Shown here piece after piece: positions 1-64,000 of a stretch of 64,000 nt of DNA. Numbering within the stretch: the stretch's first letter is position 1; each line of letters opens with the position of its first letter. Source of the stretch: a virus; the IMG/VR virus record IMGVR_UViG_3300017766_005733, positions 1-64,000 of that record; one strand, written 5' to 3'. A model generated the notes under the pieces. That model saw only the letters and a list, made by a program, of their open reading frames with translations, did no database searches and was not told the DNA's origin. Made by a program: the position numbers and the translations under genes.

Positions 1-417
1 GCCATCGATCTCGCGACCCAGTGACTTGAGTTCATTGCGCTGGTCCGCCACGGCCTTCTTTGTCGCATCGACAAGGACCTTCATGGCGTCTTTGGAGCCA
101 GTGGCGATGGCACCCAGTGCCACCCGGTTGTCTTGGAGGTTCTTTACCAGACCCCCCATGAGTCCCTGACCGGCGCCTTGAGGCAGCGCCGGGCCCATGG
201 CCCTGCCAGCAGCTAGACTGCTGACGGCCCCACCAAGGATCTGGGGATCATTACGTCCAACCGTTGATCCAACGGCGGTAATGGCCGCCATGGTACGCTG
301 GCTTTGGCTGAGACGATCAAGGGCGGAGGTCATCTCCTTGACCAGACCCATGCCGCGGCGGAACGATGCCTCGTCTACGCCCAGCCCGAGTCTGATTTCC
401 TTGTTCTCATTCGCCAT
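1..417 (-). CDS. Probable tape measure protein, N-terminal part (runs off the left edge)
   Basis: Manual translation from the ATG at 417 gives MANENKEIRLGLGVDEASFRRGMGLVKEMTSALDRL..., open to position 1. It is helical and A/G/L-rich, and is the next co-oriented gene after the tail chaperone pair. Not in the ORF track because it is truncated. Confidence 0.6.
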   Translation of the reverse strand, partial: MANENKEIRLGLGVDEASFRRGMGLVKEMTSALDRLSQSQRTMAAITAVGSTVGRNDPQILGGAVSSLAAGRAMGPALPQGAGQGLMGGLVKNLQDNRVALGAIATGSKDAMKVLVDATKKAVADQRNELKSLGREIDG

Positions 418-580
418 CGCCAGCATCCCCTGTCGGCTTCCCCGATACCGTCCCCAAGGGACGCCATCAGTAGAGGCTCCGATTGACAACCGAGTCAACG
501 CGGGAGCCTAGAAGCGCCAGCAAGCGCCTCCGGCTCCCGGAAGATTGGCGTTGACCGTCGGCTTCTCCCCTGATAGCCTC

Positions 581-901
581 ATGCCCATGCTGACACCCGC
601 AATCATGGCCACCAAACACCTGACGTCCTTCGACATCATCAGCCTCATGTCGCTGCCCGTGGGCAGGGAGTTGATCAGCGTACAGACGAACATGGGCTTT
701 GATACAGTGTATGGCTTTATGCTGTATTCGCTGGGGGCAGTGAGGCTGTACTGGATTCCGGGCGGCGTCTCGGAGTCGTTCGTGGTTGTACGTCATCTCA
801 CGGGCGTCAACGTACAGCTGGCGACGGCGTCGACGGTCGCCGATGCCGCCGATGCCTTCAACGCCGCGAAGTTTGAAGAAGCCCTGCACTGGAACTTTTG
901 A
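581..901 (+). CDS. Hypothetical phage protein
   Basis: ORF 545..901 with a likely ATG at 581 or 587; followed closely by the next co-oriented gene with an SD. Confidence 0.6.
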   Translation: MPMLTPAIMATKHLTSFDIISLMSLPVGRELISVQTNMGFDTVYGFMLYSLGAVRLYWIPGGVSESFVVVRHLTGVNVQLATASTVADAADAFNAAKFEEALHWNF

Positions 902-911
902 GGAGAGAGCC

Positions 912-1217
912 ATGAAGTCTAAAGAAGAACCCTTTGTCATCTTCCTGCCCCGCCACGGCTTTGCCATCAGCAAGCGGCGGAAGTTCGTGTACACCACTGA
1001 CCTCAGCGAGGCCTCGATGTGGGTCGATCGTCGGCTGGCGGCGCTGGCGCTGACCGACATCCGCCCGGAGGCCGCCGACCAGCGGCGGGCGGTGGCCGAG
1101 GCGCAGGTGCTGACGGTGTCGGAGGCCATGGCCGCCTACCGCGAGTGGCAGCGGCAGGTGGAGTTGATGCGCCGCGGCGCCCCCGTGTCCTACCGCGACC
1201 GCGTCGATTGTGGTTGA
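912..1217 (+). CDS. Hypothetical phage protein (MKSKEEPF...)
   Basis: GAGGAG SD just upstream of the ATG at 912; GC3-rich codons. Confidence 0.65.
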   Translation: MKSKEEPFVIFLPRHGFAISKRRKFVYTTDLSEASMWVDRRLAALALTDIRPEAADQRRAVAEAQVLTVSEAMAAYREWQRQVELMRRGAPVSYRDRVDCG

Positions 1218-1242
1218 CGGGCTGTTGATCGTCGGCTACAGT
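1214..1242 (+). promoter_or_regulatory. Sigma70-type promoter, leaderless geometry
   Basis: TTGACG-17nt-TACAGT, then 7 nt to the ATG at 1250; no SD. Confidence 0.75.
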
Positions 1243-1249
1243 CGACGAC

Positions 1250-2020
1250 ATGAACAACACCCCCATCCACATCGTTGATGGCGTCGACCTCGCTGCCCTT
1301 GTGCCCCACTTCTGGCGGGCACTGGGGCAGCATCCTTTGGCGGATAAGCGGCAGGCGCTTCGGGCGCCGCCGACGGTCACTTGGATCCGGCTTCAGCACC
1401 GCGGACGGCTGCGCGACATTGAGCCGCGGTACGTCCGGGGCATGAGTTGGTGGCGCCAGCACACGGTGCGCATGAGCGTTGGCGCCAAGGCGCCGTTGGC
1501 GGATGTCATGGAGATGCTGCTCCATGAACTGACCCACAACATGCGCCCGGCCCTCGATAAGCACAGCCTCGACTTCCGCCGGCTGCTGGCCGACACCGCC
1601 AACAGCCTCTGGGGCCTTGGCGTCAAGAACTACCCCACCCGCAACCAATACAGCGTCGACGACGTCTTGGCGCGTCAGCTGGCGATTGCCCTCGGCAGCG
1701 AGTGGAAGCCGACGCGCCGGACGCCGACGCTGAAGGCGATTGCCGATGAGGAGAGGCCGAAGGTGGCGGCTTCTGTCACCGCCGACGGCCGGCTGCAGTA
1801 CCCCCGCCCGGTGACGGAGCCTGCCGCCGACATCAAGCCCCTGAGGCTGTCGGCCTTCGACCTGTCGAAGCTGAATGTCGACACCCGCGTCCGCGCCTTC
1901 TACGGCCAGCGCTCCTTCACCTACACCAAGACGGCAGGTGGCTGGAAGGCGGGCTGCAGCGACCCCATCGCCAGTCGTCTGCTGGCGGATATGGCCGATG
2001 CCGTCTATGTTGATGCTTGA
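1250..2020 (+). CDS. SprT-like zinc metalloprotease domain protein
   Basis: LLHELTH (HExxH) followed by H..F (KHSLDF), the SprT-like pattern. Confidence 0.7.
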   Translation: MNNTPIHIVDGVDLAALVPHFWRALGQHPLADKRQALRAPPTVTWIRLQHRGRLRDIEPRYVRGMSWWRQHTVRMSVGAKAPLADVMEMLLHELTHNMRPALDKHSLDFRRLLADTANSLWGLGVKNYPTRNQYSVDDVLARQLAIALGSEWKPTRRTPTLKAIADEERPKVAASVTADGRLQYPRPVTEPAADIKPLRLSAFDLSKLNVDTRVRAFYGQRSFTYTKTAGGWKAGCSDPIASRLLADMADAVYVDA

Positions 2021-2046
2021 CGGCTGGCCGGTGAATGGCTTAGGAT
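2017..2046 (+). promoter_or_regulatory. Sigma70-type promoter, leaderless geometry
   Basis: TTGACG-18nt-TAGGAT, then 7 nt to the ATG at 2054. Confidence 0.7.
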
Positions 2047-2053
2047 GAGGGCC

Positions 2054-2371
2054 ATGAACTACGACGACTGGAAGACGACGCCGCCTGCGGAACCCACCGA
2101 CGCCCAGATCGAGGAGGCCATGGAGGCCATTATTGGCCGCCTCAGCGCCCTTGACCTGCTGACGCTCCCCGACGTTCAGCTGGTGATGACGCGCGTCTAC
2201 GCCAAGTATCTGGCGGACTTCGCGGCCGCCGAGGTGCTTGATGCCGAGGAGGCGGTCGGCGAGTTCTTCTTTGGCGTCAGCGCCGAGGAGGTCATCAGCG
2301 CCCACCCGGAGGTGCGGGCTGTGGCTCAGGAGGCGCTGCTGCAGGAGGCCATCGACGAGGCCGCCGGCTAA
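2054..2371 (+). CDS. Acidic hypothetical protein (MNYDDWK...)
   Basis: ORF 2045..2371; start placed at 2054 from promoter geometry; Glu/Asp/Ala-rich. Confidence 0.7.
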   Translation: MNYDDWKTTPPAEPTDAQIEEAMEAIIGRLSALDLLTLPDVQLVMTRVYAKYLADFAAAEVLDAEEAVGEFFFGVSAEEVISAHPEVRAVAQEALLQEAIDEAAG

Positions 2372-2931
2372 CCCTCGTCCCACTTCTTCATCAGATCCTC
2401 GATCTCCTTGGGATCGTTGACGAAGTTGACGCTGAAGCCCTCGATGGGCTTCTCCTCATAGTCCGGCAGCTGGCTGTCCTTTTCCGTCGGCCTCTTGGCG
2501 CCCTTGGCCGAGGCGGGTGCGGAGGCAGCCGGCGCGTTCTTCTTCGCCAGTCGCTCCTGCTCCTCTTGCTCGACCTGCCGCAGCCACGCCTCGTCGGCGT
2601 CGACTGCCTCGCTGTCCTTGGCCTCACGCTGCCGGCGCTCTTCGTCGGTCTCGCGCAGGCGCTTGATGACGGCCTCGCGCTCATCCGCCTCCATGTCCTC
2701 GTACTGGCTCTCCCAGTAGTGGAGCAGGACGTCATCGAGCGGCAAGTCGGCCACCTCATGGAGGGGCGTGGAGAAGGTCTTGGAGTACCAACGGAAGACG
2801 GTGCGCAGGAAGTAGTCGCCGTCGGCCTCCAGCTTGTCACGATACTCGGGCTGCGCAGCGGCGACGGCGCGCATGGCCGCGACCTGTAGGCCGCGGAACC
2901 AGTTCCATCCGTCGCCCTTGCGCGGTGCCAT
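2368..2931 (-). CDS. Tail assembly chaperone, second (T-like) part
   Basis: Starts 5 nt after the upstream chaperone stop, in its -1 frame; RWYSKTF...HEV motif; lies upstream of the tape measure candidate. Confidence 0.65.
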   Translation of the reverse strand: MAPRKGDGWNWFRGLQVAAMRAVAAAQPEYRDKLEADGDYFLRTVFRWYSKTFSTPLHEVADLPLDDVLLHYWESQYEDMEADEREAVIKRLRETDEERRQREAKDSEAVDADEAWLRQVEQEEQERLAKKNAPAASAPASAKGAKRPTEKDSQLPDYEEKPIEGFSVNFVNDPKEIEDLMKKWDEG

Positions 2932-2936
2932 GGCCC

Positions 2937-3350
2937 TCAGGCCTTTTCGTCACCGAGGGTGCCGAGGCTGCGCAGGTCATCCTGCGCCTGCTGCGCCTTG
3001 GCCTTGTTCTTGGCGTCGGTCTTCTTCTCCAGATCCACGACCGCCTCGTACAGCGCCTTCAGCGGCGACATGTCCTCAAGTTCCTGCCCGTTGCCCTTGG
3101 TCGCCCACCAGTCGGGGGCCTTGACGATGCGCACGCGCAGCTGCGCCAGCACCTCGGCGATCTCCAGCACCCGCGGGCTCGCGAACTGGGGGTTGCTTTC
3201 GCCGATGTAGAAGCGGAAGTAGTTGTCCAGCTTCAGGCGGTCCATCATGCTCAGGCGGCTCTTGAGGACGAAGTCGCCGGTCCACGTTTCGCCGGTGACG
3301 TCGCCGACGGCATGCAGGTGGAAGGGCACGGTATCCGGATTCGCGGTCAT
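2937..3350 (-). CDS. Tail assembly chaperone (G-like)
   Basis: 137 aa with G.F...R and P.WW motifs; lies between tail tube and tape measure in gene order; ends GAC GAA AAG GCC TGA. Confidence 0.65.
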   Translation of the reverse strand: MTANPDTVPFHLHAVGDVTGETWTGDFVLKSRLSMMDRLKLDNYFRFYIGESNPQFASPRVLEIAEVLAQLRVRIVKAPDWWATKGNGQELEDMSPLKALYEAVVDLEKKTDAKNKAKAQQAQDDLRSLGTLGDEKA

Positions 3351-3482
3351 CTCTGCTCCATGGCTGGGGACTCAGCCAGCCGATAGCACTTGTTGGGGGT
3401 GGAGGACAGCGAGCCAAGCGAGCGTAGGGGCTTGGTGACGCCGCTGTCGTATGCTAAGATTGTCGTCAGGAGGATCGACACC

Positions 3483-3707
3483 GTGACGCTGAAGAGTTTT
3501 GAGGGCAATGACGCAGAGACCAACCGCCGTCGCCAGCGAGTCGCCGGCAAGCGACAGCTGCAGAACCTGCTGGATGACGAGGACGCCGACGAGACGCCAG
3601 AGGAGCGCGAGTTTCGTCTGGAGCAGGAGGAACTGAAGCGGCTGGACAGCGACCTCAAGGTCGACGCGGCGGTCGAGGTCTTGGCGAAGGACGAAGAAGC
3701 AGCCTGA
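3483..3707 (+). CDS. Small charged hypothetical protein
   Basis: AGGAGG SD before the GTG at 3483; TGCTAAGAT extended -10 upstream. Confidence 0.55.
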   Translation: MTLKSFEGNDAETNRRRQRVAGKRQLQNLLDDEDADETPEEREFRLEQEELKRLDSDLKVDAAVEVLAKDEEAA

Positions 3708-3766
3708 GACAATAGGCTTCTCGTATCGCGACAGTAAACGCCGCTTTCTTTTGCCGGCGGGGAAAT

Positions 3767-3799
3767 AAAGGAGGCTTTACCAGCCTCCTTTTCCTTTTT
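3767..3799 (+). terminator. Intrinsic terminator (possibly bidirectional)
   Basis: AAAGGAGGCT-ttacc-AGCCTCCTTT stem followed by a T-rich tract. Confidence 0.75.
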
Positions 3800-3821
3800 G
3801 AGGGCAACGCGAAGATGATGC

Positions 3822-3850
3822 TTGACAGCCGGCTCAGCCTCCTATAGACT
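3822..3850 (+). promoter_or_regulatory. Sigma70-type promoter, leaderless geometry
   Basis: TTGACA-17nt-TAGACT, then 6 nt to the ATG at 3857. Confidence 0.8.
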
Positions 3851-3856
3851 GAGCCC

Positions 3857-4135
3857 ATGAACAACACCAAACTCACCGCCGCCGAGTTCGATGCCATCGC
3901 CACCATCCTCGCCTACGGTGGCAAGGTGACCGCGCACATGGGTCGCAAAGGCCCCGGAGAGGTCAACAAGTCGCTGCTGCTCAACATGCAGGAGCGCGGG
4001 CTTGTGCGGCTGTTGGGCTACGGTGCTGACTACTACCTCCGTTCAGGCCCTGCTCGCGTCAACGTCGAGGTGCGTGCTGCCGCGTGCGTGGCGTTCAACG
4101 CCGAGCAGGGCCGCCGTGCCCTCGCCACCCTCTGA
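3857..4135 (+). CDS. Hypothetical protein, possibly winged-helix-like
   Basis: 92 aa ORF directly after the promoter; LLNMQERGLV motif. Confidence 0.65.
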   Translation: MNNTKLTAAEFDAIATILAYGGKVTAHMGRKGPGEVNKSLLLNMQERGLVRLLGYGADYYLRSGPARVNVEVRAAACVAFNAEQGRRALATL

Positions 4136-4157
4136 CCTTCAGCCATCAAGGAGTCAT

Positions 4158-4394
4158 ATGCTCGCGACACAACGCCGCGCCCTGCAGGCGTACGAAGACG
4201 AAGTGGCCGCCCACGGCTACATCACCGAGGCCGCCAACGCCCTCGCCTACGATCATCACCTGCGGCCGCTGCAGCAGCTGCGAGCCGGGGAACGCGGCGC
4301 CCAGCGCTGGCGGCAGCAGCGGGATGAGGCAAAACGGCAGTGCGAAGCCGCCGGAGACCTCAAGACGTTCCTTGACGCGATGTTTGCGAGATAG
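4158..4394 (+). CDS. Hypothetical protein (MLATQRR...)
   Basis: AAGGAG SD before the ATG at 4158. Confidence 0.65.
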   Translation: MLATQRRALQAYEDEVAAHGYITEAANALAYDHHLRPLQQLRAGERGAQRWRQQRDEAKRQCEAAGDLKTFLDAMFAR

Positions 4395-4397
4395 TTG

Positions 4398-4425
4398 TTG
4401 ACAGCCGCCACGCTCCTGATATGGT
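4398..4425 (+). promoter_or_regulatory. Sigma70-type promoter, leaderless geometry
   Basis: TTGACA-16nt-TATGGT, then 7 nt to the ATG at 4433. Confidence 0.7.
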
Positions 4426-4432
4426 GCCACTC

Positions 4433-5089
4433 ATGAACAACACCGACACCGTCATCGAGACCGCCACCTTCAACGTCCCCGAGAGCCGCATCGAGTGGCT
4501 GAAGGCCGAGATGGCCAAGCTGACGAAGCGCGCCAACAAGATCGGCTGCGCGGCGCCGACGATGACCGTCGACGGCGAAAAGATGGTGGAGAAGAAGGAC
4601 GAGGACGGCATCGTCACCTACGTCAAGTATTTCTCGGTTGTCGTCAGCGGTCAGGCGCCGCGCATCGCCGGCTGGACGTTCGTGGCCACCCTCGACCACG
4701 CCGATGGCGAGGTCATGCTGCGCACTCACCCCAGCTTTGAGGGTCAGCTGCCGACGCGCTTCCGCTGCGCCGACCCCCGCAACTGCGACCACTGCCGCGT
4801 CGCGCGCCAGCGCAACGAGACCTTCGTGCTGCGCAACGACGCCACCGGCGACTTCCAGCAGATCGGCCGCCAGTGCCTGCGCGACTTCCTCGGTCACGAG
4901 AACCCCATGGCCGTGGCCTCGGTCGCCGAACTCCTCTGGGACATCTGCGAGACCGCCGCGGCCTCGGAAGACGAGCCCGGTGGCGGTCGCGGTGGCAACT
5001 ACGTCGACATCGGGGAGTACCTGTCCTTCGTCGCCGCCGCCATCCGTAACGATGGCTGGCTGAGCCGCAAGGCCGCCAACCAGTTCTGA
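4433..5089 (+). CDS. Conserved phage protein, N-terminal half (CDHC...GRQC putative zinc site)
   Basis: CDHC-x-R-x-R...QIGRQCLRDFLG motif; strong codon bias; same frame as the following ORF. Confidence 0.75.
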   Translation: MNNTDTVIETATFNVPESRIEWLKAEMAKLTKRANKIGCAAPTMTVDGEKMVEKKDEDGIVTYVKYFSVVVSGQAPRIAGWTFVATLDHADGEVMLRTHPSFEGQLPTRFRCADPRNCDHCRVARQRNETFVLRNDATGDFQQIGRQCLRDFLGHENPMAVASVAELLWDICETAAASEDEPGGGRGGNYVDIGEYLSFVAAAIRNDGWLSRKAANQF

Positions 5090-5097
5090 GGCTGGCC

Positions 5098-5142
5098 GAC
5101 ACTCGCGGGAAGTCACGGTTGTCGTGACTTTCTGCGAGTGTT
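5098..5142 (+). other. 20-bp RNA hairpin between two in-frame ORFs
   Basis: Arms 5098-5117 and 5123-5142 pair fully as RNA on the + strand (17 Watson-Crick plus 3 G-U pairs), with a 5-nt loop. Confidence 0.8.
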
Positions 5143-5145
5143 TGC

Positions 5146-5174
5146 TTGACAGTCGCCCGCAATCCCCGTAAGCT
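5146..5174 (+). promoter_or_regulatory. Sigma70-type promoter (leadered)
   Basis: TTGACA-17nt-TAAGCT; AAGGAG SD before the ATG at 5198. Confidence 0.7.
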
Positions 5175-5197
5175 GCCTTCACCAAGGAGAGCCGCAT

Positions 5198-5866
5198 ATG
5201 AAGACCGCCACCGCCGACCTCGCCCTCAACGTCATGTTCAGCCGCAACCCCGAGCGCCGCCTGTTTCAGGAAGCCGGCTACTTCCCCAACGACGACGACA
5301 TGCAGCTGGCCGTCAAGGCGCTGGCGTGGGCGCGCGAGACCTTCGGCGCCAAGCCCGTGGAAGAGCGCAGCGACTTTGAGCACAACATGGCCGTGGCCTC
5401 CAAGGGCAACGTGCTCAACCTCAAGAACAGCGGCCTCGCCGCCTACATCATCGCCGGCTACCTCAAGGAGCAGGAGCGTCTGGCCCGCGCCAAGGCCTTC
5501 CGCGGCCGCGACATGACGGCCAGCAAGCACTTCGGCGCCGTCGGCGAGAAGCTGATGCTGCAGGCCGTGGTGGTTGGCGTCAAGAAGATCGAGGGCTTCT
5601 ACGGCACGACGACGATGATCAAGCTGCTGACCGAGGACGGCAACGTCGCCGTGTGGTTCGCCAGCAACGCCCCCGAGGCCCTTGAGAAGGCCATGGAGAC
5701 CGAGGAGCCGGCGACCTTCACCATCGTCGCCACCGTCAAGGACCACGACGACTACAAGGACATCAAGCAGACCCAGCTGACGCGCTGCAAGGTCGTCGAG
5801 GCCGCCGACGTCGAGAAGGAGGCCAAGAAGCTGGCGAAGGAGAAGGCCAAGAAGGCCAAGGGCTGA
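5198..5866 (+). CDS. Conserved phage protein, C-terminal half with OB-fold-like domain
   Basis: SKHFGAVGEK...FYG...GNVAVWFAS...TVKDH..Y...KQTQLTRC pattern. Confidence 0.75.
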   Translation: MKTATADLALNVMFSRNPERRLFQEAGYFPNDDDMQLAVKALAWARETFGAKPVEERSDFEHNMAVASKGNVLNLKNSGLAAYIIAGYLKEQERLARAKAFRGRDMTASKHFGAVGEKLMLQAVVVGVKKIEGFYGTTTMIKLLTEDGNVAVWFASNAPEALEKAMETEEPATFTIVATVKDHDDYKDIKQTQLTRCKVVEAADVEKEAKKLAKEKAKKAKG

Positions 5867-5873
5867 GGGGTAG

Positions 5874-5905
5874 GGGGCCGCCGACGAGGCGGCCCCGGTC
5901 TTTCT
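5874..5905 (+). terminator. Intrinsic terminator
   Basis: GGGGCCGCC-gacga-GGCGGCCCC followed by gtctttct, just after the stop at 5866. Confidence 0.6.
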
Positions 5906-5975
5906 GGCGGCAATCTTGGCTTGAGTGCTATCATGGCACTGAAGGCTAAGGCCTCAGAAGGGCGTGGGAAAAGAA

Positions 5976-6565
5976 TGGCGAGCCGCAAGACCAAGAACAT
6001 GAAGGCGATGATCGTCAGCAACCTGTCTTTCAACTTGGTCATCGCCATGGAAAGAGAGATGTTGTATTATAGCGATCAGATGCTCTACAACGCCGCCCGC
6101 AGCGCCGCCCTCCACAACGATCTGGAGCAGAAGCTGCTGGCGTGGGGCGACCTCGCTGAGATGGCGCTGCGGCACCAGAACCTGCACGAGCAGATCCTCG
6201 GCAGCCTGAAGTCAGTGAAGGAGGAGCAGGAGGAGTTGCCGGAGGAGGACCGCGAGAGCCCCGACAAGGAGACGCTGGTCTGCCGCTTCCCCTCGGAATA
6301 CTTCGACACCATCGCCCGTGCCTTCAACAGCCCCTTCCTTGACCTGAAGGAGCAGGAGCACACCCTCAACTACTGGCATCAGGTGCAGGGTGATGAGCAG
6401 GAGAAGGCGGCGATGGCGGAGCAGCATCGCACCCTCATCCGCTGCCTGAAGTCGGCGCAACCGACGTTCGTCGAGATCGAGGACGACGACGATGACGAAG
6501 AGACGATCTCTGACTCGTCCCTGCTGCACCTCGTGACGATGCCCAAGCCACGAATCGTACATTGA
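5976..6565 (+). CDS. Hypothetical helical, acidic protein
   Basis: ORF 5921..6565; start uncertain (5933, 5976 or 5999). Confidence 0.65.
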
Positions 6566-6590
6566 CAGCCGGCTGCCGGTCGGATAGCGT
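6562..6590 (+). promoter_or_regulatory. Sigma70-type promoter, leaderless geometry
   Basis: TTGACA-17nt-TAGCGT, then 6 nt to the ATG at 6597. Confidence 0.75.
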
Positions 6591-6596
6591 CGGTGC

Positions 6597-6899
6597 ATGA
6601 CCAAGATCATGCACACGGCCTTCGCCAACAGCCTTGCTCAGTTCAACGTCCTCGCCCACCTCCTTCGGGAGGGCAGCGACTCGCGCTCCAATACCATCCT
6701 CGCCGTTGGCCGGCGACTGGCGCTGAAGGACAAGGCGCCAGAAGACGATGTGCTGCGCGTCGTCTCGATTGCCATCAACATCGCCATCGACATCGGCTAC
6801 ATCGACCAAGCCAGCGGCTACCGGCTGCGGATCACGGACGCCGGCCGGGCGATGGCGGAGAAGTTCTTCGCGCTCGTCGTGGATGACGGGAGGCGCTGA
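6597..6899 (+). CDS. Putative winged-helix DNA-binding protein
   Basis: C-terminal GYI...LRITDAGR wing motif. Confidence 0.6.
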   Translation: MTKIMHTAFANSLAQFNVLAHLLREGSDSRSNTILAVGRRLALKDKAPEDDVLRVVSIAINIAIDIGYIDQASGYRLRITDAGRAMAEKFFALVVDDGRR

Positions 6900-6959
6900 A
6901 TCGGCCCCAACCTTGAAAATATGGCGGCGCTTTGCCGCTTTGAAAGGGGCTGGTATCTT

Positions 6960-7658
6960 ATGAAGCGACTGATCGTTGCCCTTGCTCTGTTCCTTGGCTG
7001 TCAGCCGGTGGCCGCCAATCCGCCGCTGGAGCCCGATGCCTCGCTGATGGAGGCGGCGATGGCGCTGGAGGCCGCCGAGGCCCAGCCGCAGCTGAAGACC
7101 ATCATCCTCACCGACAAGCCCACCAAAGTGGCACAGGTGGTCCTCGACGTCGCCATCACCGATGAGGCGGCGCGGGCGTTGGAGAACAGCCTGCAGTCGC
7201 TGCCCGGTGACCTCGACTACGTCCTGCTGGTCATCGACAGCCCCGGAGGCCTGCTGTCGGCGAGCAGGGACATGGCGCGCATCATCGAGAGCCACCCCCA
7301 GCGCCTCGCCTGCATCGTCGATGGCGTTGCGGCCTCAGGGGCCTACTACATCCTGCAGTCGTGCTCGATGCGCATGATGACGAGCCGCAGCAACCTGATG
7401 CTGCATGAGGCCTTCAGCGGCGGTGCGCCTGAGACAGCGAACGAAGCCGCGGCGCTGATGGCCATCAACGCCTCGATGGCCTACCAGCAGTGCCACCGGC
7501 TGAAGATGTCAGTCGGCGACTGCCACGCCCGCTACAGTGGCGGCAGGGAGTGGTGGATGACGCCTGAGCAGGCTCTGGCCGCCGGCGCCATCGACACCAT
7601 CGTCGACACGCCCATGCAGGTGATGCTGGCGCTTGGAGAGGCTCAGCCCCCAAAGTAA
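6960..7658 (+). CDS. ClpP/crotonase-fold serine protease with an N-terminal signal or lipoprotein peptide
   Basis: IDSPGG, VAASGA (Ser), LMLHEA (His) and WMTPEQAL..G.ID motifs; N-terminus MKRLIVALALFLGC. Confidence 0.85.
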   Translation: MKRLIVALALFLGCQPVAANPPLEPDASLMEAAMALEAAEAQPQLKTIILTDKPTKVAQVVLDVAITDEAARALENSLQSLPGDLDYVLLVIDSPGGLLSASRDMARIIESHPQRLACIVDGVAASGAYYILQSCSMRMMTSRSNLMLHEAFSGGAPETANEAAALMAINASMAYQQCHRLKMSVGDCHARYSGGREWWMTPEQALAAGAIDTIVDTPMQVMLALGEAQPPK

Positions 7659-7686
7659 TCCTACATGTAAGTGCTATCCAACCTGC

Positions 7687-7706
7687 AGCCCCCGAAAGGG
7701 GGCTTT
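7687..7706 (+). terminator. Hairpin terminator
   Basis: AGCCCCC-gaaa-GGGGGCT followed by TT. Confidence 0.55.
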
Positions 7707-7716
7707 GAGGATTTAC

Positions 7717-8052
7717 ATGAAAGACCTTCGCGTTGCCTTCCTCGCCCTGCGTATGTGGCTGTCCCTGCGCCTGCGCTCGCTGATGGAGTGCCTGAATCCG
7801 CCTCCGGTCAAGGAAGACTACAGCCCCGCCTACCATCGCCCGGCGACTCGCGTGATCTGGACAGAGCCGGCGGACGATGCCTGCAGGACCCACGTCACGC
7901 GCTCGTGCTCGATCGCCGAGGCCGTGGCCATGCAGAAGGCGGTGGCGGCTCGTCGCGGCGTCTACTACGTCACCGACCGCGAGGCGCTGGAGGACTTTCT
8001 GGTCATTCACTGGGCGGACGTCGAGAATCTTGACTGGAGCAAGTTGGACTGA
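7717..8052 (+). CDS. Hypothetical protein (MKDLRVAF...)
   Basis: GAGG SD before the ATG at 7717. Confidence 0.6.
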   Translation: MKDLRVAFLALRMWLSLRLRSLMECLNPPPVKEDYSPAYHRPATRVIWTEPADDACRTHVTRSCSIAEAVAMQKAVAARRGVYYVTDREALEDFLVIHWADVENLDWSKLD

Positions 8053-8066
8053 CGCCCCGGAGGCAT

Positions 8067-8207
8067 ATGACCGTCCTCTCCAGCATCCTCGCGGCCCTGC
8101 AGATCCTCCTCTGCGGCATCAGTGCAGAGGAGGATCGCTCTCAGTTTTGGCTGGAGTGCCATCAGGTCGGCGACAACGCCTACACCTGCGATGGCGGCCG
8201 GCTCTGA
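8067..8207 (+). CDS. Small hypothetical peptide (MTVLSSILAALQILLCG...)
   Basis: GGAGG SD before the ATG at 8067; 46 codons; hydrophobic N-terminus; partly overlaps a minus-strand ORF. Confidence 0.45.
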   Translation: MTVLSSILAALQILLCGISAEEDRSQFWLECHQVGDNAYTCDGGRL

Positions 8208-8446
8208 TCCCGTTTCTTCGACGCCTTGACAGAAATGTAGGTTCCGATGATGCCTCCGACGATTCCCGTGAGGAGGTAGGCGCTGTCTTCGACGTAGGAC
8301 ATCGTCAGGATGCCGCCCATCAAGATAATGACACCGCTAGAAAGAGCCGAAGCGATCTCTCTCTTTTGTGCGGTAGAAACGATGTATATTGCCCAGACGG
8401 CATTGATAAAAACAGCGATGGTAAAGACAAAAAGATGCTTGCCCAC
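8180..8446 (-). CDS. Small membrane protein (about 3 TM helices)
   Basis: GAGG SD; three hydrophobic stretches; locally AT-richer sequence. Confidence 0.6.
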   Translation of the reverse strand: MGKHLFVFTIAVFINAVWAIYIVSTAQKREIASALSSGVIILMGGILTMSYVEDSAYLLTGIVGGIIGTYISVKASKKRDQSRPPSQV

Positions 8447-8484
8447 AAAGCTACCTCGACTTTACGGCCTGTAGCACCGTGATG

Positions 8485-8703
8485 TCAGATGCGACCGACC
8501 CACTCACGGGCCTCAGCGGTCGTGTAGCAGCTGCCACGCTTATCCCAGTAGTCATCGTTCCACGACGTCTTGCGGATAAGTTCCCAGAGGGTGAAGGAGC
8601 CGCCGAGGCTGAAGCGGATGGCGATGCGTCGACGTCCATCATCAAGGCAATGGTGGGTCTCGACGGCGTCGAAGACCATATCCCTCATCTCGTCGTCACT
8701 CAT
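8485..8703 (-). CDS. Hypothetical protein (MSDDEMRD...)
   Basis: ATG at 8703 overlaps the end of the upstream holin-like gene. Confidence 0.5.
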   Translation of the reverse strand: MSDDEMRDMVFDAVETHHCLDDGRRRIAIRFSLGGSFTLWELIRKTSWNDDYWDKRGSCYTTAEAREWVGRI

Positions 8704-8938
8704 CGGCCGCCGCCGCCTTCGGCTGCCTTCGCACAACGTACTTGGCGCCGACGTTGGAGCCGCTGTAGATGGCAAGAGCCCCCAGCTGGCCGCCCACGAA
8801 CACCTCGTAGTTGGCGCTGAAGGCCGGGTACTTGGCGGCAAGGACGGCGCCGACGAGGATGAGCAGCGCAGTGCCGGCGGCGAACCACATCTTCCGGCTC
8901 TTGATGCCGCCGTCAAACAGAGATTCCTTGCGGGTCAT
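8696..8938 (-). CDS. Putative holin (2 TM)
   Basis: 80 aa; SRK.W then two hydrophobic helices; Y.G.NV.K tail typical of small phage holins. Confidence 0.6.
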   Translation of the reverse strand: MTRKESLFDGGIKSRKMWFAAGTALLILVGAVLAAKYPAFSANYEVFVGGQLGALAIYSGSNVGAKYVVRRQPKAAAADE

Positions 8939-8947
8939 GGCGGCCTC

Positions 8948-9355
8948 TTACTGGTGAAGGGCTTGCCAGATGGCGTCGCCGAACTTCGATGACAGGGTGC
9001 CGGCGGCGCCACCGACGACAAAGACGATGCCGCCGATGACCTTGCGCTTGAAGGCGGCGATGGCGTGGTCGCTTTCCTGCTTGACCTTTTCCAACTCGGC
9101 CACGCGCGTGGCCACCGCCCGCAGACCCTGATCGACGCCAGCGAAGCCATCGCGGGTCTTGTCGCCAAGTGACGCCACCATCGCCTTCAACTGCTGCAGG
9201 TCGCGGTAGGATTCCTCCTGCGACTCCTGCACATGCTGCATGTCGCCCTGCAGACGCGAGAGGATGGCTTGCGTCTCGACTCCCTGCGACTCCAGACTCT
9301 GGATGCGCGTCTCATGGGCTTCAAGGAAGGAGGCGGCGGTGACGGTAGGGGGCAT
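8948..9355 (-). CDS. Coiled-coil protein with C-terminal TM helix (lysis-associated candidate)
   Basis: Heptad-rich body and VIGGIVFVVGGAAG tail; AAGGA SD; adjacent to the holin candidate. Confidence 0.6.
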   Translation of the reverse strand: MPPTVTAASFLEAHETRIQSLESQGVETQAILSRLQGDMQHVQESQEESYRDLQQLKAMVASLGDKTRDGFAGVDQGLRAVATRVAELEKVKQESDHAIAAFKRKVIGGIVFVVGGAAGTLSSKFGDAIWQALHQ

Positions 9356-9406
9356 CGGCGAGTCCTTCAGTAGATGGGGGCTGCCGAAAGATTCTTTCAG
9401 GAGAAA

Positions 9407-10174
9407 CTACAATACGCGCCCTAAAACAGTATTGAGGGTCTTCCGCAGATCCTGCAGGCTACCAGTGTTGTTGATGACGGCGCCGTTGCGGGCACAGAAC
9501 GCCAGCATCTCCGGCGTCTGCTGATCCCTCTCAGAGGCATGGCTGGGGGTGGTCGAGACGAGGTTGGGGCGACGGATGAGAAGAGGGAAGCCGCCCGACT
9601 TCTCAGCTTCGTTGAAGAAGCGAGCGTCTGAAAGCACGACGACGTTGGCGGGCGAAGTCGCGACGCTGCGCTTCAGGCAATCGATCCAGACATCTGCGTC
9701 AAGGGACCTGCCCCACTCAGTGCCGAGGGTCTGCAGGGCGCGGCGAGCGCTGAGCCCGTGCCGGCGCTGCAGTTGCCGTCGGCGATTGATGACTTCCCAG
9801 TGCCACGGCGACTCCGCCATCAAGTTATTGAACCAGTCATCGAGGGCCCTGCGGGCTCGCAGCCAGAACTCGGGCGTGGCATCGGGCCAGCATTCGTCGA
9901 TGAAGTTGTTGCCCATCACCCTCAGGTAATCGCGGGCACCATCCCACGCCTGCAGGTTCTTGTAGAGTTCCATCTCCTCTTCCCGCGCCGCCGACGGCCC
10001 ATAGACGTTCTCTTGGCTGAAGCCAAAGAGGCTGCGGCAGAAGGACTTGATGGGGGTGGCGAAGGCGGCTTCGGTGGCCACTAGCCCGCGCTCGCTCGCG
10101 ATTTCAGCGATGATGGTGGCGGCAGTCGACTTCCCGGATCCGGCGAGGCCGATGGGGACGATGAGCAATGGCAT
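9407..10174 (-). CDS. Deoxynucleoside monophosphate kinase (T4 gp1-like)
   Basis: GLAGSGKST P-loop, AFATPIK, RRALQTLGTEWGR and SDARFFNE motifs; AAGGAG SD before the ATG at 10174. Confidence 0.9.
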   Translation of the reverse strand: MPLLIVPIGLAGSGKSTAATIIAEIASERGLVATEAAFATPIKSFCRSLFGFSQENVYGPSAAREEEMELYKNLQAWDGARDYLRVMGNNFIDECWPDATPEFWLRARRALDDWFNNLMAESPWHWEVINRRRQLQRRHGLSARRALQTLGTEWGRSLDADVWIDCLKRSVATSPANVVVLSDARFFNEAEKSGGFPLLIRRPNLVSTTPSHASERDQQTPEMLAFCARNGAVINNTGSLQDLRKTLNTVLGRVL

Positions 10175-10204
10175 GATGGTCTCCTTGCCTCTGAGCATAG
10201 CAGC

Positions 10205-10233
10205 TTGACAAGCGCCATCAAGCCCCATATCGT
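10205..10233 (+). promoter_or_regulatory. Sigma70-type promoter (leadered)
   Basis: TTGACA-17nt-TATCGT; GGAGG SD before the ATG at 10255. Confidence 0.7.
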
Positions 10234-10254
10234 CTGCGACATCGGAGGCCACAT

Positions 10255-10452
10255 ATGCCGACTCGCGGAATGATTCTCGTGTTTCAGACTCAGGGCGACG
10301 AAGACGTACGGGTGAGCAGCTACCGCATCAGCCACGGCTGGCGCCCTGAGGCCGCCCTCAAGGACGTGGTGGATGAACAGGGCCTTGACCCCAAGACCCT
10401 GCGGGCAGTTATCCTCAGGAACTTTGAGCCGCCCTTCTATCTTGACTTCTGA
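10255..10452 (+). CDS. Small hypothetical protein
   Basis: Own promoter and SD; ends at the hairpin terminator. Confidence 0.6.
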   Translation: MPTRGMILVFQTQGDEDVRVSSYRISHGWRPEAALKDVVDEQGLDPKTLRAVILRNFEPPFYLDF

Positions 10453-10484
10453 AAAAGAAACGGGGGCCAGTTGGCCCCCGCTTC
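10452..10484 (-). terminator. Intrinsic terminator after the tail tube gene
   Basis: CGGGGGCCA/TGGCCCCCG stem with a TTTCTTTTT tract on the minus strand. Confidence 0.75.
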
Positions 10485-10504
10485 GTTGCGACTCTGCTGT
10501 TGCC

Positions 10505-10981
10505 TCACGGCATCTGCGAAGCCGTACCGTCCTCGTTGTAGGCGTTCGATCCCGACTCGTCGCTGCAGAGGATGCCCATGAAGCTGAAGGACTGCTCCGT
10601 CAGCTGGCGGCTGGCGATCGGCGTCTGGTAGCTGGTGGGGCGCACGTTCTCGATCTTGGCGATCGCGACGCCCGTCTGCCGGTCGATGATGGTCATCGAC
10701 AGGTACTCGTGCGTCATCAGCTTGTCGAGGGTCGGGAAGAGACCCTGAACGTGCGGGCCCTGATTGACGATACGCCAGCCGCTGGCGCTGATGGCCACCG
10801 GCTCCTGAGCCGTGTAGTCGATCTCGCGCGGCGCGTAGGCGCCGAGGGTGTAGGCGGGCGTGGCGTCATAGACGACGCCGTAGCTGATGGAGGTGAAGAT
10901 GCCAACGGTCACCTTCTCACCAGCCGGGCCGACGATCTCGACCTTCGCCCGCGCACCAGTAACGATCTTCGGAGGTGCCAT
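10505..10981 (-). CDS. Tail tube protein
   Basis: 158 aa beta-rich protein directly downstream of the sheath; TGARA...G...P.E pattern. Confidence 0.8.
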   Translation of the reverse strand: MAPPKIVTGARAKVEIVGPAGEKVTVGIFTSISYGVVYDATPAYTLGAYAPREIDYTAQEPVAISASGWRIVNQGPHVQGLFPTLDKLMTHEYLSMTIIDRQTGVAIAKIENVRPTSYQTPIASRQLTEQSFSFMGILCSDESGSNAYNEDGTASQMP

Positions 10982-11025
10982 GTTGATTCTCCCTTAGTCT
11001 TGAATGCGTTCAGAGTTCAAAGGCC

Positions 11026-13575
11026 TCAGGCCGACTGCTGGACCTGCGAGACCACGAAGCTGATGGGGATGAAGTAGATGGCGCCCGCCAGCTTGATCTC
11101 AAGGCTCACAAGCATCACGGGACCAGCAATCTGCACCACCGCATTCTTGTAGCCCTTCGGCGCGTCGTCGCTGGCCGCAATCAGCTTGAGGCGAGCGAAG
11201 TCGGTCATGATGCTGTCGAGCGTCGCCTTGGCGATGGCCGCCGAGACATCCGCAACCGACTGACCGAGGAACGTGAGTTCCATGCGCTGAGCCGTCGACA
11301 GCGCCACGAGGTCGGCGGCATACGTCGCCTGAATGCTGTTGTAGACGAAGTTGCCGTCGCGGCTGTAGGTCGTCTGGTCGCTGACCCACGCAAAGCCACC
11401 CGTGGTCTTGCGGGCGATGAGCAACAGACCCGCGAGCAGGGCCTGCTCGACCTGCGTCATGTCGCGGTCATCGAAGTCACGCGCCGCCTGCAGCACGCCG
11501 CTGCAGTTCACGCCCTTGTTCACGAGCGCCCGGTAGAAGCCGGCGGCCTGCATGCCCGCCGCCAGAACCGAGGCCATCCACGGCTGGTACTGGGTGATGA
11601 CGCCGCTGCCCGAGACCAGCTTGACGTCTTGGAACGACAGCGAGCAGCGGTAGGCGGCGAGGTTCGCGGCAGCTTCCTTCGCGAGGGCGAAGGTCGTGCG
11701 CTTGCTCAAGAACGCCTGACGGTGCTTGCGGCGCTTCAGCGTCGACATCTTGTTGACGTGGGTCTTCAGCGCGGCGTTGATGCCGTCGATCGTGTAGGTC
11801 GACGACGACTCCGTGAGGTTGTCGGTGATGTCGGCACCCACGGCATCGCGGCTGAAGAGGGGAACGATGAAGTTCGTCGACACCCGCTCCAGCGCATCGA
11901 TGGCCGCCGTCACGTTCGCCGCCGTCGTGCCGCCCTTGGCGCCACCAGCGAGGAAGCCAGCGGCCTGCGTCGCCGGCAGACCCGCGCCCGCGCGCACAAC
12001 CGTGCCGCTGACGTTCTGCAGCTGCACCAGCGCCGACTCCTCGTTGATCTTCTTGAAGAACTTGTAGGCGTCGGCCTTGATGCGACCATTCTTGGCGCCG
12101 AACGACGTGCAGATGCCCATCGCCGACACCTGATCGAGCGCCGTCGACGGCAGCTGACCGATGACAGCCGACTCAACGGCAGCCGTGTAGCCCGTCTGCG
12201 TGCTGATGTAGGCAGCGAGGTCGGCGACCGTCGAGAAGTCGGCGAGGGTGATGGTGAGGTTGGAGCCCGAACCGCCGGCGACCGTGGTCGTCAGGACGCC
12301 CGCCGACGAGATCGTCAGCGTTCCCGTGGTGCCGCTGTAGCCGATGTTCAGGGCCACTTCGCCACCAGCCACGAGGTCTTCCGAGACGCCATCAGCCTGA
12401 CGGCTCAGCGACAGCTGGGCGATGTACTCGGCCGTGGAGTTGATCTTCGTCGGCGAAGCCGACTTGGAGATCCAAGTGACCGCCGCACCCGCCAGCGTCA
12501 GGGCCGCGCGCTCCAACAGGTCCGTGCCCGTGGTCAGCTGAGCGATCTCAAGCGTCTTGCCGATGCCGTCGCTGGGGTTGCCGGCCTCAAGGGTGATAAC
12601 AACCGGCGAGTAGACGACGAGGTTGTTGGCCGGCGTACCGCCGACGGCAACCGAGGTGACGGCAACCGGCGCCACGGGCGCACCGACGACGGCACCAGTC
12701 TGATTGGCGTCAGACTTCTTCGTGGCCGTGATCGTCGTCGGCGTGACGCCAGTGATAACGTAGGCGCCGACGTTGTCAGCGCCCGGAGGGTTTGCACCTG
12801 CGCCCGGTCCCGCACCCGCAAGCACCGAGGTCGAACCAATGACCAGCGTGTCGCCGGCAACCGGGGTCGCGCCCCAAGCACCGCCAATGGTGGTGATGGT
12901 GATGTCGAAGCCCGACACCGTCGCCGAGAGGTTACCCGTGGTCGGATGAGCAACGCGGTTGACCCCGCCCGTAGCCGCAACACCCGAGAGGAGATCGACG
13001 GTCGACACGAAGGTGTCGGGCATCATGGCCGCGGTCACGGCCACAGGAAGCGCGGCGCCACCGTTGACGCGGCACTCAAAGTTGACCGAGCCCACCGGCG
13101 GGATGTAGGCGAACGAGCCAGTCGTCGGCAGGCTCTCGGCCTGCGACGCCAGCAGCTGGCTCTGGATGAGGTTGCCGAGGCGGCCGTACGACTTGTCACC
13201 GAGGACGCCGTAGGTCGTGGCACCGAAGTTCACGAGGTTGCGCGTGGCCTTCGTCGAGACGTTGGTCTTGACGATGATGACGCGCGACGGCCCGCCGCTG
13301 ATGTTGACATCGTTGGCCGGCGAGGCGATGGCGCGGAAGGCCTCAACGAGGTTGCCGCTGCGGTACTTGGCGACAACGGCCGCCACCTGATCGACACCGA
13401 AGGCATTCGCCTCCAGATCGTCTTCCAGCGAGCGGTCGGGGCCCGCGTCGGCTTCACCGACGAGGGTCACGATGCCATTCGCCGAAAGGCCACCGGCCTC
13501 GGCCGCGACCTTGACCGACGGGTAGGCGCCGGGGATGATGAGGGTGCCTTCGGTGGTGGTGTAGGAAAGAGCCAT
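11026..13575 (-). CDS. Contractile tail sheath protein
   Basis: 849 aa; IIPGAY N-terminus, LVGEADAGP, LAGGAKG, C-terminal AIYFIPI; A/G/T/V-rich inserted domains. Confidence 0.9.
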   Translation of the reverse strand: MALSYTTTEGTLIIPGAYPSVKVAAEAGGLSANGIVTLVGEADAGPDRSLEDDLEANAFGVDQVAAVVAKYRSGNLVEAFRAIASPANDVNISGGPSRVIIVKTNVSTKATRNLVNFGATTYGVLGDKSYGRLGNLIQSQLLASQAESLPTTGSFAYIPPVGSVNFECRVNGGAALPVAVTAAMMPDTFVSTVDLLSGVAATGGVNRVAHPTTGNLSATVSGFDITITTIGGAWGATPVAGDTLVIGSTSVLAGAGPGAGANPPGADNVGAYVITGVTPTTITATKKSDANQTGAVVGAPVAPVAVTSVAVGGTPANNLVVYSPVVITLEAGNPSDGIGKTLEIAQLTTGTDLLERAALTLAGAAVTWISKSASPTKINSTAEYIAQLSLSRQADGVSEDLVAGGEVALNIGYSGTTGTLTISSAGVLTTTVAGGSGSNLTITLADFSTVADLAAYISTQTGYTAAVESAVIGQLPSTALDQVSAMGICTSFGAKNGRIKADAYKFFKKINEESALVQLQNVSGTVVRAGAGLPATQAAGFLAGGAKGGTTAANVTAAIDALERVSTNFIVPLFSRDAVGADITDNLTESSSTYTIDGINAALKTHVNKMSTLKRRKHRQAFLSKRTTFALAKEAAANLAAYRCSLSFQDVKLVSGSGVITQYQPWMASVLAAGMQAAGFYRALVNKGVNCSGVLQAARDFDDRDMTQVEQALLAGLLLIARKTTGGFAWVSDQTTYSRDGNFVYNSIQATYAADLVALSTAQRMELTFLGQSVADVSAAIAKATLDSIMTDFARLKLIAASDDAPKGYKNAVVQIAGPVMLVSLEIKLAGAIYFIPISFVVSQVQQSA

Positions 13576-13613
13576 TGTCTTTTGCCCCTTGCAGAGACTG
13601 TTTTACGGGTCCG

Positions 13614-13621
13614 AAGATTCA
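13614..13621 (-). promoter_or_regulatory. Putative late-promoter box (TGAATCTT) upstream of the sheath gene; representative of at least 9 copies
   Basis: AATCTT on the coding strand 20-40 nt upstream of the starts at 9355, 13575, 15651, 29839, 32569, 36495, 44322, 59128 and 63342. Confidence 0.7.
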
Positions 13622-13632
13622 GTCACTCTCGA

Positions 13633-15651
13633 TCACTTACCGCGCCCCGGAATCATGGGCTTGACGCCCATGCTCTTGGGCTTTGGCTGACGAGCCAACT
13701 CCAAGCCACTGGGGGCCAGACCGTGCGAGGGCTTGAGTGCCCCGCCGGCCGCTCCCTGATTACGCGCCTCGCCGGCAACCGACGCCGGCGTGAAGGCGGC
13801 CATCTCGGCGGCACGACGCGCATGATCCTCAGGCGTCATGGCCGCAGAAGCCTTGCGGCCCGGAATCTGGGGCGCCTTGGTGGCCTTGAAGGCGTCGCTG
13901 GTCATGCCCTGCGACATCGGATCCTTGCCGCCGAGGCGCGGACCCGCCTTCTCCATCTTCTCTTCACCCTTGGCGACGCCGGGGATGAGCGAGAGGGGGC
14001 CGGCGTGCGGCTGCGCGTCCTTGGTGACGATCATGTGGCTCCAGCCCTTGTCGCTGGGCACGAACTTGTGCTGAGCCCCAGACTCGTCTTGGATGGTGGC
14101 GTGCTGCGGCCCGACATCCAGCACCTTCGCCTTGAGCACCGTGCCGGGGGCATTGCCGAGACCGGCGCGGGCTTCGGGCGAGTGCCATTCCTTGGTGCCG
14201 TAGGCCGAGTCCTGACGCAGACCGACGTCCTGCCCAGCAGCAAGATCCATCTTCACCGGCTGCTGGGCGTTGGGGTTGGCGCCAGCAGGCATACCCGAAG
14301 GGCCGGGGGCCTGCGAGGCGACGCTGGAGCGAGCAGCAAAGGCGCCGACGCCCGGCAGCTTGATGTAGGCCTTCTGCTTCTCAGGCGACAGGGCGGCGTG
14401 CTCTTTGAAGCCGATCATCTCGGGATCAGCAGCCTTCGCCAGCTTCTTCTCGGCCTTCATGGCCGGAGCCTTCATCGACGGGGCCTTGGTGGTGGAGGAC
14501 GACGCGGGGGCGGCCGTGGGCGCCTTCGCCGGAGCGCCCTTCGGCGCCGCCGTCGGGCTCTTGCCGCTGGGCGGCTTGGCCATGGACACCGACATCGCGG
14601 CCTTGGCCATGGGCTTCTCGCCCAGAGCCTTGACGCCAACGGCGTTCATCAGCGCACGCTTGCCGCCGATGCCCTTGGCGTCATCCACGATCCGCATGTG
14701 GACGTGCGCGGCGCCACCGACCTTCGACTGGTCGGCTGCGCGCACGAACGAGCCCTTGTCCTCGGGCGCGTGCATGTAGGGGTTGTAGATCACGGGCTCG
14801 CCGGCGTCAGCGTGGGCCTGAGCGTTGACGGTGCCAATGACGAAGGCATGGACGTTCTTCTTCTTCTCCTTGATCACCCGCTGCCGACCGCCTTCGCGGA
14901 CATGCAGCTTCACGTCATCAAGGTGGACCTCAGGAACGTGGGCAATGACCTTGCCGTCCTTCCAGAGGCTGAAGAGACCGTTGTGGAGATTGCGGTAAAC
15001 ATGGACACGCTGGCCGTGCAACGTCTCCATCGGCACAGAGCGGACATCGCTCTTCGCCTTGTGAAGGGGCTCAGGAACTGCGGCGCCCCAGTCAAAAGAG
15101 TCCTTTTCGGACTTGTTCACCGTCGCCCAAGCCAGCGACTCGGCTTCCTTCGGCGAACGGCCCTTGGACTCGTACGACTCCTTGATGTGGGCAGCCTGAC
15201 GCTTTTCCTTCTCGGTGTGCGCGCCCGGCTTGGCCAGCTTCTCGGCCTTCTTCGTCTCCGACATCGCGGCCTTGCGGATCTTCTCCAGCTGGCCGCCGCT
15301 GCCCGTCTTCTTGTCGGTCAGGTCCTTCGACTTCTTGTCGTTGGGCAGCACCGAGTCGTCATGAGCGGCATCGGGAGCCGCCTTCTGGTCAGGTACCGTC
15401 TTGCGGTCCTTCAGGGGCGCCGGGTTCATCTTCGGCTCCTCCTTCTTGACCTCGGGCTTGCCGGCAGCCATCTCGCCGCACTTCTCCAGCGGCTTGTGCA
15501 TGTCGCCGCACTTCTGGCAGGCTTCGGCCTTGCGGAGTTCGCGCTCACGCAGGTCTCGATAATGCGCCTCCAGATCGCCGATGGTGCCCTTCAGCAGCGG
15601 CATCAGTCCCTGACGCAGCTTGTCGGCGAGATCCTTGGGGGTCGTGGTCAT
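13633..15651 (-). CDS. Multi-module, Lys/Ala/Pro-rich probable internal head polyprotein
   Basis: About 10 x-K-[A/S/G] linkers; KRQAAHIKESY...AWATVNK module; VYRNLH...KKNVHAFVIG module. Confidence 0.75.
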   Translation of the reverse strand: MTTTPKDLADKLRQGLMPLLKGTIGDLEAHYRDLRERELRKAEACQKCGDMHKPLEKCGEMAAGKPEVKKEEPKMNPAPLKDRKTVPDQKAAPDAAHDDSVLPNDKKSKDLTDKKTGSGGQLEKIRKAAMSETKKAEKLAKPGAHTEKEKRQAAHIKESYESKGRSPKEAESLAWATVNKSEKDSFDWGAAVPEPLHKAKSDVRSVPMETLHGQRVHVYRNLHNGLFSLWKDGKVIAHVPEVHLDDVKLHVREGGRQRVIKEKKKNVHAFVIGTVNAQAHADAGEPVIYNPYMHAPEDKGSFVRAADQSKVGGAAHVHMRIVDDAKGIGGKRALMNAVGVKALGEKPMAKAAMSVSMAKPPSGKSPTAAPKGAPAKAPTAAPASSSTTKAPSMKAPAMKAEKKLAKAADPEMIGFKEHAALSPEKQKAYIKLPGVGAFAARSSVASQAPGPSGMPAGANPNAQQPVKMDLAAGQDVGLRQDSAYGTKEWHSPEARAGLGNAPGTVLKAKVLDVGPQHATIQDESGAQHKFVPSDKGWSHMIVTKDAQPHAGPLSLIPGVAKGEEKMEKAGPRLGGKDPMSQGMTSDAFKATKAPQIPGRKASAAMTPEDHARRAAEMAAFTPASVAGEARNQGAAGGALKPSHGLAPSGLELARQPKPKSMGVKPMIPGRGK

Positions 15652-15695
15652 TGCGCTACCTCTCCAGAAGCGAGTTGGGGCAAAGATTCAGCATC

Positions 15696-16268
15696 CTACA
15701 GCGCCATCGCCTGTTCGATGGTCACCATCGGATCCGAAGGCGTTGCCGTGGCATCAAAAGACACGGCAAGAACCTCGGCGGCGGTGGTAGCAGCCAAAAC
15801 CTGATCGCGCAAGGGGTAGAAGAGGGAGATGACGCCCTTGACCCAGCTGATGGCCTGTCCCGCGTAGGCAAGGCGCGTAGTGTTTCCGGTGACCGAGGCC
15901 TCCATCATCAACGCCATCAGCGCCTGCTGAGCCGGGGCGTCGTAGTGGCTGGAGATGAAGGCGTCGACGGCGTCGCGCAGGGCCTTGATGTGCTGAGCCT
16001 TGACGTTCGTCAGATCCGGCACGCCGATGCCCGATGCCGGCCCGCCAAACTTGACGGCCGTAAAGCGAGCGCCCTCGACATGAGAGTCAAGGTTCAGGGG
16101 GCTGCAGGTGCAGAAGGTGTAGGGCTCGCGACCGTCGTCAGAGACGGCTGCCGCCGGAACATCCCGGCGGCAGTTGATGCAGCTGACGTCGCGGCTCGTC
16201 TCGCCGTCGCCCCAGTCAATGCGATTCGCGAAGCCACAGTTGGGGCAAGCAAAGTGCTCGATAAACAT
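15696..16268 (-). CDS. Hypothetical protein with N-terminal CxxC zinc ribbon; possible fibre-associated protein
   Basis: CPNC, CINC and CTC motifs; helical C-terminus; GGAG SD. Confidence 0.65.
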   Translation of the reverse strand: MFIEHFACPNCGFANRIDWGDGETSRDVSCINCRRDVPAAAVSDDGREPYTFCTCSPLNLDSHVEGARFTAVKFGGPASGIGVPDLTNVKAQHIKALRDAVDAFISSHYDAPAQQALMALMMEASVTGNTTRLAYAGQAISWVKGVISLFYPLRDQVLAATTAAEVLAVSFDATATPSDPMVTIEQAMAL

Positions 16269-16279
16269 GACGACTCCAG

Positions 16280-17578
16280 TCAGCCGATGAAGGTGTAAGA
16301 GGTCTCTCCGCCAGTCACCGCCGGCGGAGGCTCACTCCAAAGCACAAGGTCGATTTGCCACGCGCCAAAGGCCGTGGCATTCTCTTGAATCAGAGCCAGC
16401 GCCTCACCGGGATCGATGATCGGGGCCTTGTCGTACGACCACTCCCAGCCACGCTGCGTTGCGCAACCGAAGTTTGGCGTATTACCCATCGTGAAACCGA
16501 CGGAAGAATCATAGCCCTGAAATGTTAGACGCCGACCAAGGTTACCGATACGGCGAACGATGCCTTGGTTTGTTTGAGGGTATCCTAAATCGCCTTCCGG
16601 ACTCAGTCCGTTGACTGCTAAGCTAGCAGTCAACGGAGCCCAATGACGCGATACTTTCGCTTGCAGCTGCGTTGGCTGGGTAACGGAAGAATCAGCCGCA
16701 GCCAGAGAAATCGCTTCACCGCCGCCAACGCCACCGATCTTGCAGAGGCGCAGCATCGGCTGATCGACCAAGGCCGTTACAGTAGTGTTGGGACCGGCGT
16801 AGGTGATCTCGATGGATTCAATGACGATGGTCGTGCCCGGCTCGTCGTTCTTGATGACGAAGGGGGCGATGTAGGTCTTGTACTCATCGACGGTGTTGGG
16901 GGTCGCAACACCGCTGCCGCCCAACACGAAGTCGAAGCACATGAGATATGAGTTGACGCCGATGTCGATGACGACGTTGGCATTCCAGACGCCGGCAGGC
17001 GAATGCGCCGAAGCGTCGGCCTCCGACAGGACGACAGCAAAGCCTTGACCGGTGCTGATGCTGAATGGCTGGATGTCCGAGATGCGTTTCCGGTAGTCGA
17101 TGAGCATCGACGTAGATGTGCCATTGGATGACAGCGGGCCGGGCGATAGCAGGGTCAGGTTGTTGACGCCATAGGGCGTCATCAACCGTCGACTCCCCTG
17201 AAAAGACGAGAACCCCGAAAGGTAATCGGGAATGCCATCAACGCCGTTGAAGATGTTCTGAGGGTCATCGCTACCGGCAGAAATCAGCGCCATCGTCTTG
17301 ATTTTGACGCCCGCCGGCAAATCTGCCTCTGCCGTATCTGGCTTGACGACAGGAACATTGTAGCCACCTTCAGCAAAACCCAAGTAGCGGCCGAAGGCGA
17401 ACTTGGCGGGGACGGCGGCTGCGGAAGCCGAAGTCCGCACCGGAGACACATTCAGACTCTTCAAGCGAAAGCGTCGGCGGCCGTCTTCGATGGTTGTGTC
17501 AGTGACATTGGAAATGGAGAGCAGGGCGTCGTCGCGCCCCGCCACCACCATCCCCGAGTAGTAGAAGGTATCGGCCAC
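16280..17578 (-). CDS. Putative virion/fibre-associated beta-rich protein
   Basis: 432 aa, GTG start; MADTF N-terminus and G....PV..DT motif resemble the two upstream paralogs. Confidence 0.7.
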   Translation of the reverse strand: MADTFYYSGMVVAGRDDALLSISNVTDTTIEDGRRRFRLKSLNVSPVRTSASAAAVPAKFAFGRYLGFAEGGYNVPVVKPDTAEADLPAGVKIKTMALISAGSDDPQNIFNGVDGIPDYLSGFSSFQGSRRLMTPYGVNNLTLLSPGPLSSNGTSTSMLIDYRKRISDIQPFSISTGQGFAVVLSEADASAHSPAGVWNANVVIDIGVNSYLMCFDFVLGGSGVATPNTVDEYKTYIAPFVIKNDEPGTTIVIESIEITYAGPNTTVTALVDQPMLRLCKIGGVGGGEAISLAAADSSVTQPTQLQAKVSRHWAPLTASLAVNGLSPEGDLGYPQTNQGIVRRIGNLGRRLTFQGYDSSVGFTMGNTPNFGCATQRGWEWSYDKAPIIDPGEALALIQENATAFGAWQIDLVLWSEPPPAVTGGETSYTFIG

Positions 17579-17593
17579 GAAGCCCCCTAGCCC

Positions 17594-18118
17594 TCAGGCA
17601 GCAGAGTCAGTAAACATGATCTCGTAGTCGTTGGATCCGACGGTCTGCGTGATCGACTGCAGGCTGAAGCCGCGGGCCTCACCGGCTCTGCAGGTCACGG
17701 GCTGGACGTTGACGTCGCCGTAGCCAGCGTTCCAGACCTCAGCGAAGGGCACCAGCGTACCCAGCGCATCCCAGTCGAGAGTAGACACCGTCGGTTCGTC
17801 GGGCGACTGCAAGAGGGCGCGGATGATGCTGCCGACGGTGATAGTGCGGTTGGTGCCGGCCGTGGTGTTGGCGTTGAGGGCCGTGTTGGTGGTGTCCATC
17901 GTCACCGGCGTGACGGCGGTGCCGGCCGTCGATGCCGTAATGATATTGCAGCGGAAGGTGTTGAGAACGCCAGTGACCGCTCCCGTACCGTTGTTGAAGG
18001 CGTAGGCACGGTAGACGCGGATAAAGCGCGTCGACGCCGAACCGTTGAAGACGTCGAGCATGTGCTTGTTGGCGGCAAAAGTCACTGCCTGAGATGCCGC
18101 CTGCCATGTATTTGCCAT
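17594..18118 (-). CDS. Putative virion protein, tandem paralog B
   Basis: 174 aa; about 75% identical by hand count to 18146..18670; AGGAG SD. Confidence 0.85.
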   Translation of the reverse strand: MANTWQAASQAVTFAANKHMLDVFNGSASTRFIRVYRAYAFNNGTGAVTGVLNTFRCNIITASTAGTAVTPVTMDTTNTALNANTTAGTNRTITVGSIIRALLQSPDEPTVSTLDWDALGTLVPFAEVWNAGYGDVNVQPVTCRAGEARGFSLQSITQTVGSNDYEIMFTDSAA

Positions 18119-18145
18119 GATCTTCTCCTAAAATCTAACAGTGAG

Positions 18146-18670
18146 TCAAGTCGCTGAATCCGTAAACATGATCTCGTAGTCGTTGACGCCAACGGTCTGG
18201 TTTAGCGACTGCAGGCTGAAGCCACGAGCCACGCCGGGTCTACAGGTCACTGGCTGAAGGTTGGCATCACCGTAGCCCACATTCCAGACCTCAGCGAAGG
18301 GCACCAGCGTAGCCAACGCATCCCAGTCTAGAGTAGACACCGTCGGTTCGTCGGGCGACTGCAGAAGTTGTCGGATGATGTTGGCGACAGTGACGTTACG
18401 ATTGGTGCCGACACTGGTGTTGGCGTTGAGGGCCGTGTTGCTGGTATCCATGGTAATCGGAGCGACAGCGGTCCCGACGGTGGCGGTCGAAGTGATATTA
18501 CAGCGGAGGTTGTTGAGAACGCCAGTCACCGCCGTCACGCCGTTGTTGAAGGCGTAGGCACGGTAGATGCGGATGACGCGCGTGGAGGCAGCAGCGTTGA
18601 AGACATCTAACATGTGCTTGCCGGGGGTGATCGCCAAGCTCTGACCCGCTGCCTGCCATGTGTTGGCCAT
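18146..18670 (-). CDS. Putative virion protein, tandem paralog A
   Basis: 174 aa; colinear with paralog B without gaps; GGAG SD. Confidence 0.85.
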   Translation of the reverse strand: MANTWQAAGQSLAITPGKHMLDVFNAAASTRVIRIYRAYAFNNGVTAVTGVLNNLRCNITSTATVGTAVAPITMDTSNTALNANTSVGTNRNVTVANIIRQLLQSPDEPTVSTLDWDALATLVPFAEVWNVGYGDANLQPVTCRPGVARGFSLQSLNQTVGVNDYEIMFTDSAT

Positions 18671-18691
18671 AGCCTACTCCCGCCTTGATCT

Positions 18692-19009
18692 TCAGGTAAA
18701 AATGGTGCGATCCGGGTTCATCTTCTCAGTGCTCTGGAACATGACCTGATCACCCTTACCGGTCAGGTGCTGAACGACACGCCCCTCCTGAAGGGCCTTG
18801 AGGGCCGTGCCGATGCGCTCCTTGCGGTCACCGGGGGCGGCAGAGTGCCAGCGATCAAGATTGATCTTGTAGATGTAATCCGTCACGCCCTTCATCGTCG
18901 CCTTGCTGAAGGCGGGGGTGCCGGCGGGCACCACCACCACCCAACGATCGTTCTCGTGGTCAAAAAACGTCTGAAGGGACTTGTTGGCTGCGCCATTACC
19001 GAGGATCAC
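18692..19009 (-). CDS. Hypothetical protein
   Basis: GTG at 19009 overlaps the TGA of the fibre gene (GTGA coupling), in frame with track ORF 18692..19261. Confidence 0.6.
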   Translation of the reverse strand: MILGNGAANKSLQTFFDHENDRWVVVVPAGTPAFSKATMKGVTDYIYKINLDRWHSAAPGDRKERIGTALKALQEGRVVQHLTGKGDQVMFQSTEKMNPDRTIFT

Positions 19010-22000
19010 GTCAACACCTCCAACTCCAGCGTCACCTTGGTGACGGTGGCCGCCGAGTCGACCTTGAAGGCGATGACATCGCCCGCAGTCACCGTCGTCG
19101 TCCAGCCCGTCAAGACGCTGCTCTCTGCACTGATAGCAGACGACAGGGTGGGCTTGGCAGAGCCGGTGATGGTGTCGGCGACCGTCGGCGGGTAGTTGGC
19201 GAAGGTATCCTTCCAAACGTCGATGACGATCGAACCCACCTGATCCGCCAGCAGCGTCCACTTGGTGACGACGCCGTTGAGGCCCGTGGGGATGCGGATA
19301 TACTGCTTGACGCCGGTGCTGATTGCCGAGCCCGCTCCGTCAATCACCAGACCCACAACCCGGCGGACGCCCGACAGCTTGTACTCTTGGCCGGTGTCGT
19401 CCATGAAATACAGCTGGGCATCGGCGGTCTTCGCGTAGACCTTGCCGTAGTTGGCGGTGGCCGTCGGCGCCGTCGTCTCCCTGAGGCTGAGGCGGCCTTC
19501 GACCGTCGCCCTCTCGTTGGCCGTCGCCACACCCACCGCCAGATCGAGGGTGGTGGCGATGACGGCCGTCGAGATCGAAAGCCGTTCAGTGGCAGCTGTC
19601 GAGAAGGCCAGCGTATCGGCGGCTGGCCGATACATACCCATATCATTGGAGCCGGCGCCGACACTGCCATGGAAGGCGTAGGCTGGGGCAGCGGCGGTGT
19701 TGTTGGCGTTGGGGCGAATAAGGACGCCGCCAAAGTTATTGGCGTTGATGCCGGCGTTGCCGATGACGAAAACACGAAGGCCGTTGGAGGTGACGCCGAT
19801 GTCGCCACTGGAGCCGTTCCAGTAGAAGCCGGTGTCCGTGTCACTGGTGAAGTTGATTGACGGAGCCGCGGCGCTTCCATCAGCAAACGTACCGCTGACC
19901 GTCGGCGCCGCCCAAGTGCCGTCGGCTCTCAGGAAGTTGGCGGTGCCACCGCCCGAGGCAGGCGCCAACCCCTTCAGCGTGCTGCTGAAGACATCAAGAA
20001 GGGCCGTCGCCTGTGTACCAGTAAGGTCCTCAGGGCTGCCGGTACCAGCCGTCGTCCTGCCCTTGAAAGTAGCCGTGGCGACGTTGGCCAACTTGGCGTT
20101 GGTGACGACAGTCGCATCGATGGTCCAAACAGTGCCGGTACCAGAAACCGTGATGTCGCCCTTGTCGCCATCCGTGACGCCACCGCCACTACCCGGAGGC
20201 GCTGCCCAAGTGCCGTCGGCTCTCAGGAAGTTGGTGGTTCCGCCGCCCGAGGCCGGCGCCAACCCCTTGAGGGTGCTGGTGAAGGCATCAAGGAGCGCAG
20301 TCGCCTGCGTACCAGTAAGGTCTTCGGGGCTGCCAGTGCCTGCAGTTGTCCTGCCCTTGATGGTGGCAGTGGCGACGTTCGCCAACTTGCTGTTGCTGAC
20401 GACGCCAGCCGCGATCGTGGTGGCAAAGGATCCGGTGCCGCTACCCGTGACGTCACTGGTCAGCGTGATCGTCTGGTCACCGGTGTTGGTGCCAGAGAGG
20501 TTGGTGGCGGAAACAGGGACAGCAAATGTAGCCGCCGTCGTCGTAATCCGAAGGCGCTCGATGCCGTTGGTTGAAAAGGCGATTTGATCCGCAACGTCGC
20601 GGAAAATGCCCGTGTTTGTGTCACCGATAAAAGAGAAAGCGGGGCTGCTTGCCGTGCCTGCCGCCACAAGCGCCTGCGAAAGTCCATTCAGCTGAAGGAT
20701 GTCGCCGGTGCCGTTGGTAACGCGCAGGGCATACAGATCAACAGTTGCAGCGATCGGCGTGCTGATGAGCACCGATGTGTGGCCGGCGGTGGTGACGCCG
20801 GCGCCCGTAATCGTGATGCCGTTATCCGTCGTCGTCGCGGCGCCAGAAGACACGAAGATGCTGCGGCTGCCGGCGTTGGAGGCCGCCGAGAGCCAGAGAT
20901 CAACGGCCGACGGCGTCGTCAGGGTCGGCGCAGAAGCCGAAGGCGTCGTCTTGTTGATCGTCAGCGTGTTGGTCAGCGGACCATTGCTGGTATCCAGCTT
21001 CAGGTACAAAAGATCCGCTGCCGCCTGAGAGAACGTCCCCGGCGGCGTCGCCCAAGTACCGTCAGCCCGCAGGTAGTTGGCGGTGCCGCCACCCGAAGCC
21101 GGAGCCAAGCCCTTCAGGGTGCTGGTGAAGGCATCGAGGAGTGCGGTGGCCTGAGCCGTCGTCAGGTCCTCAGGGCTGCCGGTGCCCGCAGTCGTCCTAC
21201 CCTTGAAGGTGGCGGTGGCGACGTTGGCCAACTTGCTGTTGCTGACGACGCCAGCGGCGATAGTGGTGGCGAAGGAGCCAGTACCCGAACCAGTGACATC
21301 GCTTGTCAGCGTGATCGTCTGGTCGCCGGTGTTGGTGCCCGAGAGATTGCTGGCGGAGATCGAGACAGCGAAGGTCGCCGCGCTTCCCGTCAACAGCAGG
21401 GACTGAACGCCGGCGTTGGCGAAGCCGATCTGATCGGCGGCGGGGCGATAGAGGCCCGTGCCGACGCTGTTGATGAAGGAGATCGAGGGATTGGCTACCA
21501 CGCCATCGGCAACAAGGGTCTGCGAAAGACCATTCAGGCGGATGATGTCGCCGGTGGCGTTCGTGACGCGGAAGGCGTAGCGGTCGGCGGCCGTCGAAAC
21601 CGTCGTTGAAACGAGAACGGACGTGCGGCCGGTCGTCGCCGCCGGCGAGCCAAAGATGGTGACGCCGTTGTCGGCGGAGGTGGCGGTGGACGAAGAGATA
21701 AAGAGACCGCGGCCGCCGGCACCCGAGGCCGCAGAGAGATAGAAGTCGACAGCCGAGGGCGTCGTCAGCGTCGGCGCTGCGATCGAAGGCGTCGCCTTGT
21801 TGATCGACAGCGTGTTTGTCAGCGGGCCGTTGCTGGTGTCCAGCTTCAGGTACAGGAGGTCGGCGGCGGCTTGAGTGAAGGAGCCGGGAGGCGCCGCCCA
21901 AGTGCCGTCAGCCCTCAGGTAGTTGGCAGTACCGCCACCCGAGGCCGGAGCCAAACCCTTGAGGGTGCTGGTGAAGGCATCGAGGAGCGCAGTCGCCTGC

Positions 22001-23625
22001 GTCCCCGTGAGGTCTTCGGGGCTTCCAGTGCCGGCAGTCGTCCTGCCTTTGAAGGTAGCTGTGGCGACGTCAGCCAACTTGCTGTTGCTGACGACAGCGG
22101 CGTCGATGGTCCAAGTGGCGCCACTGGCAGAAACCGTGATGTCGCCCTTGTCGCCGTCCGTCAGGCCGGCGCCGGGAGGCGCTGCCCAAGTGCCGTCAGC
22201 CCGCAGGTAGTTGGCGGTGCCACCGCCCGAAGCCGGCGCCAAACCCTTCAGCGTGCTGCTGAAGACGTCAAGCAACGCTGTCGCTTGAGCCGTCGTCAGG
22301 TCTTCAGGGCTACCCGTACCCGCGGTCGTCCTGCCCTTGAAGGTGGCGGTGGCGACGTTAGCCAACTTGCTGTTGCTGACGACAGCAGCGTCAATGGTCC
22401 AAGAGGTGCCGGAAGAGGCGACGGTGATGTCGCCCTTGTCGCCGTCCGTCAGCGGAATGATGTTGTCGAGGGTGTCAAGCGCCGACTGAACCGTGGTGTT
22501 GGCGGCAGACAGGATGTTGTTGAAGTTCGTCGTCGAGGTAAAGATCGCCGACGCCGGGTGATCGGGATTGGTGAGGCCCGAGAGGTTGGCGTGGCTCGTC
22601 ACCGAGCCCAGAGGCAGATTGATCGTGGTACGAAAATCGACGTAGTTGTCGCCGGTGTCCGTAGTACGGATACGAGCCTTGGGGACGTTCCCGTAGCCAG
22701 CCGACGTCTGAAAAATGACAGAGCCGATGGGGATGAACTCAGAAAACGGCAAGCCCGAGGCCGTGGCGATTTCCGTGCTGGCTCCCGCACGCGCGTCGTT
22801 GAGGTTCAGATACTCGGTAATGCCCTGAACGCCGACGATGGGGCTGTTCTTGTCGTTGGTCGCAAAGTAGTGGACCAAGACAAAGTTGAGGTTGCCGACT
22901 TCCGTCAGCACCCAGTTGACACCGAGGTCCTGATTGTAGGGCAGCCGTCCATTGGCACCCGTGTATCCCGCGGTTCCGCTGTAGATAACGGGATAGGTGT
23001 CGGCGGCTTTTCGGCGCCACGTTCCAGAACTGTTGCGGTAGTAGATCGGAATCTGCGCCGTCGGCGCAAGCGTCTGCGGGGATCCATTGGTGGCCGTGTT
23101 CCTGATGTCTTCGTCGTAAAACGAACCATCGGCGCACGACAACTGGGCGTTCGTGGCGAGATTTCCCGTACCGTTGATGTCAAAGTCGTCGAGAGCAAGG
23201 CCCGAGAGATAGACAGCGCCGACGCTGTTGTGCAGGTACGAGTGAGTGACACCGTCCATCGTCAGGCCGTGGCGCTCCTCGCCGAAGTAGATGGCCTGCA
23301 GGTTGGTGCTGTCCCAATACACCAAAGAGACGTAGGCGTACTGGGTGATGATCTCAGGGACGAAGACGTTGGTCGACTGAAGAACGCCGGAGGCGTCAAA
23401 GTAGAAGTACCAGAGCCCCTCGGTGTTGGTGATGGTGGCGGTCTGGGTGGTGCTCTTGATGTAGCGAACGCCAGCCACAAAGAAATCGAAGGTCGCGCCG
23501 ACGGGAGCGATGGAGAACGTACGAGTGCCGTTGTCGAACGAGATCGTGCTGTCGGTCTGGTTCGGGAAGCCCGTGGGCTCCTTCGACATCCGATACTGCT
23601 CTCTGATGAGGGGTGTGTAGGTCAT
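19006..23625 (-). CDS. Long tail-fibre-like protein 2 (1539 aa)
   Basis: T/A/G/S-rich; five copies of the KLANVATATFKGRTTAGTGSPEDL...LRADGTW module; ADG...PSI.F..DTDTG.Y fibre motifs. Confidence 0.85.
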   Translation of the reverse strand: MTYTPLIREQYRMSKEPTGFPNQTDSTISFDNGTRTFSIAPVGATFDFFVAGVRYIKSTTQTATITNTEGLWYFYFDASGVLQSTNVFVPEIITQYAYVSLVYWDSTNLQAIYFGEERHGLTMDGVTHSYLHNSVGAVYLSGLALDDFDINGTGNLATNAQLSCADGSFYDEDIRNTATNGSPQTLAPTAQIPIYYRNSSGTWRRKAADTYPVIYSGTAGYTGANGRLPYNQDLGVNWVLTEVGNLNFVLVHYFATNDKNSPIVGVQGITEYLNLNDARAGASTEIATASGLPFSEFIPIGSVIFQTSAGYGNVPKARIRTTDTGDNYVDFRTTINLPLGSVTSHANLSGLTNPDHPASAIFTSTTNFNNILSAANTTVQSALDTLDNIIPLTDGDKGDITVASSGTSWTIDAAVVSNSKLANVATATFKGRTTAGTGSPEDLTTAQATALLDVFSSTLKGLAPASGGGTANYLRADGTWAAPPGAGLTDGDKGDITVSASGATWTIDAAVVSNSKLADVATATFKGRTTAGTGSPEDLTGTQATALLDAFTSTLKGLAPASGGGTANYLRADGTWAAPPGSFTQAAADLLYLKLDTSNGPLTNTLSINKATPSIAAPTLTTPSAVDFYLSAASGAGGRGLFISSSTATSADNGVTIFGSPAATTGRTSVLVSTTVSTAADRYAFRVTNATGDIIRLNGLSQTLVADGVVANPSISFINSVGTGLYRPAADQIGFANAGVQSLLLTGSAATFAVSISASNLSGTNTGDQTITLTSDVTGSGTGSFATTIAAGVVSNSKLANVATATFKGRTTAGTGSPEDLTTAQATALLDAFTSTLKGLAPASGGGTANYLRADGTWATPPGTFSQAAADLLYLKLDTSNGPLTNTLTINKTTPSASAPTLTTPSAVDLWLSAASNAGSRSIFVSSGAATTTDNGITITGAGVTTAGHTSVLISTPIAATVDLYALRVTNGTGDILQLNGLSQALVAAGTASSPAFSFIGDTNTGIFRDVADQIAFSTNGIERLRITTTAATFAVPVSATNLSGTNTGDQTITLTSDVTGSGTGSFATTIAAGVVSNSKLANVATATIKGRTTAGTGSPEDLTGTQATALLDAFTSTLKGLAPASGGGTTNFLRADGTWAAPPGSGGGVTDGDKGDITVSGTGTVWTIDATVVTNAKLANVATATFKGRTTAGTGSPEDLTGTQATALLDVFSSTLKGLAPASGGGTANFLRADGTWAAPTVSGTFADGSAAAPSINFTSDTDTGFYWNGSSGDIGVTSNGLRVFVIGNAGINANNFGGVLIRPNANNTAAAPAYAFHGSVGAGSNDMGMYRPAADTLAFSTAATERLSISTAVIATTLDLAVGVATANERATVEGRLSLRETTAPTATANYGKVYAKTADAQLYFMDDTGQEYKLSGVRRVVGLVIDGAGSAISTGVKQYIRIPTGLNGVVTKWTLLADQVGSIVIDVWKDTFANYPPTVADTITGSAKPTLSSAISAESSVLTGWTTTVTAGDVIAFKVDSAATVTKVTLELEVLT

Positions 23626-26600
23626 CGCTCAGGCTCCCGATCAGATGATCCAGTAGACGCTGCCATCGGACTGCACACGCACGGCTTCGTACTGCGAGTA
23701 TAGCACATAGTTGGTTGTGCCGTCGATGGTACCGGCGATCGTCACTGTATTGGAAGAAGTGTCGACCTTTTTCACCGTAAAATGATACTCAGTCGCCGAT
23801 GCAGCAGAGGGCAGGGTGATGGTCACGGGGCCCGAGGCGGCGTTGACGATGATAGTGCCATCGGCCGTCGTGATGGTGTAGTTGGCGGTCTTGGTAGAGA
23901 TTGGGGTTTTGAGGGCCTGAGGAACAATCCAGCTGCCATCAGCCCTCAGGAAGTTGGCGGTGCCGCCGCCTGAAGCCGGCGCCAAACCCTTTAGCGTGCT
24001 GCTGAAGACATCAAGGAGTGCAGTCGCCTGCGTACCAGTCAGATCCTCGGGGCTACCGCTGCCCGCAGTCGTCCTGCCCTTGATGGTGGCAGTGGCGACG
24101 TTGGCCAACTTGCTGTTGCTGACGACGCCAGCGGCAATGGTGGTGGCAAAGGAGCCAGTGCCGCTACCCGTGACGTCACTCGTCAACGTGATCGTCTGGT
24201 CACCGGTATTGGTGCCCGAGAGGTTGTTGGCGGAAAGGGAAACGGCGAAGGCGGCGGCGGTCGTCGAGATCGACAAGCGGCTCGTGCCGCCAGTGGAGAT
24301 GTTGACGTTGTCGGCGCCAGAACTAAAGATGCCGGTGTTGGTGTCGCCGGTGAAAAAGATGGATGGAGCAGCGGCAGTGCCGAGGGCAAATCCGCTCGTG
24401 GCCACATCCGGAGGCGCCGCCCAAGTGCCATCAGCCCTCAAGAAGTTGGCGGTGCCGCCTCCCGAGGAAGGAGCCAGACCCTTGAGGGTGCTGCTGAAGA
24501 CATCAAGCAGAGCCGTCGCCTGCGTACCAGTGAGGTCTTCGGGGCTACCGGTGCCAGCAGTCGTCCTGCCCTTGATGGTGGCAGTGGCGACGTTCGCCAA
24601 CTTGGCATTGCTGACGACACCAGCGGCAATGGTAGTGGCAAAGGAGCCGGTACCGGAGCCCGTGACGTCGCTCGTCAGCGTGATCGTCTGATCACCAGTG
24701 TTGGTACCAGAGAGGTTGCTGGCCGTGATCGTGGAGGTGGCCGTGACTGCGCCGCCATCAGCGATCGTGAATACGGGAGTGCCGTTGTCACGGGCAATGA
24801 AGATGGGGTCTGGCGCAGAGGTGTTGTCGGCGATCAGCGCCGCGTTGGTGAGCGTTGGCTCCGCGGGCAGGAACGTGGTGTTGATGGAGAAGAAGCCGCC
24901 GACCCGAACGCCACCCGATGCCCCGTTGTGGGCGCTGGTGGCGACGCCGACGTTGTAGCCGTTCGTCTGCGAGTTTGCGTTCTGTACAGAAATGAAGCCG
25001 AAGTTGCGCAGCGCATTCTGTGCCGTGGCATAGAAGCCGACGTTGTGTCCGGTTGCAGAGGCACCGTACGCCTGACCGCGAACTGCAATGTTGCCGAAAG
25101 TTTGTGCGAAAGACTGATTGCCGGTGCCAACGGATTCATTGTAGATGTTGGCGCCGATCGACGTCGCGGTACCCGTGTAGCCGCTACCGCTGATACCTGC
25201 AATGAGTCCTTCAATCTGCTGGCTGCCGCTGCCGGCGCCAGTGATGAACATGGTGACGCCACGCTGCGTAGCGGCTACCGAAGAGAGCGTGCCCGTGACA
25301 GCAAACGCAGGCACGGCGCTGGCGAGCGTACCCGCCTGCACATTCAGCTTTGCCGTGGGCGACGACGTACCAATACCCACGCGATCGGTAGACGCCTGCA
25401 GGAACAGGGCATTGAGGTCGGCGTCACCGGCGACACGGAAGTTATAGGCAAAGTCGCCATCGTTGAAGACGGCTTCCGTGTCCTTGATCAGCAGCCGCTG
25501 AACGCCAGCCGTCGCAATCGCCAGCTGATTGGTTGTCGGCCGATAAATGCCGGTGTCGGTGTCGGCGGCGAAGAAGATCGAGGGGCTGGTAACGCTACCA
25601 TCAGCAAAGCCAGTGGACGCGACATTGGGAGGCGTCGTCCACGTCAGGTTGCCGCTAGAATCGTTCGTCAACATCTGCCCAGCCACCGTCGCCTGTGACG
25701 ACGGGAAGCTGTAGGTGACGTTGTTGACCTTCGTCAGGTTGCCGGTGGCGTTGACTTGGAACTGGGACGTGGCGCCGACGCTGAGGGCAGAGGCAGGCGT
25801 CGCCGTGCCGATGCCGACCGCGTTCGCGCTCGCATCGACGAGCAGCATGTTCGCGTTGACGTCGCTCGCGACGCGGAAGTCGGTGATCGTGTCGCCAATC
25901 GGGTTGACGACGAACGCACCGCCCGCCTCAATCTCCGCACGAAGATTGATCGTCCCTTCGCTCGACGCATAGGTAGCCCAAGCCATCCTCCTGCCCGCAG
26001 AACCGCCCGCCGTGAACGCGATTCCGGTCGTGTTGAAAGACCCGACTCCCGCCCAAGAAGCAGCAGCCTGCCCGTTCCAAATGTTGCTCGCGTTGGTCGA
26101 ACCGTAGGCGTTGACGAACGTAGCCGCGCCGCTGTTGTTGGTGGCTTGCACCGAAGCCGCGCCAGATGCGTCGGTGTTCTCTACGCGAGAGGCCAGATCA
26201 CCTGCAACAGTTCCGCGAACATGCAGAGGCGTCGACGGCGTCGCCGTGCCCACGCCGACACGCCCGTTGGTCGTGTCCACGTCGAGGACGGTCGTGCCCG
26301 CCGCGTTCTGCACTTGGAACGCCGCCGTGCTGTCCAGCGTGTTCTTCGCGAGGACGACGCCGTTGTCGCCGATGCTGAACGTCGTGGCGCCATTGTCGCG
26401 GGCAAGAAAAATCGGAGCGCTCTTGTCGGCATTGTCTACAATCAATGCCGCGTCAGTGAGCGTGCCGATGGCATCGGTGTCGTACAGCGTGAACATGCCT
26501 GCGACACGCGCACCCGTTGCCCCGCCCGTATGCTGACCAGCCTTGCCGTAGACGCCAATCGCGTCAGTGGCTGCGCCGCCAGACGTGCGGGCGCTCGCCA

Positions 26601-27710
26601 TGCCGATGACGCCGATGTTCCTTGTCGACGAGTTAGACGAGTAACCGCTCGCTCCAATGTTGTAGCCGCCCGTGGCTCCCGCCGTGTAGTAAAACATGGC
26701 GTAGTTGGCTTGCAGATTGGATCCGAGGAGGTCAGTCGGCGACGTTCCCGTACCAATAGCGTGATTCTGCGTCCACAGCGACACCTGTCGCGTGTTGGTG
26801 GCAGTGCCCGCGCCATTATCGATCAAAAGCCGACCCGATGCTACTCCGGAAGCAACGTCGACGCCATCGGCGATGGTGACGACGCCCGCGCCACTGGATC
26901 CGCCCCCTCCGTTATCGAGTGCGAGGAAAATAGGGGCCGTGCTGGTTTGATTGTTGACGACGAGCGAGGCGCTCAGCGTCGCCGTGCCAATGCCCAATCG
27001 GTTGTTCGTGTCGTCCCAGAACAAGTTGCTGTTGTCTTGGGAATAGACGCCGCTGGCGCCCGCAAACACGACGCTACCCTGCGTGAACGCCGTCGACGTG
27101 CCCGTGCCGCCATTGGCGACACCAAGGGTGCCGCTGATGGAGGAGGCGGCCACCGTCGTCCAAGTGCCGTCGGCCCTCAGGTAGTTGCTGGTGCCGCCAC
27201 CAGACGCAGGCGCCAAGCCCTTCAGCGTGCTGCTGAAGACATCGAGAAGGGCGGTGGCTTGAGTGCCCGTCAGGTCTTCCGGAGAGCCAGAACCTGCAGT
27301 CGTGCGCCCCTTGAAGGTGGCGGTGGCAACATTGGCCAACTTACTGTTGGTGACGACAGCGGCATCAATAGTCCAAGTCGCACCACTACCGGAAACCGTG
27401 ATGTCGCCCTTGTCGCCATCGGTGACGCTCGTGTCGGGCGGCGTCGCCCAAGTGCCGTCTGCTCTCAGGTAGTTGCTGGTGCCACCACCCGAAGCCGGGG
27501 CCAAACCCTTCAGCGAAGTCGTGAAGACATCAAGCAGAGCAGTCGCCTGCGTACCCGTCAGATCCTCGGGGCTGCCGCTGCCTGCAGTCGTACGACCCTT
27601 GAAAGTTGAGGCCGCGACGTTCGCCAACTTGGCGTTGGTGACGACAGTCGCATCGATGGTCCAAACAGTGCCGGTACCAGAAACCGTGATGTCGCCCTTG
27701 TCACCGTCAG
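19905..27710 (-). repeat. Nine dispersed copies of an approximately 200-250 bp coding repeat shared by two fibre genes
   Basis: The GRTTAG(T/S)GSPEDLT core recurs near 20040, 20335, 21180, 22030, 22315, 24060, 24550, 27290 and 27580. Confidence 0.9.
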
Positions 27711-27963
27711 CCGCACCGCCACCGAAATCGATGGCCCAAGTCATCGGCGAGACAGACATCAGCTTGTAGACAAAGCCGTCGGCCTGCACGACGACGCGCA
27801 TGCCCACCTTCAGCTTGCCGCTGGGAATCGAGTCACGCTCAGTCGTCGTTGCAACGACCTGAAATCCGCCCCAGATGTCGGTGTCTTCGACGACGGGGAA
27901 CGTCAGGTTGTTCTTGGCCTTGATGGTGTTGGCGACCTCAACGGGCCCGAGGATTTGAGTCAC
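23641..27963 (-). CDS. Long tail-fibre-like protein 1 (1440 aa)
   Basis: GTG start coupled to the upstream stop; four copies of the shared module; RVGIGT..P repeats; C-terminal TKTANYT...ITLPSA domain. Confidence 0.85.
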   Translation of the reverse strand: MTQILGPVEVANTIKAKNNLTFPVVEDTDIWGGFQVVATTTERDSIPSGKLKVGMRVVVQADGFVYKLMSVSPMTWAIDFGGGAADGDKGDITVSGTGTVWTIDATVVTNAKLANVAASTFKGRTTAGSGSPEDLTGTQATALLDVFTTSLKGLAPASGGGTSNYLRADGTWATPPDTSVTDGDKGDITVSGSGATWTIDAAVVTNSKLANVATATFKGRTTAGSGSPEDLTGTQATALLDVFSSTLKGLAPASGGGTSNYLRADGTWTTVAASSISGTLGVANGGTGTSTAFTQGSVVFAGASGVYSQDNSNLFWDDTNNRLGIGTATLSASLVVNNQTSTAPIFLALDNGGGGSSGAGVVTIADGVDVASGVASGRLLIDNGAGTATNTRQVSLWTQNHAIGTGTSPTDLLGSNLQANYAMFYYTAGATGGYNIGASGYSSNSSTRNIGVIGMASARTSGGAATDAIGVYGKAGQHTGGATGARVAGMFTLYDTDAIGTLTDAALIVDNADKSAPIFLARDNGATTFSIGDNGVVLAKNTLDSTAAFQVQNAAGTTVLDVDTTNGRVGVGTATPSTPLHVRGTVAGDLASRVENTDASGAASVQATNNSGAATFVNAYGSTNASNIWNGQAAASWAGVGSFNTTGIAFTAGGSAGRRMAWATYASSEGTINLRAEIEAGGAFVVNPIGDTITDFRVASDVNANMLLVDASANAVGIGTATPASALSVGATSQFQVNATGNLTKVNNVTYSFPSSQATVAGQMLTNDSSGNLTWTTPPNVASTGFADGSVTSPSIFFAADTDTGIYRPTTNQLAIATAGVQRLLIKDTEAVFNDGDFAYNFRVAGDADLNALFLQASTDRVGIGTSSPTAKLNVQAGTLASAVPAFAVTGTLSSVAATQRGVTMFITGAGSGSQQIEGLIAGISGSGYTGTATSIGANIYNESVGTGNQSFAQTFGNIAVRGQAYGASATGHNVGFYATAQNALRNFGFISVQNANSQTNGYNVGVATSAHNGASGGVRVGGFFSINTTFLPAEPTLTNAALIADNTSAPDPIFIARDNGTPVFTIADGGAVTATSTITASNLSGTNTGDQTITLTSDVTGSGTGSFATTIAAGVVSNAKLANVATATIKGRTTAGTGSPEDLTGTQATALLDVFSSTLKGLAPSSGGGTANFLRADGTWAAPPDVATSGFALGTAAAPSIFFTGDTNTGIFSSGADNVNISTGGTSRLSISTTAAAFAVSLSANNLSGTNTGDQTITLTSDVTGSGTGSFATTIAAGVVSNSKLANVATATIKGRTTAGSGSPEDLTGTQATALLDVFSSTLKGLAPASGGGTANFLRADGSWIVPQALKTPISTKTANYTITTADGTIIVNAASGPVTITLPSAASATEYHFTVKKVDTSSNTVTIAGTIDGTTNYVLYSQYEAVRVQSDGSVYWII

Positions 27964-29291
27964 AGGACCTCCACGTTGGTGGTGCCGAGTCCGGATTGCG
28001 CCGAGCGATAGACGCGATACGACACGCCATCCACAACGAGATTCGGGTCAGAGAGGATGAAGCCGCCGACGACCTTGCCGACCTCAAAGATCGGCTCGCC
28101 ATAGGCCACGGGGACGACGTACCACAGGAACTGACCGGGGTCGACTACGGCCGTGAAGGAGGTCTGGCGGATGGATGTGGCGCGGAAGGCGAGCGAGCGC
28201 ACCTCGGTCTCGCCTGTGATCTGCGGCGCGGCGCCAAAGAAGACACCGGCAACGGCGCCGGCGGACGCCGGCGTGGGGGTGGCGGCAGCGCCAAAAGTGA
28301 CGCCAAGGCCATCGAGGTCGCCAATCCACAGCAGGTCGTCAAGGGACTGCACGTCGACGTCAACGGGCACACGCGCGCCGCCGATGACGCGAACGCGGCT
28401 GGTGACGGCCATCAGCGACGACTTGATGTCCTTGTTCCACACCTGATGGACGATGCCCGTCAGCTGGATGTAGCGGCTGTAGCCGACCTCGGCCTCAAAG
28501 TTGTTGTCGGCGTCCAGCTGCCCCACCGACATCGAAGAGGCCTGAAAGCCACGGCCCTCCAGATACTTCTCACGGTAACGCGAGAGCGCGTAGCGGACGA
28601 CGCCGTAGAGATAGAGGGCGTGAATGGGCTCGTGGTAGCTGTGACAGCCAATACCATACAGTTCCCGCGAGATTTCACCCTCCAAAGGCATCAAGTGCTT
28701 CAGCGGCGGCCAACGCAGCCGGAGGTCGCGAAGGTCGATGCGCAGCTGCTGGTTGTCGACGCGAACGACGGTCGGCGAAACGACTTCGACGATGGGAAAC
28801 GACTTGCCGTTGCGGGTGAAGAGGATCACGTCCTTGTTGAGGACGCCCTGCGAAGCCACATCATCCGGGATCGTGATGAGGCCCGTCGTCCAATCGAAGG
28901 CGGAGACAGTGAAGGGGCGGGTGAAGAACGGCTGGCCGCCGTCGACGGCCTCGGCGCCTGCCCAGTGGCTGTCACCCAGCGTGTTATAGGCCTCGTCGCT
29001 CTTCTGGATGCTGATGGTGATGAAAGCGCCCTTGCGGACGTTGTCAGGCACGCGGACGTTCGCGAAGACGGGGATCTCGGTGTTCAGAAACCACTGCTTG
29101 GCGAGGGCGATCTGCGTCTCACCGTAGCCGTCGTGGGTGCGCGTCAACTCGTCCTGCGCCAGCGACGACCAGATGTAGTCCAGTTCGTCGGGACGCGCGC
29201 GCAAGTCGGCGATGGCCGCTTCAATGGCCGTGCGGATGATGACGTCGCCTTGGAAGATGCCGACGACCTCTGTAGAGCGGACGTCAGGCAT
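27960..29291 (-). CDS. Probable tail completion/terminator-type structural protein with extra C-terminal domain
   Basis: ATG at 29291 overlaps the upstream TGA; position between neck and fibre/sheath genes. Confidence 0.6.
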   Translation of the reverse strand: MPDVRSTEVVGIFQGDVIIRTAIEAAIADLRARPDELDYIWSSLAQDELTRTHDGYGETQIALAKQWFLNTEIPVFANVRVPDNVRKGAFITISIQKSDEAYNTLGDSHWAGAEAVDGGQPFFTRPFTVSAFDWTTGLITIPDDVASQGVLNKDVILFTRNGKSFPIVEVVSPTVVRVDNQQLRIDLRDLRLRWPPLKHLMPLEGEISRELYGIGCHSYHEPIHALYLYGVVRYALSRYREKYLEGRGFQASSMSVGQLDADNNFEAEVGYSRYIQLTGIVHQVWNKDIKSSLMAVTSRVRVIGGARVPVDVDVQSLDDLLWIGDLDGLGVTFGAAATPTPASAGAVAGVFFGAAPQITGETEVRSLAFRATSIRQTSFTAVVDPGQFLWYVVPVAYGEPIFEVGKVVGGFILSDPNLVVDGVSYRVYRSAQSGLGTTNVEVL

Positions 29292-29839
29292 CAAGCCCCC
29301 TTGGTCGTTTCGAGGCACCAAACGGCTTTGCGCTCCTGCTTCAGCAGGTCGAAGAGGTCCTGAGGCGTGGTGTTCTCCGTGACGACATCACGGAACCCCG
29401 GATACTTCAGCTGCTTCAGCCCCAGCGCAATGGCCTCGGAGCAAAAAAGGGCGCTGGGGCTCGACAACGGATTGCGCCAGCGCTTTCGCAGCCAACGACC
29501 GAGGACGACGACGAGGAAGCCGGCGATGGCCGGGTAGTCGTAGCGATGCCCCAGCCACTGAGCGCAAATACGCAGCAGGCTATCGTAGGTGTCCTGCAGC
29601 GGAATGGCGACAACGCTCAGATCATCGATCGACTGACGGTCGATGACTTTGACGCCGTCAAGACGCGGGCGGAGATTGGTGGGGCGGACGTGGTAGCCAT
29701 CCCAGTCGGCTTCCATCCGCATCCAACCCAGCATCGGGTCTTCCCACAGCAACAGGGCATGGCTGTAGCTTCCCTTGGTGCCCCAACGGATGATCTTGGA
29801 GATCAAAGACTCCGATCGCGTGAAGACAACCCAAAGCAT
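29291..29839 (-). CDS. Permuted papain-like (NlpC/P60, YiiX/YebB-type) enzyme
   Basis: YSHALL (His first), LGHRYDY, FCSE (Cys last) and TPQDL motifs. Confidence 0.8.
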   Translation of the reverse strand: MLWVVFTRSESLISKIIRWGTKGSYSHALLLWEDPMLGWMRMEADWDGYHVRPTNLRPRLDGVKVIDRQSIDDLSVVAIPLQDTYDSLLRICAQWLGHRYDYPAIAGFLVVVLGRWLRKRWRNPLSSPSALFCSEAIALGLKQLKYPGFRDVVTENTTPQDLFDLLKQERKAVWCLETTKGA

Positions 29840-29883
29840 CTAAGAAGCCCTCCGCCGACGGCGCTAGGAAGCGGAGGGAAGAT

Positions 29884-30732
29884 TCAGCGACCGGCAGTCA
29901 ACAGGGCGTCCATCAACTGCGGCAGCGCCTTCTCGGACCACTCCTTCTGCGCCCACTCCGCAGCCTCTTCAAAGAGGTGTTCTGCGGGTAGACCGGGGTG
30001 GAACCAGCGCTTGGTTCCGGCGTGTTTCGACGAAACAATACGAAAAGTCATGACCGAGCGCTTGACTCGTTCGCCGCCCGTGGCGTCCTTCACCTTATGC
30101 TGGTACACTCGGACGCCGCGAAGGAAGGGGATGCCAGTTGGCCCCTGCTTCACCTTTCCCACCGGCCCCCACCCCTGTCCGGGTCCGTTGTGGGTCTTCA
30201 GGGGACCAGAAGAGATGTTGAAAGAGTGCAGCATCCCCAGTTTTGGCTGCCCTGCTTCGTCCTTCTCGACCTTGCCCCACGGGATCTTCCTCTGCGACAT
30301 CTCCTGCTTGATGGTGGAGATCAGAGACTGCTGCGCAGGGGTCGTAGACGCCAACCCCTTGCCGGGGCCATGCGAGAAGGGGATGACACGCCACTTGTGG
30401 CCATCCTTCGACGTGTGGACCTGCCCCTTGCCGCCTCTCGGCGACAACAGGTCTTCGACCATGGAATGAGGCTCCATGCCGTCGTCGATCCAGCGCACAC
30501 TCTTGTCGAGGACAACAACCCATGTGTCGTCGTTCTCTTGAGAAAACGAGAGACCGGACAAGTAGGGCTTGAGGCGCGAGTGAAGACGGGCGTTGGCGCG
30601 CTCGATGATGTGGGCGTGGGTCGCCGCTGCCGTGTCACGCGCCGCCTGTTGCGCCAGCTGCTTGATGGCCTCTGGCGCCAGCGTCTGGCTGATCTGTGTC
30701 AGGATAGAGAAGTCCAGCGTGACATTCAGCAT
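29884..30732 (-). CDS. Neck / head-tail joining protein
   Basis: Start MLNVTLDF at 30732; LHSR..Y, VIPF.H and TFRIVSSK...WFHPG motifs typical of myophage neck proteins. Confidence 0.7.
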   Translation of the reverse strand: MLNVTLDFSILTQISQTLAPEAIKQLAQQAARDTAAATHAHIIERANARLHSRLKPYLSGLSFSQENDDTWVVVLDKSVRWIDDGMEPHSMVEDLLSPRGGKGQVHTSKDGHKWRVIPFSHGPGKGLASTTPAQQSLISTIKQEMSQRKIPWGKVEKDEAGQPKLGMLHSFNISSGPLKTHNGPGQGWGPVGKVKQGPTGIPFLRGVRVYQHKVKDATGGERVKRSVMTFRIVSSKHAGTKRWFHPGLPAEHLFEEAAEWAQKEWSEKALPQLMDALLTAGR

Positions 30733-30733
30733 G

Positions 30734-32569
30734 TCAGTGCCCCGTCGGGTTTCTCGACGACAGCGGGTGGCCTGCATGCCCCAGAATCGGCTTTGCGTTG
30801 CGGTCGGCGACGCCGGTCACCATGCCCGCCCGCGCCTGAATCCACGACACCGACCCGTCGCCATGCTGCACCTTGATCTTACCCACGCGGCGGCGATCGC
30901 TGCCGGGGCCACCCTGCAGCATAGTGCCCGGCGGCAGATTCAGGTGGTGACGCGGGCCGCGAGTCGCCATCTCCTCTTTCTCCATCGGGATCTCATCCTT
31001 CAGGGCATAGGCATATTGCCCGAAGCGACCGTCCATGGGCCCGGAGGGGTTGGCGTGCAACTCTGAGGCCACTGGCTTGTAGTCCATGCCATGCTTCGCC
31101 GCGACCTTGGCATGAGTCGCCGACGCCGAGGTGCTGTGGAGGCCGCCAAAGACGTGAGAGATACCCAACGCATTCTTGCCATGCGCCATCAGTGACTCAT
31201 AGGCCGCGGCGCCGAGCCCCTTACCCGCATGCCCCTTTTCGACCTCAGCGACATCGACCTCCAGCCCCTTCTCGGGGTGGTGGGTAGCGAGGACGCTGCC
31301 AACGGGCTGGCCGTTGTGGTGAATGCGCGCCGCCAGCTGGTCACCGCTCCCCAGAACGTGCAGGGAGTAGCCAGCCGCTCGATGCTCAGGGCTCAGAACG
31401 TGGCTGTAGTCGTGATTGGAGTCCCAGACCGGCGTGGGAGTGGGAATGGGCTTGCCAACCGGCACGTCGGCCAGCTTCTTCTCCAGAGGCATGCAGGCCT
31501 CCAGATCCGAGTAGTAGCTGGGCGATTCCTTGAGGTGGGCGAAGGCGATTTTGGCGATCTCCTTGGCGTCGGTGCTGACGTCGGCGTGCTCGCGCTCGTG
31601 CGTCACGCCCTTCTTCCACTCCTCAAACGGGATCTTGTCGAGATCCACCTTGAGTTCGTCCGCCAGCTGCTGAGCCTCGGCATCCGAGACGCCGTCCATG
31701 ACGTCGACCTCGGACTTCTTGACATCCACCGACGGCATGGCGCGCGCCAAGGCGATGACGCTCTGGATCAGGGCCTCGACCGACGCATAGGCATCGGGAG
31801 CCGCGGCCTTCAGCTGCCCCAGCATCGGCGCCTGCTGCCGGACCTGCTGCAGCACCTCGGCGACCTTCTTCTTTGTCGCCGTCAGATCCTGAGTCGCCTT
31901 GCCCTCACCCTGCTGCTTCTGTTCGTCGGCCTTACCGGCGACCTCGTGCAGGCTGTCGATGAGATCGGCGGCGTGCGTCATCTCGGGTGGCGGCGGGACA
32001 TTGGAGCGATCGAGCGCCTGCGAGCGCGCCGCCTCGCCTTCGCTGTGCTCGCTGGCTTCTTGAGCCGGTGACGCGGGAGCGGCGGCCGGCGGGGAGCGAG
32101 AGAAACCGCCGAAACCGGCATGGGTGCCGGGGTTCTCTGCGATCGCCTTCTTCAGGCCCTTGTCTTCGTTCTCGATCTGGGCGAGACCGGCGTCGATCTC
32201 TTGGCTCCAGAGCACCGGCGCGTCGCGACCCCGCTTCGCCGCATACTCACGAGCCCGCAGCGCTTTCTCGATGCTGGAGCCGATGCCGACGGCCACGGCG
32301 CTTTCCCCCAGCGTCTCCTTGAAGCGCTGGCGCTGGCGCACGACCTGAGGCAGGCCCCGCGGGGGAACGGAGACGACGCCTTCGGTGCCAGAAAGCACAA
32401 CGACGGCGCCGCCAAGGCCCTGAGCCCAGAGCAGCCACGAGTCCTGAGTCGCCTTCTGCACCTGCTGATGCAGACGCTGCAGGCCCTCAGAATGCGAGGC
32501 CGCCACCATCGGCGCCATGCGATGGCCCATGTGGCACTGCCAAGCAACGTACAGCTTCTGCTGGTTCAT
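30734..32569 (-). CDS. Polyprotein: degenerate mCpol/GGDEF-like + DUF5661-like + GNAT + C-terminal module
   Basis: GG.VV.LSGTEG / VGIG motifs; KGVTHEREH...KIAFAHLKESPSYY; HAGKGLG acetyl-CoA loop; linkers GLKKA, DVKKSE, PLEKK, ALKDE. Confidence 0.75.
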   Translation of the reverse strand: MNQQKLYVAWQCHMGHRMAPMVAASHSEGLQRLHQQVQKATQDSWLLWAQGLGGAVVVLSGTEGVVSVPPRGLPQVVRQRQRFKETLGESAVAVGIGSSIEKALRAREYAAKRGRDAPVLWSQEIDAGLAQIENEDKGLKKAIAENPGTHAGFGGFSRSPPAAAPASPAQEASEHSEGEAARSQALDRSNVPPPPEMTHAADLIDSLHEVAGKADEQKQQGEGKATQDLTATKKKVAEVLQQVRQQAPMLGQLKAAAPDAYASVEALIQSVIALARAMPSVDVKKSEVDVMDGVSDAEAQQLADELKVDLDKIPFEEWKKGVTHEREHADVSTDAKEIAKIAFAHLKESPSYYSDLEACMPLEKKLADVPVGKPIPTPTPVWDSNHDYSHVLSPEHRAAGYSLHVLGSGDQLAARIHHNGQPVGSVLATHHPEKGLEVDVAEVEKGHAGKGLGAAAYESLMAHGKNALGISHVFGGLHSTSASATHAKVAAKHGMDYKPVASELHANPSGPMDGRFGQYAYALKDEIPMEKEEMATRGPRHHLNLPPGTMLQGGPGSDRRRVGKIKVQHGDGSVSWIQARAGMVTGVADRNAKPILGHAGHPLSSRNPTGH

Positions 32570-32603
32570 GAAGACCTCTTAGACAACGAAGATTGCGGCG
32601 AGA

Positions 32604-33839
32604 TCAGCGCTTCAGCACCTGATCGGGATGCGTCAAGCCCATCTTCGCGCCAGCCTGATCGACGAGCCCCAAGGCGGTCTCAAGTGGCACCTTCTGGGCC
32701 GAGGGCACGAAGCCTTCGTCAGAGGGCTCAGTGAACTTACCCGTCACCGCGCGATGAACGGCATCGTGCATCACCGTGTTCAGTTCCTTGTGGAAGACTT
32801 CATCGGGGACGTGCAGCCCGATCTGCTCCGACAACTCGCGCTGCTTGTGTGCCGCCAGCCACTCCCAATGCACCGCCCGCTTGGCCTCGCGCATGCTGCG
32901 CTGAACCCCCAGCTTGCCAATGCGTCGGCCCTCGCCGTAGATTTTGTTGAGTTCCGGATACACCAAGGCGTGGGAAAGTTCATGGATCTGACGCCACGCA
33001 TCCGTGTAGTCACGATCACCAAAATCACCACCCGACGACGGCGTGGGGTCGTACACCATCAGGTGCTTCGTGTTGTAGTTGCGGTTGGCGAGGTCGGGTT
33101 TGCCGTACTGGCCACCGGCGTAGTAGGTCTGAAAGCCGTGCTGAGCCACAAGATCACGAACCGCCGGCAGCTTGCCGCGGTAGTCGTAGTGAAACAGGTC
33201 GCTCTTGGTCCCCGGATGAATGTCGCCGTAGGGCTTGGCGTAGTGGGCGTACGTCGAAACGCCGACACCCGCCGCCTGCTCGTTGGCTGGCTTCGGGGGT
33301 GCGTCCATGTGCGGGTGCGCGCCCGGCTTCGGCGGCGCCGGGGGATTGTCGGCCTTCGCCAGCCCCGCCATGTGCATGCGCGTGTGGCCGTCATGCCACT
33401 CGTAGGCGTGGGGGTGCGGGTAGCGTCCCCGCGGGGCCTCTGACTTCGTCAGGGCCTGCTCCTGCGGCAGATGGCCGTCAGCGCCATGGCCACGGAAGCG
33501 ATAGACGCCCTTCTGGGCCTGCAGGCGCTGGGTGACTTCCGGCGGCACGGGGCCAATGGGCTCGATACCCAGAGCCTTGAGGTGCTGCGAGTACAGAGCG
33601 CCGTGGCGCTGGGCCTCTTCGATGGCGCCCGCGGCCTTGGCGGTCTTGGCGCCCATCAGGTGATGGGCGGCGGCGTTCAGGTGCTGGTCACGGACGTACT
33701 CGCCATGGGCCTGCTCTTCGGCGGCCTCGCGCGTCAGGCCGCGGCCGAACTCCAAAACCGCCGCCCGATGATCGAGTTCAGCGGCGTGACCGCCGTCCAT
33801 GATACGACGCCCCTGCCACATCCCATCATTCTTTGCCAT
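32604..33839 (-). CDS. Polyprotein with C-terminal HExxH metallopeptidase-like domain
   Basis: IHELSHAL and a downstream HWEW; linkers ALTKSE and GLAKAD; start probably MAKNDG at 33839. Confidence 0.7.
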   Translation of the reverse strand: MAKNDGMWQGRRIMDGGHAAELDHRAAVLEFGRGLTREAAEEQAHGEYVRDQHLNAAAHHLMGAKTAKAAGAIEEAQRHGALYSQHLKALGIEPIGPVPPEVTQRLQAQKGVYRFRGHGADGHLPQEQALTKSEAPRGRYPHPHAYEWHDGHTRMHMAGLAKADNPPAPPKPGAHPHMDAPPKPANEQAAGVGVSTYAHYAKPYGDIHPGTKSDLFHYDYRGKLPAVRDLVAQHGFQTYYAGGQYGKPDLANRNYNTKHLMVYDPTPSSGGDFGDRDYTDAWRQIHELSHALVYPELNKIYGEGRRIGKLGVQRSMREAKRAVHWEWLAAHKQRELSEQIGLHVPDEVFHKELNTVMHDAVHRAVTGKFTEPSDEGFVPSAQKVPLETALGLVDQAGAKMGLTHPDQVLKR

Positions 33840-35283
33840 GATTTTGTCCCCGATAGACGGTGTCCAAGAAAGCGAAGATGGCGTCTTCCTTCCACTTGCC
33901 GCCAAAGGACAGCAGGTAGCTGGACTCCTTCTTCTCCAACTTCACGTCATTCGCCAGATCCCGGAAGCAGTAGCAGGCCTGAAACAGACCACCAGCCGAC
34001 AGCTGATGACCGTCACAGACGCCGCAGGCCGCCGTCAGCTGCTTCTCAGAGAGACGCAGCGACGGCAGCTTCATGGTAGCCTTGGGGGGCGGCGGCGGCT
34101 TGCGACCGCGCAGCTTCGGCGGCTGCACCTGCTGTCGACTCGGGGCATCGGGCTGAAGGGGGCCGGCCTGCTGCGTGGGTTTGTGCGCGGGCCCCGGCAT
34201 CTCAGCCGAGCCCTTTCCCGCCTTCTCCAGATCCGAGTGCAGCTGGTTGAAGTCGAAGTCGTGGGTGAAGATGCGGCCGTCGGGCAGGATCGTGTAGTAG
34301 TCCTCGGGCTTCTCGGCGTGCCACTTCGTGCCCTGACCCGGATGATGCTTACCGGTGTTCTCGCCGTTGACCATCAGCATCTTGTGATGCAGGCCATCGG
34401 AGTGAATCACGGATTCCTGCCCCAGATCACGAGCCAGCCCCTCGATCATCTTCGGGTTCTTGGGGTTGTAGACGATCAGGGAGTTCTCGGGGCGACCGTA
34501 GCTACCGATGGTGGGGTGAGCGTCTTCGCCGGCGTCGCGCAGGTACTGGACCGCCTGCTGGTTGCTGAGGTCCTTCGTCTTCGGGAAGAGGGGATTCTCG
34601 GCCGACATCAGGGTGTGGGGTGGCAGGGACTGCTCAGCCTTCTGCAGATCGAAGCCGACAAGTGACCGAACGGCATCCACCATCTTCTTTTCAAGAGTGG
34701 GGTAGCGGCGATCGGTCTCCATCGCCTGCAGCGTCAGCGACTTGTGGCCACCGGAAAGCGTCGCCTTGCCAACCTGCTGCCCCAAGCTGTTGACGGCATA
34801 CAGCAGCGTGAGTGGCGCCGGGCCGCTGACGTCGTATTCGTGCTCAAACGTGAACTCAGAGCGCTCAGACGCCATCTTGCGCAACGCCGCATGGGCGACG
34901 CGGGCGCCGACGAGGGCGTCAACGCTCTTTCCAAGGCGATACAGGTCGGCGTCCGACACGACCTCGGGCACGCGGCTGCGATCAAGGCCCATGACGACGC
35001 CAAGGGCCGCGGCGACGTGGAGCAGGGAGGCAGTGTCAAAGGAGTAGTCGACGTCGCCCAGCGTCATCGCGCCATGAAAGCCGGTGTCAGACTTCTGCAG
35101 CACCAGACGTCCGCCGACCCCCGGAATCTCGCCATCGTAGCCATGGCCGGCGAGGGCCAGCCAAGAATATAGGGCTCGTGGCACCATGGCGTTGTCAAGA
35201 TGCGGAAGGCGCTCCGCGGCCTTGCGAAGCGCCTTGGCGCCTTCAGGGCCGACGAGGGCCGTCAGGATCTGGTGTCGATTCAT
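33826..35283 (-). CDS. Polyprotein containing a T3 SAMase-like (SAM lyase) domain and a C-terminal Cys cluster
   Basis: LMSAENP / GSYGRPENS / LARDLGQESVI / YYTILPDGR, bracketed by DLQKAE and DLEKAG; CGVC..CYC at the C-terminus. Confidence 0.7.
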   Translation of the reverse strand: MNRHQILTALVGPEGAKALRKAAERLPHLDNAMVPRALYSWLALAGHGYDGEIPGVGGRLVLQKSDTGFHGAMTLGDVDYSFDTASLLHVAAALGVVMGLDRSRVPEVVSDADLYRLGKSVDALVGARVAHAALRKMASERSEFTFEHEYDVSGPAPLTLLYAVNSLGQQVGKATLSGGHKSLTLQAMETDRRYPTLEKKMVDAVRSLVGFDLQKAEQSLPPHTLMSAENPLFPKTKDLSNQQAVQYLRDAGEDAHPTIGSYGRPENSLIVYNPKNPKMIEGLARDLGQESVIHSDGLHHKMLMVNGENTGKHHPGQGTKWHAEKPEDYYTILPDGRIFTHDFDFNQLHSDLEKAGKGSAEMPGPAHKPTQQAGPLQPDAPSRQQVQPPKLRGRKPPPPPKATMKLPSLRLSEKQLTAACGVCDGHQLSAGGLFQACYCFRDLANDVKLEKKESSYLLSFGGKWKEDAIFAFLDTVYRGQNHGKE

Positions 35284-35289
35284 GCCACA

Positions 35290-36180
35290 CTACCTCGGGC
35301 TGAAGGTCCCCTGCCGAGGGGCAGGAGCCTGTCGGGGATTGGGGGGCGGAGACAGGGCCTCGCCCTGCACCGGAGCCGCCTCCGACTCAAACAGATATTC
35401 CCGTTGAATAGCCAGACTCATAGGCATCCGCTGGACGGCGCTGCTGCCATCCACCATCTCGCCACGCGCCACGCGCACCTCGTGAATGAGATGCGTGACG
35501 TACCAGTAGGGGCGATAGAGGTAGCGAACGGCGCAGACCTGCCCCTTTTCGCCACTGATGGGCGCAAGCGGACGACGACCGCTGCCCCAGACGATGGCAC
35601 CACGATCAATAGCGAAGTCTACGCCAAGGTGGTAGCGGTTGCCGTCGCTGTCCACGAGATCGATGACGAACTCGATGGGGAAGCTGACGCGATCTCGTCC
35701 CGACACCGAGCACTCAAAGAGTTCCCAGTTGGTGACGAAGATGCCGGGCTCCATCAGGTACAGGCGATCGTACTTCGTGGCGTAGAACGGCGTCTGGGTT
35801 TCGTTGTAGAACCGCGGCGTCGTCAGCTGAGCCGAGCCCTCATTGACGAAGCCCGGCGCCACCTGACGATCCGACGACTGGTTGCCAGTGAAGACGGCAG
35901 TGATCTGGCCGCCCAGCGTGTAGATGAAGCCATGGCTGCAGCCAGCGTGATTGTCGTGCGACTTCCGGATGTCGGTGGTCGACGTCATGCCGATGGGGCA
36001 GCGCATAGCGCGATAGTGCAGGAAATGGATGCCATGACCGGAAATCGCGACGTCGAAGGCATCGGTATCGAAAGAAACGAGATCGCGTGGAAAATCCGAT
36101 ACCAGAGCCACCGCCGGAGGCGGCTCAGACAGTACCTGCCCCCCGATCACGGGGTAGATGCTGGGCGTTTCAGCGGCCAT
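35290..36180 (-). CDS. Neck / head-closure protein
   Basis: RAMRCP...C..GFIY motif and VRYLYRP.W; position in the head-tail region. Confidence 0.65.
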   Translation of the reverse strand: MAAETPSIYPVIGGQVLSEPPPAVALVSDFPRDLVSFDTDAFDVAISGHGIHFLHYRAMRCPIGMTSTTDIRKSHDNHAGCSHGFIYTLGGQITAVFTGNQSSDRQVAPGFVNEGSAQLTTPRFYNETQTPFYATKYDRLYLMEPGIFVTNWELFECSVSGRDRVSFPIEFVIDLVDSDGNRYHLGVDFAIDRGAIVWGSGRRPLAPISGEKGQVCAVRYLYRPYWYVTHLIHEVRVARGEMVDGSSAVQRMPMSLAIQREYLFESEAAPVQGEALSPPPNPRQAPAPRQGTFSPR

Positions 36181-36183
36181 GGA

Positions 36184-36495
36184 TCAGTGCCCCTGACGCC
36201 GGCGCACGCTGTCGGTGATCGCCTCCCACTTCGGCAGCAGATGGCGGATGCAGTCCTCTTCCACGAACTCCGACTTGCTGAGTTCCGTCAGCTGGAGCCC
36301 CTTGGCCTTCTTCGTCGCCAGCCAGCGGGCGACGGCCTTGTGGCTGCCGACGCCAAGGGTCTCGGGGCCCTTGGTGCGCGCGGCGAGAACCATGTAGAGG
36401 CCGCCGACGGTCGAAACCTCATAGACGGCGTCGCTGCCGTCCGTGCCGATCTTCTTCTTCGACCGGATCTCGGATGCCGGGATAGTCGCTGTCAT
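36184..36495 (-). CDS. Small probable head protein
   Basis: GGAGG SD, upstream AATCTT box and an ELSKSE motif. Confidence 0.7.
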   Translation of the reverse strand: MTATIPASEIRSKKKIGTDGSDAVYEVSTVGGLYMVLAARTKGPETLGVGSHKAVARWLATKKAKGLQLTELSKSEFVEEDCIRHLLPKWEAITDSVRRRQGH

Positions 36496-36528
36496 GTGAT
36501 CCTCCGGATCGTCGCCCCAAAGATTGCC

Positions 36529-38580
36529 TCAGACGCCGGCCCAGAGGCCATTGACGAAGCCACCGAGGTCGCCGCCGGCTTCTTTGATCTGGCGCAGACG
36601 CATGATTTCAGGTCGAGGATCGATGTCAAAGGTCCTCAGAGCCTCGGCCATCTTCTCTTCCGAGAGAGACGCCAGCCAAGACTTCATGCGAATGGCAACG
36701 GACGCCGGCAAATCCGGCATCAGCGCCAGCTTCTGCTTCGGCGCAAGGGTGTTGAAGGTCTCACCCTGCGGCGTCATGAAGCGAAGGTAGAAGGGCGTGA
36801 AAGATTCCTGATCGTGGGCGGGATCGAAGTGGATGCCGGCGAAGGCCGATCCATGATCAATCAAATGGATCTCGCCCTGCGGATTCATGAGCATGTTGTG
36901 GCCATGCCGATCGCCGTTTCCCGCCACCCAGTCAAGGACCGACCACTGCCAAAGGCGGCCGCGGAGGCGGTAGGACTCCATGGCCGACAGCACCCGCCCC
37001 GGATCCTGTTCTCGGATGTCGATCAGAGGCTTGAACTCTTCTGGCAGGAAGCTGATGGCGGCGTAGAGTTTGTCGTCGACCTTGACCCACTCAGTGCGCG
37101 CGAGGTCGCCCGCAAGCCCCCAAGAGCGCGCAAGCTGCCAGAAGGCGCCTTCACGGGCACTCGGCGGCGCCGGATCGTCTTGGATGCCCTTGATGGGGCC
37201 GGCGCGGCCACTGCCCGGCTTCATGTACCAAGTACCGGCGGGGGTGTCGATGAAGAAGGAGCCAGCGCTGTGGCGACCATCGAGATGCGCTGGACGCGCA
37301 GAGAAGACATTGTCAGTCAGCAGCTTGGCGACGTCTTCGCCGCTGGCGTGCATGGCCTCGATCTTCGACCTCGGCGTCACAGGCAGACTGCTCTTGGCCT
37401 CCGCCTTCGTCAAAGACTCCGACTTCACCAGCGGCATCATCTCAACCGCCGCCTTCAGGATGCCTCGGTTCTCTGCGGTGTCGGGCCAGTTGATGGCAGC
37501 CAAGGCCGTGGCCACGGGATCGGCGTCGTTGAGCCACGCCAGATGCCGCAGGCTCAACAGTGCCTCTTCGTCGTCACGGGCCTTCTCGCCCGTCAGCGAC
37601 AGCGCCGCGCGCCAATGTGCATAGACGCCGGGAGGCAACGGCAACAGGAAGTCGCGGGCAACCTCCGACTTGTCAAGGCGAGCCGTCAACAGGCGGTCGC
37701 GCAGTTCCTCGGAGATGCGAGGCGGCAGGCTACGCATCATCGCCAGATGCCGCAGCCCCTCGCCGTCATGGAACGCGGCGTCCATCCACTGCTCAGCGTC
37801 TTCCTCCGTCAACGGCGCCGACAGCGGCACGCGCTCCCACGCCCCCTGCGGCAGCACCAGTTGCTCCCAGAACTGACGCCAGACGTCTTCGGGCATCAGC
37901 GCCTGCGCATCAGGGGAAGCAGAGGCGATGAACAGCAACAGCGGATTGTCCTGCGCCGGCAAGTCCGCCGGCGAGCGCTGCGCCAGCTGACGGTAGATCG
38001 TGGGGATGAAGTCAAGGGGCACAGCGGGCATCAAGGCATCGAGCAGATGCTGGCCGGCTTCAGGTGACTCAATGGCGAGTCGCTTCAAAAGCGCATCGCG
38101 GCCCTCTTTCGTGCGCAGCTGCTGGGCATTGTGCTCCGTAGCCGCGGGGTGGCCGACGATGTCGAGAAGGCGCTCCATCTTGACGTGACGCACTACGTCA
38201 CACCACGCCTTGCCGTCGTACAGCTGGTGAACGATATGGGGCGCCGGCAGATCATCGATGACGCGATCGGCGATGGCCTGCGAGACGTGGCGGGGGCCAA
38301 ACCCCGGCATCGTGGTAGCCAGTGCCCGCTCTCTTGCGTCATCGGCGGCCAGAGCCCGGTAGGCGTCGCGCTCTTCTTCGGGCGCTGGCTGGGAGGGAAC
38401 CTCGGCCGATGCCTTGTGGTTGAGGAAGAACTCGTGTGCCGTGGCGCGGATGGCGTTAGACGCCGCGGCGTTGCCGAGGGCATCGACATTGGCGATGGCG
38501 GCGGCGATCTGGTCGCGGGTGGCGCTGGGGCTCAGGATCAGCCTCTCAGCGGCCTTCAGTGTTGCGATGACGTTGCTCAT
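36529..38580 (-). CDS. Helical N-terminal region plus PI3/PI4-kinase/HipA-like kinase
   Basis: YMKP, REGAFWQLA, GNGDRHGHN and LIDHGSAF motifs following the linker LVKSESLTKAE. Confidence 0.85.
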   Translation of the reverse strand: MSNVIATLKAAERLILSPSATRDQIAAAIANVDALGNAAASNAIRATAHEFFLNHKASAEVPSQPAPEEERDAYRALAADDARERALATTMPGFGPRHVSQAIADRVIDDLPAPHIVHQLYDGKAWCDVVRHVKMERLLDIVGHPAATEHNAQQLRTKEGRDALLKRLAIESPEAGQHLLDALMPAVPLDFIPTIYRQLAQRSPADLPAQDNPLLLFIASASPDAQALMPEDVWRQFWEQLVLPQGAWERVPLSAPLTEEDAEQWMDAAFHDGEGLRHLAMMRSLPPRISEELRDRLLTARLDKSEVARDFLLPLPPGVYAHWRAALSLTGEKARDDEEALLSLRHLAWLNDADPVATALAAINWPDTAENRGILKAAVEMMPLVKSESLTKAEAKSSLPVTPRSKIEAMHASGEDVAKLLTDNVFSARPAHLDGRHSAGSFFIDTPAGTWYMKPGSGRAGPIKGIQDDPAPPSAREGAFWQLARSWGLAGDLARTEWVKVDDKLYAAISFLPEEFKPLIDIREQDPGRVLSAMESYRLRGRLWQWSVLDWVAGNGDRHGHNMLMNPQGEIHLIDHGSAFAGIHFDPAHDQESFTPFYLRFMTPQGETFNTLAPKQKLALMPDLPASVAIRMKSWLASLSEEKMAEALRTFDIDPRPEIMRLRQIKEAGGDLGGFVNGLWAGV

Positions 38581-41500
38581 GGTTCACCGTAGGACGCCGC
38601 GATGGCTTTGCCCTTCTGATACTCTTTCTGCGCCGTCTTCAGGTATTCGTCAAGATGTTTCGACGTGCCGTCGGAGATCAGCCAGTCTTTGAGGTTGTCG
38701 TGCAGCGACTCATAGCCCTTGTTCCAGCCCATGGCCGACTTGGGCTCCATGCCGTTGTTGATCATGATCAACGAGATCAGGTTGCCGAGACGCGCGTCTT
38801 CGACGCCGCCGCCGTGCGAAGGACTGCGCTTGGCCAACAGGGCGTGGTTGACCACGGCGTTGTTGAGGCGTTCGTTGTCGCCGGCGATCTCGCGACGATG
38901 AGCGAACCCCACAAGGCGAGCGAACTGCGCGCAGTTGTGGGTGTAGGCCATAGGCGTCTTGGCGTCCACCTCGCCGTCGTTCGTGAAGTGGAAGAACTGC
39001 TTGTCTTCTCGACGCTTCTGATGTTCTTCGGGCGTCGAGGCCGCCGGCATAAGATGATCGAAGGCGATGTCGTGGGAGTAGTGACGGGCGGGGATCTCCG
39101 TGGAGGCCTCTTCCATTGCCGCCTGTGGCCCGAGCCCCTTGCCGCGCCCCTCGTAGTCGTGGTCGCGATGCGAGACGCTGTGAAACAGTTCGTGCATCAC
39201 CACCGCCCATGAATCATGATGGGCCTCAGGGTTGAAGGCCGCGGTTCCGCCAAGGGATTCCATGAACTGGCCGGCGTGAGTCTCATGTACCCGGACGCCA
39301 CCACCATTTTTGGTCCCGTAATCGCCGAGGACGCCGGGGGGCAGCTGCTGGCTGGTGGCCCTGACAACCGACGTCAGGGGCAGCGAGTTGCCGCCTTCGT
39401 TGATGCCAGTGACGTGAGCCAGACCCCGACGCAGGCGCTGCAGATGAGGTGCGTTCTGGCCGTCATCAAAGGCCGCCCCCCACTTGTTCAGCGTCTCGCC
39501 TCGCACCTGCCCAAGAGCCTTGCTACGCAAGTCCCCCGGCGCCGCGGCCGCAGCCCGCATGGCCTTGTTGTGGGCCGCGTAGATGTCACTTGGCTGATGC
39601 GGGAACGAGAAGTGCTCGTGCTTGGGCACGAACGACGGGTCGATCTTCGGCGGCGGCCGATTCACGAAGTCCATCTTCTTCAGGCGCTCAGCTGCGGCGC
39701 CAGCGTGCGCGGACTCCTGCCAGAACTTGTCCTGACCGTAGGCGCGCACCACACTCACCGGCTGCTTCGCGAGATGCGTCGGGTCTTTGCTCTTCAGCGG
39801 CTTCCAGAACTCGTGGTTGCCCGTGGGCTCGCCGACGGCCTTCTCGGCCTTCAGCAGATACGAGTACGGGCCGGCGCGTTCGTCGTAGTCCTGTCCCGTG
39901 GTCACATGTGACTTGTACTCGGGCTCGTAGCCGAGGCCGTGCTTTGCCGCCAACTGCATGTGGGTACGAGAAGCGGCCGTGGAATGCTCTTCGCCGGCGA
40001 CGCTGCGCAGCCGCAAGTGATTCTTTGCGTGCGACAGCAGGGCCTCATACATCGCCACGCCCAGCCGCTGCTTCCTCAGACCTCGGTGCAGGAAGGTGTT
40101 GGTGACGTTGAGCGTCTTCTTGTCGACGCGACCAGTGACTGTACCCACCTGCTTGCCCTCGACGTTGTAGAGTCGGGCCGTGGGCATAGGGTCGCCGGTT
40201 TCATCCGGAACATCGCTGACGCGCAGCGACAGCCCCTGACTTCGATGCTCAGGCGTCAAGACGTGGTTGTAGTCGAAGCTGTTGGCACCGACCTTCTGCC
40301 CCACGGGAATGTCCTTGAGCGCCATCTTGCGCAGGAACGATTCGCGGTATGGGCCGTAGCTATCAAGGGCCTCTTTGGCGCTGGGCTCGTGATCGATGTC
40401 GCCGGCGACAGAGTAGAGTCTCGTCATCGGGCGACCGCTGAAGTCCTTCTCCTCGATGAAGCGCTTGTTGGGACTGTCTAGTGCCTCGTCGAGGCTTGCG
40501 ATTGGAAAGCCATTCAGCTTCGCCGATGCCACGGGGTTTTCGTTCCACGGCTCTGATGTCTGCGCGTGGTGCTGCTCTGGCGTCTCGGGGGCACCCTTGG
40601 CGCCAACGACGCCGGGCATCGCAAGGATCTTGTCCCAGACCTTGTTGGCCGTCGGCGAAACCGACTTGTCGCTTCGCATCTTTCCGTGATACCGCAGCAT
40701 GCGCTGATACAGCAGGGTGCCGTATCCGGAGCCTTGAGCGCTGCCATGGGTTGCTGTTTCGCCGTGCTCGACGACGCCATTGCTGTCGACGCTGGCCGCC
40801 GAGGAGGAAACAGGGAACCCAAAAGGCTCCTTGTCGTAAGACAGCATGTGCATCACGCTGTATCCGCCGTGGTCGTATGGTGTGTCCTTGACGACATGGT
40901 GGTACAGGGGCTTCTCGCGGCTGCCGTGGTCTTCCCCAGCCGGGCGCTGGCTGTGAGGCACCCGATACGTCTCGATGCTCTGCAGGCCACCCTCGTACTG
41001 GCTGGTGCGATGAGGCCTCATGCCATGCTGCACGGCCTCGTAGGCCATCTTGTGCAGGTAGTCAGACTTCTTGAGGGTGCCGGGCTTGATCTTGACCTTC
41101 GCCGGCGCCTTCATGCCCTGCATCGTCTTCATGTACTCTTTGACGTAACCCGACTTGGCGATCTGCTGAGGCGTGGCGTTGATGGCCGCACCGCGACCCC
41201 AGCGCCAGCCGTAGGCCGTGCGCTCAGGCGTCTTCAGCTTGTCCTGCAGCCACTTCCAGTGATCGGAGGCGACCTCGTTGTAGAACTTGTGGTCGCTCTG
41301 GAACTTGGCGGTGAAAGAGTCCTGATCCAATCCCGGATACTTCGCCTGCAGGCCTTTGCTGTTCTGGTACTGGTCGTAGCCCGACACGGGCTTGAAGCCA
41401 ACGGCGCCGAAGGCCGTGTGGAAGGGCCCCTTGGAATGCGCGGCGTGCTTGATGTTCTTGCCAAACGACGACTCCAGCTGCGCCACCGGATGCAGACCCG

Positions 41501-43052
41501 GATGCAGGCCCTCGGGCGTCCATTGACTCGACTCTGCAGCGGGAGCGGGAGCAGAAATGGGAGCAGCGACAGCCGGCGCAACGACAGGCGCCAGCTTGGC
41601 CTCAGGCGCACGGCCATGGAGCCCCAAGCCCAGCCCACCGAGGCCGATGGCGGCCGCCAGCGCCTTCTCTTTCAGGCCCTTTTCAAGGTGCTGGTGGGTG
41701 TCACCGAGACGCAGCGTCGGCATGGCATCCGCCACACGCTGCACGTCCTCTTCCGTGGCCGGGCTTTCGTAGTCGGGCAGGCGATGATGATGGATGTCAA
41801 CAACGGCAGTCGGCTGATGGGTGTGGATCTGCTCGTGATTGAGCCAGCTACCCAGCCAGTCGCCGGCTGCGTGGTCGCCATAGGCGTCGTGGATCGTGTC
41901 GCCAATGCGGGCGCCGACGTGATGGATGTCGTCACCCATCTGGATCCCCACCAGCCTCGCCTCAGGGTGCTTCTTCTGGATGGCCCTTGCCAGAAGGCTG
42001 CAGCCGCCGGCGTGCCACGTCGATCCCGCGGCGGCCGTCTGGTCAAGGACGCCAAAACTCTCGTCGGAGCCACACCACTCGGCGATTCCAGAGCCCTTTG
42101 CGAGGGCCTCAGACTTCATGATGTTAGAGTGAAGCGACGGATTGGCGTTGAAAACACTCTTGATCTGATGGGGGTAGAAAGCAACCCAAGTCCCATCGCC
42201 GAAGTCGACTCCGTCGTGGCCCTTGTTCCTCAGCCCATCGAAGAAGGCGGCCTGCCACTTGGCATAGTTGGGGGCCATCCGGTGACTTTCAACGTCTTGC
42301 GGCTGAAAGACATAGGGGTTCTTGATCGACAAATGGACGGGCATGACGCGAGGGGCGTTGTTGCGATCAACGATCTGACCGCCGGAGAACACTGGTCCGC
42401 GGCTGTCGTTGTCGACGGCATACATCGACGCTTCTTTCGGATCATTCGTAAACCAAGCGCCCCGCTTGCCGATCTTGAAAGAAGAAAAGTCGACGTCTTT
42501 TGACGTCCCATGGTAGAGTTTCAGGGGCTTGCCTTGCGGATCCTTGACGTGCGACCCCGAAAACCACTCTTGGAACTCGGGGGTGTCGTGCTTCGCCAGT
42601 CCGTCGGCTTGCGATTCCCCATCCTGCATCCCCAGCAGCTGCAGCGTCACGTTGCGCGGCGAATGCAGATTGTCGGCGATCTCCTTCGGCAGCCCCTCAC
42701 TGACATCGACCCAGCGCCACTCACTGCACTCGTTGTCGGGGTCTTCTTCCGTCGTGACGCGCGGCTTTTCTTCGTCGTGGAACGTCACCTGATAGGCATG
42801 GACAAGGATCTTGCGGCCACGGCTTTCGACGACGTCAGAGCCGAGGGATTCCAGCACCTCGTTCCCCGTCTTCAGGCCCGTCTCTTCCCGGAGTTCACGG
42901 ACGGCGCCTTCGTAGGCCTCTTCGCCGTCCTCCAAATGGCCGCCGGGCAGCGTCCAACGACCGTTGTCGCGCCGCCGCCCCCAAAGCATGTCACCGGCGC
43001 CATCAAAGACGGCAATAGAAGCAACCTCGACGGCATCCTTGGTATCAGCCAT
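38577..43052 (-). CDS. Polyvalent protein: Nudix + ART-like + papain-like + TM/lysozyme-like + GNAT + GNAT + HExxH peptidase
   Basis: GGHLEDGEEAYEGAVRELREETG; LYHGT..WFT..YA..L.IKNP..GHDG..QIKS; GGC..LA..HHV..DAYG; LESS; QGSGYG; RKQRLG; MHELFH..EEASTE. Confidence 0.85.
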   Translation of the reverse strand: MADTKDAVEVASIAVFDGAGDMLWGRRRDNGRWTLPGGHLEDGEEAYEGAVRELREETGLKTGNEVLESLGSDVVESRGRKILVHAYQVTFHDEEKPRVTTEEDPDNECSEWRWVDVSEGLPKEIADNLHSPRNVTLQLLGMQDGESQADGLAKHDTPEFQEWFSGSHVKDPQGKPLKLYHGTSKDVDFSSFKIGKRGAWFTNDPKEASMYAVDNDSRGPVFSGGQIVDRNNAPRVMPVHLSIKNPYVFQPQDVESHRMAPNYAKWQAAFFDGLRNKGHDGVDFGDGTWVAFYPHQIKSVFNANPSLHSNIMKSEALAKGSGIAEWCGSDESFGVLDQTAAAGSTWHAGGCSLLARAIQKKHPEARLVGIQMGDDIHHVGARIGDTIHDAYGDHAAGDWLGSWLNHEQIHTHQPTAVVDIHHHRLPDYESPATEEDVQRVADAMPTLRLGDTHQHLEKGLKEKALAAAIGLGGLGLGLHGRAPEAKLAPVVAPAVAAPISAPAPAAESSQWTPEGLHPGLHPVAQLESSFGKNIKHAAHSKGPFHTAFGAVGFKPVSGYDQYQNSKGLQAKYPGLDQDSFTAKFQSDHKFYNEVASDHWKWLQDKLKTPERTAYGWRWGRGAAINATPQQIAKSGYVKEYMKTMQGMKAPAKVKIKPGTLKKSDYLHKMAYEAVQHGMRPHRTSQYEGGLQSIETYRVPHSQRPAGEDHGSREKPLYHHVVKDTPYDHGGYSVMHMLSYDKEPFGFPVSSSAASVDSNGVVEHGETATHGSAQGSGYGTLLYQRMLRYHGKMRSDKSVSPTANKVWDKILAMPGVVGAKGAPETPEQHHAQTSEPWNENPVASAKLNGFPIASLDEALDSPNKRFIEEKDFSGRPMTRLYSVAGDIDHEPSAKEALDSYGPYRESFLRKMALKDIPVGQKVGANSFDYNHVLTPEHRSQGLSLRVSDVPDETGDPMPTARLYNVEGKQVGTVTGRVDKKTLNVTNTFLHRGLRKQRLGVAMYEALLSHAKNHLRLRSVAGEEHSTAASRTHMQLAAKHGLGYEPEYKSHVTTGQDYDERAGPYSYLLKAEKAVGEPTGNHEFWKPLKSKDPTHLAKQPVSVVRAYGQDKFWQESAHAGAAAERLKKMDFVNRPPPKIDPSFVPKHEHFSFPHQPSDIYAAHNKAMRAAAAAPGDLRSKALGQVRGETLNKWGAAFDDGQNAPHLQRLRRGLAHVTGINEGGNSLPLTSVVRATSQQLPPGVLGDYGTKNGGGVRVHETHAGQFMESLGGTAAFNPEAHHDSWAVVMHELFHSVSHRDHDYEGRGKGLGPQAAMEEASTEIPARHYSHDIAFDHLMPAASTPEEHQKRREDKQFFHFTNDGEVDAKTPMAYTHNCAQFARLVGFAHRREIAGDNERLNNAVVNHALLAKRSPSHGGGVEDARLGNLISLIMINNGMEPKSAMGWNKGYESLHDNLKDWLISDGTSKHLDEYLKTAQKEYQKGKAIAASYGEP

Positions 43053-43063
43053 GTCCTACCCCT

Positions 43064-43915
43064 TCACAGTGCGCCGACGACGATCTTCTTGCCGAAGAGG
43101 TTGCGCAGCTGACCCATCAACGTCTTCTTCTGCTCAGCCAGTTCCTGCATGCGCTGCTGGAAGAGGCTGGCGCCGGCAACTGACACCGACTGCGACAGAC
43201 CGTCAATACCAAGGCTGTGGCTGCCGACGAGCGCAAATGTGGGCGCGAGAAGGCTCAGGGTCTCGATGGCCGCGATGACGGCCACGAGTTCATTGACGAG
43301 CGTCGGCAGCTGACCATCGGGGAAGCCGGCCGTGTACTCGATCGTCCAGTAGGCCGGGATGCGACCCGTCATCGTCATGTGGTGCATCATCGCCAAGCCA
43401 TACGGCGAACCCGTGCCGAGGGCGGCGAAGGTGGCGCCGGTGTTGGCGGGCGACAGAGGCAGGATGTAGACCTGACCACGGGCAAGGTAGCCGGGCTCGA
43501 TCCACTGCGGCGGCACCGTCCAGACGTCAACGCCGTTGCTGTCCTGAATCGACAGCTTGTCGACGCTCGACGCCGGGCGATTCTCCAGACGGAAGAAGCC
43601 GTAGCTATCGAACTCCTGACGATCGAAGGCCTTGCGCTCGCGGAACTTCGTCGGCATCAGCGTCAGCCGCGTTTCGGTCTCCAGCACCATCACGGCGCGG
43701 CGGATGATGTCCTTCAGCTGCTCGTCGGTGATGCGCGGCGCCGGATCGTTCGATCGCGCCTGACGCCATGCGCTGTACAGCGGAATGCCCCAGAGTTTGC
43801 GCATGCGCAGCTGCTCAGGGGTCACCAACGGCTCAAGACGCTGCCACGCCGTCTCGATGGCGTTGGGCAGGTAAAGGTCTTTACCGATGGACTTGGAGTT
43901 GCCGTAGTCGGCCAT
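43064..43915 (-). CDS. Head-tail adaptor (neck) protein
   Basis: IEYTAGF...P and SHSLGIDGLSQSVS motifs typical of myophage adaptors. Confidence 0.75.
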   Translation of the reverse strand: MADYGNSKSIGKDLYLPNAIETAWQRLEPLVTPEQLRMRKLWGIPLYSAWRQARSNDPAPRITDEQLKDIIRRAVMVLETETRLTLMPTKFRERKAFDRQEFDSYGFFRLENRPASSVDKLSIQDSNGVDVWTVPPQWIEPGYLARGQVYILPLSPANTGATFAALGTGSPYGLAMMHHMTMTGRIPAYWTIEYTAGFPDGQLPTLVNELVAVIAAIETLSLLAPTFALVGSHSLGIDGLSQSVSVAGASLFQQRMQELAEQKKTLMGQLRNLFGKKIVVGAL

Positions 43916-43923
43916 GAATCACC

Positions 43924-44322
43924 TCAGGGCATGACGAGGATGGCGGCGAGAAGACGTCCCGAAACGACACGGGTGCCTTCTGTCAAAGTATATCCCAAGC
44001 TGATAGTTCCGCGGAGTTTTGCCGTATCCTGCGACATCAACTCGACACGCCAGATCGATCCATCTTGAGCAAACGGCTGACTGGCGACCTTGGTCATGCG
44101 CTTGCTGCTATCGATGTTTTCAAAGGTGATGCTGAGAGTCGCACCGGCAGCCGGCATGTAGCGCACGACGGGGCTGTTGAGGTCCCACGACAGACGCATG
44201 GTGTTGACCAGCTGCAGGTTGATGGTCAGAGGGTCGCCGGAGGCAACCGAAACCTCGGTGGCCAGTTCCAGAGAGTTGACGCTCTGAACGTCGTCAAGCA
44301 GACGGATCGCAATCTGAGGCAT
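43924..44322 (-). CDS. Probable virion structural protein (beta-rich)
   Basis: GGAG SD and upstream AATCTT box; precedes the adaptor gene. Confidence 0.65.
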   Translation of the reverse strand: MPQIAIRLLDDVQSVNSLELATEVSVASGDPLTINLQLVNTMRLSWDLNSPVVRYMPAAGATLSITFENIDSSKRMTKVASQPFAQDGSIWRVELMSQDTAKLRGTISLGYTLTEGTRVVSGRLLAAILVMP

Positions 44323-44349
44323 GTTGGGCTCCGGGGGAGTACGTCCGCC

Positions 44350-45276
44350 TCAAGATTGAGCCTCGGCCGGCGGCCAGACAATAGCTATACCATTTGCCGT
44401 CAACTCAGCCGAAAGCCGCCCCTGCCCTGTCTCCAGCAGCAGCCGCTCCGGGGTCTCGTAGTCGATCGAGCCATCAAAAACGAGGCCGTTGACCACCGGG
44501 CGCACGCTGGCGTAGCCAACGACAGCGCCCTCGATGCCGCGAATGGGCACCAGCTTGCCGTTGTCGCGCGTCTCTCCGTTCACAACACCGCGGACGGCAA
44601 AGGTGCGGGCTTGATCGATGTCGATGACCTTGACGTTGGCCGGCAAGGCACCCGGAATCTGGGCAGGCAAGGGGTCCGGCGGCTCTTCGTCGACGCCAAC
44701 GAAGGCCTCTGGCGAGCACTTCGGCGCCTCTGAGGCCGCGTGCAGCTTCGCCACGCACTCAGGTAGTGTGCGGCCCATCCACGGCAAGCCACTCCCGAGG
44801 GTTCGGGAGGCAAGGAAGAAGAGATCCCGAGCGACTTCGCTGTCAGGCAGCCAGTGCTCTTGGGCCTTGCGCATGACGTTGACGACGGCGCCGTCCTCGG
44901 AGGCCCGCAGGAGCCCCCAAGCCAACGGCAGGCCCTTGATGTCTTCGTCGCGGACGTCGTGGGAGACCAGCAGCCAACCCGTCAGGCGCCTGCCCTGCGG
45001 CAGCAGTTCCCACTTGCCGGCGCTCATGTCCTCTCGCCGCGCATCGGCGCGGCTGCCCTTCACTTCGATGATGTCGATGCGATACTGGTTGCCCTTCTTG
45101 GTGCAGCCAACGGCGTCGGCGCGGAAGATACAGTCCAAGGGCGCACAGAGGCGGCTGCAGAGGCTGGTGACGCCGACCTCCTCTGCCATGACGCGGCACT
45201 CACGCTTGACCCAGAGCCAAGAAAAAGCCAGAGCCGTGAGGGCTCTGGTCGATTCTGCGCGAGACATCTTGGTCAT
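44350..45276 (-). CDS. PD-(D/E)XK nuclease-like (MmcB-like) protein with extra C-terminal domain
   Basis: EV...RADAVG...IIEVKGSRAD...K...LP..WGLL pattern; start uncertain. Confidence 0.7.
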   Translation of the reverse strand: MTKMSRAESTRALTALAFSWLWVKRECRVMAEEVGVTSLCSRLCAPLDCIFRADAVGCTKKGNQYRIDIIEVKGSRADARREDMSAGKWELLPQGRRLTGWLLVSHDVRDEDIKGLPLAWGLLRASEDGAVVNVMRKAQEHWLPDSEVARDLFFLASRTLGSGLPWMGRTLPECVAKLHAASEAPKCSPEAFVGVDEEPPDPLPAQIPGALPANVKVIDIDQARTFAVRGVVNGETRDNGKLVPIRGIEGAVVGYASVRPVVNGLVFDGSIDYETPERLLLETGQGRLSAELTANGIAIVWPPAEAQS

Positions 45277-45280
45277 GGCA

Positions 45281-45505
45281 TCAGTCTCCGGAGGCGTCAT
45301 CCCTCCTGCTGGCCATAGCACTGAACGCAGCCTCCTCCTTGTCGCGATCGACTTCTTCCTCGACGTCAGTGCCCAGCAGTCGATCGATGACTTGGCTCAG
45401 GTGACGGCTCATCGGGCGTCCACTGCCCACCATCATCTTGGAGCCAATGACCTGAAGCGCTTGCTTGGGTCGAAGGCCCTCGATCTGATGGCAGATTTCA
45501 CACAT
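45281..45505 (-). CDS. Small hypothetical protein (MCEIC...)
   Basis: ATG at 45505 overlaps the upstream gene end; CxxC N-terminus. Confidence 0.55.
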   Translation of the reverse strand: MCEICHQIEGLRPKQALQVIGSKMMVGSGRPMSRHLSQVIDRLLGTDVEEEVDRDKEEAAFSAMASRRDDASGD

Positions 45506-45809
45506 GGCTGAAGCCGTTTCGTCGGTCGAAGTCCTCGGACTCTTGGTAGAACTGATTGGGGGTGATGACCTCCCATTCCTCGCACAACTCCGTGAGCGTC
45601 GGCAGGTATGCAGACCGACCACCGCGGTGATCGGGCACCATCTTGAAGCGAATGGGGGCGTCGGTGTCGGGCACCAGCGCCTGCAGCCCCTTCCACGACT
45701 TTGGCCGCACCCAGATGCCGCAGTCGCTGTAAACGGCGTCGGGGATCATGCCGTCGCGCATGACAAGAAACGCCTGATACGCCTTCTTCATCGCTGTAAG
45801 GCAGTCCAT
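45498..45809 (-). CDS. Hypothetical protein
   Basis: GGAGG SD; starts immediately after the thyX stop. Confidence 0.65.
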   Translation of the reverse strand: MDCLTAMKKAYQAFLVMRDGMIPDAVYSDCGIWVRPKSWKGLQALVPDTDAPIRFKMVPDHRGGRSAYLPTLTELCEEWEVITPNQFYQESEDFDRRNGFSHV

Positions 45810-46538
45810 TCAATCCTCCGTGAGCGCCATAACCAGCGACGGCGACCAGTGACTAAAGTAACGCGGCATCTCGGGCTTGATGACCTGCCACATCTTGGTG
45901 ACGAGGATGCGGAACTCCTTGTCAGCGACTTCGGCGTCACGACGCGGGAACATCTGAAGGAACGCCGCGGCGTTGCCACTCCACGTCAGCCGGGTTTCGA
46001 TGCCGTTCGGCAGGATGCGAGCCGCAGCGCCCTGAGCCGTCTTCCGATCATGCCCCTTCGCCACCATGTGCTCGACGACGCCCTTGTAGGCATCGCGCCA
46101 AGCCATATCAAACTTGGTCAGCTTCTCGTGCAACTCCGGTGATAGGTCGGAGAGATCCGGGTGCATCATCACCCGCGACTCGGCCTCCGAAACGTAGCGG
46201 GTGCTGCGCTGGCTTGGGCTGAAGCCGACGTGGTGGCGGACCAACTCGTGGCTCAGGTTGCGGGTGACGCCCGTGATCCAGAGAACGAAGTGGCTGTGGT
46301 AGAGCACGTTGGGATGGTAGTGCTCAAGGATGTTGGCGTGAAAGTCGTCGCTGTTACGGCCGCGACCGAACGAGTCGTAGCAGCCGCGGCCGGCGAACTC
46401 AGCGATCTTCTCGCCCTCGGTCCCCTGCATCTGATCGCTGCGGCATCGACGGAACTCCTCGATGTCATCACCGACGAAAGATGGGCGCGCGACAAGTCGC
46501 ACGGAGATGCCGGAAGACTCAACCTGTTGAAGACTCAT
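45810..46538 (-). CDS. thyX: Flavin-dependent thymidylate synthase
   Basis: AGRGCYDS, HPNVLYH, SHELVRHH..SPSQRSTRY and AARILPN..T motifs; AGGAG SD before the ATG at 46538. Confidence 0.9.
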   Translation of the reverse strand: MSLQQVESSGISVRLVARPSFVGDDIEEFRRCRSDQMQGTEGEKIAEFAGRGCYDSFGRGRNSDDFHANILEHYHPNVLYHSHFVLWITGVTRNLSHELVRHHVGFSPSQRSTRYVSEAESRVMMHPDLSDLSPELHEKLTKFDMAWRDAYKGVVEHMVAKGHDRKTAQGAAARILPNGIETRLTWSGNAAAFLQMFPRRDAEVADKEFRILVTKMWQVIKPEMPRYFSHWSPSLVMALTED

Positions 46539-46558
46539 GTGCTGGCTCCTTCCCTTCC

Positions 46559-47044
46559 TCAATACACGATTGCGGGGTTGGCGGCAAGCCATTTCTTGGC
46601 AGCCGCCAGCACAGGCAGCCCAAAGCCACAGGCGTTGGCGGCGGCGATGTAGCCGGGACGCTCTAGCACTCCCCAGCCGCGAGGGTTACGGCACCCGATC
46701 TCAAAGAACGGCGGATCGGCGTAGATGCGTTGGCCCAGATCGTCATCGGGGTACGAGATCCAGCATCGAGCCGGGGCGATCTCGGGCGTCGCGAAGCGGT
46801 TGTCGAAGCTGATCTCTACGTCGAGATCGGTGCGAGCGTTGATGGACATGCTGCAGAAGTACAGGCGCGTGCCTTCCTCGTAGACGCGAATGTTCTTGTA
46901 GGCCTTCAGCGCCTGCCGCAGGCAGGCAAAAGACTCAAACTTGCCGTCATTCCACAGCCACTTCATGGCCTCTGGACCCGGATACGACGACAGGTTGCAG
47001 CAATGGTCGACTTCAGCGCTCAGGTACGGGTCCTTCACTCTCAT
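46559..47044 (-). CDS. Hypothetical protein (MRVKDPYL...)
   Basis: ATGA coupling with the upstream stop; GGAGG SD. Confidence 0.6.
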   Translation of the reverse strand: MRVKDPYLSAEVDHCCNLSSYPGPEAMKWLWNDGKFESFACLRQALKAYKNIRVYEEGTRLYFCSMSINARTDLDVEISFDNRFATPEIAPARCWISYPDDDLGQRIYADPPFFEIGCRNPRGWGVLERPGYIAAANACGFGLPVLAAAKKWLAANPAIVY

Positions 47045-47637
47045 CCTCCTGATGCAATGCCGTTGACGGCCTCTACGATACCGACCCATGACTCGTAGGG
47101 TCTTCGCCAGTCCCCTATCAGGGACGTGAAGTCTTGGGACTGGCGGTTGTAGGGCCAGATCATAGAGACCGCCGCCGCCCGCGGGTTGGATTGACGAAAG
47201 GCGCGGGCGTTGTGGGGGCCGTCGTCGATGATGACATCGCCATGCAGCTGCGACTTGTGATGAATCAAGCAGATGTGCGACAACGGAATGAAGGGAAGAT
47301 GCTCGTGGCACCACTCGACCTTCTCGGTGAAGGAGTGAGGGGTGCAGCCGCTGGTGGCGACGAAGATTTTATGACCGTTGTGCATCAGCCTCTTCAGGGC
47401 ATAGGAGCAGCCCTCAATGGGCGCCAGACGCCTGAAGAAGCCGGGGTTGTGAAAGATGTAGGTCAAGAGTTCTGGGTTCTTGACCGCGTCTTTCATGTCC
47501 CAGCTGCGGAAGTCTTCGATGGCTACAGTCTCGCCCGAGAGGCGATTGTAGGTGGGCACCAGCCCCTGCTGGCTGTAGGCGCCGATGAAGTCTGCGCAGA
47601 CGCCATCAAGGTCAACGACGATCTCCAAAGACCTCAC
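47041..47637 (-). CDS. 5'(3')-deoxyribonucleotidase, HAD superfamily
   Basis: VDLDGVCADF, GFF..L.P, EKVEW and K...GDVIIDD motifs. Confidence 0.9.
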   Translation of the reverse strand: MRSLEIVVDLDGVCADFIGAYSQQGLVPTYNRLSGETVAIEDFRSWDMKDAVKNPELLTYIFHNPGFFRRLAPIEGCSYALKRLMHNGHKIFVATSGCTPHSFTEKVEWCHEHLPFIPLSHICLIHHKSQLHGDVIIDDGPHNARAFRQSNPRAAAVSMIWPYNRQSQDFTSLIGDWRRPYESWVGIVEAVNGIASGG

Positions 47638-47897
47638 GAAACCACCTCAATGCCCCAGCTGCGACACACGAAATCGACGTAGGTGTGATAGCAGACGCGG
47701 TCGCCCACGCGCGGCTTCTGAGAGAAGTCGGCGGGCTTGAACTCGTCAGGCGCCACATGCCCCACCAACTTCACCCAAACCGCATCTCCGTCGATGGCCA
47801 CAACGTGACCGGGCTTGAACTCAGACGAAGAATCGTTGCGGTTCTGCATGCGAAAGGCGGCAACGACGTGGCGGCGGTGTTGGGGACGCATATTCAC
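47634..47897 (-). CDS. Hypothetical protein
   Basis: Coupled by GTGA overlaps to both neighbours. Confidence 0.6.
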   Translation of the reverse strand: MNMRPQHRRHVVAAFRMQNRNDSSSEFKPGHVVAIDGDAVWVKLVGHVAPDEFKPADFSQKPRVGDRVCYHTYVDFVCRSWGIEVVS

Positions 47898-48199
47898 TCC
47901 TCAGTGGTGTTGAAGGCCCAGACATGGTTGGTGGCGTACTCGACGATGAACGAAGGCGCTGGCCCGTACCAAGTCTGGCTGTGCTTGACGGCCAGAATCG
48001 CGGCCTCAAAGTCGGAGAACCCCATGCCCTCGGGCAGCGTCGGGGCATAGACAAAGAAGCGCGGAACGGTGCGAGCGAAGCGATCCATGCCAAAGGCGAC
48101 AACGGGCAGGGTCGGCCGGTCTGACTTTGGCAGAAGGACTTCTGCGTGAGTAATAGGAGCCATGCCCATTGGCGGAACCATCCAGTTCATGAACGTCAT
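47894..48199 (-). CDS. Hypothetical protein (MTFMNW...)
   Basis: ATGA coupling with the Hef-like gene stop. Confidence 0.55.
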   Translation of the reverse strand: MTFMNWMVPPMGMAPITHAEVLLPKSDRPTLPVVAFGMDRFARTVPRFFVYAPTLPEGMGFSDFEAAILAVKHSQTWYGPAPSFIVEYATNHVWAFNTTEE

Positions 48200-49605
48200 G
48201 AAGCGACGATAGCCGATGACGATGAAGGTGTCAAGTCCATCTCCCAGCGAACAAGACCGCAGTCCCAGATACGCGCATAGCCGCGAGCCGCCATCTCCTC
48301 GTGCTCCGTTACCTCGTCGCCCACCCCCAAGGCCGCCTTGCGAAACTTCGATCGATGCCAACGATGGCGATCTGATCCCTTTTTGATGTACCAGTATCCC
48401 GGTGGAAGAACCTCAGCCGCGATAAACCCTGAGCGCTCGTAAATGCCGCCACTAGACCAACGACGATCAGAGAAGGTGACGATGCGCGTGGGGCGCAGGA
48501 CGGCGATGGCGCCACTCAACAGCCGCTGAAGGCCACCGGCGACATGAAGTCGTTCCGTCAAAGCGTAGCGAGAGAGTTCCCAGACGCCATCGCCGCGATG
48601 ACGAAAACCAGCGACAGCCACCAGTTCGCCGCTATGCCTCAGCCCCCAACAACGAGTCTCGGCTCCCGCGGCCTGCAGGTGATGAGCGTCGAAGAACTCA
48701 GCCGCTGTCTTGATGTCGACCTCGGCCACCTCGCACTTCCGCGCTCCAACTCGCTGACCCGGCAAACCAGAAAGCGCCTGAAGGTAGGCGCAGCAAATGG
48801 CACGACGCTGAATCCACTCGTCGGAAAACACCGTCACCAGCCTTATGCCGAGGCGCTCACAGGCCTGCAGCTTCTCCAGATGCCGCCTACGAGCCTTCTC
48901 TGGCGTATGGATCTCGCTGTGATAATGAAGACCGCAGTATTCTATGGCCAAAGACAGGGACGGCACCCATATGTCAATCTCAAGCGGAGAAATGACGTGG
49001 CGCACGTTCTCAAAGACCTCCAACCCTGCTTGGCGAAGGAGATCGGCGATCTCCCCCTGAGCGTGGCTCTTCACACACCCACAAGAACGCACCTTCATGT
49101 ACAAGAAATCAAAAGAACGGACATGGAACAGTCTGCCGCAGTGACAGTGCAACTGCAGGCCATCACGTCCCAGCGGGATAGGGGCGTCTGCGTCTAGGTC
49201 ACACCGCATCCCCAGTCGCTGCGCCACGACATGGACGTCACGCCCCCGGTACTTGGTCCGGTCTTCTTCAGGAATGTCCCTCCAACGCCTTTTTGAAGCC
49301 TTGGATACTTCCGCTCGCAGCGTCTCGTCTCGCCATGCCGTTCGGACGGAGGCAGCACGGCGCTCTAAGACCTCTGGGGTAAGAGACTTTCGCATCGTCT
49401 CCCAAGCATCGGGATCCTTTGCGAGGCGGCCGGCTCGTGCATTTTCTTGCCTCTTGTCTGGGGGCAAGGAAAACCGGGCGCGAGTCTGGATGTTCTTGAT
49501 CTGTGAAACCGTGAGCCCAAGGCGTTGGGCGACGGCCTCGCGCGTCATGCCCTCGGCCCGCAACCTCACGACTTCGTCGACCAGATCCTGAGAGAAAGCC
49601 TTCAT
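48196..49605 (-). mobile_element. Hef-like free-standing homing endonuclease (HTH + Vsr/PD-(D/E)XK + GNAT-like C-terminus)
   Basis: N-terminal HTH; SCGC; LEIDIWVP..AIEYCGLHYH..FSDEW; GARKC; SDRRWSSG..Y; RIWDCG. Confidence 0.8.
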
Positions 49606-49650
49606 GCCACACCCCATTACCCCAGAGGCATAGCATAGATTCAACCGCGT

Positions 49651-49692
49651 AAAAAAAGCAAGATGGAGGCCGTTACCAGCCTCCATCTTGCT
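49651..49692 (-). terminator. Intrinsic terminator after the major capsid gene
   Basis: 14-bp stem AGCAAGATGGAGGC/GCCTCCATCTTGCT with a T-run on the minus strand. Confidence 0.85.
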
Positions 49693-49716
49693 AAGCGCTT
49701 GATTTAGCGCTTATTT

Positions 49717-51126
49717 TCAGCGCAGGTTGTCGATCAGCGCGTTCTTGCGGGGCTGCATGACCGCCAGCGTCGCGAAGCGGAAGTGCGCCTCGGGGATGCT
49801 GAGGTCGGCAACCGCCAGCTTCAGGCGGCTGTACGGCGCCAGTTCCTTGATCTCCATCGTATCGCCCTGAAGCAGGAAGCCGGTGACGAAGCCGGGCTGC
49901 TTGTTGCCGATGTCGATGAAGCTGGTGGTGCCGGTGGCCGCGGCCACGACGCGACCGATGAACTTCGCCGACGCCGCCGTGCCGCCAGCGGCGGAACGGT
50001 AGACGTTGAGGAAGCGGGTCGTGCCCGAGCCCGAGGGCGTGATCACCAGCGTGACGCCGTGACCGGCGGTCGCGATGGTGGCCGACGACGACAGCGAGGC
50101 CGCCGACTCACCGACTTCGTTACCAGCGGTAACGTAGTAGGTGTAGACCTCACCAGCGAGGAACGGCGTCGTGGCGCCCGAGATGGCACCCGGCGTCGCC
50201 GACGTGAGGGTCGGAGCCGACGGGCCGTCGGGACGCGACGGAGACGGACGGGTCTTGCCGCTGAGGAAGCGCGAGGCCTCCACGGCGACCGTCGCGTTCG
50301 ACGTCCACTGCTTGCGGAGGTCCGCGCCCGTCGCGCCCTGCGGCGAGCCGGCGAGGATGATGCGCTCCTTGCCGAAGACGATGCGGTTGTAGACGCTGAG
50401 GACGCGCGGGTCGACGACCAGCTTGTCCGCATTGCCCATGTGCATCGCCGAACGAACCGACGCTTCCTCGATCAGGTCCTGCGAGAGCGCGCCGCCACCG
50501 GGGACAACGCACGACTCATCGGCACCGAACTCGGCGAAGTAGCGGTCCTGCGCCGTCGCCTGATTGTCCGACTGACGGATCTGCACGTCCACGCCGATCA
50601 TGTTCGCCATGACGCCGGGGATCGCGAGCGGGTTGCCGTCGAAGACACCAGCGTTGCTGAAGTCGGCGCGACCACGGAAGAGGTCGAACTCGACGTCGGC
50701 AGCGATGATCTTCGCAGCGTCGGCAGCCGCACGGTCATCCGCAGCCACACCGTCGACCGTCGACACGAGCGTCGAGGCGATGGTCACGCGGCGGTGGTGG
50801 CTGTAGTAGCACATCGGCACGACCACACGCACGAAGTCGCTGGTCTTCTCGGCGCCGAGGTTGCCTTCCAGCTGCGCCGAACCACCGAAGTGGCCGTACG
50901 ACAGCTGACGGTCGAACTGAGCGAGGGTCGACTTGACGGCCTTCGACTTCAGCATCGACTGCAGCTTGATGTGGCTGTCGTCGAAGGTGACGTTCTCAAG
51001 GACCGGCGACAGGTCTTCGACCTGAAGCGCGGCGCCCTGAACGAGGGACGAGGGGGCAGCGTTGTAGGAGCCGGCTTCAAGGGCCTTGACCAGCTTCTCC
51101 AGCTGCTCGATGGAACTCGGGTTCAT
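49717..51126 (-). CDS. Major capsid protein
   Basis: 469 aa; VKALEAG...GAALQVEDL N-terminus like Herelleviridae-type MCPs; strongest codon bias; GGAGG SD; terminator downstream. Confidence 0.9.
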   Translation of the reverse strand: MNPSSIEQLEKLVKALEAGSYNAAPSSLVQGAALQVEDLSPVLENVTFDDSHIKLQSMLKSKAVKSTLAQFDRQLSYGHFGGSAQLEGNLGAEKTSDFVRVVVPMCYYSHHRRVTIASTLVSTVDGVAADDRAAADAAKIIAADVEFDLFRGRADFSNAGVFDGNPLAIPGVMANMIGVDVQIRQSDNQATAQDRYFAEFGADESCVVPGGGALSQDLIEEASVRSAMHMGNADKLVVDPRVLSVYNRIVFGKERIILAGSPQGATGADLRKQWTSNATVAVEASRFLSGKTRPSPSRPDGPSAPTLTSATPGAISGATTPFLAGEVYTYYVTAGNEVGESAASLSSSATIATAGHGVTLVITPSGSGTTRFLNVYRSAAGGTAASAKFIGRVVAAATGTTSFIDIGNKQPGFVTGFLLQGDTMEIKELAPYSRLKLAVADLSIPEAHFRFATLAVMQPRKNALIDNLR

Positions 51127-51182
51127 TGTATCCTCCAGTACGGTTTCCCGTCAGCGACGGGGAAATGGGTTGAGACTTCGAT

Positions 51183-52028
51183 TCACTTCAGCAGATGGGA
51201 CAACTTGCTCGCATCGACGTTGCCGCCGAGGAAGAAGTCGTTGATGAGTTCGCGATCGCTCTTGGTCAGCGACGCATCGCGGACCTTGGAGCGCAGCTTC
51301 GCGGCCATCTCCGACTTCGACAGCTTCGGCGCCACGGCGGCAGCCGCGGGCGTCAGCATGGTTTCGGCCTTGCGCATGGGCTTGGAGACGACGGCCTCAA
51401 AGGCGCCGATCACTCGCTCCAACATCTTGCCCTGCTCCTCAAGGCTCTTCTTCAGGGCGGCGACCTCGGTGGTCTCCGACTTCGCGATGGGCTTCATCTG
51501 CCCACCGTTGCCGTCGGCCTTCATCTCGCCCTTCATCGCCGGCGGCGGAGCCGCGGGAGCCGATGCCTCAGGGGCGCCGGCACCAGCAGCAGGACCACCA
51601 GCGCCCATGCCGCCACCCATCGCCGCAGCGAGGGCAGCCTGAGCCGCTTCCGCGTGCATCTTCAGTTCGTCAAGCGGCAGCTTGGCGTACTCAGACTGCA
51701 GCGCAGCCGGGTCCATGGCGCCACCAGCGTCGGGACCCTCGCCACCCTCGTCACCGGGGGCAGCCGGGTCGTCGGCCGGCGACGCGGAGGCCTCAGCGCC
51801 ATTGGCGCTTTCCTCCGACGGACCACCGTCGTCGTCTTCCGCGGCGGGGGCCGGGGCCGAAGCCTCGCCCGCGTCGTCGGCATCCATCTTCGACTTCTCG
51901 TCATCACCCGCGGCCTTGGCCAGCTTCTCAGCCCGGTCCTTCTCCGACTTCGCGATGTTGACGAGGACATTCTGGACATCGGCCAGAATGGCATCGATGT
52001 CGACGTTCGTGAGATCAGGGGTAGACAT
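51183..52028 (-). CDS. Probable scaffold protein
   Basis: Acidic low-complexity/coiled-coil protein just upstream of the MCP; many x-K-S-E motifs; AAGGAGG SD before the ATG at 52028. Confidence 0.75.
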   Translation of the reverse strand: MSTPDLTNVDIDAILADVQNVLVNIAKSEKDRAEKLAKAAGDDEKSKMDADDAGEASAPAPAAEDDDGGPSEESANGAEASASPADDPAAPGDEGGEGPDAGGAMDPAALQSEYAKLPLDELKMHAEAAQAALAAAMGGGMGAGGPAAGAGAPEASAPAAPPPAMKGEMKADGNGGQMKPIAKSETTEVAALKKSLEEQGKMLERVIGAFEAVVSKPMRKAETMLTPAAAAVAPKLSKSEMAAKLRSKVRDASLTKSDRELINDFFLGGNVDASKLSHLLK

Positions 52029-52067
52029 GGTGTAGTCCTCCTTGTTGAGTTTTGAGGAATACAACCA

Positions 52068-52526
52068 TCACTGGTTGCCGATCATCCCAAAGTCAAGGCT
52101 CGCGTCGAGGCGCACCTTCAGCTTGGACGAAACGCAGTCGGCCTCGCCCGGAGCCGCGCCGTTGGGCTCCTCAAAGACTTCCAGAGCCGCGCCCTTACGC
52201 GCGCAAACGGCGATGATCGTCGAGAGCGTGGCGAGGGTGTTGACGTCAGCACCGGCGCCAGCCGCGTTGTTCGCCTCAAAGACGACCTGAATGACGTGGG
52301 GCGAGAAGACCTGCGAGGCAACGCCAAGGACGTTGTTCGCCGTCCACGGCTGCGGGATCACGCGCAGGTAGCAACCCGCGGCACCGGCCGTGCCCGCGCC
52401 GACAACCAGCTGCGGATTGAGCAGCGAGTCCTGACCCTTGGTCTGGGGCGTGATGGACGAAAGGCGCTTGGAGAGTTCTTCGGCGATGGCGTCGAGGAGA
52501 GCGACGGCCTTCTGAGTAGCAGCCAT
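52068..52526 (-). CDS. Probable head structural protein
   Basis: AGGAG SD; high codon bias; first gene of the scaffold-MCP run. Confidence 0.7.
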   Translation of the reverse strand: MAATQKAVALLDAIAEELSKRLSSITPQTKGQDSLLNPQLVVGAGTAGAAGCYLRVIPQPWTANNVLGVASQVFSPHVIQVVFEANNAAGAGADVNTLATLSTIIAVCARKGAALEVFEEPNGAAPGEADCVSSKLKVRLDASLDFGMIGNQ

Positions 52527-52623
52527 GTTAGACTCCTGTGAAGTTGGCTTCCGTCAAGATAACGGAAGCGAAGCATCAGATTGCGAGTTTCTCTGTGACC
52601 CATCAAAATGCTACATACAGGGT

Positions 52624-52980
52624 ATGCTTGAGTGCCGTCGCTGCCGCCAATACCTACCCGAAGACTGCTTCCACAACGACTCGTCACGGCCTACAGGAAA
52701 GGCTATGGTATGTCGCACATGTCGCAGCACTAGAGATCGCAGCGCCGAAATACGGCGTCAGGCAGCCAAAAGGCACCCGGTAGCCTGTCGAGTCTGCAGC
52801 CAACATCGCCAGCTGGTTGACGATGGCGTGTGTCGAAAATGCCTCCGGCACCAAGGGCTTCAATGGTGCCCAAGGTGCCGGGAGGTGAAGACTCTGTTTC
52901 TTGACTTCTATGGCGACGCATCGATCTGCGTCGCCTGTCGGCTATCGCGTAAGGTCGCGAACGGCGAAGCCCGTGAGTAG
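52624..52980 (+). CDS. Multi-CxxC zinc-finger protein
   Basis: Six CxxC motifs (CRRC, CRTC, CRVC, CRKC, CPRC, CVAC). Confidence 0.65.
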   Translation: MLECRRCRQYLPEDCFHNDSSRPTGKAMVCRTCRSTRDRSAEIRRQAAKRHPVACRVCSQHRQLVDDGVCRKCLRHQGLQWCPRCREVKTLFLDFYGDASICVACRLSRKVANGEARE

Positions 52981-53175
52981 ATCGGATTTGGGCAGGTGTG
53001 GCGCCAGCCGCCGCTTGGCTTCGGCCACGAGTTCAAACAGGGGGCGATTGGCGTCCATGATGACCTCATGGTAGGGTGTGCCGATCAGTCGCACGCGCAC
53101 GCCCACCGTGCGATGACCGATGGCGATCTTGCCGTCTTCAGCCAGTGGCACCACGATATATTTGCCGTCAACCAT
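52942..53175 (-). CDS. Small hypothetical protein
   Basis: AAGGA SD; overlaps the stop of the GGDEF gene. Confidence 0.5.
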   Translation of the reverse strand: MVDGKYIVVPLAEDGKIAIGHRTVGVRVRLIGTPYHEVIMDANRPLFELVAEAKRRLAPHLPKSDLLTGFAVRDLTR

Positions 53176-54415
53176 TTTCCTTACCTCCCGGCGCCACGGT
53201 AGCGGGCTGCGGCGCGGGAGTCAAGGAGGAAGACATGGCTGGCTGCTTGAGCAGGGAGTGGAAGCGCAGGGGCTTGGTGGGCTGCACCATGCGCGCATCC
53301 ATGCCCGGATTCTGGGCAAGAGCCTCGGCGATTTCTGCCCTCTTGCCATCCTTCGCCATCAGCAGTGCATCGTCGGCGACCTTGGGGTTTTCGCCAAGGC
53401 CAACGCTGAAGCCCACCTTGTGGGTGCCGCCGACGTCTGGCAGCTTCGACAGGTTGTCGTGCAGCTGGCGCAAGACCATGTGCGCCTGCTCCGGCGTCTT
53501 CGTCCAGAAGTGGAACTCGTCGCCGCCAAACCGATGCGCCTTGGCGTTGTCGTGCCCCACCGTCTGATCGATGGCCGAACGCAGGGACTGCCCCAGAGAC
53601 TGGATGGCCTTGTCGCCTTCAGGGTGGCCATGGGCGTCGTTGATAGCCTTCATGCCGTCGCCGTCCAGCATCGCGTGGACGCCGGTCTGGGCTTCGGGGC
53701 TGGCCATGAAGTCGCGGTACGCTCGCTTGTTACCCAGCGACGGAATCATCTCGTCGTGGTAGAGTTCCTTGCGCAGGGCCTCGTAGTGGTCTTTGTGCAG
53801 GTGCCCGGCGTCAACCAGCGCCCTCAACTGCGAGAAGGTATCGTTCAGCGACGACTTCCGGAGAGGCGCAAAGGCTTCAAAAGCCTTCATCGCCGACTTC
53901 TTGAAGTCACCCAGATCCGGGGGCGTGACATAAGTGATCTTGGCTACGCCCTTCTTGGCGTTGTCCAGCATCACCTGCACATCGTCGCGCGAGACCTCTT
54001 TGCCGTCGAGAGTCAACCGGCCACTCTTCGCCTCCAGCACCCGCGGGACGCTGTAGCCCTCACGATGATAATGGAAGACGCCGTCGCGGGTCGGGGCTTG
54101 CGTGACTTCGCCGCCATCAGCGGCGTCTGAGTCACCGAAGACCTCGTTCTCCCAATCGTCGACCTGTGCCTGCTCGTTGGCCGGCTTCTTCTTGTCGACG
54201 AGGTAGTAGTGGCTGTTCATCAGCGACTCAATGCGGCTCTGGTGTCGCGCCAGAGGCTGCTCATCGAGGCCGTCAAGGATGCCTTCGTGGTCTTCCACGA
54301 CGTGGATAACGCCGTCGTGAAGGATGTACTTGCCGACAAGGCGCGGATGCACGCTCATCCGCTTGAAATCGGGATGAAGAGCGTAGACGAGATAGGTATC
54401 AAAAGTCGGCATCAT
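53168..54415 (-). CDS. GGDEF-domain (diguanylate cyclase-like) protein
   Basis: D...LGNKR, LDGDGMKAINDAHGHPEGD, RFGGDEF, SVG and ADDALLMAK motifs. Confidence 0.9.
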   Translation of the reverse strand: MMPTFDTYLVYALHPDFKRMSVHPRLVGKYILHDGVIHVVEDHEGILDGLDEQPLARHQSRIESLMNSHYYLVDKKKPANEQAQVDDWENEVFGDSDAADGGEVTQAPTRDGVFHYHREGYSVPRVLEAKSGRLTLDGKEVSRDDVQVMLDNAKKGVAKITYVTPPDLGDFKKSAMKAFEAFAPLRKSSLNDTFSQLRALVDAGHLHKDHYEALRKELYHDEMIPSLGNKRAYRDFMASPEAQTGVHAMLDGDGMKAINDAHGHPEGDKAIQSLGQSLRSAIDQTVGHDNAKAHRFGGDEFHFWTKTPEQAHMVLRQLHDNLSKLPDVGGTHKVGFSVGLGENPKVADDALLMAKDGKRAEIAEALAQNPGMDARMVQPTKPLRFHSLLKQPAMSSSLTPAPQPATVAPGGKENG

Positions 54416-54418
54416 GGC

Positions 54419-57400
54419 TCAGACCTTATCCTTCGGACGCAAGATGTCAAGAGAGGTCTGGGGCGCAACACCGAGCGACTGCAAAGCACGCAGAAGTTCG
54501 GCCTTGGAAAGAGTCGCCAGCCCCTCGCCGGCAGACTTCTCAAGGGTGCTCTTGCTGCACTTCCAGCGCTTGAGGGCCGCCCCCTTCGGAGTCAGCTTGC
54601 CGTCCTTCGATGTGGGTCCCTTGACACCGCTCATCCGCGCACAAAAACTCTTGCGCCTCTTGGCGGCTTTGGAGCCGGGCTCGACCTTGCCCGTCACAGG
54701 CCTCTTGAGGTTGCTGCCCTCTTCGCGATTGACCTTCTCGCGGTAGGAATCGCTCAGACCCCCGCTGCGACTGTGACGATTCTTGTTGTAGCCGTGGAAA
54801 GGCTTGTCTGCCTTGTCGAGGGCGTCGTCGAGATCCTTGGAGACTTCAGTCTCAGCGATCTTTTCTCCAGTCTTTTCGTCGTAGATGCACAGGTGGCTGC
54901 CTTCTTCGTGATGGCAGTGCTCGACGATGTAGGCCCCAATGTGGACATGATCTGTTCCACACTCAGAGCACTCCTCATCGTCGTGCGCGTCTTCGTTGTC
55001 AGTCTTCTTCATCTTCCGAGTGGGGCCTGAGGTGGAAGCCGACTTCATCCCCGACCAATCGCTTCGCTGCCAGTCCTCGGGTTCATCCGAGTGCAGTTCC
55101 TGTCCCGCGGGCGCAAAGTCCTTGCCTTCAAACAGTCCGCGATCAGACCACGGCGCCGGCGTATCCGTCGTTGCGCCGGGTTTCGTCCAAGCGTCGCGCA
55201 GCGCATAGAAGTCACGCATGACGCCATCGACGGCTCGATCGCCCAGCCCCATCCCCTCCATCTCCGCTCGCAGTTTTGGGCCATTCAGATTCCGAAGCCA
55301 TTCGACGGCATCGGGATGGACCGGGGATGACTTCGGGTCCATCATCGCGCGGCCGGCAACCCTGCCCTTGCTTTGAGCCGCGGGACGCGCCTTTTCAAAC
55401 TCGTACACCTTCAGGTAATGGGGCTTGCGGAGTTCCCGCGGCTGCAGCCCCGACCCCGGCTCTTGATGAAGCTGAGCCTCCAGCGACTGCGTTCCTTCTT
55501 GCGCTGTGTTGCGGAAGGTGTGGCCGTGGTCGATCAGCTTGAGGCTCAGCTTACCGTCGTCGGCGCGCGAGAACAGGTAGTTGTTGCCGTGGCGATCGTC
55601 GTTGCCAAGGATGTAGTTCATGGCCGCCAACTTGTGCAGTTCGCCGGCATCGCCGAGGTGCATCAGCGTCTTCAGGTGTGCTGCACTGCCGGAGTTGTGA
55701 TGCTCCGGGTTCTTGACCATCTCCTGCATGCTCATTTCCCAGCCGCCGGGATGGTTGGCCATCGCCGTCAGCGGGACGTACTCGCCGAGACCAAAGACGT
55801 CGCGCGCCAGATTGTGGTACGCAGTTTCGCGAGCCCCCATGTGCGGATACGACCACTCGTGGCCATGCTTCACGAGCACCAACCGCTTGCCGTCGGGATG
55901 CGGAATCCACATCTGCGTTGGCGACGTCAGCGATTCTGTGGCGTGAACAGGCTTGGCCTTCAGGTTCCGGCTCAGATCCACGCCGTCAATCAGCGCCTTC
56001 TGCTCTGGCGTGTTGTTGATGCGATCGCTGCCATCGGCAGCCGTGATCTTGACGGCGGCGATGCGCTTTGGGTTTTTCTCGACCAGATCCGCTTCCTGAG
56101 CCAATCCCAGCGAATGCCGCGACGAGTCAGCGGGGCCTTCACCCCTCGTCGGCGCGGCTTCAGTAGGGTTTCCGTTGGCCTTCTTCAGCTGAGCCGCGGC
56201 GTTGCGAACCTCGACCGACAGCTTCTCGGCCTTGAGGATCGGGTCCTCGTTCTCTGAGCCGTGCATGAGCAGCGGCAGCAGCTGCGAGTAGTAGCGGAAC
56301 GAGGCCTCTTCTTCGCCGTGGTGATTGATCCAGTGACGAACAAGGGCGGCGGCAAGACGCGGATCGATGAGCGGACCCGACCTTTCGGACTTCTTGAAGC
56401 CAAAGCGCAGATTGGCCTGCGGCGCCGGCGATTCGGGCAGCGGCGTCGAGCGGGCTGGAACCGTCTGTTGCGATTCCTTGGGGTCCTGCAGGAGGCGCTG
56501 AACTTCGTCAAACAGAGGACGGTGGCTGGCCGCCTGATTGTGAGCGACGTTCGCTCGCTTGTGCTCCATCAAGCGCTCGTGCGGAGCGATCGAAAGCCAG
56601 TGCCCCCAGAAAGCCGGGAAAACCGCCTGTTCCGGGTTGTCCTTGAAGTAGGATCCAAACTCCGGATGCTGAAGCATCAGCTTTACCGACGGATGATTGC
56701 GGTAATACCAGCGATCCATCGCCGACAGAAGTTCGCTATTCTTCGGGTTCCAAAGAATGTCATCGCGAACGTGGTGGATCGAGTTCTTGTCTTTGTCCTT
56801 GTCAAGACCAAAGAGATGGCGGCTGAAGTGAGTGTCGGGGACGAAGGAGTTGCCGGCCCCCAGCATCGCGTAGGCGAAGCGCGCGGTCTTGGGCGCCAGC
56901 CCCGGAATGTGCAGACCCTGAAAAGCACCCGGATCGGGCTTGCCCTTATCGAGCGCTCGCTTGCGGGAAGCCTCCCACAACTCCGCCTTGCCCTTGTTGC
57001 CCATCAACTCAGCCACCGCCGAACGACCGTCAACGCCGTGGCGAGCCACGAGATCCTTCATGTGCTGGTGAGCATCTGCGTAGCGCGCCATGTTGGCGAA
57101 CTTGTTGTGCGGCAGCATGAAGGAAGTGCGCTCGCCGGCGAGGCGTCCCGTCTGCGTGGAATCTCGCTGATTCGTCACGAGGTTGCCGATGTGCTGCGTG
57201 AAGTAGTCGCGCGACGACTGCGGCCAAGCCTGCGGCTGGTCGCGCGACATCCAGTCCTGCTTGACCTCCGGAGACCCGAAGCGTGGATCGCGGATGTCCA
57301 TGCCCTTGTCCTTGAAGGTGTCCAGCAGGTAGCTGTACATCATTTCATGAACGGGCACGGGTGTGTTGGGGCTCAACTGCGAGAAGGCCACCGACGTCGC

Positions 57401-59128
57401 CAGCACCGCCTCTGGCAGCCGCCCCTGCTTCAGGGCCTGATTCAGCTTGATCCAGTTGCCAACAGCGTAGTCGTGCTGGCGGCGAACCTCAGGTGAGTTC
57501 CAAACCTGACGGAACTTCTCGCCTGAATCACTATCGGCATCCGGGTTGTAGAGGCTGAAGTGGCCGTTCTTGGTCTTCAACTGGCCTGTGTGCTCGTTGA
57601 ACGTCATCTCCGGACCCGAAAGGCCCGTGGGCTTGACGCCTTCGCCGCGGATCGTAAACGCAGGAGCCTCAGGAGCCTTGGGCGCTTTAGCGGCGGGGGC
57701 CTTCGGGGCGGGCGCGGCCTTCTCTGGAGCAGAAGCCTTCTCTGGAGCAGCAGCCTTCGGCTCCGCGGCCTTGCGGGCCTTTGCCAGCGGCTCAGCCTTC
57801 CGCAGCTTCGCGCGGATGTCGGTGGCGAGGTCGGTGAAGTGATCGAGGTAGTTGTCGCTGACCTCCGGAAGCTGAGACTTCAGAAAGTCGCGCATGCTGC
57901 CCTTTGACTCATGGTATTCCTGAGCCAACTTCACCAGCTTCTTCGCCAGTTCCTCGCGCTGCAGAGCCGCGCCGCCCATGAGGCTAGAGGGCGAGCCGGT
58001 GGCCATGCCCGCGTCCATTGCCTTCTTCATGCCCGTCTCCTGTTCACTCTTGCGCGCCTTCGACTCAGTGATGTCGATGGCGTCCATGGTCTTGAGTCCG
58101 ACCTTCTTGGCCGCAAAATGACGGTGATTGCCGTCGACGATGTCCCAGCCCCCGGCTCCGGAGCGGCGAACGACGGCCGGCGGCAGCTTGTCGTGCTGCG
58201 CCATCTGAACGTACATCGCATAGCGATCGTAGTTCTTGATGGGGTTGAGGTTCTGGGCGCTGTCGACGTCGATCGTGATCTTCTTGCCGCCGCCAAAGTG
58301 CTGCTTCAGGGCCTTCTCGTACGCGCCATCCCAGCGCTTGCGATCGGGAGTGCCGGCACGGGGGATAACGACGCCGTCCTCGGACTCCCACTGCTTTGGG
58401 GGCTTGGGGGGCTTCGGCAACACCGGCTTCTTGGCAGCCGGCTTCGGCTCCTTGGAGGCCTTCAGTGCCTTCCAGAGGGTCTGCTGCTCAGCCGCATCCT
58501 GCTCGATCTCGCCCGAAGAGCCGAGGCGGCCGTAGAGCGGGTGCTCTTTCTTCACCAACTCGGCGATCGGCTTCTTGGGCTTCTTCTCGTAGCCCTCGGG
58601 GGCGTTGGGGTCGACCACGAGGTCGCTGTCGCAGGTCTTGTTGCAGGGCTTGATGGTCAGCGCCACGCGACGCGCGATCGTGCGCTTGAGTTTGTTGCCA
58701 TCGCGCTCCAGCGTGGAGCCGTCGATCGAGAACCGGACAAGGATCTGTTCCTTGTTCTTCACCGCGTCACGGACCTGAGCAGCCAGCCCCTGAGCCGAGA
58801 GGTGACCGGCGCCGTCATAGAGCCGCACCATGCCGTAGATGAAGGGCACCTTGACCTTTTTCCAGAACATCTTCTGGCGGTCGTCGTCGGCGTCCGACTC
58901 CTGCATGATCTTCTTGGCGAAAACGATCTTGCCGACGATGTCCTGCGACGTAGCGCCGGTGGACTCGTCGTTGCGGTGCTCGTAGTTGGCGAGCCCACGC
59001 CCCTCGATCATCTCACTGATGTCACAGCCCTCGATGTCGAGGACTTCACCACTGGAATCCCATACCTGACTGGCAAAAATGCCATCAAGAATCATTCCAT
59101 TGGAACCATCAATGATGTCGTTGTTCAT
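54419..59128 (-). CDS. Prohead protease polyprotein: protease + ParB-like + MCP-like peptide + HhH-GPD-like + kinase + C-terminal module
   Basis: DSSGEVL..G, NYEH, FSIDGS and VALTIKPCN (HK97/herpes-type protease); IVDGNHR; IPGLAPKTA..VPDTH; GNDDRHGNN..LIDHG; RRKSFCARM. Confidence 0.85.
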   Translation of the reverse strand: MNNDIIDGSNGMILDGIFASQVWDSSGEVLDIEGCDISEMIEGRGLANYEHRNDESTGATSQDIVGKIVFAKKIMQESDADDDRQKMFWKKVKVPFIYGMVRLYDGAGHLSAQGLAAQVRDAVKNKEQILVRFSIDGSTLERDGNKLKRTIARRVALTIKPCNKTCDSDLVVDPNAPEGYEKKPKKPIAELVKKEHPLYGRLGSSGEIEQDAAEQQTLWKALKASKEPKPAAKKPVLPKPPKPPKQWESEDGVVIPRAGTPDRKRWDGAYEKALKQHFGGGKKITIDVDSAQNLNPIKNYDRYAMYVQMAQHDKLPPAVVRRSGAGGWDIVDGNHRHFAAKKVGLKTMDAIDITESKARKSEQETGMKKAMDAGMATGSPSSLMGGAALQREELAKKLVKLAQEYHESKGSMRDFLKSQLPEVSDNYLDHFTDLATDIRAKLRKAEPLAKARKAAEPKAAAPEKASAPEKAAPAPKAPAAKAPKAPEAPAFTIRGEGVKPTGLSGPEMTFNEHTGQLKTKNGHFSLYNPDADSDSGEKFRQVWNSPEVRRQHDYAVGNWIKLNQALKQGRLPEAVLATSVAFSQLSPNTPVPVHEMMYSYLLDTFKDKGMDIRDPRFGSPEVKQDWMSRDQPQAWPQSSRDYFTQHIGNLVTNQRDSTQTGRLAGERTSFMLPHNKFANMARYADAHQHMKDLVARHGVDGRSAVAELMGNKGKAELWEASRKRALDKGKPDPGAFQGLHIPGLAPKTARFAYAMLGAGNSFVPDTHFSRHLFGLDKDKDKNSIHHVRDDILWNPKNSELLSAMDRWYYRNHPSVKLMLQHPEFGSYFKDNPEQAVFPAFWGHWLSIAPHERLMEHKRANVAHNQAASHRPLFDEVQRLLQDPKESQQTVPARSTPLPESPAPQANLRFGFKKSERSGPLIDPRLAAALVRHWINHHGEEEASFRYYSQLLPLLMHGSENEDPILKAEKLSVEVRNAAAQLKKANGNPTEAAPTRGEGPADSSRHSLGLAQEADLVEKNPKRIAAVKITAADGSDRINNTPEQKALIDGVDLSRNLKAKPVHATESLTSPTQMWIPHPDGKRLVLVKHGHEWSYPHMGARETAYHNLARDVFGLGEYVPLTAMANHPGGWEMSMQEMVKNPEHHNSGSAAHLKTLMHLGDAGELHKLAAMNYILGNDDRHGNNYLFSRADDGKLSLKLIDHGHTFRNTAQEGTQSLEAQLHQEPGSGLQPRELRKPHYLKVYEFEKARPAAQSKGRVAGRAMMDPKSSPVHPDAVEWLRNLNGPKLRAEMEGMGLGDRAVDGVMRDFYALRDAWTKPGATTDTPAPWSDRGLFEGKDFAPAGQELHSDEPEDWQRSDWSGMKSASTSGPTRKMKKTDNEDAHDDEECSECGTDHVHIGAYIVEHCHHEEGSHLCIYDEKTGEKIAETEVSKDLDDALDKADKPFHGYNKNRHSRSGGLSDSYREKVNREEGSNLKRPVTGKVEPGSKAAKRRKSFCARMSGVKGPTSKDGKLTPKGAALKRWKCSKSTLEKSAGEGLATLSKAELLRALQSLGVAPQTSLDILRPKDKV

Positions 59129-59171
59129 GGACTACGTCCTCGGAAAGCAGTTGACGGGCGAAAGATTCCTC

Positions 59172-59201
59172 TTGACGCCCCCCTTGCGATGGCTGTAGCA
59201 T
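59172..59201 (+). promoter_or_regulatory. Sigma70-type promoter, leaderless or near-leaderless geometry
   Basis: TTGACG-18nt-TAGCAT, then 8 nt to the ATG at 59210. Confidence 0.6.
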
Positions 59202-59209
59202 GCGAGGTC

Positions 59210-59425
59210 ATGGCAACCCAACTCACAAAACCCGTCGTCCGCGAAACCAACGTCATCATCAACGGGCGACCGCTGGTGGTGACCATCAGCCCCAACGGTA
59301 CCATCTCGTTCCGAGAAAAGGGTAGCCGAGGCCCGGTCTCGGAGTTCTCAACGACCTTGGCGGCCTGCTACCACATGGCCGTCAAGCAGGAGGTCTTGGC
59401 GACTAAGCGCGCCAAGGCCAGCTAA
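59210..59425 (+). CDS. Small hypothetical protein (MATQLTKPV...)
   Basis: 71 codons filling the gap between two minus-strand head genes, with its own promoter. Confidence 0.65.
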   Translation: MATQLTKPVVRETNVIINGRPLVVTISPNGTISFREKGSRGPVSEFSTTLAACYHMAVKQEVLATKRAKAS

Positions 59426-60163
59426 TCAGCCGCGACCTCGCTGGGTTGCGTATTCGTTGTGACCCCGGCCAACGAAGCGAACCATCCCAGCGGCGTCAAA
59501 GCCATAGCCGGGCATCAGTGTGGCGAGACTGCAGCGGCAATGGGGATGTAGCCCGTTGACCTTGGGATTGTTCTCGCCTCGCTTGTGGTAGCCGGTCCCG
59601 ACCTCGGACATCTTCCAGACACGCGGCGTGACGCCATCAGGCATCAGGTGCAGTCGCGTGCATTCCTTGCACCGAAGTCCATCGCGGACCACGACGAAGA
59701 AGACCATCGCGTCATCGATGCCCGCCTGCAGGTTCAGCATCGTGATGCCCTCCAGAGTGCCCGTGGCGCGGCTGCGCTGGGTCTCCGTGTCGGCAATACG
59801 CATCACGTCGTTCGTGACCTTGGACCAGACGTCCACCAGCTTGCCGGCAAGGGCACCGGAACTCGGCTGCCCCTCCTGCTCCGCCGACAAAACATGGTGA
59901 AGGACTTCGGCCTTTGCGCGCTCCCTCGCTGAATCGAGGTAGGAGCCGGCGATGTTGACGACACCCAAGAGCGTCTTGGGGCTCATCTTGGCGCCGTCAT
60001 CTGCGGCCGCGGCGGTAGCAATGCCCGCCAGCGTCAAGTCCGGGCGATCGGACGTGACCGTCAGCGTCTTGTCGACCAGCCGCACCCCCAGAAACCGCGC
60101 CTTGATGCGTTCAAAAAGGCTGTCGATGGCTGCGTGGATGCGGCTGATGGTCTGCTTCTTCAC
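59426..60163 (-). CDS. MuF/SPP1 gp7-like minor head morphogenesis protein
   Basis: RIADTE, D..RCKEC and LHPHCRC motifs; directly downstream of the portal. Confidence 0.8.
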   Translation of the reverse strand: MKKQTISRIHAAIDSLFERIKARFLGVRLVDKTLTVTSDRPDLTLAGIATAAAADDGAKMSPKTLLGVVNIAGSYLDSARERAKAEVLHHVLSAEQEGQPSSGALAGKLVDVWSKVTNDVMRIADTETQRSRATGTLEGITMLNLQAGIDDAMVFFVVVRDGLRCKECTRLHLMPDGVTPRVWKMSEVGTGYHKRGENNPKVNGLHPHCRCSLATLMPGYGFDAAGMVRFVGRGHNEYATQRGRG

Positions 60164-60165
60164 GG

Positions 60166-62367
60166 CTACTCCCCGATGTCTTCATCGGCTGATAGCGCGC
60201 GGCCGATCTCGGCCAGAGCGGCGCGAGAGTCATCCTCCCACGTCTTCTGGAAGCGATCGACGATGGCTCGATGCTTGGCCAGCAGCTTGCGCTTGGACGG
60301 CGACAGCGTGGCTTCCGACTTTAGCATCTCCGAAGCCTGATCGAGGCCGCGCGTCAGGTCACCGCCAGCCTGCTCAGCCGCCTGCTGAGACTGCTGCTGC
60401 GAGGACTCGGCGGTCGCCGCCTGCTGGGAGGCCTCTGCCTGCTGAGCCTCACCCTTGCCCGGCTGCGGACCCCCACCGCCGCCACCACCTCCACCGCCAC
60501 CTCCGCCATCCTGCGGCGGCTGCCCACCCTGCTGCTGGGCCGCCTGCTCCTGCATCTGCTGCTGTTGCTGCATCTGCTGAACCTGCATCTGCAGCTGCTG
60601 CCACTGGAACCAGAAGGGGTCGCGAACGTAAGCCAGCTTGGGGTCCTTGGCCGCACCCTTTTGACCGAAGAAGTGCTCCTTGATCTGGCCCACCGTCAGG
60701 TACTTGTCGACGACCGCCTGCCACTGGGCGTTGAAGGGGAAGTCGCCGCCAAGTTCCTCGGGGATCTCTTCCTTCTCGACCTTGTTCAGGACCTCGTTGT
60801 AGGTCATGTGCAGCGGCGCGTCCTGCTGCAGTCGGATCGATTCCTTCTCGGCCGTCTCAGCATCCAAGCCCATCAACTGGATTTCGCACTTGCCAACGAG
60901 GTTGGGCGCGATCAGGGGCAGAAGCTGGGCGTTGATGAAGTCCTGCCACGCCAAGAGCAGTGGGCGCAAGCCGACGTCGCGGTGAGCAATCATCAGGTAC
61001 TCCTGATTGCTCTCCGACAGCGCCTGATTGTTGGTACCGCGGCTGAGGTGGGCGTAGCCGGGTAGTTCTTCCGGCGACATCTGGAAGGCCGACAAGATGA
61101 TGCGGGCCGTCATGTCGCTCAGGTACTGGAACTCCATGTCGCGCTGACTGGCATCCGTCGAAACCCACTCAATGTTTTCCTCGACGCCAACGCCCAGCAC
61201 CGGCACGCGCCAGCTGTTCTGCACGCTGTTGATGGCGGCGTTGAACTGCTGGCGGATGTCGTTGATCATCGAGTCATCGACGTCATCGGACTTGATGATG
61301 AGGATGCCGCGGCTGGCGCGGCCGCTCTGGAAGTACAGCTTGTTGTGGGTCGTGATGTTGATATGCGTCGTGACAGCGGCAATGACCGTGTCGAGGGGCG
61401 ACAACGGATAGCCGCGGAACTCAACGTCGGCGACGGGGTAGAAGTTGTAGACGAGGCATTCCTCGGCAGTGAACGACTGTCGCGGCTGCCCTTCCAGAAC
61501 CTGAATCCAAGCGATGTCTTCCGGCGTCACCGTGTTGTTGGGTTCGTGCTCCAGCTTCTTGCGCTTGATGCGCTCAAGCAGCCTCGCCGCCGTCTCACGC
61601 AACTCCACCGCCATCTGGTTCATTGGCACGGAACGGTAGATGGTGCCGGCGTCGATGGGACGGAAGGAGTGGAACTCGCGACGTCCCGTGTGGACGTTGT
61701 AGACCCAAATGATTTCGGTGGCCACGCGCCCCAGCACCACCGCATTCTTCGTCGAGACCGTCAGGTACTGGCTGAAGGTCATCTGCTCTTGATCCGACCA
61801 GCCCTTCGTCTGACCGCAAGATCGCAGCAGTTCGGACGCTCGCTTGATCTCTTCGTCAAGAGCCCTCTGCTCTTCGGGCTCCAGTGACTCCTCGACTCCC
61901 GGAATCGGGACAATCCCAAAGCCCACGCCGTGGCGATCACGACGAGGACGACCAAAGGAGCCGATGTGGTTGCCGCGGGTGTTGACGATCGAGGCAACGA
62001 GGCTGTCCTGAATGGCAATCCGCTTCAGGATGCTGTCGGGGATGCCACGCAGCTTCTGCTGCCACAGCCCCTGATTGCTGCCGACCTGACTCGGGTCCAC
62101 CTCAAAGGCCAGACGCTCGATGGACGTCTCGCCGCCGTTGAGGAGGTTCATCAGGCTCTTGGCAAGACGCTGATGGCCAACGACGGGCCCGGCGTCGGGG
62201 ACCGTCGGGAGAGAGTCCAACTTCTCGACCGTCAGCACAGGCTGCGGCATCGATGGGTCGGTGAAACGCACCTGCCGCCGACTCTTGCTGAGCCCCTCGG
62301 TCTTTGGCGTCGCGGACTTGATGAGGGCCTGAAAGTACGCGGAAGTGGGATTACTGGGAGTTGTCAC
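60166..62367 (-). CDS. Portal protein
   Basis: IDAGTI, YPLSPL, N..YF..G...GIL, RDMEFQY, AFQMSPEEL and GLRPLL motifs; Q/G-rich C-terminal tail. Confidence 0.9.
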   Translation of the reverse strand: MTTPSNPTSAYFQALIKSATPKTEGLSKSRRQVRFTDPSMPQPVLTVEKLDSLPTVPDAGPVVGHQRLAKSLMNLLNGGETSIERLAFEVDPSQVGSNQGLWQQKLRGIPDSILKRIAIQDSLVASIVNTRGNHIGSFGRPRRDRHGVGFGIVPIPGVEESLEPEEQRALDEEIKRASELLRSCGQTKGWSDQEQMTFSQYLTVSTKNAVVLGRVATEIIWVYNVHTGRREFHSFRPIDAGTIYRSVPMNQMAVELRETAARLLERIKRKKLEHEPNNTVTPEDIAWIQVLEGQPRQSFTAEECLVYNFYPVADVEFRGYPLSPLDTVIAAVTTHINITTHNKLYFQSGRASRGILIIKSDDVDDSMINDIRQQFNAAINSVQNSWRVPVLGVGVEENIEWVSTDASQRDMEFQYLSDMTARIILSAFQMSPEELPGYAHLSRGTNNQALSESNQEYLMIAHRDVGLRPLLLAWQDFINAQLLPLIAPNLVGKCEIQLMGLDAETAEKESIRLQQDAPLHMTYNEVLNKVEKEEIPEELGGDFPFNAQWQAVVDKYLTVGQIKEHFFGQKGAAKDPKLAYVRDPFWFQWQQLQMQVQQMQQQQQMQEQAAQQQGGQPPQDGGGGGGGGGGGGGPQPGKGEAQQAEASQQAATAESSQQQSQQAAEQAGGDLTRGLDQASEMLKSEATLSPSKRKLLAKHRAIVDRFQKTWEDDSRAALAEIGRALSADEDIGE

Positions 62368-62370
62368 CGA

Positions 62371-63342
62371 TCACTCCACGGAAATGACGCTGATGTTGGC
62401 CATCTGCTGGCCCGCATTCACGACAGTAAGGGCCCAGACGGCGCCCGTCATCAGGAACTGGCCGGGATCTTCGCCGGCCACCCAAGGACCGACCTTGTAG
62501 AGGTTGCCGGCATCGCCGTTGATGCGCAGGATGACCTCCTGATCGGACTCGACGTAGAGCATGCGCTTGCCGGAACTGTACACTGTCTGACCGAGCGCCG
62601 TCGGCGTGACCGTGTTCTCAAACGCCAAGGGCTTGGCCGTCGACTGAATGTCGATGTAGCTGCTGGTGACACCAACGATGACGTAGGTGCCGAGGTTCGC
62701 GGTCGCCCAGCCCGAAAGCAGTTCGATCTTGTCGCCTTCCTGAACGCCGGCGGCGCTGAAGGCCTTCATCTGGTCATTGCCGTTGATCACGAGTCCAGAC
62801 TGCGTGATGCCGTTGAAGTCGCCGGTGCGACGCACAACCATCGTCAAGGCCGAAACCGTCATCACCAGCCAGAAGCCTTGGTTGGCCAGCTGGAAGGGGG
62901 TCGTCACGGACTCTTCGGCGCCCGGCAACCACAGCGTGTCACCGGCCTGAATGCCCGTGAAGCTACCGGAGGTGATGGAGATCGTCGCCGTTTGGTCGGC
63001 GTTCACCGTCAACGAAACAGTGCCGCCGACGTCGTTGAAGGTTCGCTCCGTACGGAAGCCGGGGGCTGTTCCGGAGGTGTGCCGGAGGCGATAGTTGACG
63101 GTCTCGCCGGGCACCAAGGAAAGCGAAAACACGGTGTTGCCATTCACCGTCAGCGTCCGGGTGCCATCGAAGATGACCCGCGTCTCCGCCGGCGCCAGCC
63201 CGTAGCTGTCCGACCGCGGGTTGCCGGCGTCCTGAATGCTGAAGGACCGCATCCAGTCGACGTGCCGCAGGCGCGGGTTGGCGGTCTCCGGAATCGGGTC
63301 GCGGAAGGCGACGATCGAGGTCAGCATCTTGAGGTTAGACAT
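62371..63342 (-). CDS. Probable virion structural protein (beta-rich)
   Basis: 323 aa between terminase and portal; upstream AATCTT box. Confidence 0.7.
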   Translation of the reverse strand: MSNLKMLTSIVAFRDPIPETANPRLRHVDWMRSFSIQDAGNPRSDSYGLAPAETRVIFDGTRTLTVNGNTVFSLSLVPGETVNYRLRHTSGTAPGFRTERTFNDVGGTVSLTVNADQTATISITSGSFTGIQAGDTLWLPGAEESVTTPFQLANQGFWLVMTVSALTMVVRRTGDFNGITQSGLVINGNDQMKAFSAAGVQEGDKIELLSGWATANLGTYVIVGVTSSYIDIQSTAKPLAFENTVTPTALGQTVYSSGKRMLYVESDQEVILRINGDAGNLYKVGPWVAGEDPGQFLMTGAVWALTVVNAGQQMANISVISVE

Positions 63343-63388
63343 GCAACACCCTTGGGACGAAGGCGGATGGAAGATTCAGTCGATGACG

Positions 63389-64000
63389 TCAGCCCAATGA
63401 CATGAAAAAGCGGCCTTTTCTCACGGGCTTAGTGGGATCAAGACTCAGGCTGACGCCAACGTGATCTGCAATCTGCTGGCGATGCACATCGGTGACGACC
63501 GGCGATCGGCCTCCCGGAGTCTTGTTGGCCTCTGGCGCCAGAACGGTGGTCTTTCCCTTCCGGAAACGGTTCATCAGACCATAGCGTAGGGCATCGCATG
63601 CGTCGTCGTCGGCCTCGTCGGGGACGTTCGTCGGATTGCCGGCGGCGTCAACGGTCCAGTGATACTTGGAGAGGCAGCCGAACACCCAGTCGACCATCGA
63701 GTCTTCTGACAAAAAGTACAACAATGGGTCGCCGATAAGGGGTCGGATCATCCAACGAATGATTTCGATGCCCATGAGCACCGAGCCCGGCCCCTTGCTC
63801 CACTTCCTCATGTTCCAGCCGGCGTCCTTGAACTCCTTGACGCCCTGCGGGTTCTCGGGGTCGGCGTAGACCTCGGAGTTGTAGCGCCCCAACTTGGCGT
63901 TACAGAGAGCGATCTGCTGGTTGGTCAGGATCTCGGACTGCGCCACGGCGTCGATAACGAAAGCGCGACGACCGTCGACGGCGACAGTGATGGCGACGAA
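63389..64000 (-). CDS. terL: Terminase large subunit, C-terminal nuclease domain (partial)
   Basis: YADP, K....GI, Y.W...P...DDDACDALRY RNase H-like motifs; frame appears open to the window edge; upstream of the portal. Confidence 0.85.
   Translation of the reverse strand, partial: FVAITVAVDGRRAFVIDAVAQSEILTNQQIALCNAKLGRYNSEVYADPENPQGVKEFKDAGWNMRKWSKGPGSVLMGIEIIRWMIRPLIGDPLLYFLSEDSMVDWVFGCLSKYHWTVDAAGNPTNVPDEADDDACDALRYGLMNRFRKGKTTVLAPEANKTPGGRSPVVTDVHRQQIADHVGVSLSLDPTKPVRKGRFFMSLG

Follow-up and report, generated by a model that had tools for sequence, protein, structure and literature searches.

The system described here is akin to two known kinds, polyvalent proteins and T4-type head processing. 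In SPO1, the major capsid protein (MCP) carries LNK24|ALEAG, the same pattern as the MCP of the window; the SPO1 scaffold has 11 copies of [LMIVF]xK[SA] against 1.1 expected, and its neck, sheath and tube proteins have none. The window (the whole 64,000-nucleotide stretch analysed, part of a 131.6-kb genome) comes from an uncultivated phage related to Myxococcus phage Mx1 and constitutes its late region; the head module is of the SPO1/Herelleviridae type. Its giant head-region proteins appear to be many enzyme modules joined by a lysine signal. This signal is the same as the presumed protease trim signal of capsid and scaffold proteins, and within the capsid the giants are hence probably cleaved to yield individual enzymes. 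The role of the motif as protease site and module grammar is well supported; the whole explanation, in which site code, module joints, intracapsid cutting and delivery are combined, is held with moderate confidence.

A lysine motif of the head region

The sequence-only reading had proposed that a loose 4-mer, [L/M/I]-x-K-[A/S/M/G], recurs in the head ORFs of the span 13633-62367. When translations were checked, all the strings it quoted were found in the ORFs named. The sharp form, [LMIVF]-x-K-[SA]-[ED], was compared inside and outside this span, a division fixed a priori by that reading, with the rest of the genome as the outside. It occurs at 28 of 730 lysines inside (30 ORFs) and at 1 of 1062 outside (94 ORFs; odds ratio 42, Fisher p 1.6e-10). 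Ten ORFs (lower coordinates 13633, 30734, 32604, 33826, 36184, 36529, 38577, scaffold 51183, protease ORF 54419 and portal 60166) together hold 26 sharp sites, about 2.5 being expected from 500 within-protein shuffles of each; 23 other minus-strand ORFs examined hold 1 (about 1.5 expected). The sharp motif is absent from the sheath (849 aa), two fibres (1539 and 1440 aa), the MuF-like protein and the mature MCP; sheath and fibres thus agree with the expectation that it is sparse in sheath, tube and fibres.

A broad form close to the 4-mer is weakly enriched relative to the rest of the genome (odds ratio 1.66). Against shuffles, the 4-mer was counted 7 times in ORF 13633 (3.3 expected), 9 in ORF 38577 (3.4) and 10 in the protease ORF (5.3). 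It is barely enriched in ORF 30734 (2 vs 1.6, p 0.50), and the GGDEF ORF gave 1 vs 1.2 (p 0.70). The predicted enrichment over shuffled controls is therefore strong for the sharp form but mild for the 4-mer, and many loose matches are probably not sites. At 27 sharp sites the codon choice shows synonymous variation (5 Ser, 4 Ala and 4 Leu codons, and both Glu and Asp codons), indicating selection on the peptide and not on the DNA. Disorder propensity, on a crude scale, did not differ between sites and other lysines (0.173 vs 0.163, p 0.30).

Structural head proteins and the prohead protease

The structural proteins concerned are:

49717..51126, minus: major capsid protein (phrog_752, E 3.7e-48), predicted maturation site LVK14|A15 at 51079-51093
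51183..52064, minus: scaffolding protein (5 sharp sites, LAKAA and LKKSL)
59426..60163, minus: MuF-like head protein (phrog_2662, C-terminal part, E 2.7e-8), 0 sharp sites
60166..62367, minus: portal protein (phrog_12, E 9.4e-23), sites near both ends (LSK28, LAK70, MLK683)

The five sharp sites of the scaffold compare with 0.28 expected from shuffles (p<0.002). The 52 homologous scaffold ORFs of related loci carry 2-10 sites each, and in the scaffolds of 10 relatives 2-10 sites stand against 0.13-0.44 expected. In 46 distinct scaffolds of relatives 289 motif copies were counted. Unbiased lysine-centred profiles of 46 distinct scaffolds gave enrichments of 3.5-fold for L at -2, 2.6-fold for S at +1, 2.3-fold for E at +2 and 1.8-fold for P at -3. 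At the MCP N-terminus, L-x-K-[A/T]-L is present in 64/64 related loci, and the residues preceding it differ in length and sequence. The motif is thus a clade signature. K14 of the window MCP aligns with VVK24|S25 of the phi812-type MCP, for which the PDB has chains of two lengths, 463 aa (5lii_P) and 439 aa (9row_B), the latter beginning at S25, directly past VVK24. These lengths are consistent with the earlier statement that Herelleviridae MCPs are matured near a K-S; no paper saying so was found.

The protease is encoded at the head of a long ORF:

54419..59128, minus: protease-plus-cargo polyprotein, 1569 aa (Pfam ParB_N 294-351, PI3_PI4_kinase 1163-1209, DUF6321 1452-1522)
58559..59128, minus: predicted prohead protease domain, aa 1-190, gp21/assemblin fold (AF2 mean pLDDT 82.6)
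58022..58549, minus: ParB_N-like cargo module, aa 194-369 (Pfam ParB_N 294-351), bounded by LVK193 and MKK369
57887..58030, minus: MCP N-arm mimic, aa 367-414, after site MKK369|A (MCP and phrog_1028 matches)
54812..56179, minus: PI3/PI4-kinase-like cargo module, aa 984-1439 (Pfam PI3_PI4_kinase 1163-1209), bounded by LKK983 and LDK1439
54536..54811, minus: DUF6321 module, aa 1440-1531, between LDK1439|AD and LEK1531|SA

A protease domain had been placed at about aa 1-180, and the model of aa 1-190 has the gp21/assemblin fold. Its best PDB match is T4 gp21 (5jbl_B, Z 10.6, with 128 aa superposed at rmsd 2.7 A), followed by herpesvirus proteases (Z 7-9), with unrelated rows at Z <=4.5. A weak match to phrog_1028, 'head maturation protease', was obtained (E 5.9e-4); a profile of the domain found none among PDB sequences at E<=10. 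H51, H109 and S134 are invariant across 10 sequences and on that basis are candidate catalytic residues. The model supports the assignment of aa 1-190 as a head-maturation protease with the T4 gp21/herpes assemblin fold. The motif, with which scaffolds are riddled clade-wide and which lies at the MCP position aligned with the first residue of the mature-length phi812-type chain, behaves like the recognition site of this protease. The earlier proposal of a Lys-directed prohead protease is partly supported in these respects, but the 4-mer assigned to it over-calls sites.

Sharp sites of this ORF begin at aa 442, 911, 964, 1437 and 1540, and at 1373 if T is counted at P1' (MKKTD); border sites lie at aa 191, 367, 448, 981 and 1529. 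The ParB_N-like module, an insertion, separates the protease core from the MCP-mimic peptide. It is absent from the protease ORFs of relatives G003, G017 and G020 (HSPs q8-209, then q367 onward) and sits instead in the NUDIX polyproteins of Mx1 and G003. The mimic stretch is 39% identical to MCP aa 7-62 (E 4.9e-4) and corresponds to phrog_1028 profile positions 179-222. In G017 and G020 a module homologous to the kinase-like one makes up the C-terminal part of their NUDIX polyproteins, and Pfam DUF6321 covers aa 1452-1522 (profile positions 2-72 of 72).

Module borders in the multi-domain ORFs

The largest of the polyproteins unfused to the protease was divided as follows:

38577..43052, minus: polyvalent protein, 1491 aa, ~7-8 modules (Pfam NUDIX 10-124, ART-PolyVal 171-305, GNAT 962-1017)
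42591..43052, minus: Nudix module, aa 1-154, bounded by LAK154|H (AF2 confident domain 5-147)
42114..42590, minus: ART-PolyVal module, aa 155-313 (Pfam E 4.2e-16), between LAK154 and IMK313|SE / LAK319|GS
41067..41678, minus: helical module, aa 459-662, conserved LESSFGKN block (AF2 confident helical domain 506-648)
39849..40325, minus: GNAT module, aa 910-1068 (Pfam GNAT; AF2 confident domain 904-1069), between LRK909|MA and LLK1068|AE
38580..39674, minus: C-terminal module, aa 1127-1491, HExxH motif (HELFH) read from the translation

Its sites are K154, 313, 319, 458, 662, 668, 909, 1068 and 1126. The protein has 6,968 library matches at E<=1e-3; against 150 library representatives, HSP ends and starts heap at 141-160, 301-320, 631-670, 901-910 and 1061-1080, and each heap adjoins a site. 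At the Nudix border pLDDT falls at 148, and 58/393 HSP ends lie in 141-150. For the ART module, 51 HSPs start in 151-160 and 44 end in 301-320, and a 79% identical relative (G023/L069) is without exactly aa 147-316, the ART module between two sites. HSP ends of the helical module gather at 631-670. This module may be lytic-transglycosylase-like, as judged by motif; a Pfam search gave no match, leaving the enzyme family unconfirmed. The C-terminal module, with no Pfam family at E<=1, is a possible zincin peptidase. The GNAT module has a paralogue in ORF 30734 (aa 347-526), and its order differs in G020, G003 and Mx1. Homologous GNAT N-borders carry [LMIVF]xK in 101/102 cases and ART C-borders in 21/63. 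Since the motif is missing where ART domains end in giant polyvalent proteins that are unrelated, it belongs to the clade and not to the domain.

AF2 folded 3 of the ~7 modules of this protein (the ART, 320-458 and 669-903 modules were below pLDDT 50), and the structure test reaches about half of the borders. The anticipated coincidence with AlphaFold borders was partial: a site lies no more than 8 aa from 3/5 internal borders of confident domains and no more than 14 aa from a fourth (binomial p 0.024), but border 505/506 is 47 aa from the nearest broad-motif site, and broad matches K633 and K978 fall within confident domains.

The remaining motif-bearing ORFs are:

53168..54415, minus: N-domain plus GGDEF cyclase ORF (Pfam GGDEF 244-344)
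36529..38580, minus: 683-aa ORF with N-terminal module, double site LVK386|SE-SLTK392|AE and PI3/PI4-kinase-like module (Pfam PI3_PI4 546-586)
36184..36495, minus: 103-aa protein, LSKSE at aa 72 (36268-36282)
33826..35283, minus: 485-aa polyprotein whose mobile module (aa 216-354) lies between LQK215|AE and LEK354|AG
32604..33839, minus: 411-aa ORF with LTK132|SE, LAK162|AD, then an HExxH (HELSH) module
30734..32569, minus: 611-aa polyprotein, DUF5661 (aa 286-364) between VKK285|SE and LEK364|KL, then GNAT
13633..15651, minus: 672-aa Lys-rich ORF adjoining the sheath gene, Pfam Phage_L5_gp82 212-319 between LHK198 and MAK350

Candidate sites of the GGDEF ORF are FKK173|SA and LRK187|SS (53849-53905); NCBIfam cyclase alignments start at aa 191, past K187, and orthologues have L[EQ]K[AS]E near aa 156-158. 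The 683-aa ORF shows homology, over aa 348-667 and 406-680, to C-terminal modules in the NUDIX polyproteins of G020 and G017. The Mx1 orthologue of the 485-aa polyprotein matches solely aa 1-130 and 361-479, and the middle module (q222-349) is found in other proteins (G005, G010, L084, Mx1). The 411-aa ORF (2 sharp sites vs 0.11 expected, p 0.006) has no family in Pfam or NCBIfam, and Mx1 homology to it stops at aa 134. In the 611-aa polyprotein Pfam places DUF5661 at 299-358 (profile 1-61 of 65) and GNAT at 416-474; GNAT homology begins at aa 362-366 in 6/8 GNAT HSPs. The 672-aa ORF is the weakest member of the set (2 vs 0.34, p 0.048).

That the motif lies at domain borders was borne out: sites flank Pfam domains and mark the breakpoints at which modules are gained, lost and reshuffled. 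DUF6321 (1452-1522) is flanked by sites 1437-1441 and 1529-1533, DUF5661 (299-358) by 283-287 and 362-366, and ART (171-305) by 152-156 and 311-320; past ParB_N (294-351) there is a site at 367. Module indels and moves coincide exactly with sites, and ParB, GNAT and kinase modules switch ORFs among relatives. HSP endpoints lie within 8 aa of [LMIVF]xK in 28/57 cases against 26% by chance (p<0.0005); the broad motif gave 17/57 against 17% (p 0.01) and the sharp 5-mer alone a marginal 6/54 against 5% (p 0.05).

Proposed processing and comparison with SPO1 and Mx1

The protease would most likely cut after Lys, at hydrophobic-x-Lys | Ser/Ala (rarer Thr/Met/Gly/Lys), usually followed by Glu/Asp. 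It would shred the scaffold, take ~14 residues off the capsid protein, trim the portal ends and free itself from its own C-terminal extension. In eight multi-domain ORFs (the protease and GGDEF ORFs, 38577-43052, 36529-38580, 33826-35283, 32604-33839, 30734-32569 and 13633-15651) the lysine signal serves as the joint between interchangeable modules, among them Nudix, ADP-ribosyltransferase, GNAT, PI3/4-kinase-like, ParB-like, DUF5661, DUF6321, L5 gp82-like and GGDEF. The chains, one of them covalently joined to the protease, would enter the prohead, be cut there to single modules and exit with the DNA at infection; in the ORFs unfused to the protease no capsid-targeting signal was identified. 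Because the joint would be recognised in trans, modules could be gained, lost or moved with no change to the release machinery.

The word 'protease' occurs 0 times in the Mx1 genome note; the N-arm mimic is likewise arranged in the proteases of Mx1 (FAK|AMEAG) and SPO1 (LDK|SLEAG). The Mx1 protease ORF (1239 aa) has looser sites and 0 sharp ones; the N-domain and GGDEF halves, fused in the window, are separate ORFs in Mx1. Portal motifs are LAKSE at 45 and ISKSE at 637 in Mx1 and LEKSE at 31 in SPO1, and the 103-aa protein of Mx1 at the syntenic position carries the same motif as its counterpart in the window, at aa 71.

Multi-domain ORFs among the virion genes

The window covers positions 1 to 64,000 of an IMG/VR virus record that spans 131.6 kb and is estimated to be ~80% complete. 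The GC content of the window is 60-65%, and the minus strand holds nearly all genes from 11026 to 64000. The head region is syntenic with that of Myxococcus phage Mx1. The major capsid protein (MCP) shows 57% identity to the Mx1 MCP and ~25% to Herelleviridae MCPs. The assignments are listed below.

Features of the head and polyvalent region (coordinates, strand, assignment, source)
60166-62367, minus, portal (PHROG/Pfam)
59426-60163, minus, MuF-like protein (PHROG/Pfam)
54419-59128, minus, protease + ParB_N + PI3_PI4_kinase + DUF6321 (Pfam for the last three domains)
53168-54415, minus, GGDEF (Pfam)
49717-51126, minus, MCP (phrog_752, E 3.7e-48)
38577-43052, minus, NUDIX + ART-PolyVal + GNAT (Pfam)
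36529-38580, minus, PI3_PI4_kinase (Pfam)
30734-32569, minus, DUF5661 + GNAT (Pfam)
13633-15651, minus, Phage_L5_gp82 (Pfam)
11026-13575, minus, sheath (PHROG/Pfam)

The multi-domain ORFs are located among the virion genes, from portal to sheath. The signature domain ART-PolyVal (PF18760) was detected at aa 171-305 of ORF 38577-43052, the NUDIX polyprotein, with E 4.2e-16 and 60.4 bits against a Pfam cut-off of 31.2. Polyvalent proteins of phages and conjugative elements, for which packaging and injection are predicted, were described by Iyer, Burroughs, Anand, de Souza and Aravind in 2017 (main text of PMC5512222); ART-PolyVal, Nudix, GNAT and ParB-like domains, as well as the virion-gene setting, are common to those proteins and the present ones. 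The large ORFs are polyvalent proteins in the sense of that study. ORFs 33826-35283 and 32604-33839, and the C-terminal module of ORF 38577-43052, gave no family in Pfam or NCBIfam.

Other features of the region were noted. Two giant fibre-like proteins (19006-23625 and 23641-27963; 1539 and 1440 aa) share in translation many copies of one ~90-aa repeat, GDKGDITVS...TANFLRADGTWAAPP, and beside the fibre genes stand tandem, highly similar 174-aa paralogues (17594-18118 and 18146-18670) with one Lys each. The gap that separates gene 52068-52526 from the GGDEF gene holds a Cys-rich ORF of 151 aa (52525-52980) on the plus strand, opposite to its neighbours; a small insert of zinc-finger or homing-endonuclease-like type may be encoded there. 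Nucleotide-metabolism genes (45810-46592 and neighbours) occur within the structural block, between the MCP and neck genes. In Mx1 the syntenic counterpart of 45810-46592 carries the annotation thymidylate synthase, and a dNMP kinase gene comes next.

Lysine motif and probable maturation protease of the head

The sequence-only reading had reported that a short motif, [L/M/I]-x-K-[A/S/M/G], recurs at domain borders of the head ORFs, and had taken it as the site at which a prohead protease dices them into enzymes injected with the DNA. All the strings it quoted are present in the ORFs, and its observation of a recurrent motif was confirmed with a sharper form. The five-residue motif [LMIVF]-x-K-[SA]-[ED] occurs 26 times in ten ORFs (seven multi-domain ORFs, the GGDEF ORF being excluded, the 103-aa ORF 36184-36495, the scaffold and the portal), far above the ~2.5 copies expected from within-protein shuffles that keep composition; 23 other ORFs examined carry one copy against ~1.5 expected. 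When the ORFs of the whole genome were split solely by the span of that reading (13633-62367), the five-residue motif was found on 28 of 730 Lys inside and on 1 of 1062 outside (odds ratio 42, p 1.6e-10). When 12 ORFs were grouped post hoc, the counts were 27/525 against 2/1212, and the per-Lys odds ratios across both splits were 33-42.

The loose four-residue form fared less well. It is weakly enriched (odds ratio 1.66 for a similar broad form) and individually non-significant in several ORFs, so part of the site list of the sequence-only reading is likely noise. The multi-domain ORFs are Lys-rich (6-12% K), and this composition, together with the 1.7-fold enrichment of the loose form, would fit a motif arising by chance from Lys/Ala/Glu-rich sequence. 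Such an origin has a negligible probability: it is ruled out by the composition-keeping shuffles and by the per-Lys tests, and copies of the motif are found again in 64 MCPs and in 46 distinct scaffolds. A DNA-level signal, for example a recombination site, was also ruled out, since the codons at the sites vary synonymously; it is the peptide and not the DNA that is conserved. Disorder propensity near the sites did not differ from that near other Lys (p 0.30 and 0.43 on a crude TOP-IDP-like scale), but the comparison is uninformative, as the surroundings of Lys are polar in any case. Some linkers carry tandem double sites (LVKSESLTKAE, LRKAEPLAKA, IMKSEALAKG).

The motif is maintained in related head modules. 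A related MCP was found in 64 IMG/VR loci at 53-69% identity, with L-[MVL]-K-[AT]-L after a variable N-terminus in 64/64. A scaffold homologue was found in 52 of these loci, and each carries 2-10 copies of [LMIVF]xK[SAT][ED]. The 46 distinct scaffolds hold 289 motif copies, so that 18% of the Lys in these scaffolds belong to one. A profile of the residues around Lys in the 46 scaffolds, built blind to the motif, led back to it, with L enriched 3.5-fold at -2, S 2.6-fold at +1, E 2.3-fold at +2 and P 1.8-fold at -3. In ten relatives (~41-51 kb assembled each) the scaffolds have 2-10 sites against 0.13-0.44 expected, and several ORFs between MCP and sheath are likewise enriched. In Mx1 the scaffold has four copies, both portal ends and the NUDIX polyprotein also carry the motif, and a protein of 103 aa has it at aa 71 (aa 72 in the orthologue encoded in the window). 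The SPO1 scaffold has 11 copies of [LMIVF]xK[SA] against 1.1 expected; the neck, sheath and tube proteins of SPO1 have none.

The probable position of the cut is suggested by a homologous capsid. The window MCP gave matches to the PDB entries of Gp6.1 (9vel, E 1.7e-18) and 5lii (E 1.4e-15), and its N-terminal e-k-L-V-K14-A15 aligns with e-d-V-V-K24-S25 of the phi812-type MCP (5lii_P, 463 aa). In entries 9row, 9rox and 9roz the phi812-type MCP is a 439-aa chain with a numbering offset of exactly 24 and its start at S25. Such a chain start, taken from database records, points to cleavage after Lys in the homologous capsid. The SPO1 MCP carries LNK24↓ALEAG (arrow, predicted cut). The T4 gp21 site L/I-x-E has the same geometry as the Lys motif, with a hydrophobic residue at P3 and a charged residue at P1; the conserved residue here is Lys, and not the Glu at P1 of the T4 L/I-x-E class. 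Taken with the counts, these alignments make it probable that the motif is the site of the maturation protease in scaffold, MCP and portal. The literature searched gave no description of a Lys-directed motif for proteases of the SPO1 or Mx1 type; a 1976 paper on Mx1 structural proteins is cited in PMC6070905, and the texts consulted in PMC3601020, PMC3185647, PMC12749128 and bioRxiv 2026.04.20.719267 do not address the matter.

The candidate protease is encoded in the head module, between the portal and the scaffold/MCP. The gene order is portal (60166-62367), MuF-like protein (59426-60163), protease ORF (54419-59128), GGDEF, 52068-52526, scaffold and MCP; it is the same in Mx1, where the protease gene is annotated 'putative prohead protease'. 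Sequence methods barely detect the domain, and a fold search was needed to place it: no Pfam family was found at E<=1, PHROG gave a weak match to phrog_1028 alone, and a profile search of the alignment against PDB sequences gave no match at E<=10. An AF2 model was built from aa 1-195 of the ORF aligned with nine relatives (pLDDT 82.6). H51, H109 and S134, the putative catalytic residues, are invariant in the 10 sequences. The closest structural neighbour of the model is T4 gp21 (5jbl_B; Z 10.6, rmsd 2.7 A, 128 aa aligned), followed by herpesvirus assemblins (37 further PDB entries, Z 5.2-8.9), with unrelated folds at Z 4.5 or less; Foldseek placed the same families on top, weakly (best E 0.012). 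The modelled domain is thus assigned a T4 gp21/assemblin-type fold. In the lower-GC relatives G001, G005, G007, G010 and G012 the protease ORF (490-706 aa) lies on the strand opposite to scaffold and MCP; the head module has thus been rearranged within the clade and the motif kept.

A peptide resembling the MCP N-arm follows directly after site MKK369 of the protease ORF (57887-58030, aa 367-414). The aligned sequences are AMDAGMATGSPSSLMGGAALQREEL in the protease ORF and ALEAGSYNAAPSSLVQGAALQVEDL in the MCP. An equivalent peptide stands right after the protease core in SPO1 (LDK↓SLEAGYEV..., aa ~167-200) and in Mx1 (FAK↓AMEAGNFNAAPSTL..., aa ~240-265). In the window ORF the ParB module is inserted between core and peptide, and more cargo follows the peptide. 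This MCP-mimic peptide, kept from SPO1 to Mx1-like phages, may dock the protease and its fused cargo in the procapsid. With cargo fused directly to the protease, between the core and the MCP-mimic tail, encapsidation would be guaranteed. Encapsidation is least speculative for this cargo because prohead proteases are built into proheads; in the multi-domain ORFs unfused to the protease no targeting element was found.

The scaffold holds the most copies of the motif, and in the protease the MCP-mimic peptide comes right after a site. On these grounds the LxKSE repeats could be mainly docking or targeting peptides that attach to the scaffold or to the inside of the capsid shell and recruit cargo, with cleavage secondary or absent. 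In T4, capsid-targeting sequences and cleavage sites are adjacent. This alternative is improbable: the MCP N-terminal site corresponds to a real chain start in a relative, the strict Lys with a hydrophobic residue two positions before mirrors the gp21 geometry, and targeting and cleavage are not mutually exclusive.

Module borders and proposed processing of the polyproteins

The borders of the domains detected by profile lie close to sites, as listed below.

Domain borders and neighbouring sites (domain, ORF, residues, sites, source)
DUF6321, ORF 54419-59128, aa 1452-1522 (full profile), between LDKAD 1437 and LEKSA 1529 (Pfam)
DUF5661, ORF 30734-32569, aa 299-358, between VKKSE 283 and LEKKL 362 (Pfam)
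ART-PolyVal, ORF 38577-43052, aa 171-305, between LAKHD 152 and IMKSE 311 / LAKGS 317 (Pfam)
ParB_N, ORF 54419-59128, aa 294-351, then MKKAM 367 (Pfam)
L5_gp82, ORF 13633-15651, aa 212-319, between LHKAK 196 and MAKAA 348 (Pfam)
Cyclase alignments, GGDEF ORF 53168-54415, start at aa 191, after LRK187 (NCBIfam)

As a query with the whole 1491-aa NUDIX polyprotein gave one close relative, the modules were then compared across 23 related records. The polyprotein of related genome G023 (79% identity) is without aa 147-316, that is, the ART module with its flanking joints, and a single LVKSS stands at the scar. The protease ORFs of three related genomes (G003, G017, G020) are without aa 210-366, the ParB module; in Mx1 and G003 it is the NUDIX polyprotein that carries this module. 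The GNAT module (907-1070) comes directly after the Nudix module in G020, G003 and Mx1, and ORF 30734-32569 contains a paralogue of it. In G017 and G020 the NUDIX polyprotein ends in the module that forms kinase ORF 36529-38580 in the window, and the halves of the GGDEF ORF are two separate genes in Mx1. These rearrangements are direct evidence that modules move at the joints. Among clustered internal HSP endpoints, 28/57 lie <=8 aa from [LMIVF]xK, against 26% by chance (p<0.0005); the broad motif was at 17/57 against 17% by chance (p 0.01), and the five-residue motif was marginal (6/54, p 0.05).

A full-library search with aa 1-1200 of ORF 38577-43052 gave 6,968 matches at E<=1e-3, 391 of them at E<=1e-30. 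In 393 HSPs against the best 150 of the 6,968 matches, starts piled up at 151-160 (51) and 901-910 (52), and ends at 141-150 (58), 301-320 (44), 631-680 (84) and 1061-1080 (96), each pile-up beside a site. [LMIVF]xK is present at only 21/63 homologous ART C-borders. The GNAT N-border has the motif, as LxKMA[IL], in 101/102 homologues of the window module (39849-40334). Its fuller form is L-x-K-M-A-[I/L]-x-D-[I/L]-x-P-G, and the usual end of the module is Y-x-[L/I]-K-[S/A]-E. The motif is not part of the domains themselves. In four unrelated polyvalent library proteins of 3,000-5,300 aa (P0007, P0037, P0072, P0105) the ART repeats end in another conserved string, roughly ...N-P-D-I-R-F/H/Y-S/R..., and not in L-x-K; that string could be a junction signal for another protease.

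The coincidence of sites with structural borders, which the sequence-only reading implied, was seen in part. AF2 prediction of aa 1-1200 (51-row alignment, mean pLDDT 60.5) gave confident modules at 5-147, 506-648 and 904-1069; the comparison covers these three, the rest of the segment being below pLDDT 50. Border 147 is nearest to K154, 648 to K662, 904 to K909, 1069 to K1068 and 506 to K458 (47 aa off). Three of the five borders are thus <=8 aa from a site (p 0.024), but K633 and K978 are broad matches inside folded domains. The earlier interpretation finds partial support.

Several joints are of the LxK-M-A type (LRKMA, LHKMA, LKKMD), and the Met right after Lys at the GNAT start may be the retained initiator of a once separate gene. 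On this ground the true protease site might be confined to scaffold, MCP, portal and protease, while the strings in the polyvalent ORFs would be inherited module ends (old C-termini LxK, old start Met/Ser), cut rarely or once, for example at a targeting leader, and the proteins would stay largely intact. The GNAT start LxKMA[IL] fits a former initiator Met kept after gene fusion, and fusion or fission of neighbouring ORFs is seen in the kinase and in the GGDEF halves. In SPN3US cutting at 13/14 mapped sites takes off N-terminal propeptides instead of dicing the protein (main text of PMC10052503), and some polyvalent proteins, e.g. N4 vRNAP, are packaged unprocessed (main text of PMC5512222). 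Yet the five-residue motif is ~10-fold enriched in the polyvalent ORFs, as in the scaffold, the tandem double sites resemble cutting redundancy rather than relics, and sites are kept at equivalent borders in relatives despite low identity. Inherited ends are therefore an unlikely account of the strings.

An alternative agent of processing would be embedded peptidase domains, with the prohead protease uninvolved. HExxH strings are present in the translated C-terminal modules of ORF 38577-43052 (HELFH) and ORF 32604-33839 (HELSH), and autoprocessing by a zincin-like MPTase was proposed by Iyer et al. 2017 (main text of PMC5512222). This is very improbable here. The HExxH modules match no peptidase family in Pfam or NCBIfam, six of the eight multi-domain ORFs have no such module, and the MCP site coincides with the start of a mature chain in a Herelleviridae capsid. 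The motif also fills scaffold, MCP N-terminus and portal, including in SPO1, which has no large multi-module ORF among the genes surveyed.

Weighed together, the site counts and border positions favour, with some confidence, cutting of the polyproteins at the predicted joints inside the prohead. Whether the pieces are then delivered into the host is an even call on these sequences. More tentatively, the hydrophobic-x-Lys↓Ser/Ala joint might serve a large clade of mostly uncultivated phages with Mx1-like and SPO1-like heads as a general plug-and-play grammar for cargo: any joint-flanked domain on a head-targeted chain would then enter the procapsid, be freed as an enzyme by the maturation protease and be injected. 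If true, such a grammar would explain the processing of polyvalent proteins without a recognisable autoprotease, and capsid cargo could be read, and loaded by experiment, following a simple rule. Domain separation in polyvalent proteins has been conjectural since 2017, with an embedded metallopeptidase as the proposed agent; the present rule, in which the predicted recognition peptide of the capsid-maturation protease is the joint between modules, is easily tested. If cleavage is confirmed, sequence would tell which enzymes a phage injects, the fast turnover of such sets would have an explanation, and laboratory phage-host systems could in principle be used to fill capsids with defined proteins. 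Even without cleavage of the polyproteins, the motif defines a likely P1 Lys specificity of the SPO1-type head protease, of which no statement was found in the literature searched.

Comparison with known systems

Polyvalent proteins as described are large late-gene products with 2-15 unrelated enzyme domains, predicted to be processed into units, mainly by an embedded zincin-like MPTase as proposed in the main text of PMC5512222. Rare assemblin-like peptidase domains, which are said there to stand 'always at the C termini', are thought by its authors likely to act in processing while the virion is assembled; the protease is N-terminal here. The word 'linker' is absent from the main text of PMC5512222, and a cleavage motif common to the domain borders is not described there; the supplement of that paper could bear on this. 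In the main texts of the literature searched, no statement was found on prohead-protease sites at the domain borders of polyvalent proteins.

In T4, gp21 processes IPI-III and Alt, an ADP-ribosyltransferase that travels in the head. One prohead protease processes the capsid protein and the scaffold as well as many internal and ejected proteins at one motif in T4, phiKZ (gp175) and SPN3US (gp245), mostly by removal of N-terminal propeptides (main text of PMC10052503). The window shares with these phages an assemblin-fold protease and one short motif, in which P1 is charged and the residue at P3 is a defined one. P1 is Glu there and Lys here. The substrates there are mostly single proteins with propeptides; here one chain has sites between its many enzyme modules, and cargo is fused to the protease. 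The system would work like that of T4, outside its L/I-x-E motif class.

SPO1 and the Herelleviridae (gp3.2 protease, gp3.3 scaffold, gp6.1 MCP) share the homologous MCP, the L-x-K↓[A/S] N-terminal site, the motif-rich scaffold and the MCP-mimic peptide. The SPO1 protease is a stand-alone protein of 256 aa, whereas the window protease is fused to cargo. No large multi-module ORF was found among the surveyed SPO1 portal, protease, scaffold, MCP, gp6.2-7.2, sheath and tube genes (119-571 aa). Compared with SPO1, cargo polyproteins have been added to the predicted substrates of the protease in the window and its relatives.

Polyproteins of the picornavirus type carry their units in one chain, with junction motifs (3C sites) cut by a chain-borne protease. 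In these RNA viruses replication and structural units are cut in the cytoplasm, whereas here the cutting would take place in the procapsid of a DNA phage and would release accessory enzymes. The present case joins polyvalent proteins with head processing of the T4 type, and adds a Lys-P1 joint, an N-terminal protease fused to cargo, and the movement of modules at the joints.

Follow-up and report, generated by a model that had tools for sequence, protein, structure and literature searches.

The window analysed here, 64,000 bases forming positions 1 to 64,000 of IMG/VR record IMGVR_UViG_3300017766_005733 (131,625 bases and 108 predicted proteins in full), constitutes the head-gene block of an uncultured phage related to Myxococcus phage Mx1. 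Two of its genes, lying on the same strand among portal, capsid, and tail sheath genes in a layout syntenic with that of Mx1, encode "polyvalent" multi-enzyme proteins, i.e., products of late or virion genes that each carry two or more unrelated effector-type Pfam domains (DUF5661 and GNAT in P0001; NUDIX, ART-PolyVal, and GNAT in P0002). All features given below are on the minus strand. P0001 (611 aa; 30734..32569), delineated from its open reading frame, Pfam, and its orthologue P0073, comprises an N-terminal region, a low-complexity stretch, a VKKSE joint (aa 283-287; 31709..31723), a DUF5661 domain (aa 299-358; 31496..31675; PF18905, E = 2e-16), a GNAT module abutting it (copy A; aa 362-526; 30992..31486; PLEKKLADVPVG ... 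YAYALKDE), and a C-terminal tail. A further joint, LKDE-IPMEK-EE (aa 523-533; 30971..31003), marks the C-side of copy A.

P0002 (1491 aa; 38577..43052), delineated from its orthologues P0035 and P0017 and its Mx1 counterpart, begins with a NUDIX domain (aa 10-124; 42681..43025; PF00293, E = 4.4e-20) and an ART-PolyVal ADP-ribosyltransferase domain (aa 171-305; 42138..42542; PF18760, E = 4.2e-16), just after which comes an IMKSE joint (aa 311-315; 42108..42122) kept in P0035. Among the unknown blocks that follow, BLASTP delimited one (aa 491-654; 41091..41582) common to the Mx1 and L004 polyproteins, for which PDB sequences returned no lysozyme and no other informative match, and another common to Mx1 (aa 662-871; 40440..41069), with a weak GNAT-like core, QGSGYG, that hhalign matched to the GNAT family at E = 0.0066 but only 5.7% probability. 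The second GNAT module (copy B; aa 907-1070; 39843..40334; LRKMALKDIPVG ... YSYLLKAE) comes next, and the C-terminal region contains a zincin-type HExxH, HELFH (aa 1287-1291; 39180..39194), which from its sequence we read as a putative metallopeptidase motif.

Judged by profiles and a predicted structure, the cassette shared by the two proteins is a GNAT-fold acetyltransferase module of about 165-175 residues. Our family profile covered positions 2-175 of 175 in copy A (E = 5.5e-80) and 1-175 in copy B (E = 9.5e-85), and the curated Pfam model Acetyltransf_1 (PF00583) scored above its cut-off of 20.7 bits in both P0001 (21.1) and P0002 (24.0), reaching 76.9 bits (E = 1.9e-21) in multi-copy relatives. 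An AlphaFold model of P0002 residues 890-1085 (pLDDT 84.4, pTM 0.80) adopted the GNAT fold: Foldseek returned 224 PDB matches at E ≤ 0.001, led by SpeG, EctA, and RimI-type GNATs, and among the matches listed, ranks 1-41 were all GNAT-type acetyltransferases (TM 0.4-0.55). GNATs carry an acetyl-CoA pyrophosphate-binding loop of the Q/R-x-x-G-x-G/A type at beta4-alpha3, and the family consensus at this loop is H-R-G-K-G-L-G, with both glycines at 90% or more. P0001 has A in place of R (H-A-G-K-G-L-G) and P0002 has R in place of the first G (R-K-Q-R-L-G), while P0073 and P0035, respectively, keep the consensus at these positions. Because each window copy thus departs from the consensus at one position, their acetyltransferase activity is putative only. 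The fold and the family consensus of the loop are of GNAT type. The family differs from the rest of the superfamily in having no close solved relative (best PDB sequence match to the profile, E = 0.006), in its conserved N- and C-terminal caps and several extra invariant histidines, and in being found almost exclusively inside giant phage proteins, as one module among others.

The family is large and known almost only from metagenomes. A profile search of 1.84 billion representatives recovered 478 proteins at E ≤ 0.001, 424 of them at E ≤ 1e-10, and among 50,697 cultured phage records it occurred in Mx1 alone. We delineated 266 copies in 153 proteins, including 204 that cover at least 80% of the profile; 73 proteins have one copy, 56 two, 16 three, seven four, and one five. 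Module edges are sharp. Across 176 starts, the N-cap reads L-x-K-(M)-A-[IL]-x-D-[IL]-x-x-G (L 56%, K 68%, M 61% or K 38%, A 82%, I 61% or L 31%, D 74%, I 66%, G 92%), and across 209 ends, the C-cap reads Y-x-Y-x-[LI]-K, extended by [SA]-E when the chain continues (Y 98%, Y 97%, L 76% or I 22%, K 87%, S 44% or A 13%, E 81%). Outside the cap columns no residue exceeds 28% and conservation is at background. Of 17 copies located at a protein C-terminus, 10 stop at the K, three one residue earlier, and one a residue later, with three running on; the S-E of the C-cap is therefore specific to joints and missing from copies that end a protein.

An earlier note on this sequence had claimed that the same GNAT module occurs in both proteins between unrelated flanking domains, and both statements hold. 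BLASTP yielded a single significant HSP, between P0001 347-526 and P0002 893-1070 (68/186 identical, 37%; E = 3e-23), and as every other HSP had E ≥ 0.45, the flanks are unrelated. The module edges proposed in that note are off by no more than 1-3 bases: in P0002, the codon for M910 begins at 40325 and that for K1068 finishes at 39849, and in P0001 the corresponding positions are 31477 (K365) and 30998 (K524). Homology beyond the linkers amounted to 17 upstream BLAST columns with 3 identities and 31% nucleotide identity, which by this measure are alignment overhang; the family profile itself starts at residue 362 of P0001 and 907 of P0002. In an all-against-all BLASTP of the 108 proteins, P0001/P0002 was the sole pair common to head-block proteins at E ≤ 1e-4.

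The same note took the linker-delimited cassette as the duplicated and shuffled unit, and the comparison with relatives bears this out in part. The module is a discrete moved unit with sharp edges, found in permuted order and with inserts at joints; however, the presumed N-side linker, L-x-K-M-A-L, belongs to the module itself as its conserved cap, and P0001 lacks a K-[SA]-E between DUF5661 and GNAT, so that the cassette there is probably DUF5661 plus GNAT, a pairing seen in 2 of the 153 proteins (P0001 and P0073). Similarly, orthologue alignment found no K-S-E on the N-side of the GNAT module in P0002 and P0017. Relative to the Mx1 protein, P0002 has five homologous blocks in permuted order, and h-x-K(-[SA]-E), where h is hydrophobic, lies near block edges. 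P0073 matches P0001 but has two extra inserts at K-x-E joints, one of about 265 aa directly after MAKSE, the equivalent of VKKSE in P0001, and the other, about 180 aa long, between KAE-LPMKK and KAE-LPAAKK at the joint on the C-side of copy A. Among the close orthologues P0002, P0035, and P0017, indels of 6-8 residues fall at joints (KSEADLQ, KSDYLH, EGDALAKA), the exception being a deletion in P0035 that ends inside the ART domain. On these comparisons, cassettes are gained, lost, and permuted at the joints, with this one exception.

The shared cassette had also been offered as independent support for a polyprotein, which it does not supply: any protein built of several domains would be expected to show homology stopping at domain edges, and this by itself is no proof of cleavage. 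The real support comes from the terminal copies that lack S-E and from the enrichment of the joint motif, h-x-K-[SA]-E, in head proteins. In the 21 proteins of the window head block the motif occurs 18 times against 1.4 expected, compared to 3 against 3.4 in the other 87 proteins of the record. This enrichment is partly circular, since the motif was defined after inspecting the window proteins, and the independent replicates are Mx1 (12 against 1.19 expected in the head block, 2 against 1.74 in the 60-110 kb region) and the non-GNAT parts of 149 representatives (190 against 17.6). Head-block proteins of the window phage and Mx1 are thereby enriched 10-13 times. All positions of the motif matter, as observed/expected ratios were 0.5-1.3 with R or E for K, 1.4-1.8 without S/A, and 0.6-1.9 without the hydrophobic residue. 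Four motifs are found in each of the scaffold-like proteins of the window phage (293 aa; 51183..52064, directly upstream of the major capsid gene) and Mx1 (as K[SA]E), and the motif recurs near the portal C-terminus; the capsid protein lacks the strict motif and carries L-x-K-A-[LM]-E instead. Over-representation in scaffold, portal, and cargo proteins and not elsewhere in the genome is the pattern of prohead-protease substrates.

A candidate for the protease itself is the N-terminal ~195 aa of a 1569-aa protein adjoining the portal gene (58544..59128), which is followed by LVKKE and may be a gp21/assemblin-like domain. With a low-confidence model (pLDDT 49) as the query, T4 gp21 (5jbl) was the top, though weak, match both by Foldseek (E = 0.01; 350,542 chains) and by VIA (48,161; Z 6.9, middling for this tool, rmsd 4.2 over 125 residues), with herpesvirus proteases ranking behind it. 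The Mx1 annotation, weak PHROG 1028 matches (aa 370-414 of the 1569-aa protein and aa 13-59 of its Mx1 counterpart), and the invariance of H51, H109, S134, and S138 also bear on this candidate; Pfam and PDB sequence searches of the domain returned no protease.

T4 gp21-type prohead proteases trim ejection or internal proteins packaged in the capsid (T4 IPs and Alt; phiKZ gp175; SPN3US gp245), and their known motifs include L/I-x-E in T4 and S/A/G-x-E in phiKZ. As in these systems, a head protease closest by model to T4 gp21 is predicted here to cut scaffold, portal, and packaged cargo at a short, many-times-recurring motif, although the window motif differs in requiring Lys. According to the accessible portion of PMC10052503, SPN3US gp245 cuts C-terminal to A-X-E with the portal among its substrates, and the cleavages identified, bar self-cleavage of the protease, all remove N-terminal propeptides, whereas the window motif is found along the chain, where one enzyme module gives way to the next.

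The fold, the family size, the sharp module edges, and the movement of cassettes at joints are observed. We assign a probability of about 60% to the overall reading that the joints are prohead-protease sites, that the large proteins are packaged, cut, and ejected, and that joint-bounded cassettes are shuffled. Under this mechanism, the phage's prohead protease, namely the domain starting the 1569-aa protein, would recognise h-x-K-[SA]-E, with the predicted cut falling after either K (K|[SA]) or E (E|). Once inside the procapsid, the large proteins would be cleaved at the joints, releasing individual enzymes (NUDIX plus ART, GNATs, a kinase-like domain, and so on) that would be ejected into the host together with the DNA. 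Since the joints are short and flexible and recur along the chain, an insertion, deletion, or swap at one of them would leave working products, and what survives shuffling as a unit would therefore be the stretch from one joint to the next, the cassette. More tentatively, Mx1-like phages may make true polyproteins, in which a gp21-like head protease with an undescribed Lys-dependent site cuts the cargo into up to five different acetyltransferases plus NUDIX, ART, kinase-like, and other enzymes, all injected into the host, with the same joint serving as the seam for cassette insertion, loss, and permutation, and the effector set evolving by exchange of protease-delimited cassettes.

The polyvalent proteins of phages and conjugative elements described by Iyer, Burroughs, Anand, de Souza, and Aravind (2017, PMC5512222) resemble those found here in combining many unrelated effector domains per polypeptide among late virion genes and in the hallmark ART-PolyVal domain, also present in P0002. 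The main text of that paper reports GNATs as recurrent, in two families, one typically beside an ART domain, along with mosaicism and an analogy with RNA-virus polyproteins; it contains neither "linker" nor "Myxococc". The Mx1 paper, in its accessible part, is a genome announcement. The specific joint motif common to scaffold and portal proteins sets the window apart from the published account and points to a prohead protease. The mosaicism described in PMC5512222 without any such motif would also suit proteins that stay intact and multidomain, h-x-K-[SA]-E being a structural linker or a packaging or docking signal and homology ending where domains end. Cleavage at the joints is a prediction, the module caps belong to a conserved family profile, and P0002, with about eight blocks, contains only two or three strict motifs, so that not every domain edge is a predicted cut. 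We nonetheless consider intact proteins unlikely, given that the scaffold-like protein is just as crowded with the motif and the portal has it near its C-terminus, although neither protein has enzyme modules to link, that S-E is dropped where nothing follows the module, and that all four motif positions are constrained. Scaffold and portal are, furthermore, classic prohead-protease substrates.

Less probable still is processing by an embedded zincin-type metallopeptidase (HELFH in P0002, HELSH in a 433-aa neighbour). The HExxH of P0002 is invariant in an alignment of three orthologues, and PMC5512222 proposes, in its main text, embedded metallopeptidases as the processing agent, with an autoprocessing model; however, the region has no Pfam hit, to a peptidase or otherwise, no HExxH was seen in the Mx1 polyprotein despite its five K[SA]E motifs, and the motif is common to the scaffold-like and portal proteins. 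Finally, a recent duplication within this genome is contradicted by identity levels and tree placement and can be set aside as very improbable. Although copies A and B belong to one operon, with about 9 kb between them, their identity is 37% at the amino-acid level and 50.4% at the nucleotide level (172 aligned codons), with a single 34-base blastn match inside the module. In a FastTree phylogeny of 204 copies they are old paralogues and not mutual nearest relatives, the P0002 copy grouping with its orthologues P0017 and P0035 (support 97-99) and the P0001 copy having P0073 and P0059 as nearest rows. Among 108 copies from multi-copy proteins, only 22 are closest to another copy of the protein they belong to.

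Processing by the prohead protease would give the general notion of polyvalent proteins as probable processing substrates a specific form in Mx1, which can be cultivated: the predicted bonds, fragments, and protease domain are named, including acetyltransferase fragments of about 19 kDa in Mx1 virions. As a practical warning for virion studies, a cut after Lys, if real, could not be separated from a tryptic end by standard trypsin-based proteomics. A further outcome is the delineation of a large GNAT family, which comprises hundreds of clusters at 50% identity, is hardly seen in cultured phages, and likely acts on host targets early in infection. More broadly, these phages illustrate concretely how enzyme cassettes could become freely exchangeable by virtue of short protease joints.

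The 611-aa head-block protein P0001 (30734-32569, minus strand) and the 1491-aa polyvalent protein P0002 (38577-43052, minus strand) shared one strong BLASTP match, P0001 347-526 against P0002 893-1070 (37% identity, E 3e-23), with no other match between them at E < 0.45. This single match bears out the claim of an earlier note, made without database searches, that the same GNAT module appears in two different proteins, and the coordinates proposed there for both copies were accurate to within 3 bases. The first 17 alignment columns hold 3 identities, with a nucleotide identity of 31%, and are alignment overhang; by family profile, the module spans residues 362-526 of P0001 and 907-1070 of P0002. 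No further pair of head-block proteins with a common module was detected by BLASTP (E <= 1e-4). Since the DNA of the two window copies is only 50.4% identical over 172 codons, the duplication is old. Conservation of the joints at the DNA level was absent between these two copies, the N-side nucleotide identity being 31-47%, and a conserved recombination sequence at the joints is therefore unsupported.

Pfam Acetyltransf_1 scored barely over its cut-off in P0001 and P0002 and far over it in multi-copy relatives. An AlphaFold model of P0002 890-1085, based on a 23-row alignment, had a pLDDT of 84.4, with confidence climbing at M910 and dropping past K1068, and a Foldseek search with the model of this module returned 224 PDB matches at E <= 0.001, with GNATs at the top. 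Among PDB sequences, the family profile had no close solved relative (best match E 0.006). The family loop reads H-R-G-K-G-L-G, and each window copy differs from it at one position, where its orthologue carries the consensus residue. A search profile built from both window copies plus a third from IMG/VR matched 478 proteins among 1.84 billion representatives at E <= 0.001; when the threshold was tightened to 1e-10 and 1e-30, 424 and 113 of them remained. Taking the best 149 of these 478 matches along with four of our own proteins, we counted 266 module copies in 153 proteins. The observation of one GNAT module in two proteins is real and holds far beyond the window. These proteins (median length 910 aa) carry 1 to 5 copies each, at every chain position, and the partner domains of the GNAT include NUDIX, PI3/PI4-kinase-like, PBECR5, mCpol, HEAT repeats, DUF5661, and ART-PolyVal. 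In a tree of 204 copies, the two window copies were not sisters, and the nearest neighbour lay within the same protein for 22 of the 108 copies from multi-copy proteins. A literature search returned no account of this GNAT family, which may be listed in the supplementary files of PMC5512222.

Profile coverage was at least 80% for 204 of the 266 copies; another 10 ran into the end of their protein, and the remaining 52 were partial. Partial matches might be taken for half modules or truncated cassettes, a view rejected here: 33 of them stop at profile positions 145-164, a variable loop, and the tail motif mostly lies further along, with a canonical tail at most 70 residues on in 18 of the 33 and a degraded one in most of the others. 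We read these partial matches as loop insertions.

Other parts of these proteins were also considered. P0002 residues 662-871 (40440-41069) form a block shared with Myxococcus phage Mx1, where it directly follows the GNAT; with a Q-G-S-G-Y-G loop like GNAT motif A and a weak hhalign match (E 0.0066, probability 5.7%), this block may be a degenerate second GNAT. An initial guess of a lytic transglycosylase at P0002 491-654 was unsupported. Two head-block proteins (36529-38580, aa ~540-600; 54419-59128, aa ~1160-1240) each contain a catalytic loop of PI3/PI4-kinase-like type, GN.DRHG.N ... LIDHG (pairwise E 2e-6 over 80 residues). The corresponding domain is a second kind of module present in more than one polyprotein, and it is also found beside the GNAT in many relatives.

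The edges of the GNAT module are sharply defined. Junction tables of 176 starts and 209 ends gave a start consensus of L56-x-K68-M61(K38)-A82-I61/L31-x-D74-I66-x-x-G92 and an end consensus of Y98-x-Y97-x-L76/I22-K87-S44/A13-E81 (values in %), with no residue above 28% in the columns beyond, and tandem copies join directly as ...LKSE-LxK-MAI.... Among 17 C-terminal copies, 10 end at the K position, three one residue before it, and one a residue after, with the remaining three continuing; we therefore take K as the end of the domain, [SA]-E being retained only with further chain behind it. The L-x-K-M-A cap may not be GNAT-specific, because a non-GNAT module in P0004 (2260-7083 of the IMG/VR contig L004) also starts ...EALEK-MALVHDD, and because h-x-K-M-A (h, hydrophobic) was observed 125 times in the representatives against 4.7 expected, slightly above what M-type GNAT caps alone explain.

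Comparison with relatives places rearrangements at these joints. P0002 and its Mx1 counterpart (1479 aa, annotated "NUDIX hydrolase") have five blocks in common in permuted order, namely NUDIX, ART, an unknown block, the GNAT-like block, and GNAT in P0002 versus GNAT, GNAT-like block, ART, NUDIX, and unknown block in Mx1. Sequences matching h-x-K(-[SA]-E) lie near block edges, and the Mx1 GNAT is flanked by MKKAE and LKSE. P0073, the orthologue of P0001, is collinear with it apart from two inserts, one of ~265 aa directly behind MAKSE and one of ~180 aa between KAE-LPMKK and KAE-LPAAKK, and close P0002 orthologues differ at the joints by indels of KSEADLQ, KSDYLH, and EGDALAKA. The joint pattern has an exception: the P0002 orthologue P0035 has lost most of its ART domain through a deletion running from just after GLAKH to inside that domain. 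Taken together, the sharp family edges, the inserts and indels at joints, and the block permutation lend good support to the reading of the module as a shuffled cassette.

The joint motif h-x-K-[SA]-E is also enriched outside of GNATs. It was observed 18 times in the 21 head-block proteins of the window (1.4 expected) and 3 times in the other 87 proteins of the record (3.4 expected); the motif was picked after the window was seen, and the independent replicates are the Mx1 head block (12 observed, 1.19 expected, versus 2 and 1.74 in the Mx1 60-110 kb region) and the non-GNAT parts of the 149 representative proteins (190 observed, 17.6 expected). Enrichment was mostly lost when K was replaced by R or E, or without the S/A or the hydrophobic residue. 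Of 177 sites outside GNATs, 76% have L, V, M, F, or I at the second position before K. The scaffold-like protein (293 aa in the window, 290 aa in Mx1) carries four motifs in each phage, and the portal one, 50 residues before its C-terminus. No Lys-containing head-protease motif was found described in the literature searched. A 433-aa protein (32604-33905, minus strand), with no match in Pfam or PHROG, combines an LTKSE joint with HELSH, the second HExxH of the block. The capsid (49717-51126) N-terminus, L-x-K-A-[LM]-E-A-G-[SN]-[YF]-N-A-x-P-S-[ST]-L, is kept in Mx1. The Mx1 protease polyprotein (L001 188-3907) contains a near copy, FAKAMEAGNFNAAPSTL, and that of the window (54419-59128, aa ~365-392) a diverged one, MKKAMDAGMATGSPSSL.

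The window, with a G+C of ~63%, comprises the first 64 kb of an IMG/VR record of 131,625 bases (estimated completeness 80%). It holds a long minus-strand operon with the following order: terminase, portal, the 1569-aa protein, a GGDEF-type cyclase, a 293-aa low-complexity protein, major capsid protein, ThyX, nucleotidase, P0002, a kinase-like 683-aa protein, several unknown proteins, P0001, two giant fibre-like proteins, and tail sheath. Mx1, with the same gene order, was the sole cultured relative found among 50,697 phage records; a megablast of 30700-43100 against these records gave no match, and tblastn matched Mx1 alone, both for the P0002 module and for P0006, a protein with four copies. 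A pattern scan of IMG/VR gave 17 matches, with one confirmed locus (L004). In both phages, ThyX thymidylate synthase and 5'-deoxynucleotidase genes (45810-46592 and 47041-47637, minus strand, in the window) are embedded between capsid and polyprotein genes. The GGDEF-type cyclase gene (53168-54415, minus strand) lies between the protease polyprotein and scaffold/capsid genes, a position occupied in Mx1 by a "nucleotide cyclase", and an mCpol domain opens some GNAT polyproteins (P0011, P0012). The two giant fibre-like proteins (19006-23625, 1539 aa; 23641-27963, 1440 aa; minus strand) have several repeated blocks in common, at 80-89% identity in shuffled positions, along with weak DUF5907 repeat matches, and two neighbouring 174-aa paralogues (17594-18118 and 18146-18670, minus strand; 77% identity) have no family match.

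A candidate protease makes up the N-terminal ~195 residues of the 1569-aa protein (54419-59128, minus strand), whose Mx1 counterpart (1239 aa) is annotated "putative prohead protease". In this N-terminal region, His, His, and Ser are invariant across eight homologues. Sequence searches of Pfam (E <= 5-10) and of the PDB with phmmer (N-terminal 200 aa) gave nothing useful. T4 gp21 ranked first by both Foldseek (E 0.01) and VIA-align (Z 6.9), followed by herpesvirus proteases; because the query AlphaFold model, from 8 sequences, had a pLDDT of only 49, these fold matches are leads rather than proof. A 182-aa protein (29291-29839, minus strand) matching PHROG 1128 (E 4e-17, annotated enoyl-CoA hydratase-like), with no Pfam or PDB sequence match, is of a ClpP/crotonase-type family and could be a second protease candidate.

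Cleavage in T4 and phiKZ occurs after Glu. SPN3US gp245 cleaves after A-X-E (PMC10052503). Such sites would count in favour of a cut after E at the joints. A cut after K would be favoured by the C-termini of terminal copies at the K position, the hydrophobic residue two before K, the L-x-K-A-[LM]-E of the capsid N-termini in both phages, and the GNAT N-cap L-x-K-M/A. At one joint, P0002 reads L-R-K-M where P0035 reads L-R-K-S-E-A-D-L-Q-K-M, and the retention of L-R-K-M alone would also point to K.

Polyvalent proteins combining GNAT, ART, and other domains, with mosaicism and probable processing, have been described, with embedded metallopeptidases as the proposed processing agent (Iyer et al. 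2017, PMC5512222). No description of joints was found in that account. Overall, the reading of these polyproteins as assemblies of cassettes is well supported, and putative cleavage at their joints is plausible, with a probability of roughly three in five.

Follow-up and report, generated by a model that had tools for sequence, protein, structure and literature searches.

S-adenosylmethionine (SAM) lyases are known as counter-defence enzymes that are expressed early. The T3 enzyme, gp0.3 (SAMase; PDB 7OCK, 8BB1; Pfam family PF23780), is a stand-alone protein and the product of the first gene expressed. Its fold is a barrel-like sheet made up of about nine antiparallel strands, with two helices on the outside (PMC8406200). 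The T3 enzyme is a dimer, and Svi3-3 (PDB 6ZM9/6ZNB) is a trimer with active sites at the subunit interfaces. In the Svi3-3 study, G56, Y58, E69 and Q104 (Svi3-3 numbering) are the conserved residues that bind SAM; only Gly56, Glu69 and Gln104 are strictly conserved among SAM lyases, Tyr58 packs on the substrate, and the E69Q change nearly abolishes activity; the T3 equivalent of Glu69 is E68 (PMC7877911). A SAM-AMP lyase and Svi3-3 have in common, structurally, no more than the Glu and the Gln, and the T-loop, which runs from the Tyr to the Glu, shapes the substrate pocket in both types of enzyme (PMC12255297).

Polyvalent proteins join unrelated enzyme domains in one polypeptide, are encoded beside virion genes, and are predicted to be carried in along with the DNA (Iyer, Burroughs, Anand, de Souza and Aravind 2017; PMC5512222). 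The terms SAMase, S-adenosylmethionine, AdoMet, SAM hydrolase and DUF3293 are absent from the main text of that paper, whose full list of 131 domains is external or supplementary. A SAM hydrolase (ORF6) was described in 2023 in the virion proteome of the Synechococcus cyanophage S-CREM2, and its authors suggest that it enters the host on infection and shields the phage DNA from restriction (PMC10665884). The concept of a virion-borne SAM hydrolase is therefore not new, and where the original prediction calls SAM lyases normally early genes, a corresponding qualifier is needed.

The DNA analysed here, referred to as the window, makes up the first 64 kb of an uncultured phage's IMG/VR record, which has 131,625 bases and is rated 80% complete; the G+C content of the window is 60–66%. 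A T3 SAMase-like domain, embedded in a structural-module polyprotein and bracketed by a linker motif, had been predicted from the letters alone at positions 34235–34635. The observation is real, but no strand had been given with it, and the coding strand is the minus strand. A plus-strand reading of the interval was rejected, as the frame is full of stops; on the minus strand the interval corresponds to residues 217–350 of a 485-aa open reading frame (P0001). The motif blocks lie within this frame in the order originally noted: DLQKAE (residues 212–217), TLMSAENP, GSYGRPENSLIV, LARDLGQESVIH, DYYTILPDGRIF and DLEKAG (residues 351–356). Features of the gene are listed in the table.

Table. Features of the gene for the 485-aa protein; positions are those of the window.
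Feature	Positions	Strand	Remarks
Gene for 485-aa multi-domain protein (P0001)	33826..35283	-	Open reading frame
N-terminal region, residues 1-212	34648..35283	-	No Pfam or PHROG match; additional motif copy LQKSD at residues 62-66
Upstream linker motif, L213-Q-K-A-E217	34633..34647	-	Low-confidence (flexible) segment just ahead of the first strand
Core of T3-type SAM lyase-like domain, residues 221-345	34249..34623	-	Model with 8 strands and 2 helices
G260-S-Y262-G-R-P-E266-N-S268	34480..34506	-	G-x-Y and E fall on T3 G55-C-Y57 and E68 (Svi3-3 G56, Y58, E69)
G288-Q289-E290-S291	34411..34422	-	Q falls on T3 Q94 and Svi3-3 Q104 (Svi3-3: Q104-E105-S106)
H300	34384..34386	-	Aligned to H105, invariant in the T3 family
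Downstream linker motif, L352-E-K-A-G356	34216..34230	-	About 7 residues past the last strand
Pro/Gln-rich linker, residues 357-405	34069..34215	-	
C-terminal domain, residues 406-485	33829..34068	-	Four invariant Cys (C420, C423, C437, C439); no family match

The ATG of P0001 lies 6 nt past the stop codon of an upstream gene matching a PHROG 'virion structural protein' (35290–36180), and the probable ATG of the following gene (33839) falls within the 3′ end of the P0001 gene. Neither Pfam (E<=0.01) nor the PHROGs assigned a family to the full-length protein, and an AlphaFold2 model of it, built with 6 close orthologues, had a pLDDT of 51.7, too poor for a structure search.

For family assignment the domain was excised as residues 205–365 (161 aa; query P0007). 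Its sole match in Pfam was PF23780, S-AdoMet_lyase, with an E-value of 0.029 and coverage of profile positions 14–130 of 133; the score of 14.7 bits is below the curated cut-off of 28 bits. Three relatives exceed that cut-off (P0020, 36.1 bits; P0016, 30.8 bits; P0023, 28.7 bits). These are 43–45% identical to the window domain and match it with E-values of 9.7e-29, 1.1e-30 and 3.6e-28 respectively. When P0007 was aligned with 19 short relatives, PF23780 was detected at E<=1 in 16 of the 20 members (best E 6.2e-9), and DUF3293 (PF11697), whose profile covers just the first 73 positions, in 8 of the same 20 (best 1.2e-6). Of ten relatives scored, three stand-alone ones (P0130, 29.4 bits; P0136, 27.6 bits; P0105, 27.9 bits) exceed the 25-bit cut-off of DUF3293, while the window domain itself did not match DUF3293 even at E<=10. 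As relatives pass the cut-offs of both families, the domain family bridges PF23780 and DUF3293. The nearest look-alikes in the ESM Atlas are viral clusters that mix the two families, with scores of 0.87–0.89 that serve as a lead only. A coarse first search of the whole record with the PF23780 and PF11697 profiles returned 0 matches; hmmscan does detect the domain.

When 1.84 billion cluster representatives were searched exhaustively with HMMER, 503 proteins matched at E<=0.001; 278 matched at E<=1e-10 and 9 at E<=1e-30. The matches always span query residues ~17–146. At 50% identity the family falls into at least 503 clusters, and nearly all copies among the matches listed are annotated 'hypothetical'. 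In tblastn searches of 50,697 deposited phage genomes with P0001 and P0011, the domain was found in a single genome, that of Myxococcus phage Mx1; no sequence link of S-CREM2, a T4-like cyanophage, to this subfamily was found in these searches. The same type of search with the domain found nothing in 72,556 plasmids. Searching PDB sequences with the domain, and with its profile, yielded noise only (superoxide dismutase, E 1.4; antibody light chain, E 2).

AlphaFold2 modelling of the excised domain with a 20-row alignment gave a pLDDT of 90.1 and a pTM of 0.81, with low confidence at the motif-bearing ends. The model contains eight strands and two helices and has the T3-type fold. In a Foldseek search of the PDB the first four rows were all SAM lyases (8bb1_E, with E 6.8e-3 and TM 0.50, followed by 7ock_K, 7ock_J and 6zm9), although no row reached E<=0.001. 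Svi3-3 was a much weaker structural match than T3, with 93 residues aligned at an rmsd of 6.2, and the window domain has the extra C-terminal strands of the T3 type, unlike the PII-like trimers of Svi3-3 and the SAM-AMP lyases. A Foldseek search of viral predicted structures (BFVD) gave 20 rows passing E 0.001, the top ones being a 1477-aa 'ART-PolyVal-like domain-containing protein' and, from a Flavobacterium phage, a 'Structural protein' of 1231 aa; proteins of Vibrio and Pectobacterium podoviruses (Autographiviridae) annotated as SAM hydrolases followed at E 0.003–0.01. The structural comparison with SAM lyases, one of the checks named with the original prediction, came out in its favour, with a clear match to the T3 SAM lyase fold. 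Prediction of a two-copy complex of domain residues 14–150 gave a score of 0.00 (mark, 0.42), an outcome with no bearing on whether the domain forms a dimer.

For the active-site residues, the domain family was compared with the T3 family at the level of profiles. Identity between T3 gp0.3 and the window domain is only 11–14%. We collected 45 relatives of T3 gene 0.3, all of them PF23780 members, and aligned 11 for the profile comparison. With hhalign, the two profiles aligned over 116 columns with an E-value of 0.0073 and a probability of only 5%, and the alignment was collinear over the entire domain; against the single T3 sequence, 23 columns were aligned with E 0.32. With HMMER, a profile of 151 domain copies did not find the close T3 clade significantly, nor did the profile of that clade find the domain copies. 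The weak (5% probability) hhalign alignment pairs G260, Y262, E266 and Q289 with T3 G55, Y57, E68 and Q94. It also pairs SAENP with SAFRS, G-Q289-E-S with E-Q94-D-C, H300 with H105, and YTILPDGRIF with FTIDEFGRRW, so that exactly the four T3-like blocks originally noted were recovered in the same order. Since the window domain scores below the 28-bit cut-off, the residue register is given by this weak alignment together with the collinearity of the fold.

Residue retention was counted in 151 domain copies, consisting of the query and 150 listed relatives, after 14 weaker or partial domain matches, out of 165 in all, had been dropped. G260 was retained in 143 copies, Y262 in 147, E266 in 146, Q289 in 150 and H300 in 146, and G288 in all 151. 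The Gly-x-Tyr, the critical Glu and the B-loop Gln of SAM lyases, as placed by the weak alignment, are thereby each retained in 95–99% of copies. The domain is a SAM lyase relative by fold, by homology through its relatives, with S-AdoMet_lyase and DUF3293 signals throughout the family, and by the conserved G-x-Y, E and Q in place, as had been predicted. Chance resemblance of the four motifs was rejected, being excluded by the fold and family evidence.

The T-loop differs from that of the known enzymes. Four residues lead from Y262 to E266, compared with 11 in T3 (Y57–E68) and Svi3-3 (Y58–E69), so that the domain lacks a T-loop of about 11 residues and its loop is 7 residues shorter. This bears on the substrate. 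The same fold and lyase chemistry might act on SAM-AMP, countering type III CRISPR, or on another sulfonium or nucleotide compound. The SAM lyase family includes proteins that cleave SAM-AMP and not SAM, one of them a phage protein with an extra N-terminal domain, and Glu and Gln are the only residues structurally common to both specificities (PMC12255297). The loop that distinguishes the pockets is also the one remodelled here. However, by far the best structural match is the T3 SAM lyase and not the PII-like trimeric type that includes the SAM-AMP lyases, and the shorter loop would leave no obvious room for the AMP-stacking W64 and F84. We consider a substrate other than SAM unlikely.

The domain gene lies in a co-oriented block of head and tail genes, in agreement with the structural-module setting originally proposed. 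On the same strand are genes for the portal (60166–62367), the major head protein (49717–51126) and other virion proteins; a protein of 1569 aa that gives weak signals for a head protease, ParB_N, a kinase and DUF6321; one with GGDEF; a kinase-like protein of 683 aa; one of 611 aa that carries DUF5661 and GNAT; a 1491-aa protein carrying NUDIX, ART-PolyVal and GNAT; and two of ~1500 aa that match tail-fibre or virion proteins. The window domain is internal to a 485-aa protein in a structural block, whereas T3 SAMase is encoded by a stand-alone early gene. The neighbours carry the repertoire described for polyvalent proteins, namely ART-PolyVal, NUDIX, GNAT, kinase, GGDEF and ParB_N (PMC5512222). 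P0001 itself has the polyvalent layout of at least two unrelated domains, with three segments separated by linkers and other such proteins nearby; unlike typical polyvalent proteins, it is short and has only one recognisable domain. A coarse first search with three DNA methyltransferase Pfam families gave no match in the 131-kb record, which is 80% complete. Missing DNA methyltransferases would fit a SAM-depleting phage, as weak evidence.

Related copies were found in comparable surroundings. In Mx1 the domain is in a hypothetical CDS (37603–39282 of the record; WNM70344.1) directly upstream of the tail sheath gene. In one IMG/VR locus (L004) a portal gene and a head-protease-like gene are followed by a gene for a 665-aa protein that begins with the domain. 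In a second (L005) the order is major head protein, homing endonuclease, phrog_772 and a protein of at least 837 aa that begins with the domain, the last filling the slot held in the window by the 1491-aa NUDIX/ART-PolyVal protein. Thus all four contexts examined are structural modules, with the domain gene among head and tail genes. Domain-bearing proteins found by HMMER range from 136 to 2043 aa, and most copies are inside long multi-domain proteins. The copies of 150 relatives were N-terminal in 83 cases, internal in 25, C-terminal in 21, and in proteins of <=230 aa in the remaining 21. The domain is a cassette shuffled among protein architectures.

Internal head and ejection proteins of T4-like and phiKZ-like phages are processed at short consensus motifs. 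In all six orthologues of P0001 the domain is preceded by L-x-K-[A/N/S]-E and followed by L-x-K-A-G (6/6 in each case). The pattern [LIMFV]-x-K-[AS]-[EDGN] occurs 27 times in the 16 module proteins of the window, compared with 5.8 +/- 2.4 in residue shuffles, and none of 500 shuffles reached 27 copies. Five copies are in a 293-aa putative scaffold, six in the 1569-aa protein and four in the 1491-aa protein, where one is right behind ART-PolyVal; the C-terminus of the portal also carries the motif. The two giant tail-fibre-like proteins have no copy. Among relatives of the domain, the density of the motif per residue was 0.0104 in the 25-aa upstream flank of the domain and 0.0126 in the 25-aa downstream flank. 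Within the domain it was 0.0002, and elsewhere in these proteins 0.0024, so that the flanks are 4–5 fold enriched. The motif was present in the upstream flank of 21 of 72 proteins and in the downstream flank of 43 of 113 (48/72 and 78/113 with a looser motif). The linker motif first noticed on both sides of the domain is thus commoner than chance in the module proteins and enriched at the domain borders across the family. The border motif could be a processing site. A literature search for a lysine-type prohead protease consensus led only to work on relatives of T4, SPN3US or phiKZ, and cleavage at K-[A/S] in the window is for that reason something we infer.

A genuine SAM lyase could alternatively be made late and left unpackaged, acting in the producing cell, for example to leave progeny DNA unmethylated or to shut down host SAM metabolism. 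The position of the gene shows only co-orientation with structural genes, and the 21 of 150 relatives' copies in proteins of <=230 aa have no obvious targeting part. Against this, fusions of the domain with domains typical of injected polyvalent proteins occur repeatedly, its gene lies between portal/protease and tail genes, its border motif is common to the putative scaffold (five copies) and the portal C-terminus, and a SAM hydrolase is virion-associated in S-CREM2 (PMC10665884). Action confined to the producing cell appears improbable.

A non-catalytic DUF3293-type module, either a binding or structural element such as a SAM synthetase inhibitor like the T3 SAMase–MetK filament, or an inert spacer, is quite improbable: T3 SAMase does have a second, non-catalytic role in binding and inhibiting MetK (PMC8406200), the window copy is under the Pfam cut-off, part of the family scores better as DUF3293, and DUF3293 has no known function and is named in no paper found in the literature, but the polar residues of the SAM site are kept in 95–99% of the 151 copies in proteins only 35–50% identical, so that a conserved small-molecule site fits better than a binding surface or spacer, and, on the E. 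coli side, the residues that make the MetK contact are specific to enteric bacteria, which makes MetK inhibition unlikely to be general.

The reading that we favour, and consider somewhat more probable than its negation, is that residues ~221–345 are a divergent member of a T3-type SAM lyase/DUF3293 superfamily that is made late, packaged, freed by a protease, injected and active in cleaving SAM. On this reading the 485-aa protein would be made late in infection and loaded into the prohead, where the head maturation protease would cut at the h-x-K-[A/S]-[E/D/G/N] motif. The freed domain of ~15 kDa would accompany the DNA into the next host and there split S-adenosylmethionine into methylthioadenosine and homoserine lactone. 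The loss of SAM would starve host methylation and the SAM-dependent defences, namely type I/III restriction and BREX, ahead of all phage gene expression. Judged from sequence, the enzyme may thus enter the next host ready-made. We advance more tentatively, and with less than even confidence, the broader proposal that a large T3-type SAM lyase subfamily, known almost entirely from uncultured sources and marked by a truncated T-loop, serves as an interchangeable cassette of a capsid-cargo system. In such a system enzyme domains placed in a row between h-x-K-[A/S]-[E/D/G/N] sites would be cut free by the head protease and injected, and the phage would destroy SAM, and thereby type I/III restriction and BREX, before transcription.

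In the literature covered, which for Iyer 2017 was the main text, we found no SAM lyase domain described in polyvalent proteins, and neither this subfamily, nor its DUF3293 link, nor its border motif was found in print. Neither a polyvalent cassette nor a K-[A/S] border motif is described in the passages covered of the S-CREM2 paper (PMC10665884). The same literature search found no paper naming PF11697 or PF23780, no virion proteome for Mx1, and nothing relevant on the 'structural protein' of the Flavobacterium phage.

What is new is, first, a distinct, very widespread and unannotated subfamily, and second, its behaviour as a shuffled cassette of polyvalent head proteins. DUF3293, a family without an assigned function, is linked to the SAM lyases. 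The border motif recurs, and if it is a processing site, the cargo repertoire of such phages would be readable from sequence. If the enzyme is made in advance and injected, a SAM lyase would act before phage transcription, at the stage at which the success of an infection is decided by restriction and BREX.

The linker motif that brackets the SAM-lyase-like domain, [LIMFV]-x-K-[AS]-[EDGN], was counted in the 16 proteins of the structural module (window 19006-62367, minus strand), and 27 copies were found against 5.8 expected from residue shuffles. The copies were clustered in the multi-enzyme proteins, in a putative scaffold protein of 293 aa and at the C-terminus of the portal protein; in the same count, no copies were found in the two tail-fibre-like proteins of ~1500 aa. 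The motif looks like a head-protease site that tags capsid-internal proteins. The structural block also contains a thymidylate-synthase-like ORF and a homing/HNH endonuclease gene, the latter lying directly after the major head protein gene both in this phage and in that represented by the related IMG/VR contig L005.

Features of the structural block and of related contig L005
Feature	Position	Strand	Match or content
Putative scaffold, 293 aa	window 51183-52064	minus	5 copies of [LIMFV]-x-K-[AS]-[EDGN]
Homing/HNH endonuclease gene	window 48196-49686	minus	phrog_3339, E 7e-77
Homing/HNH endonuclease gene	L005:4378-6105		phrog_3339, E 2e-73
Thymidylate-synthase-like ORF	window 45810-46592	minus	phrog_85, E 1.5e-30
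Gene directly downstream of P0001	window 32604-33839	minus	PHPHAYEWHDGH, then GLAKAD
NUDIX + ART-PolyVal gene	window 38577-43052		syntenic with the next row
Gene after phrog_772 gene	L005:7977-10487		opens with SAM-lyase-like domain

A profile search of the whole record with PF23780 (S-AdoMet_lyase) returned no candidates, yet the SAM-lyase-like domain is detected by hmmscan. Negative results of this whole-record search for divergent domains, including those for the methyltransferase families, must be read with caution.

Relatives of P0001, the 485-aa protein carrying the domain, differ in architecture. In P0020, a metagenomic protein of 953 aa, an N-terminal SAM-lyase-like domain is followed by two repeats without a Pfam call, both of which begin with KGSLQRRNPFNP and hold HRG...SWTP...E patterns that resemble, and may represent, the R-S-E motifs of ADP-ribosyltransferases. 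P0203 (702 aa), an orthologue which falls in the same 90% cluster as the orthologue P0003, continues for ~220 aa of unrelated sequence beyond the end point of the 485-aa form; its downstream region may be a variant that arose through fusion or a frameshift. In P0019, the domain is followed by a stretch, HPHGYDWHDSH...VEKAEG, closely resembling that encoded directly downstream of P0001. These stretches may represent a small His-rich module that moves together with the SAM-lyase-like domain.

The L005 gene that opens with a SAM-lyase-like domain occupies the position at which the window gene opens with NUDIX and ART-PolyVal domains. Judged by synteny, this is a single locus at which one cassette has been swapped for another.
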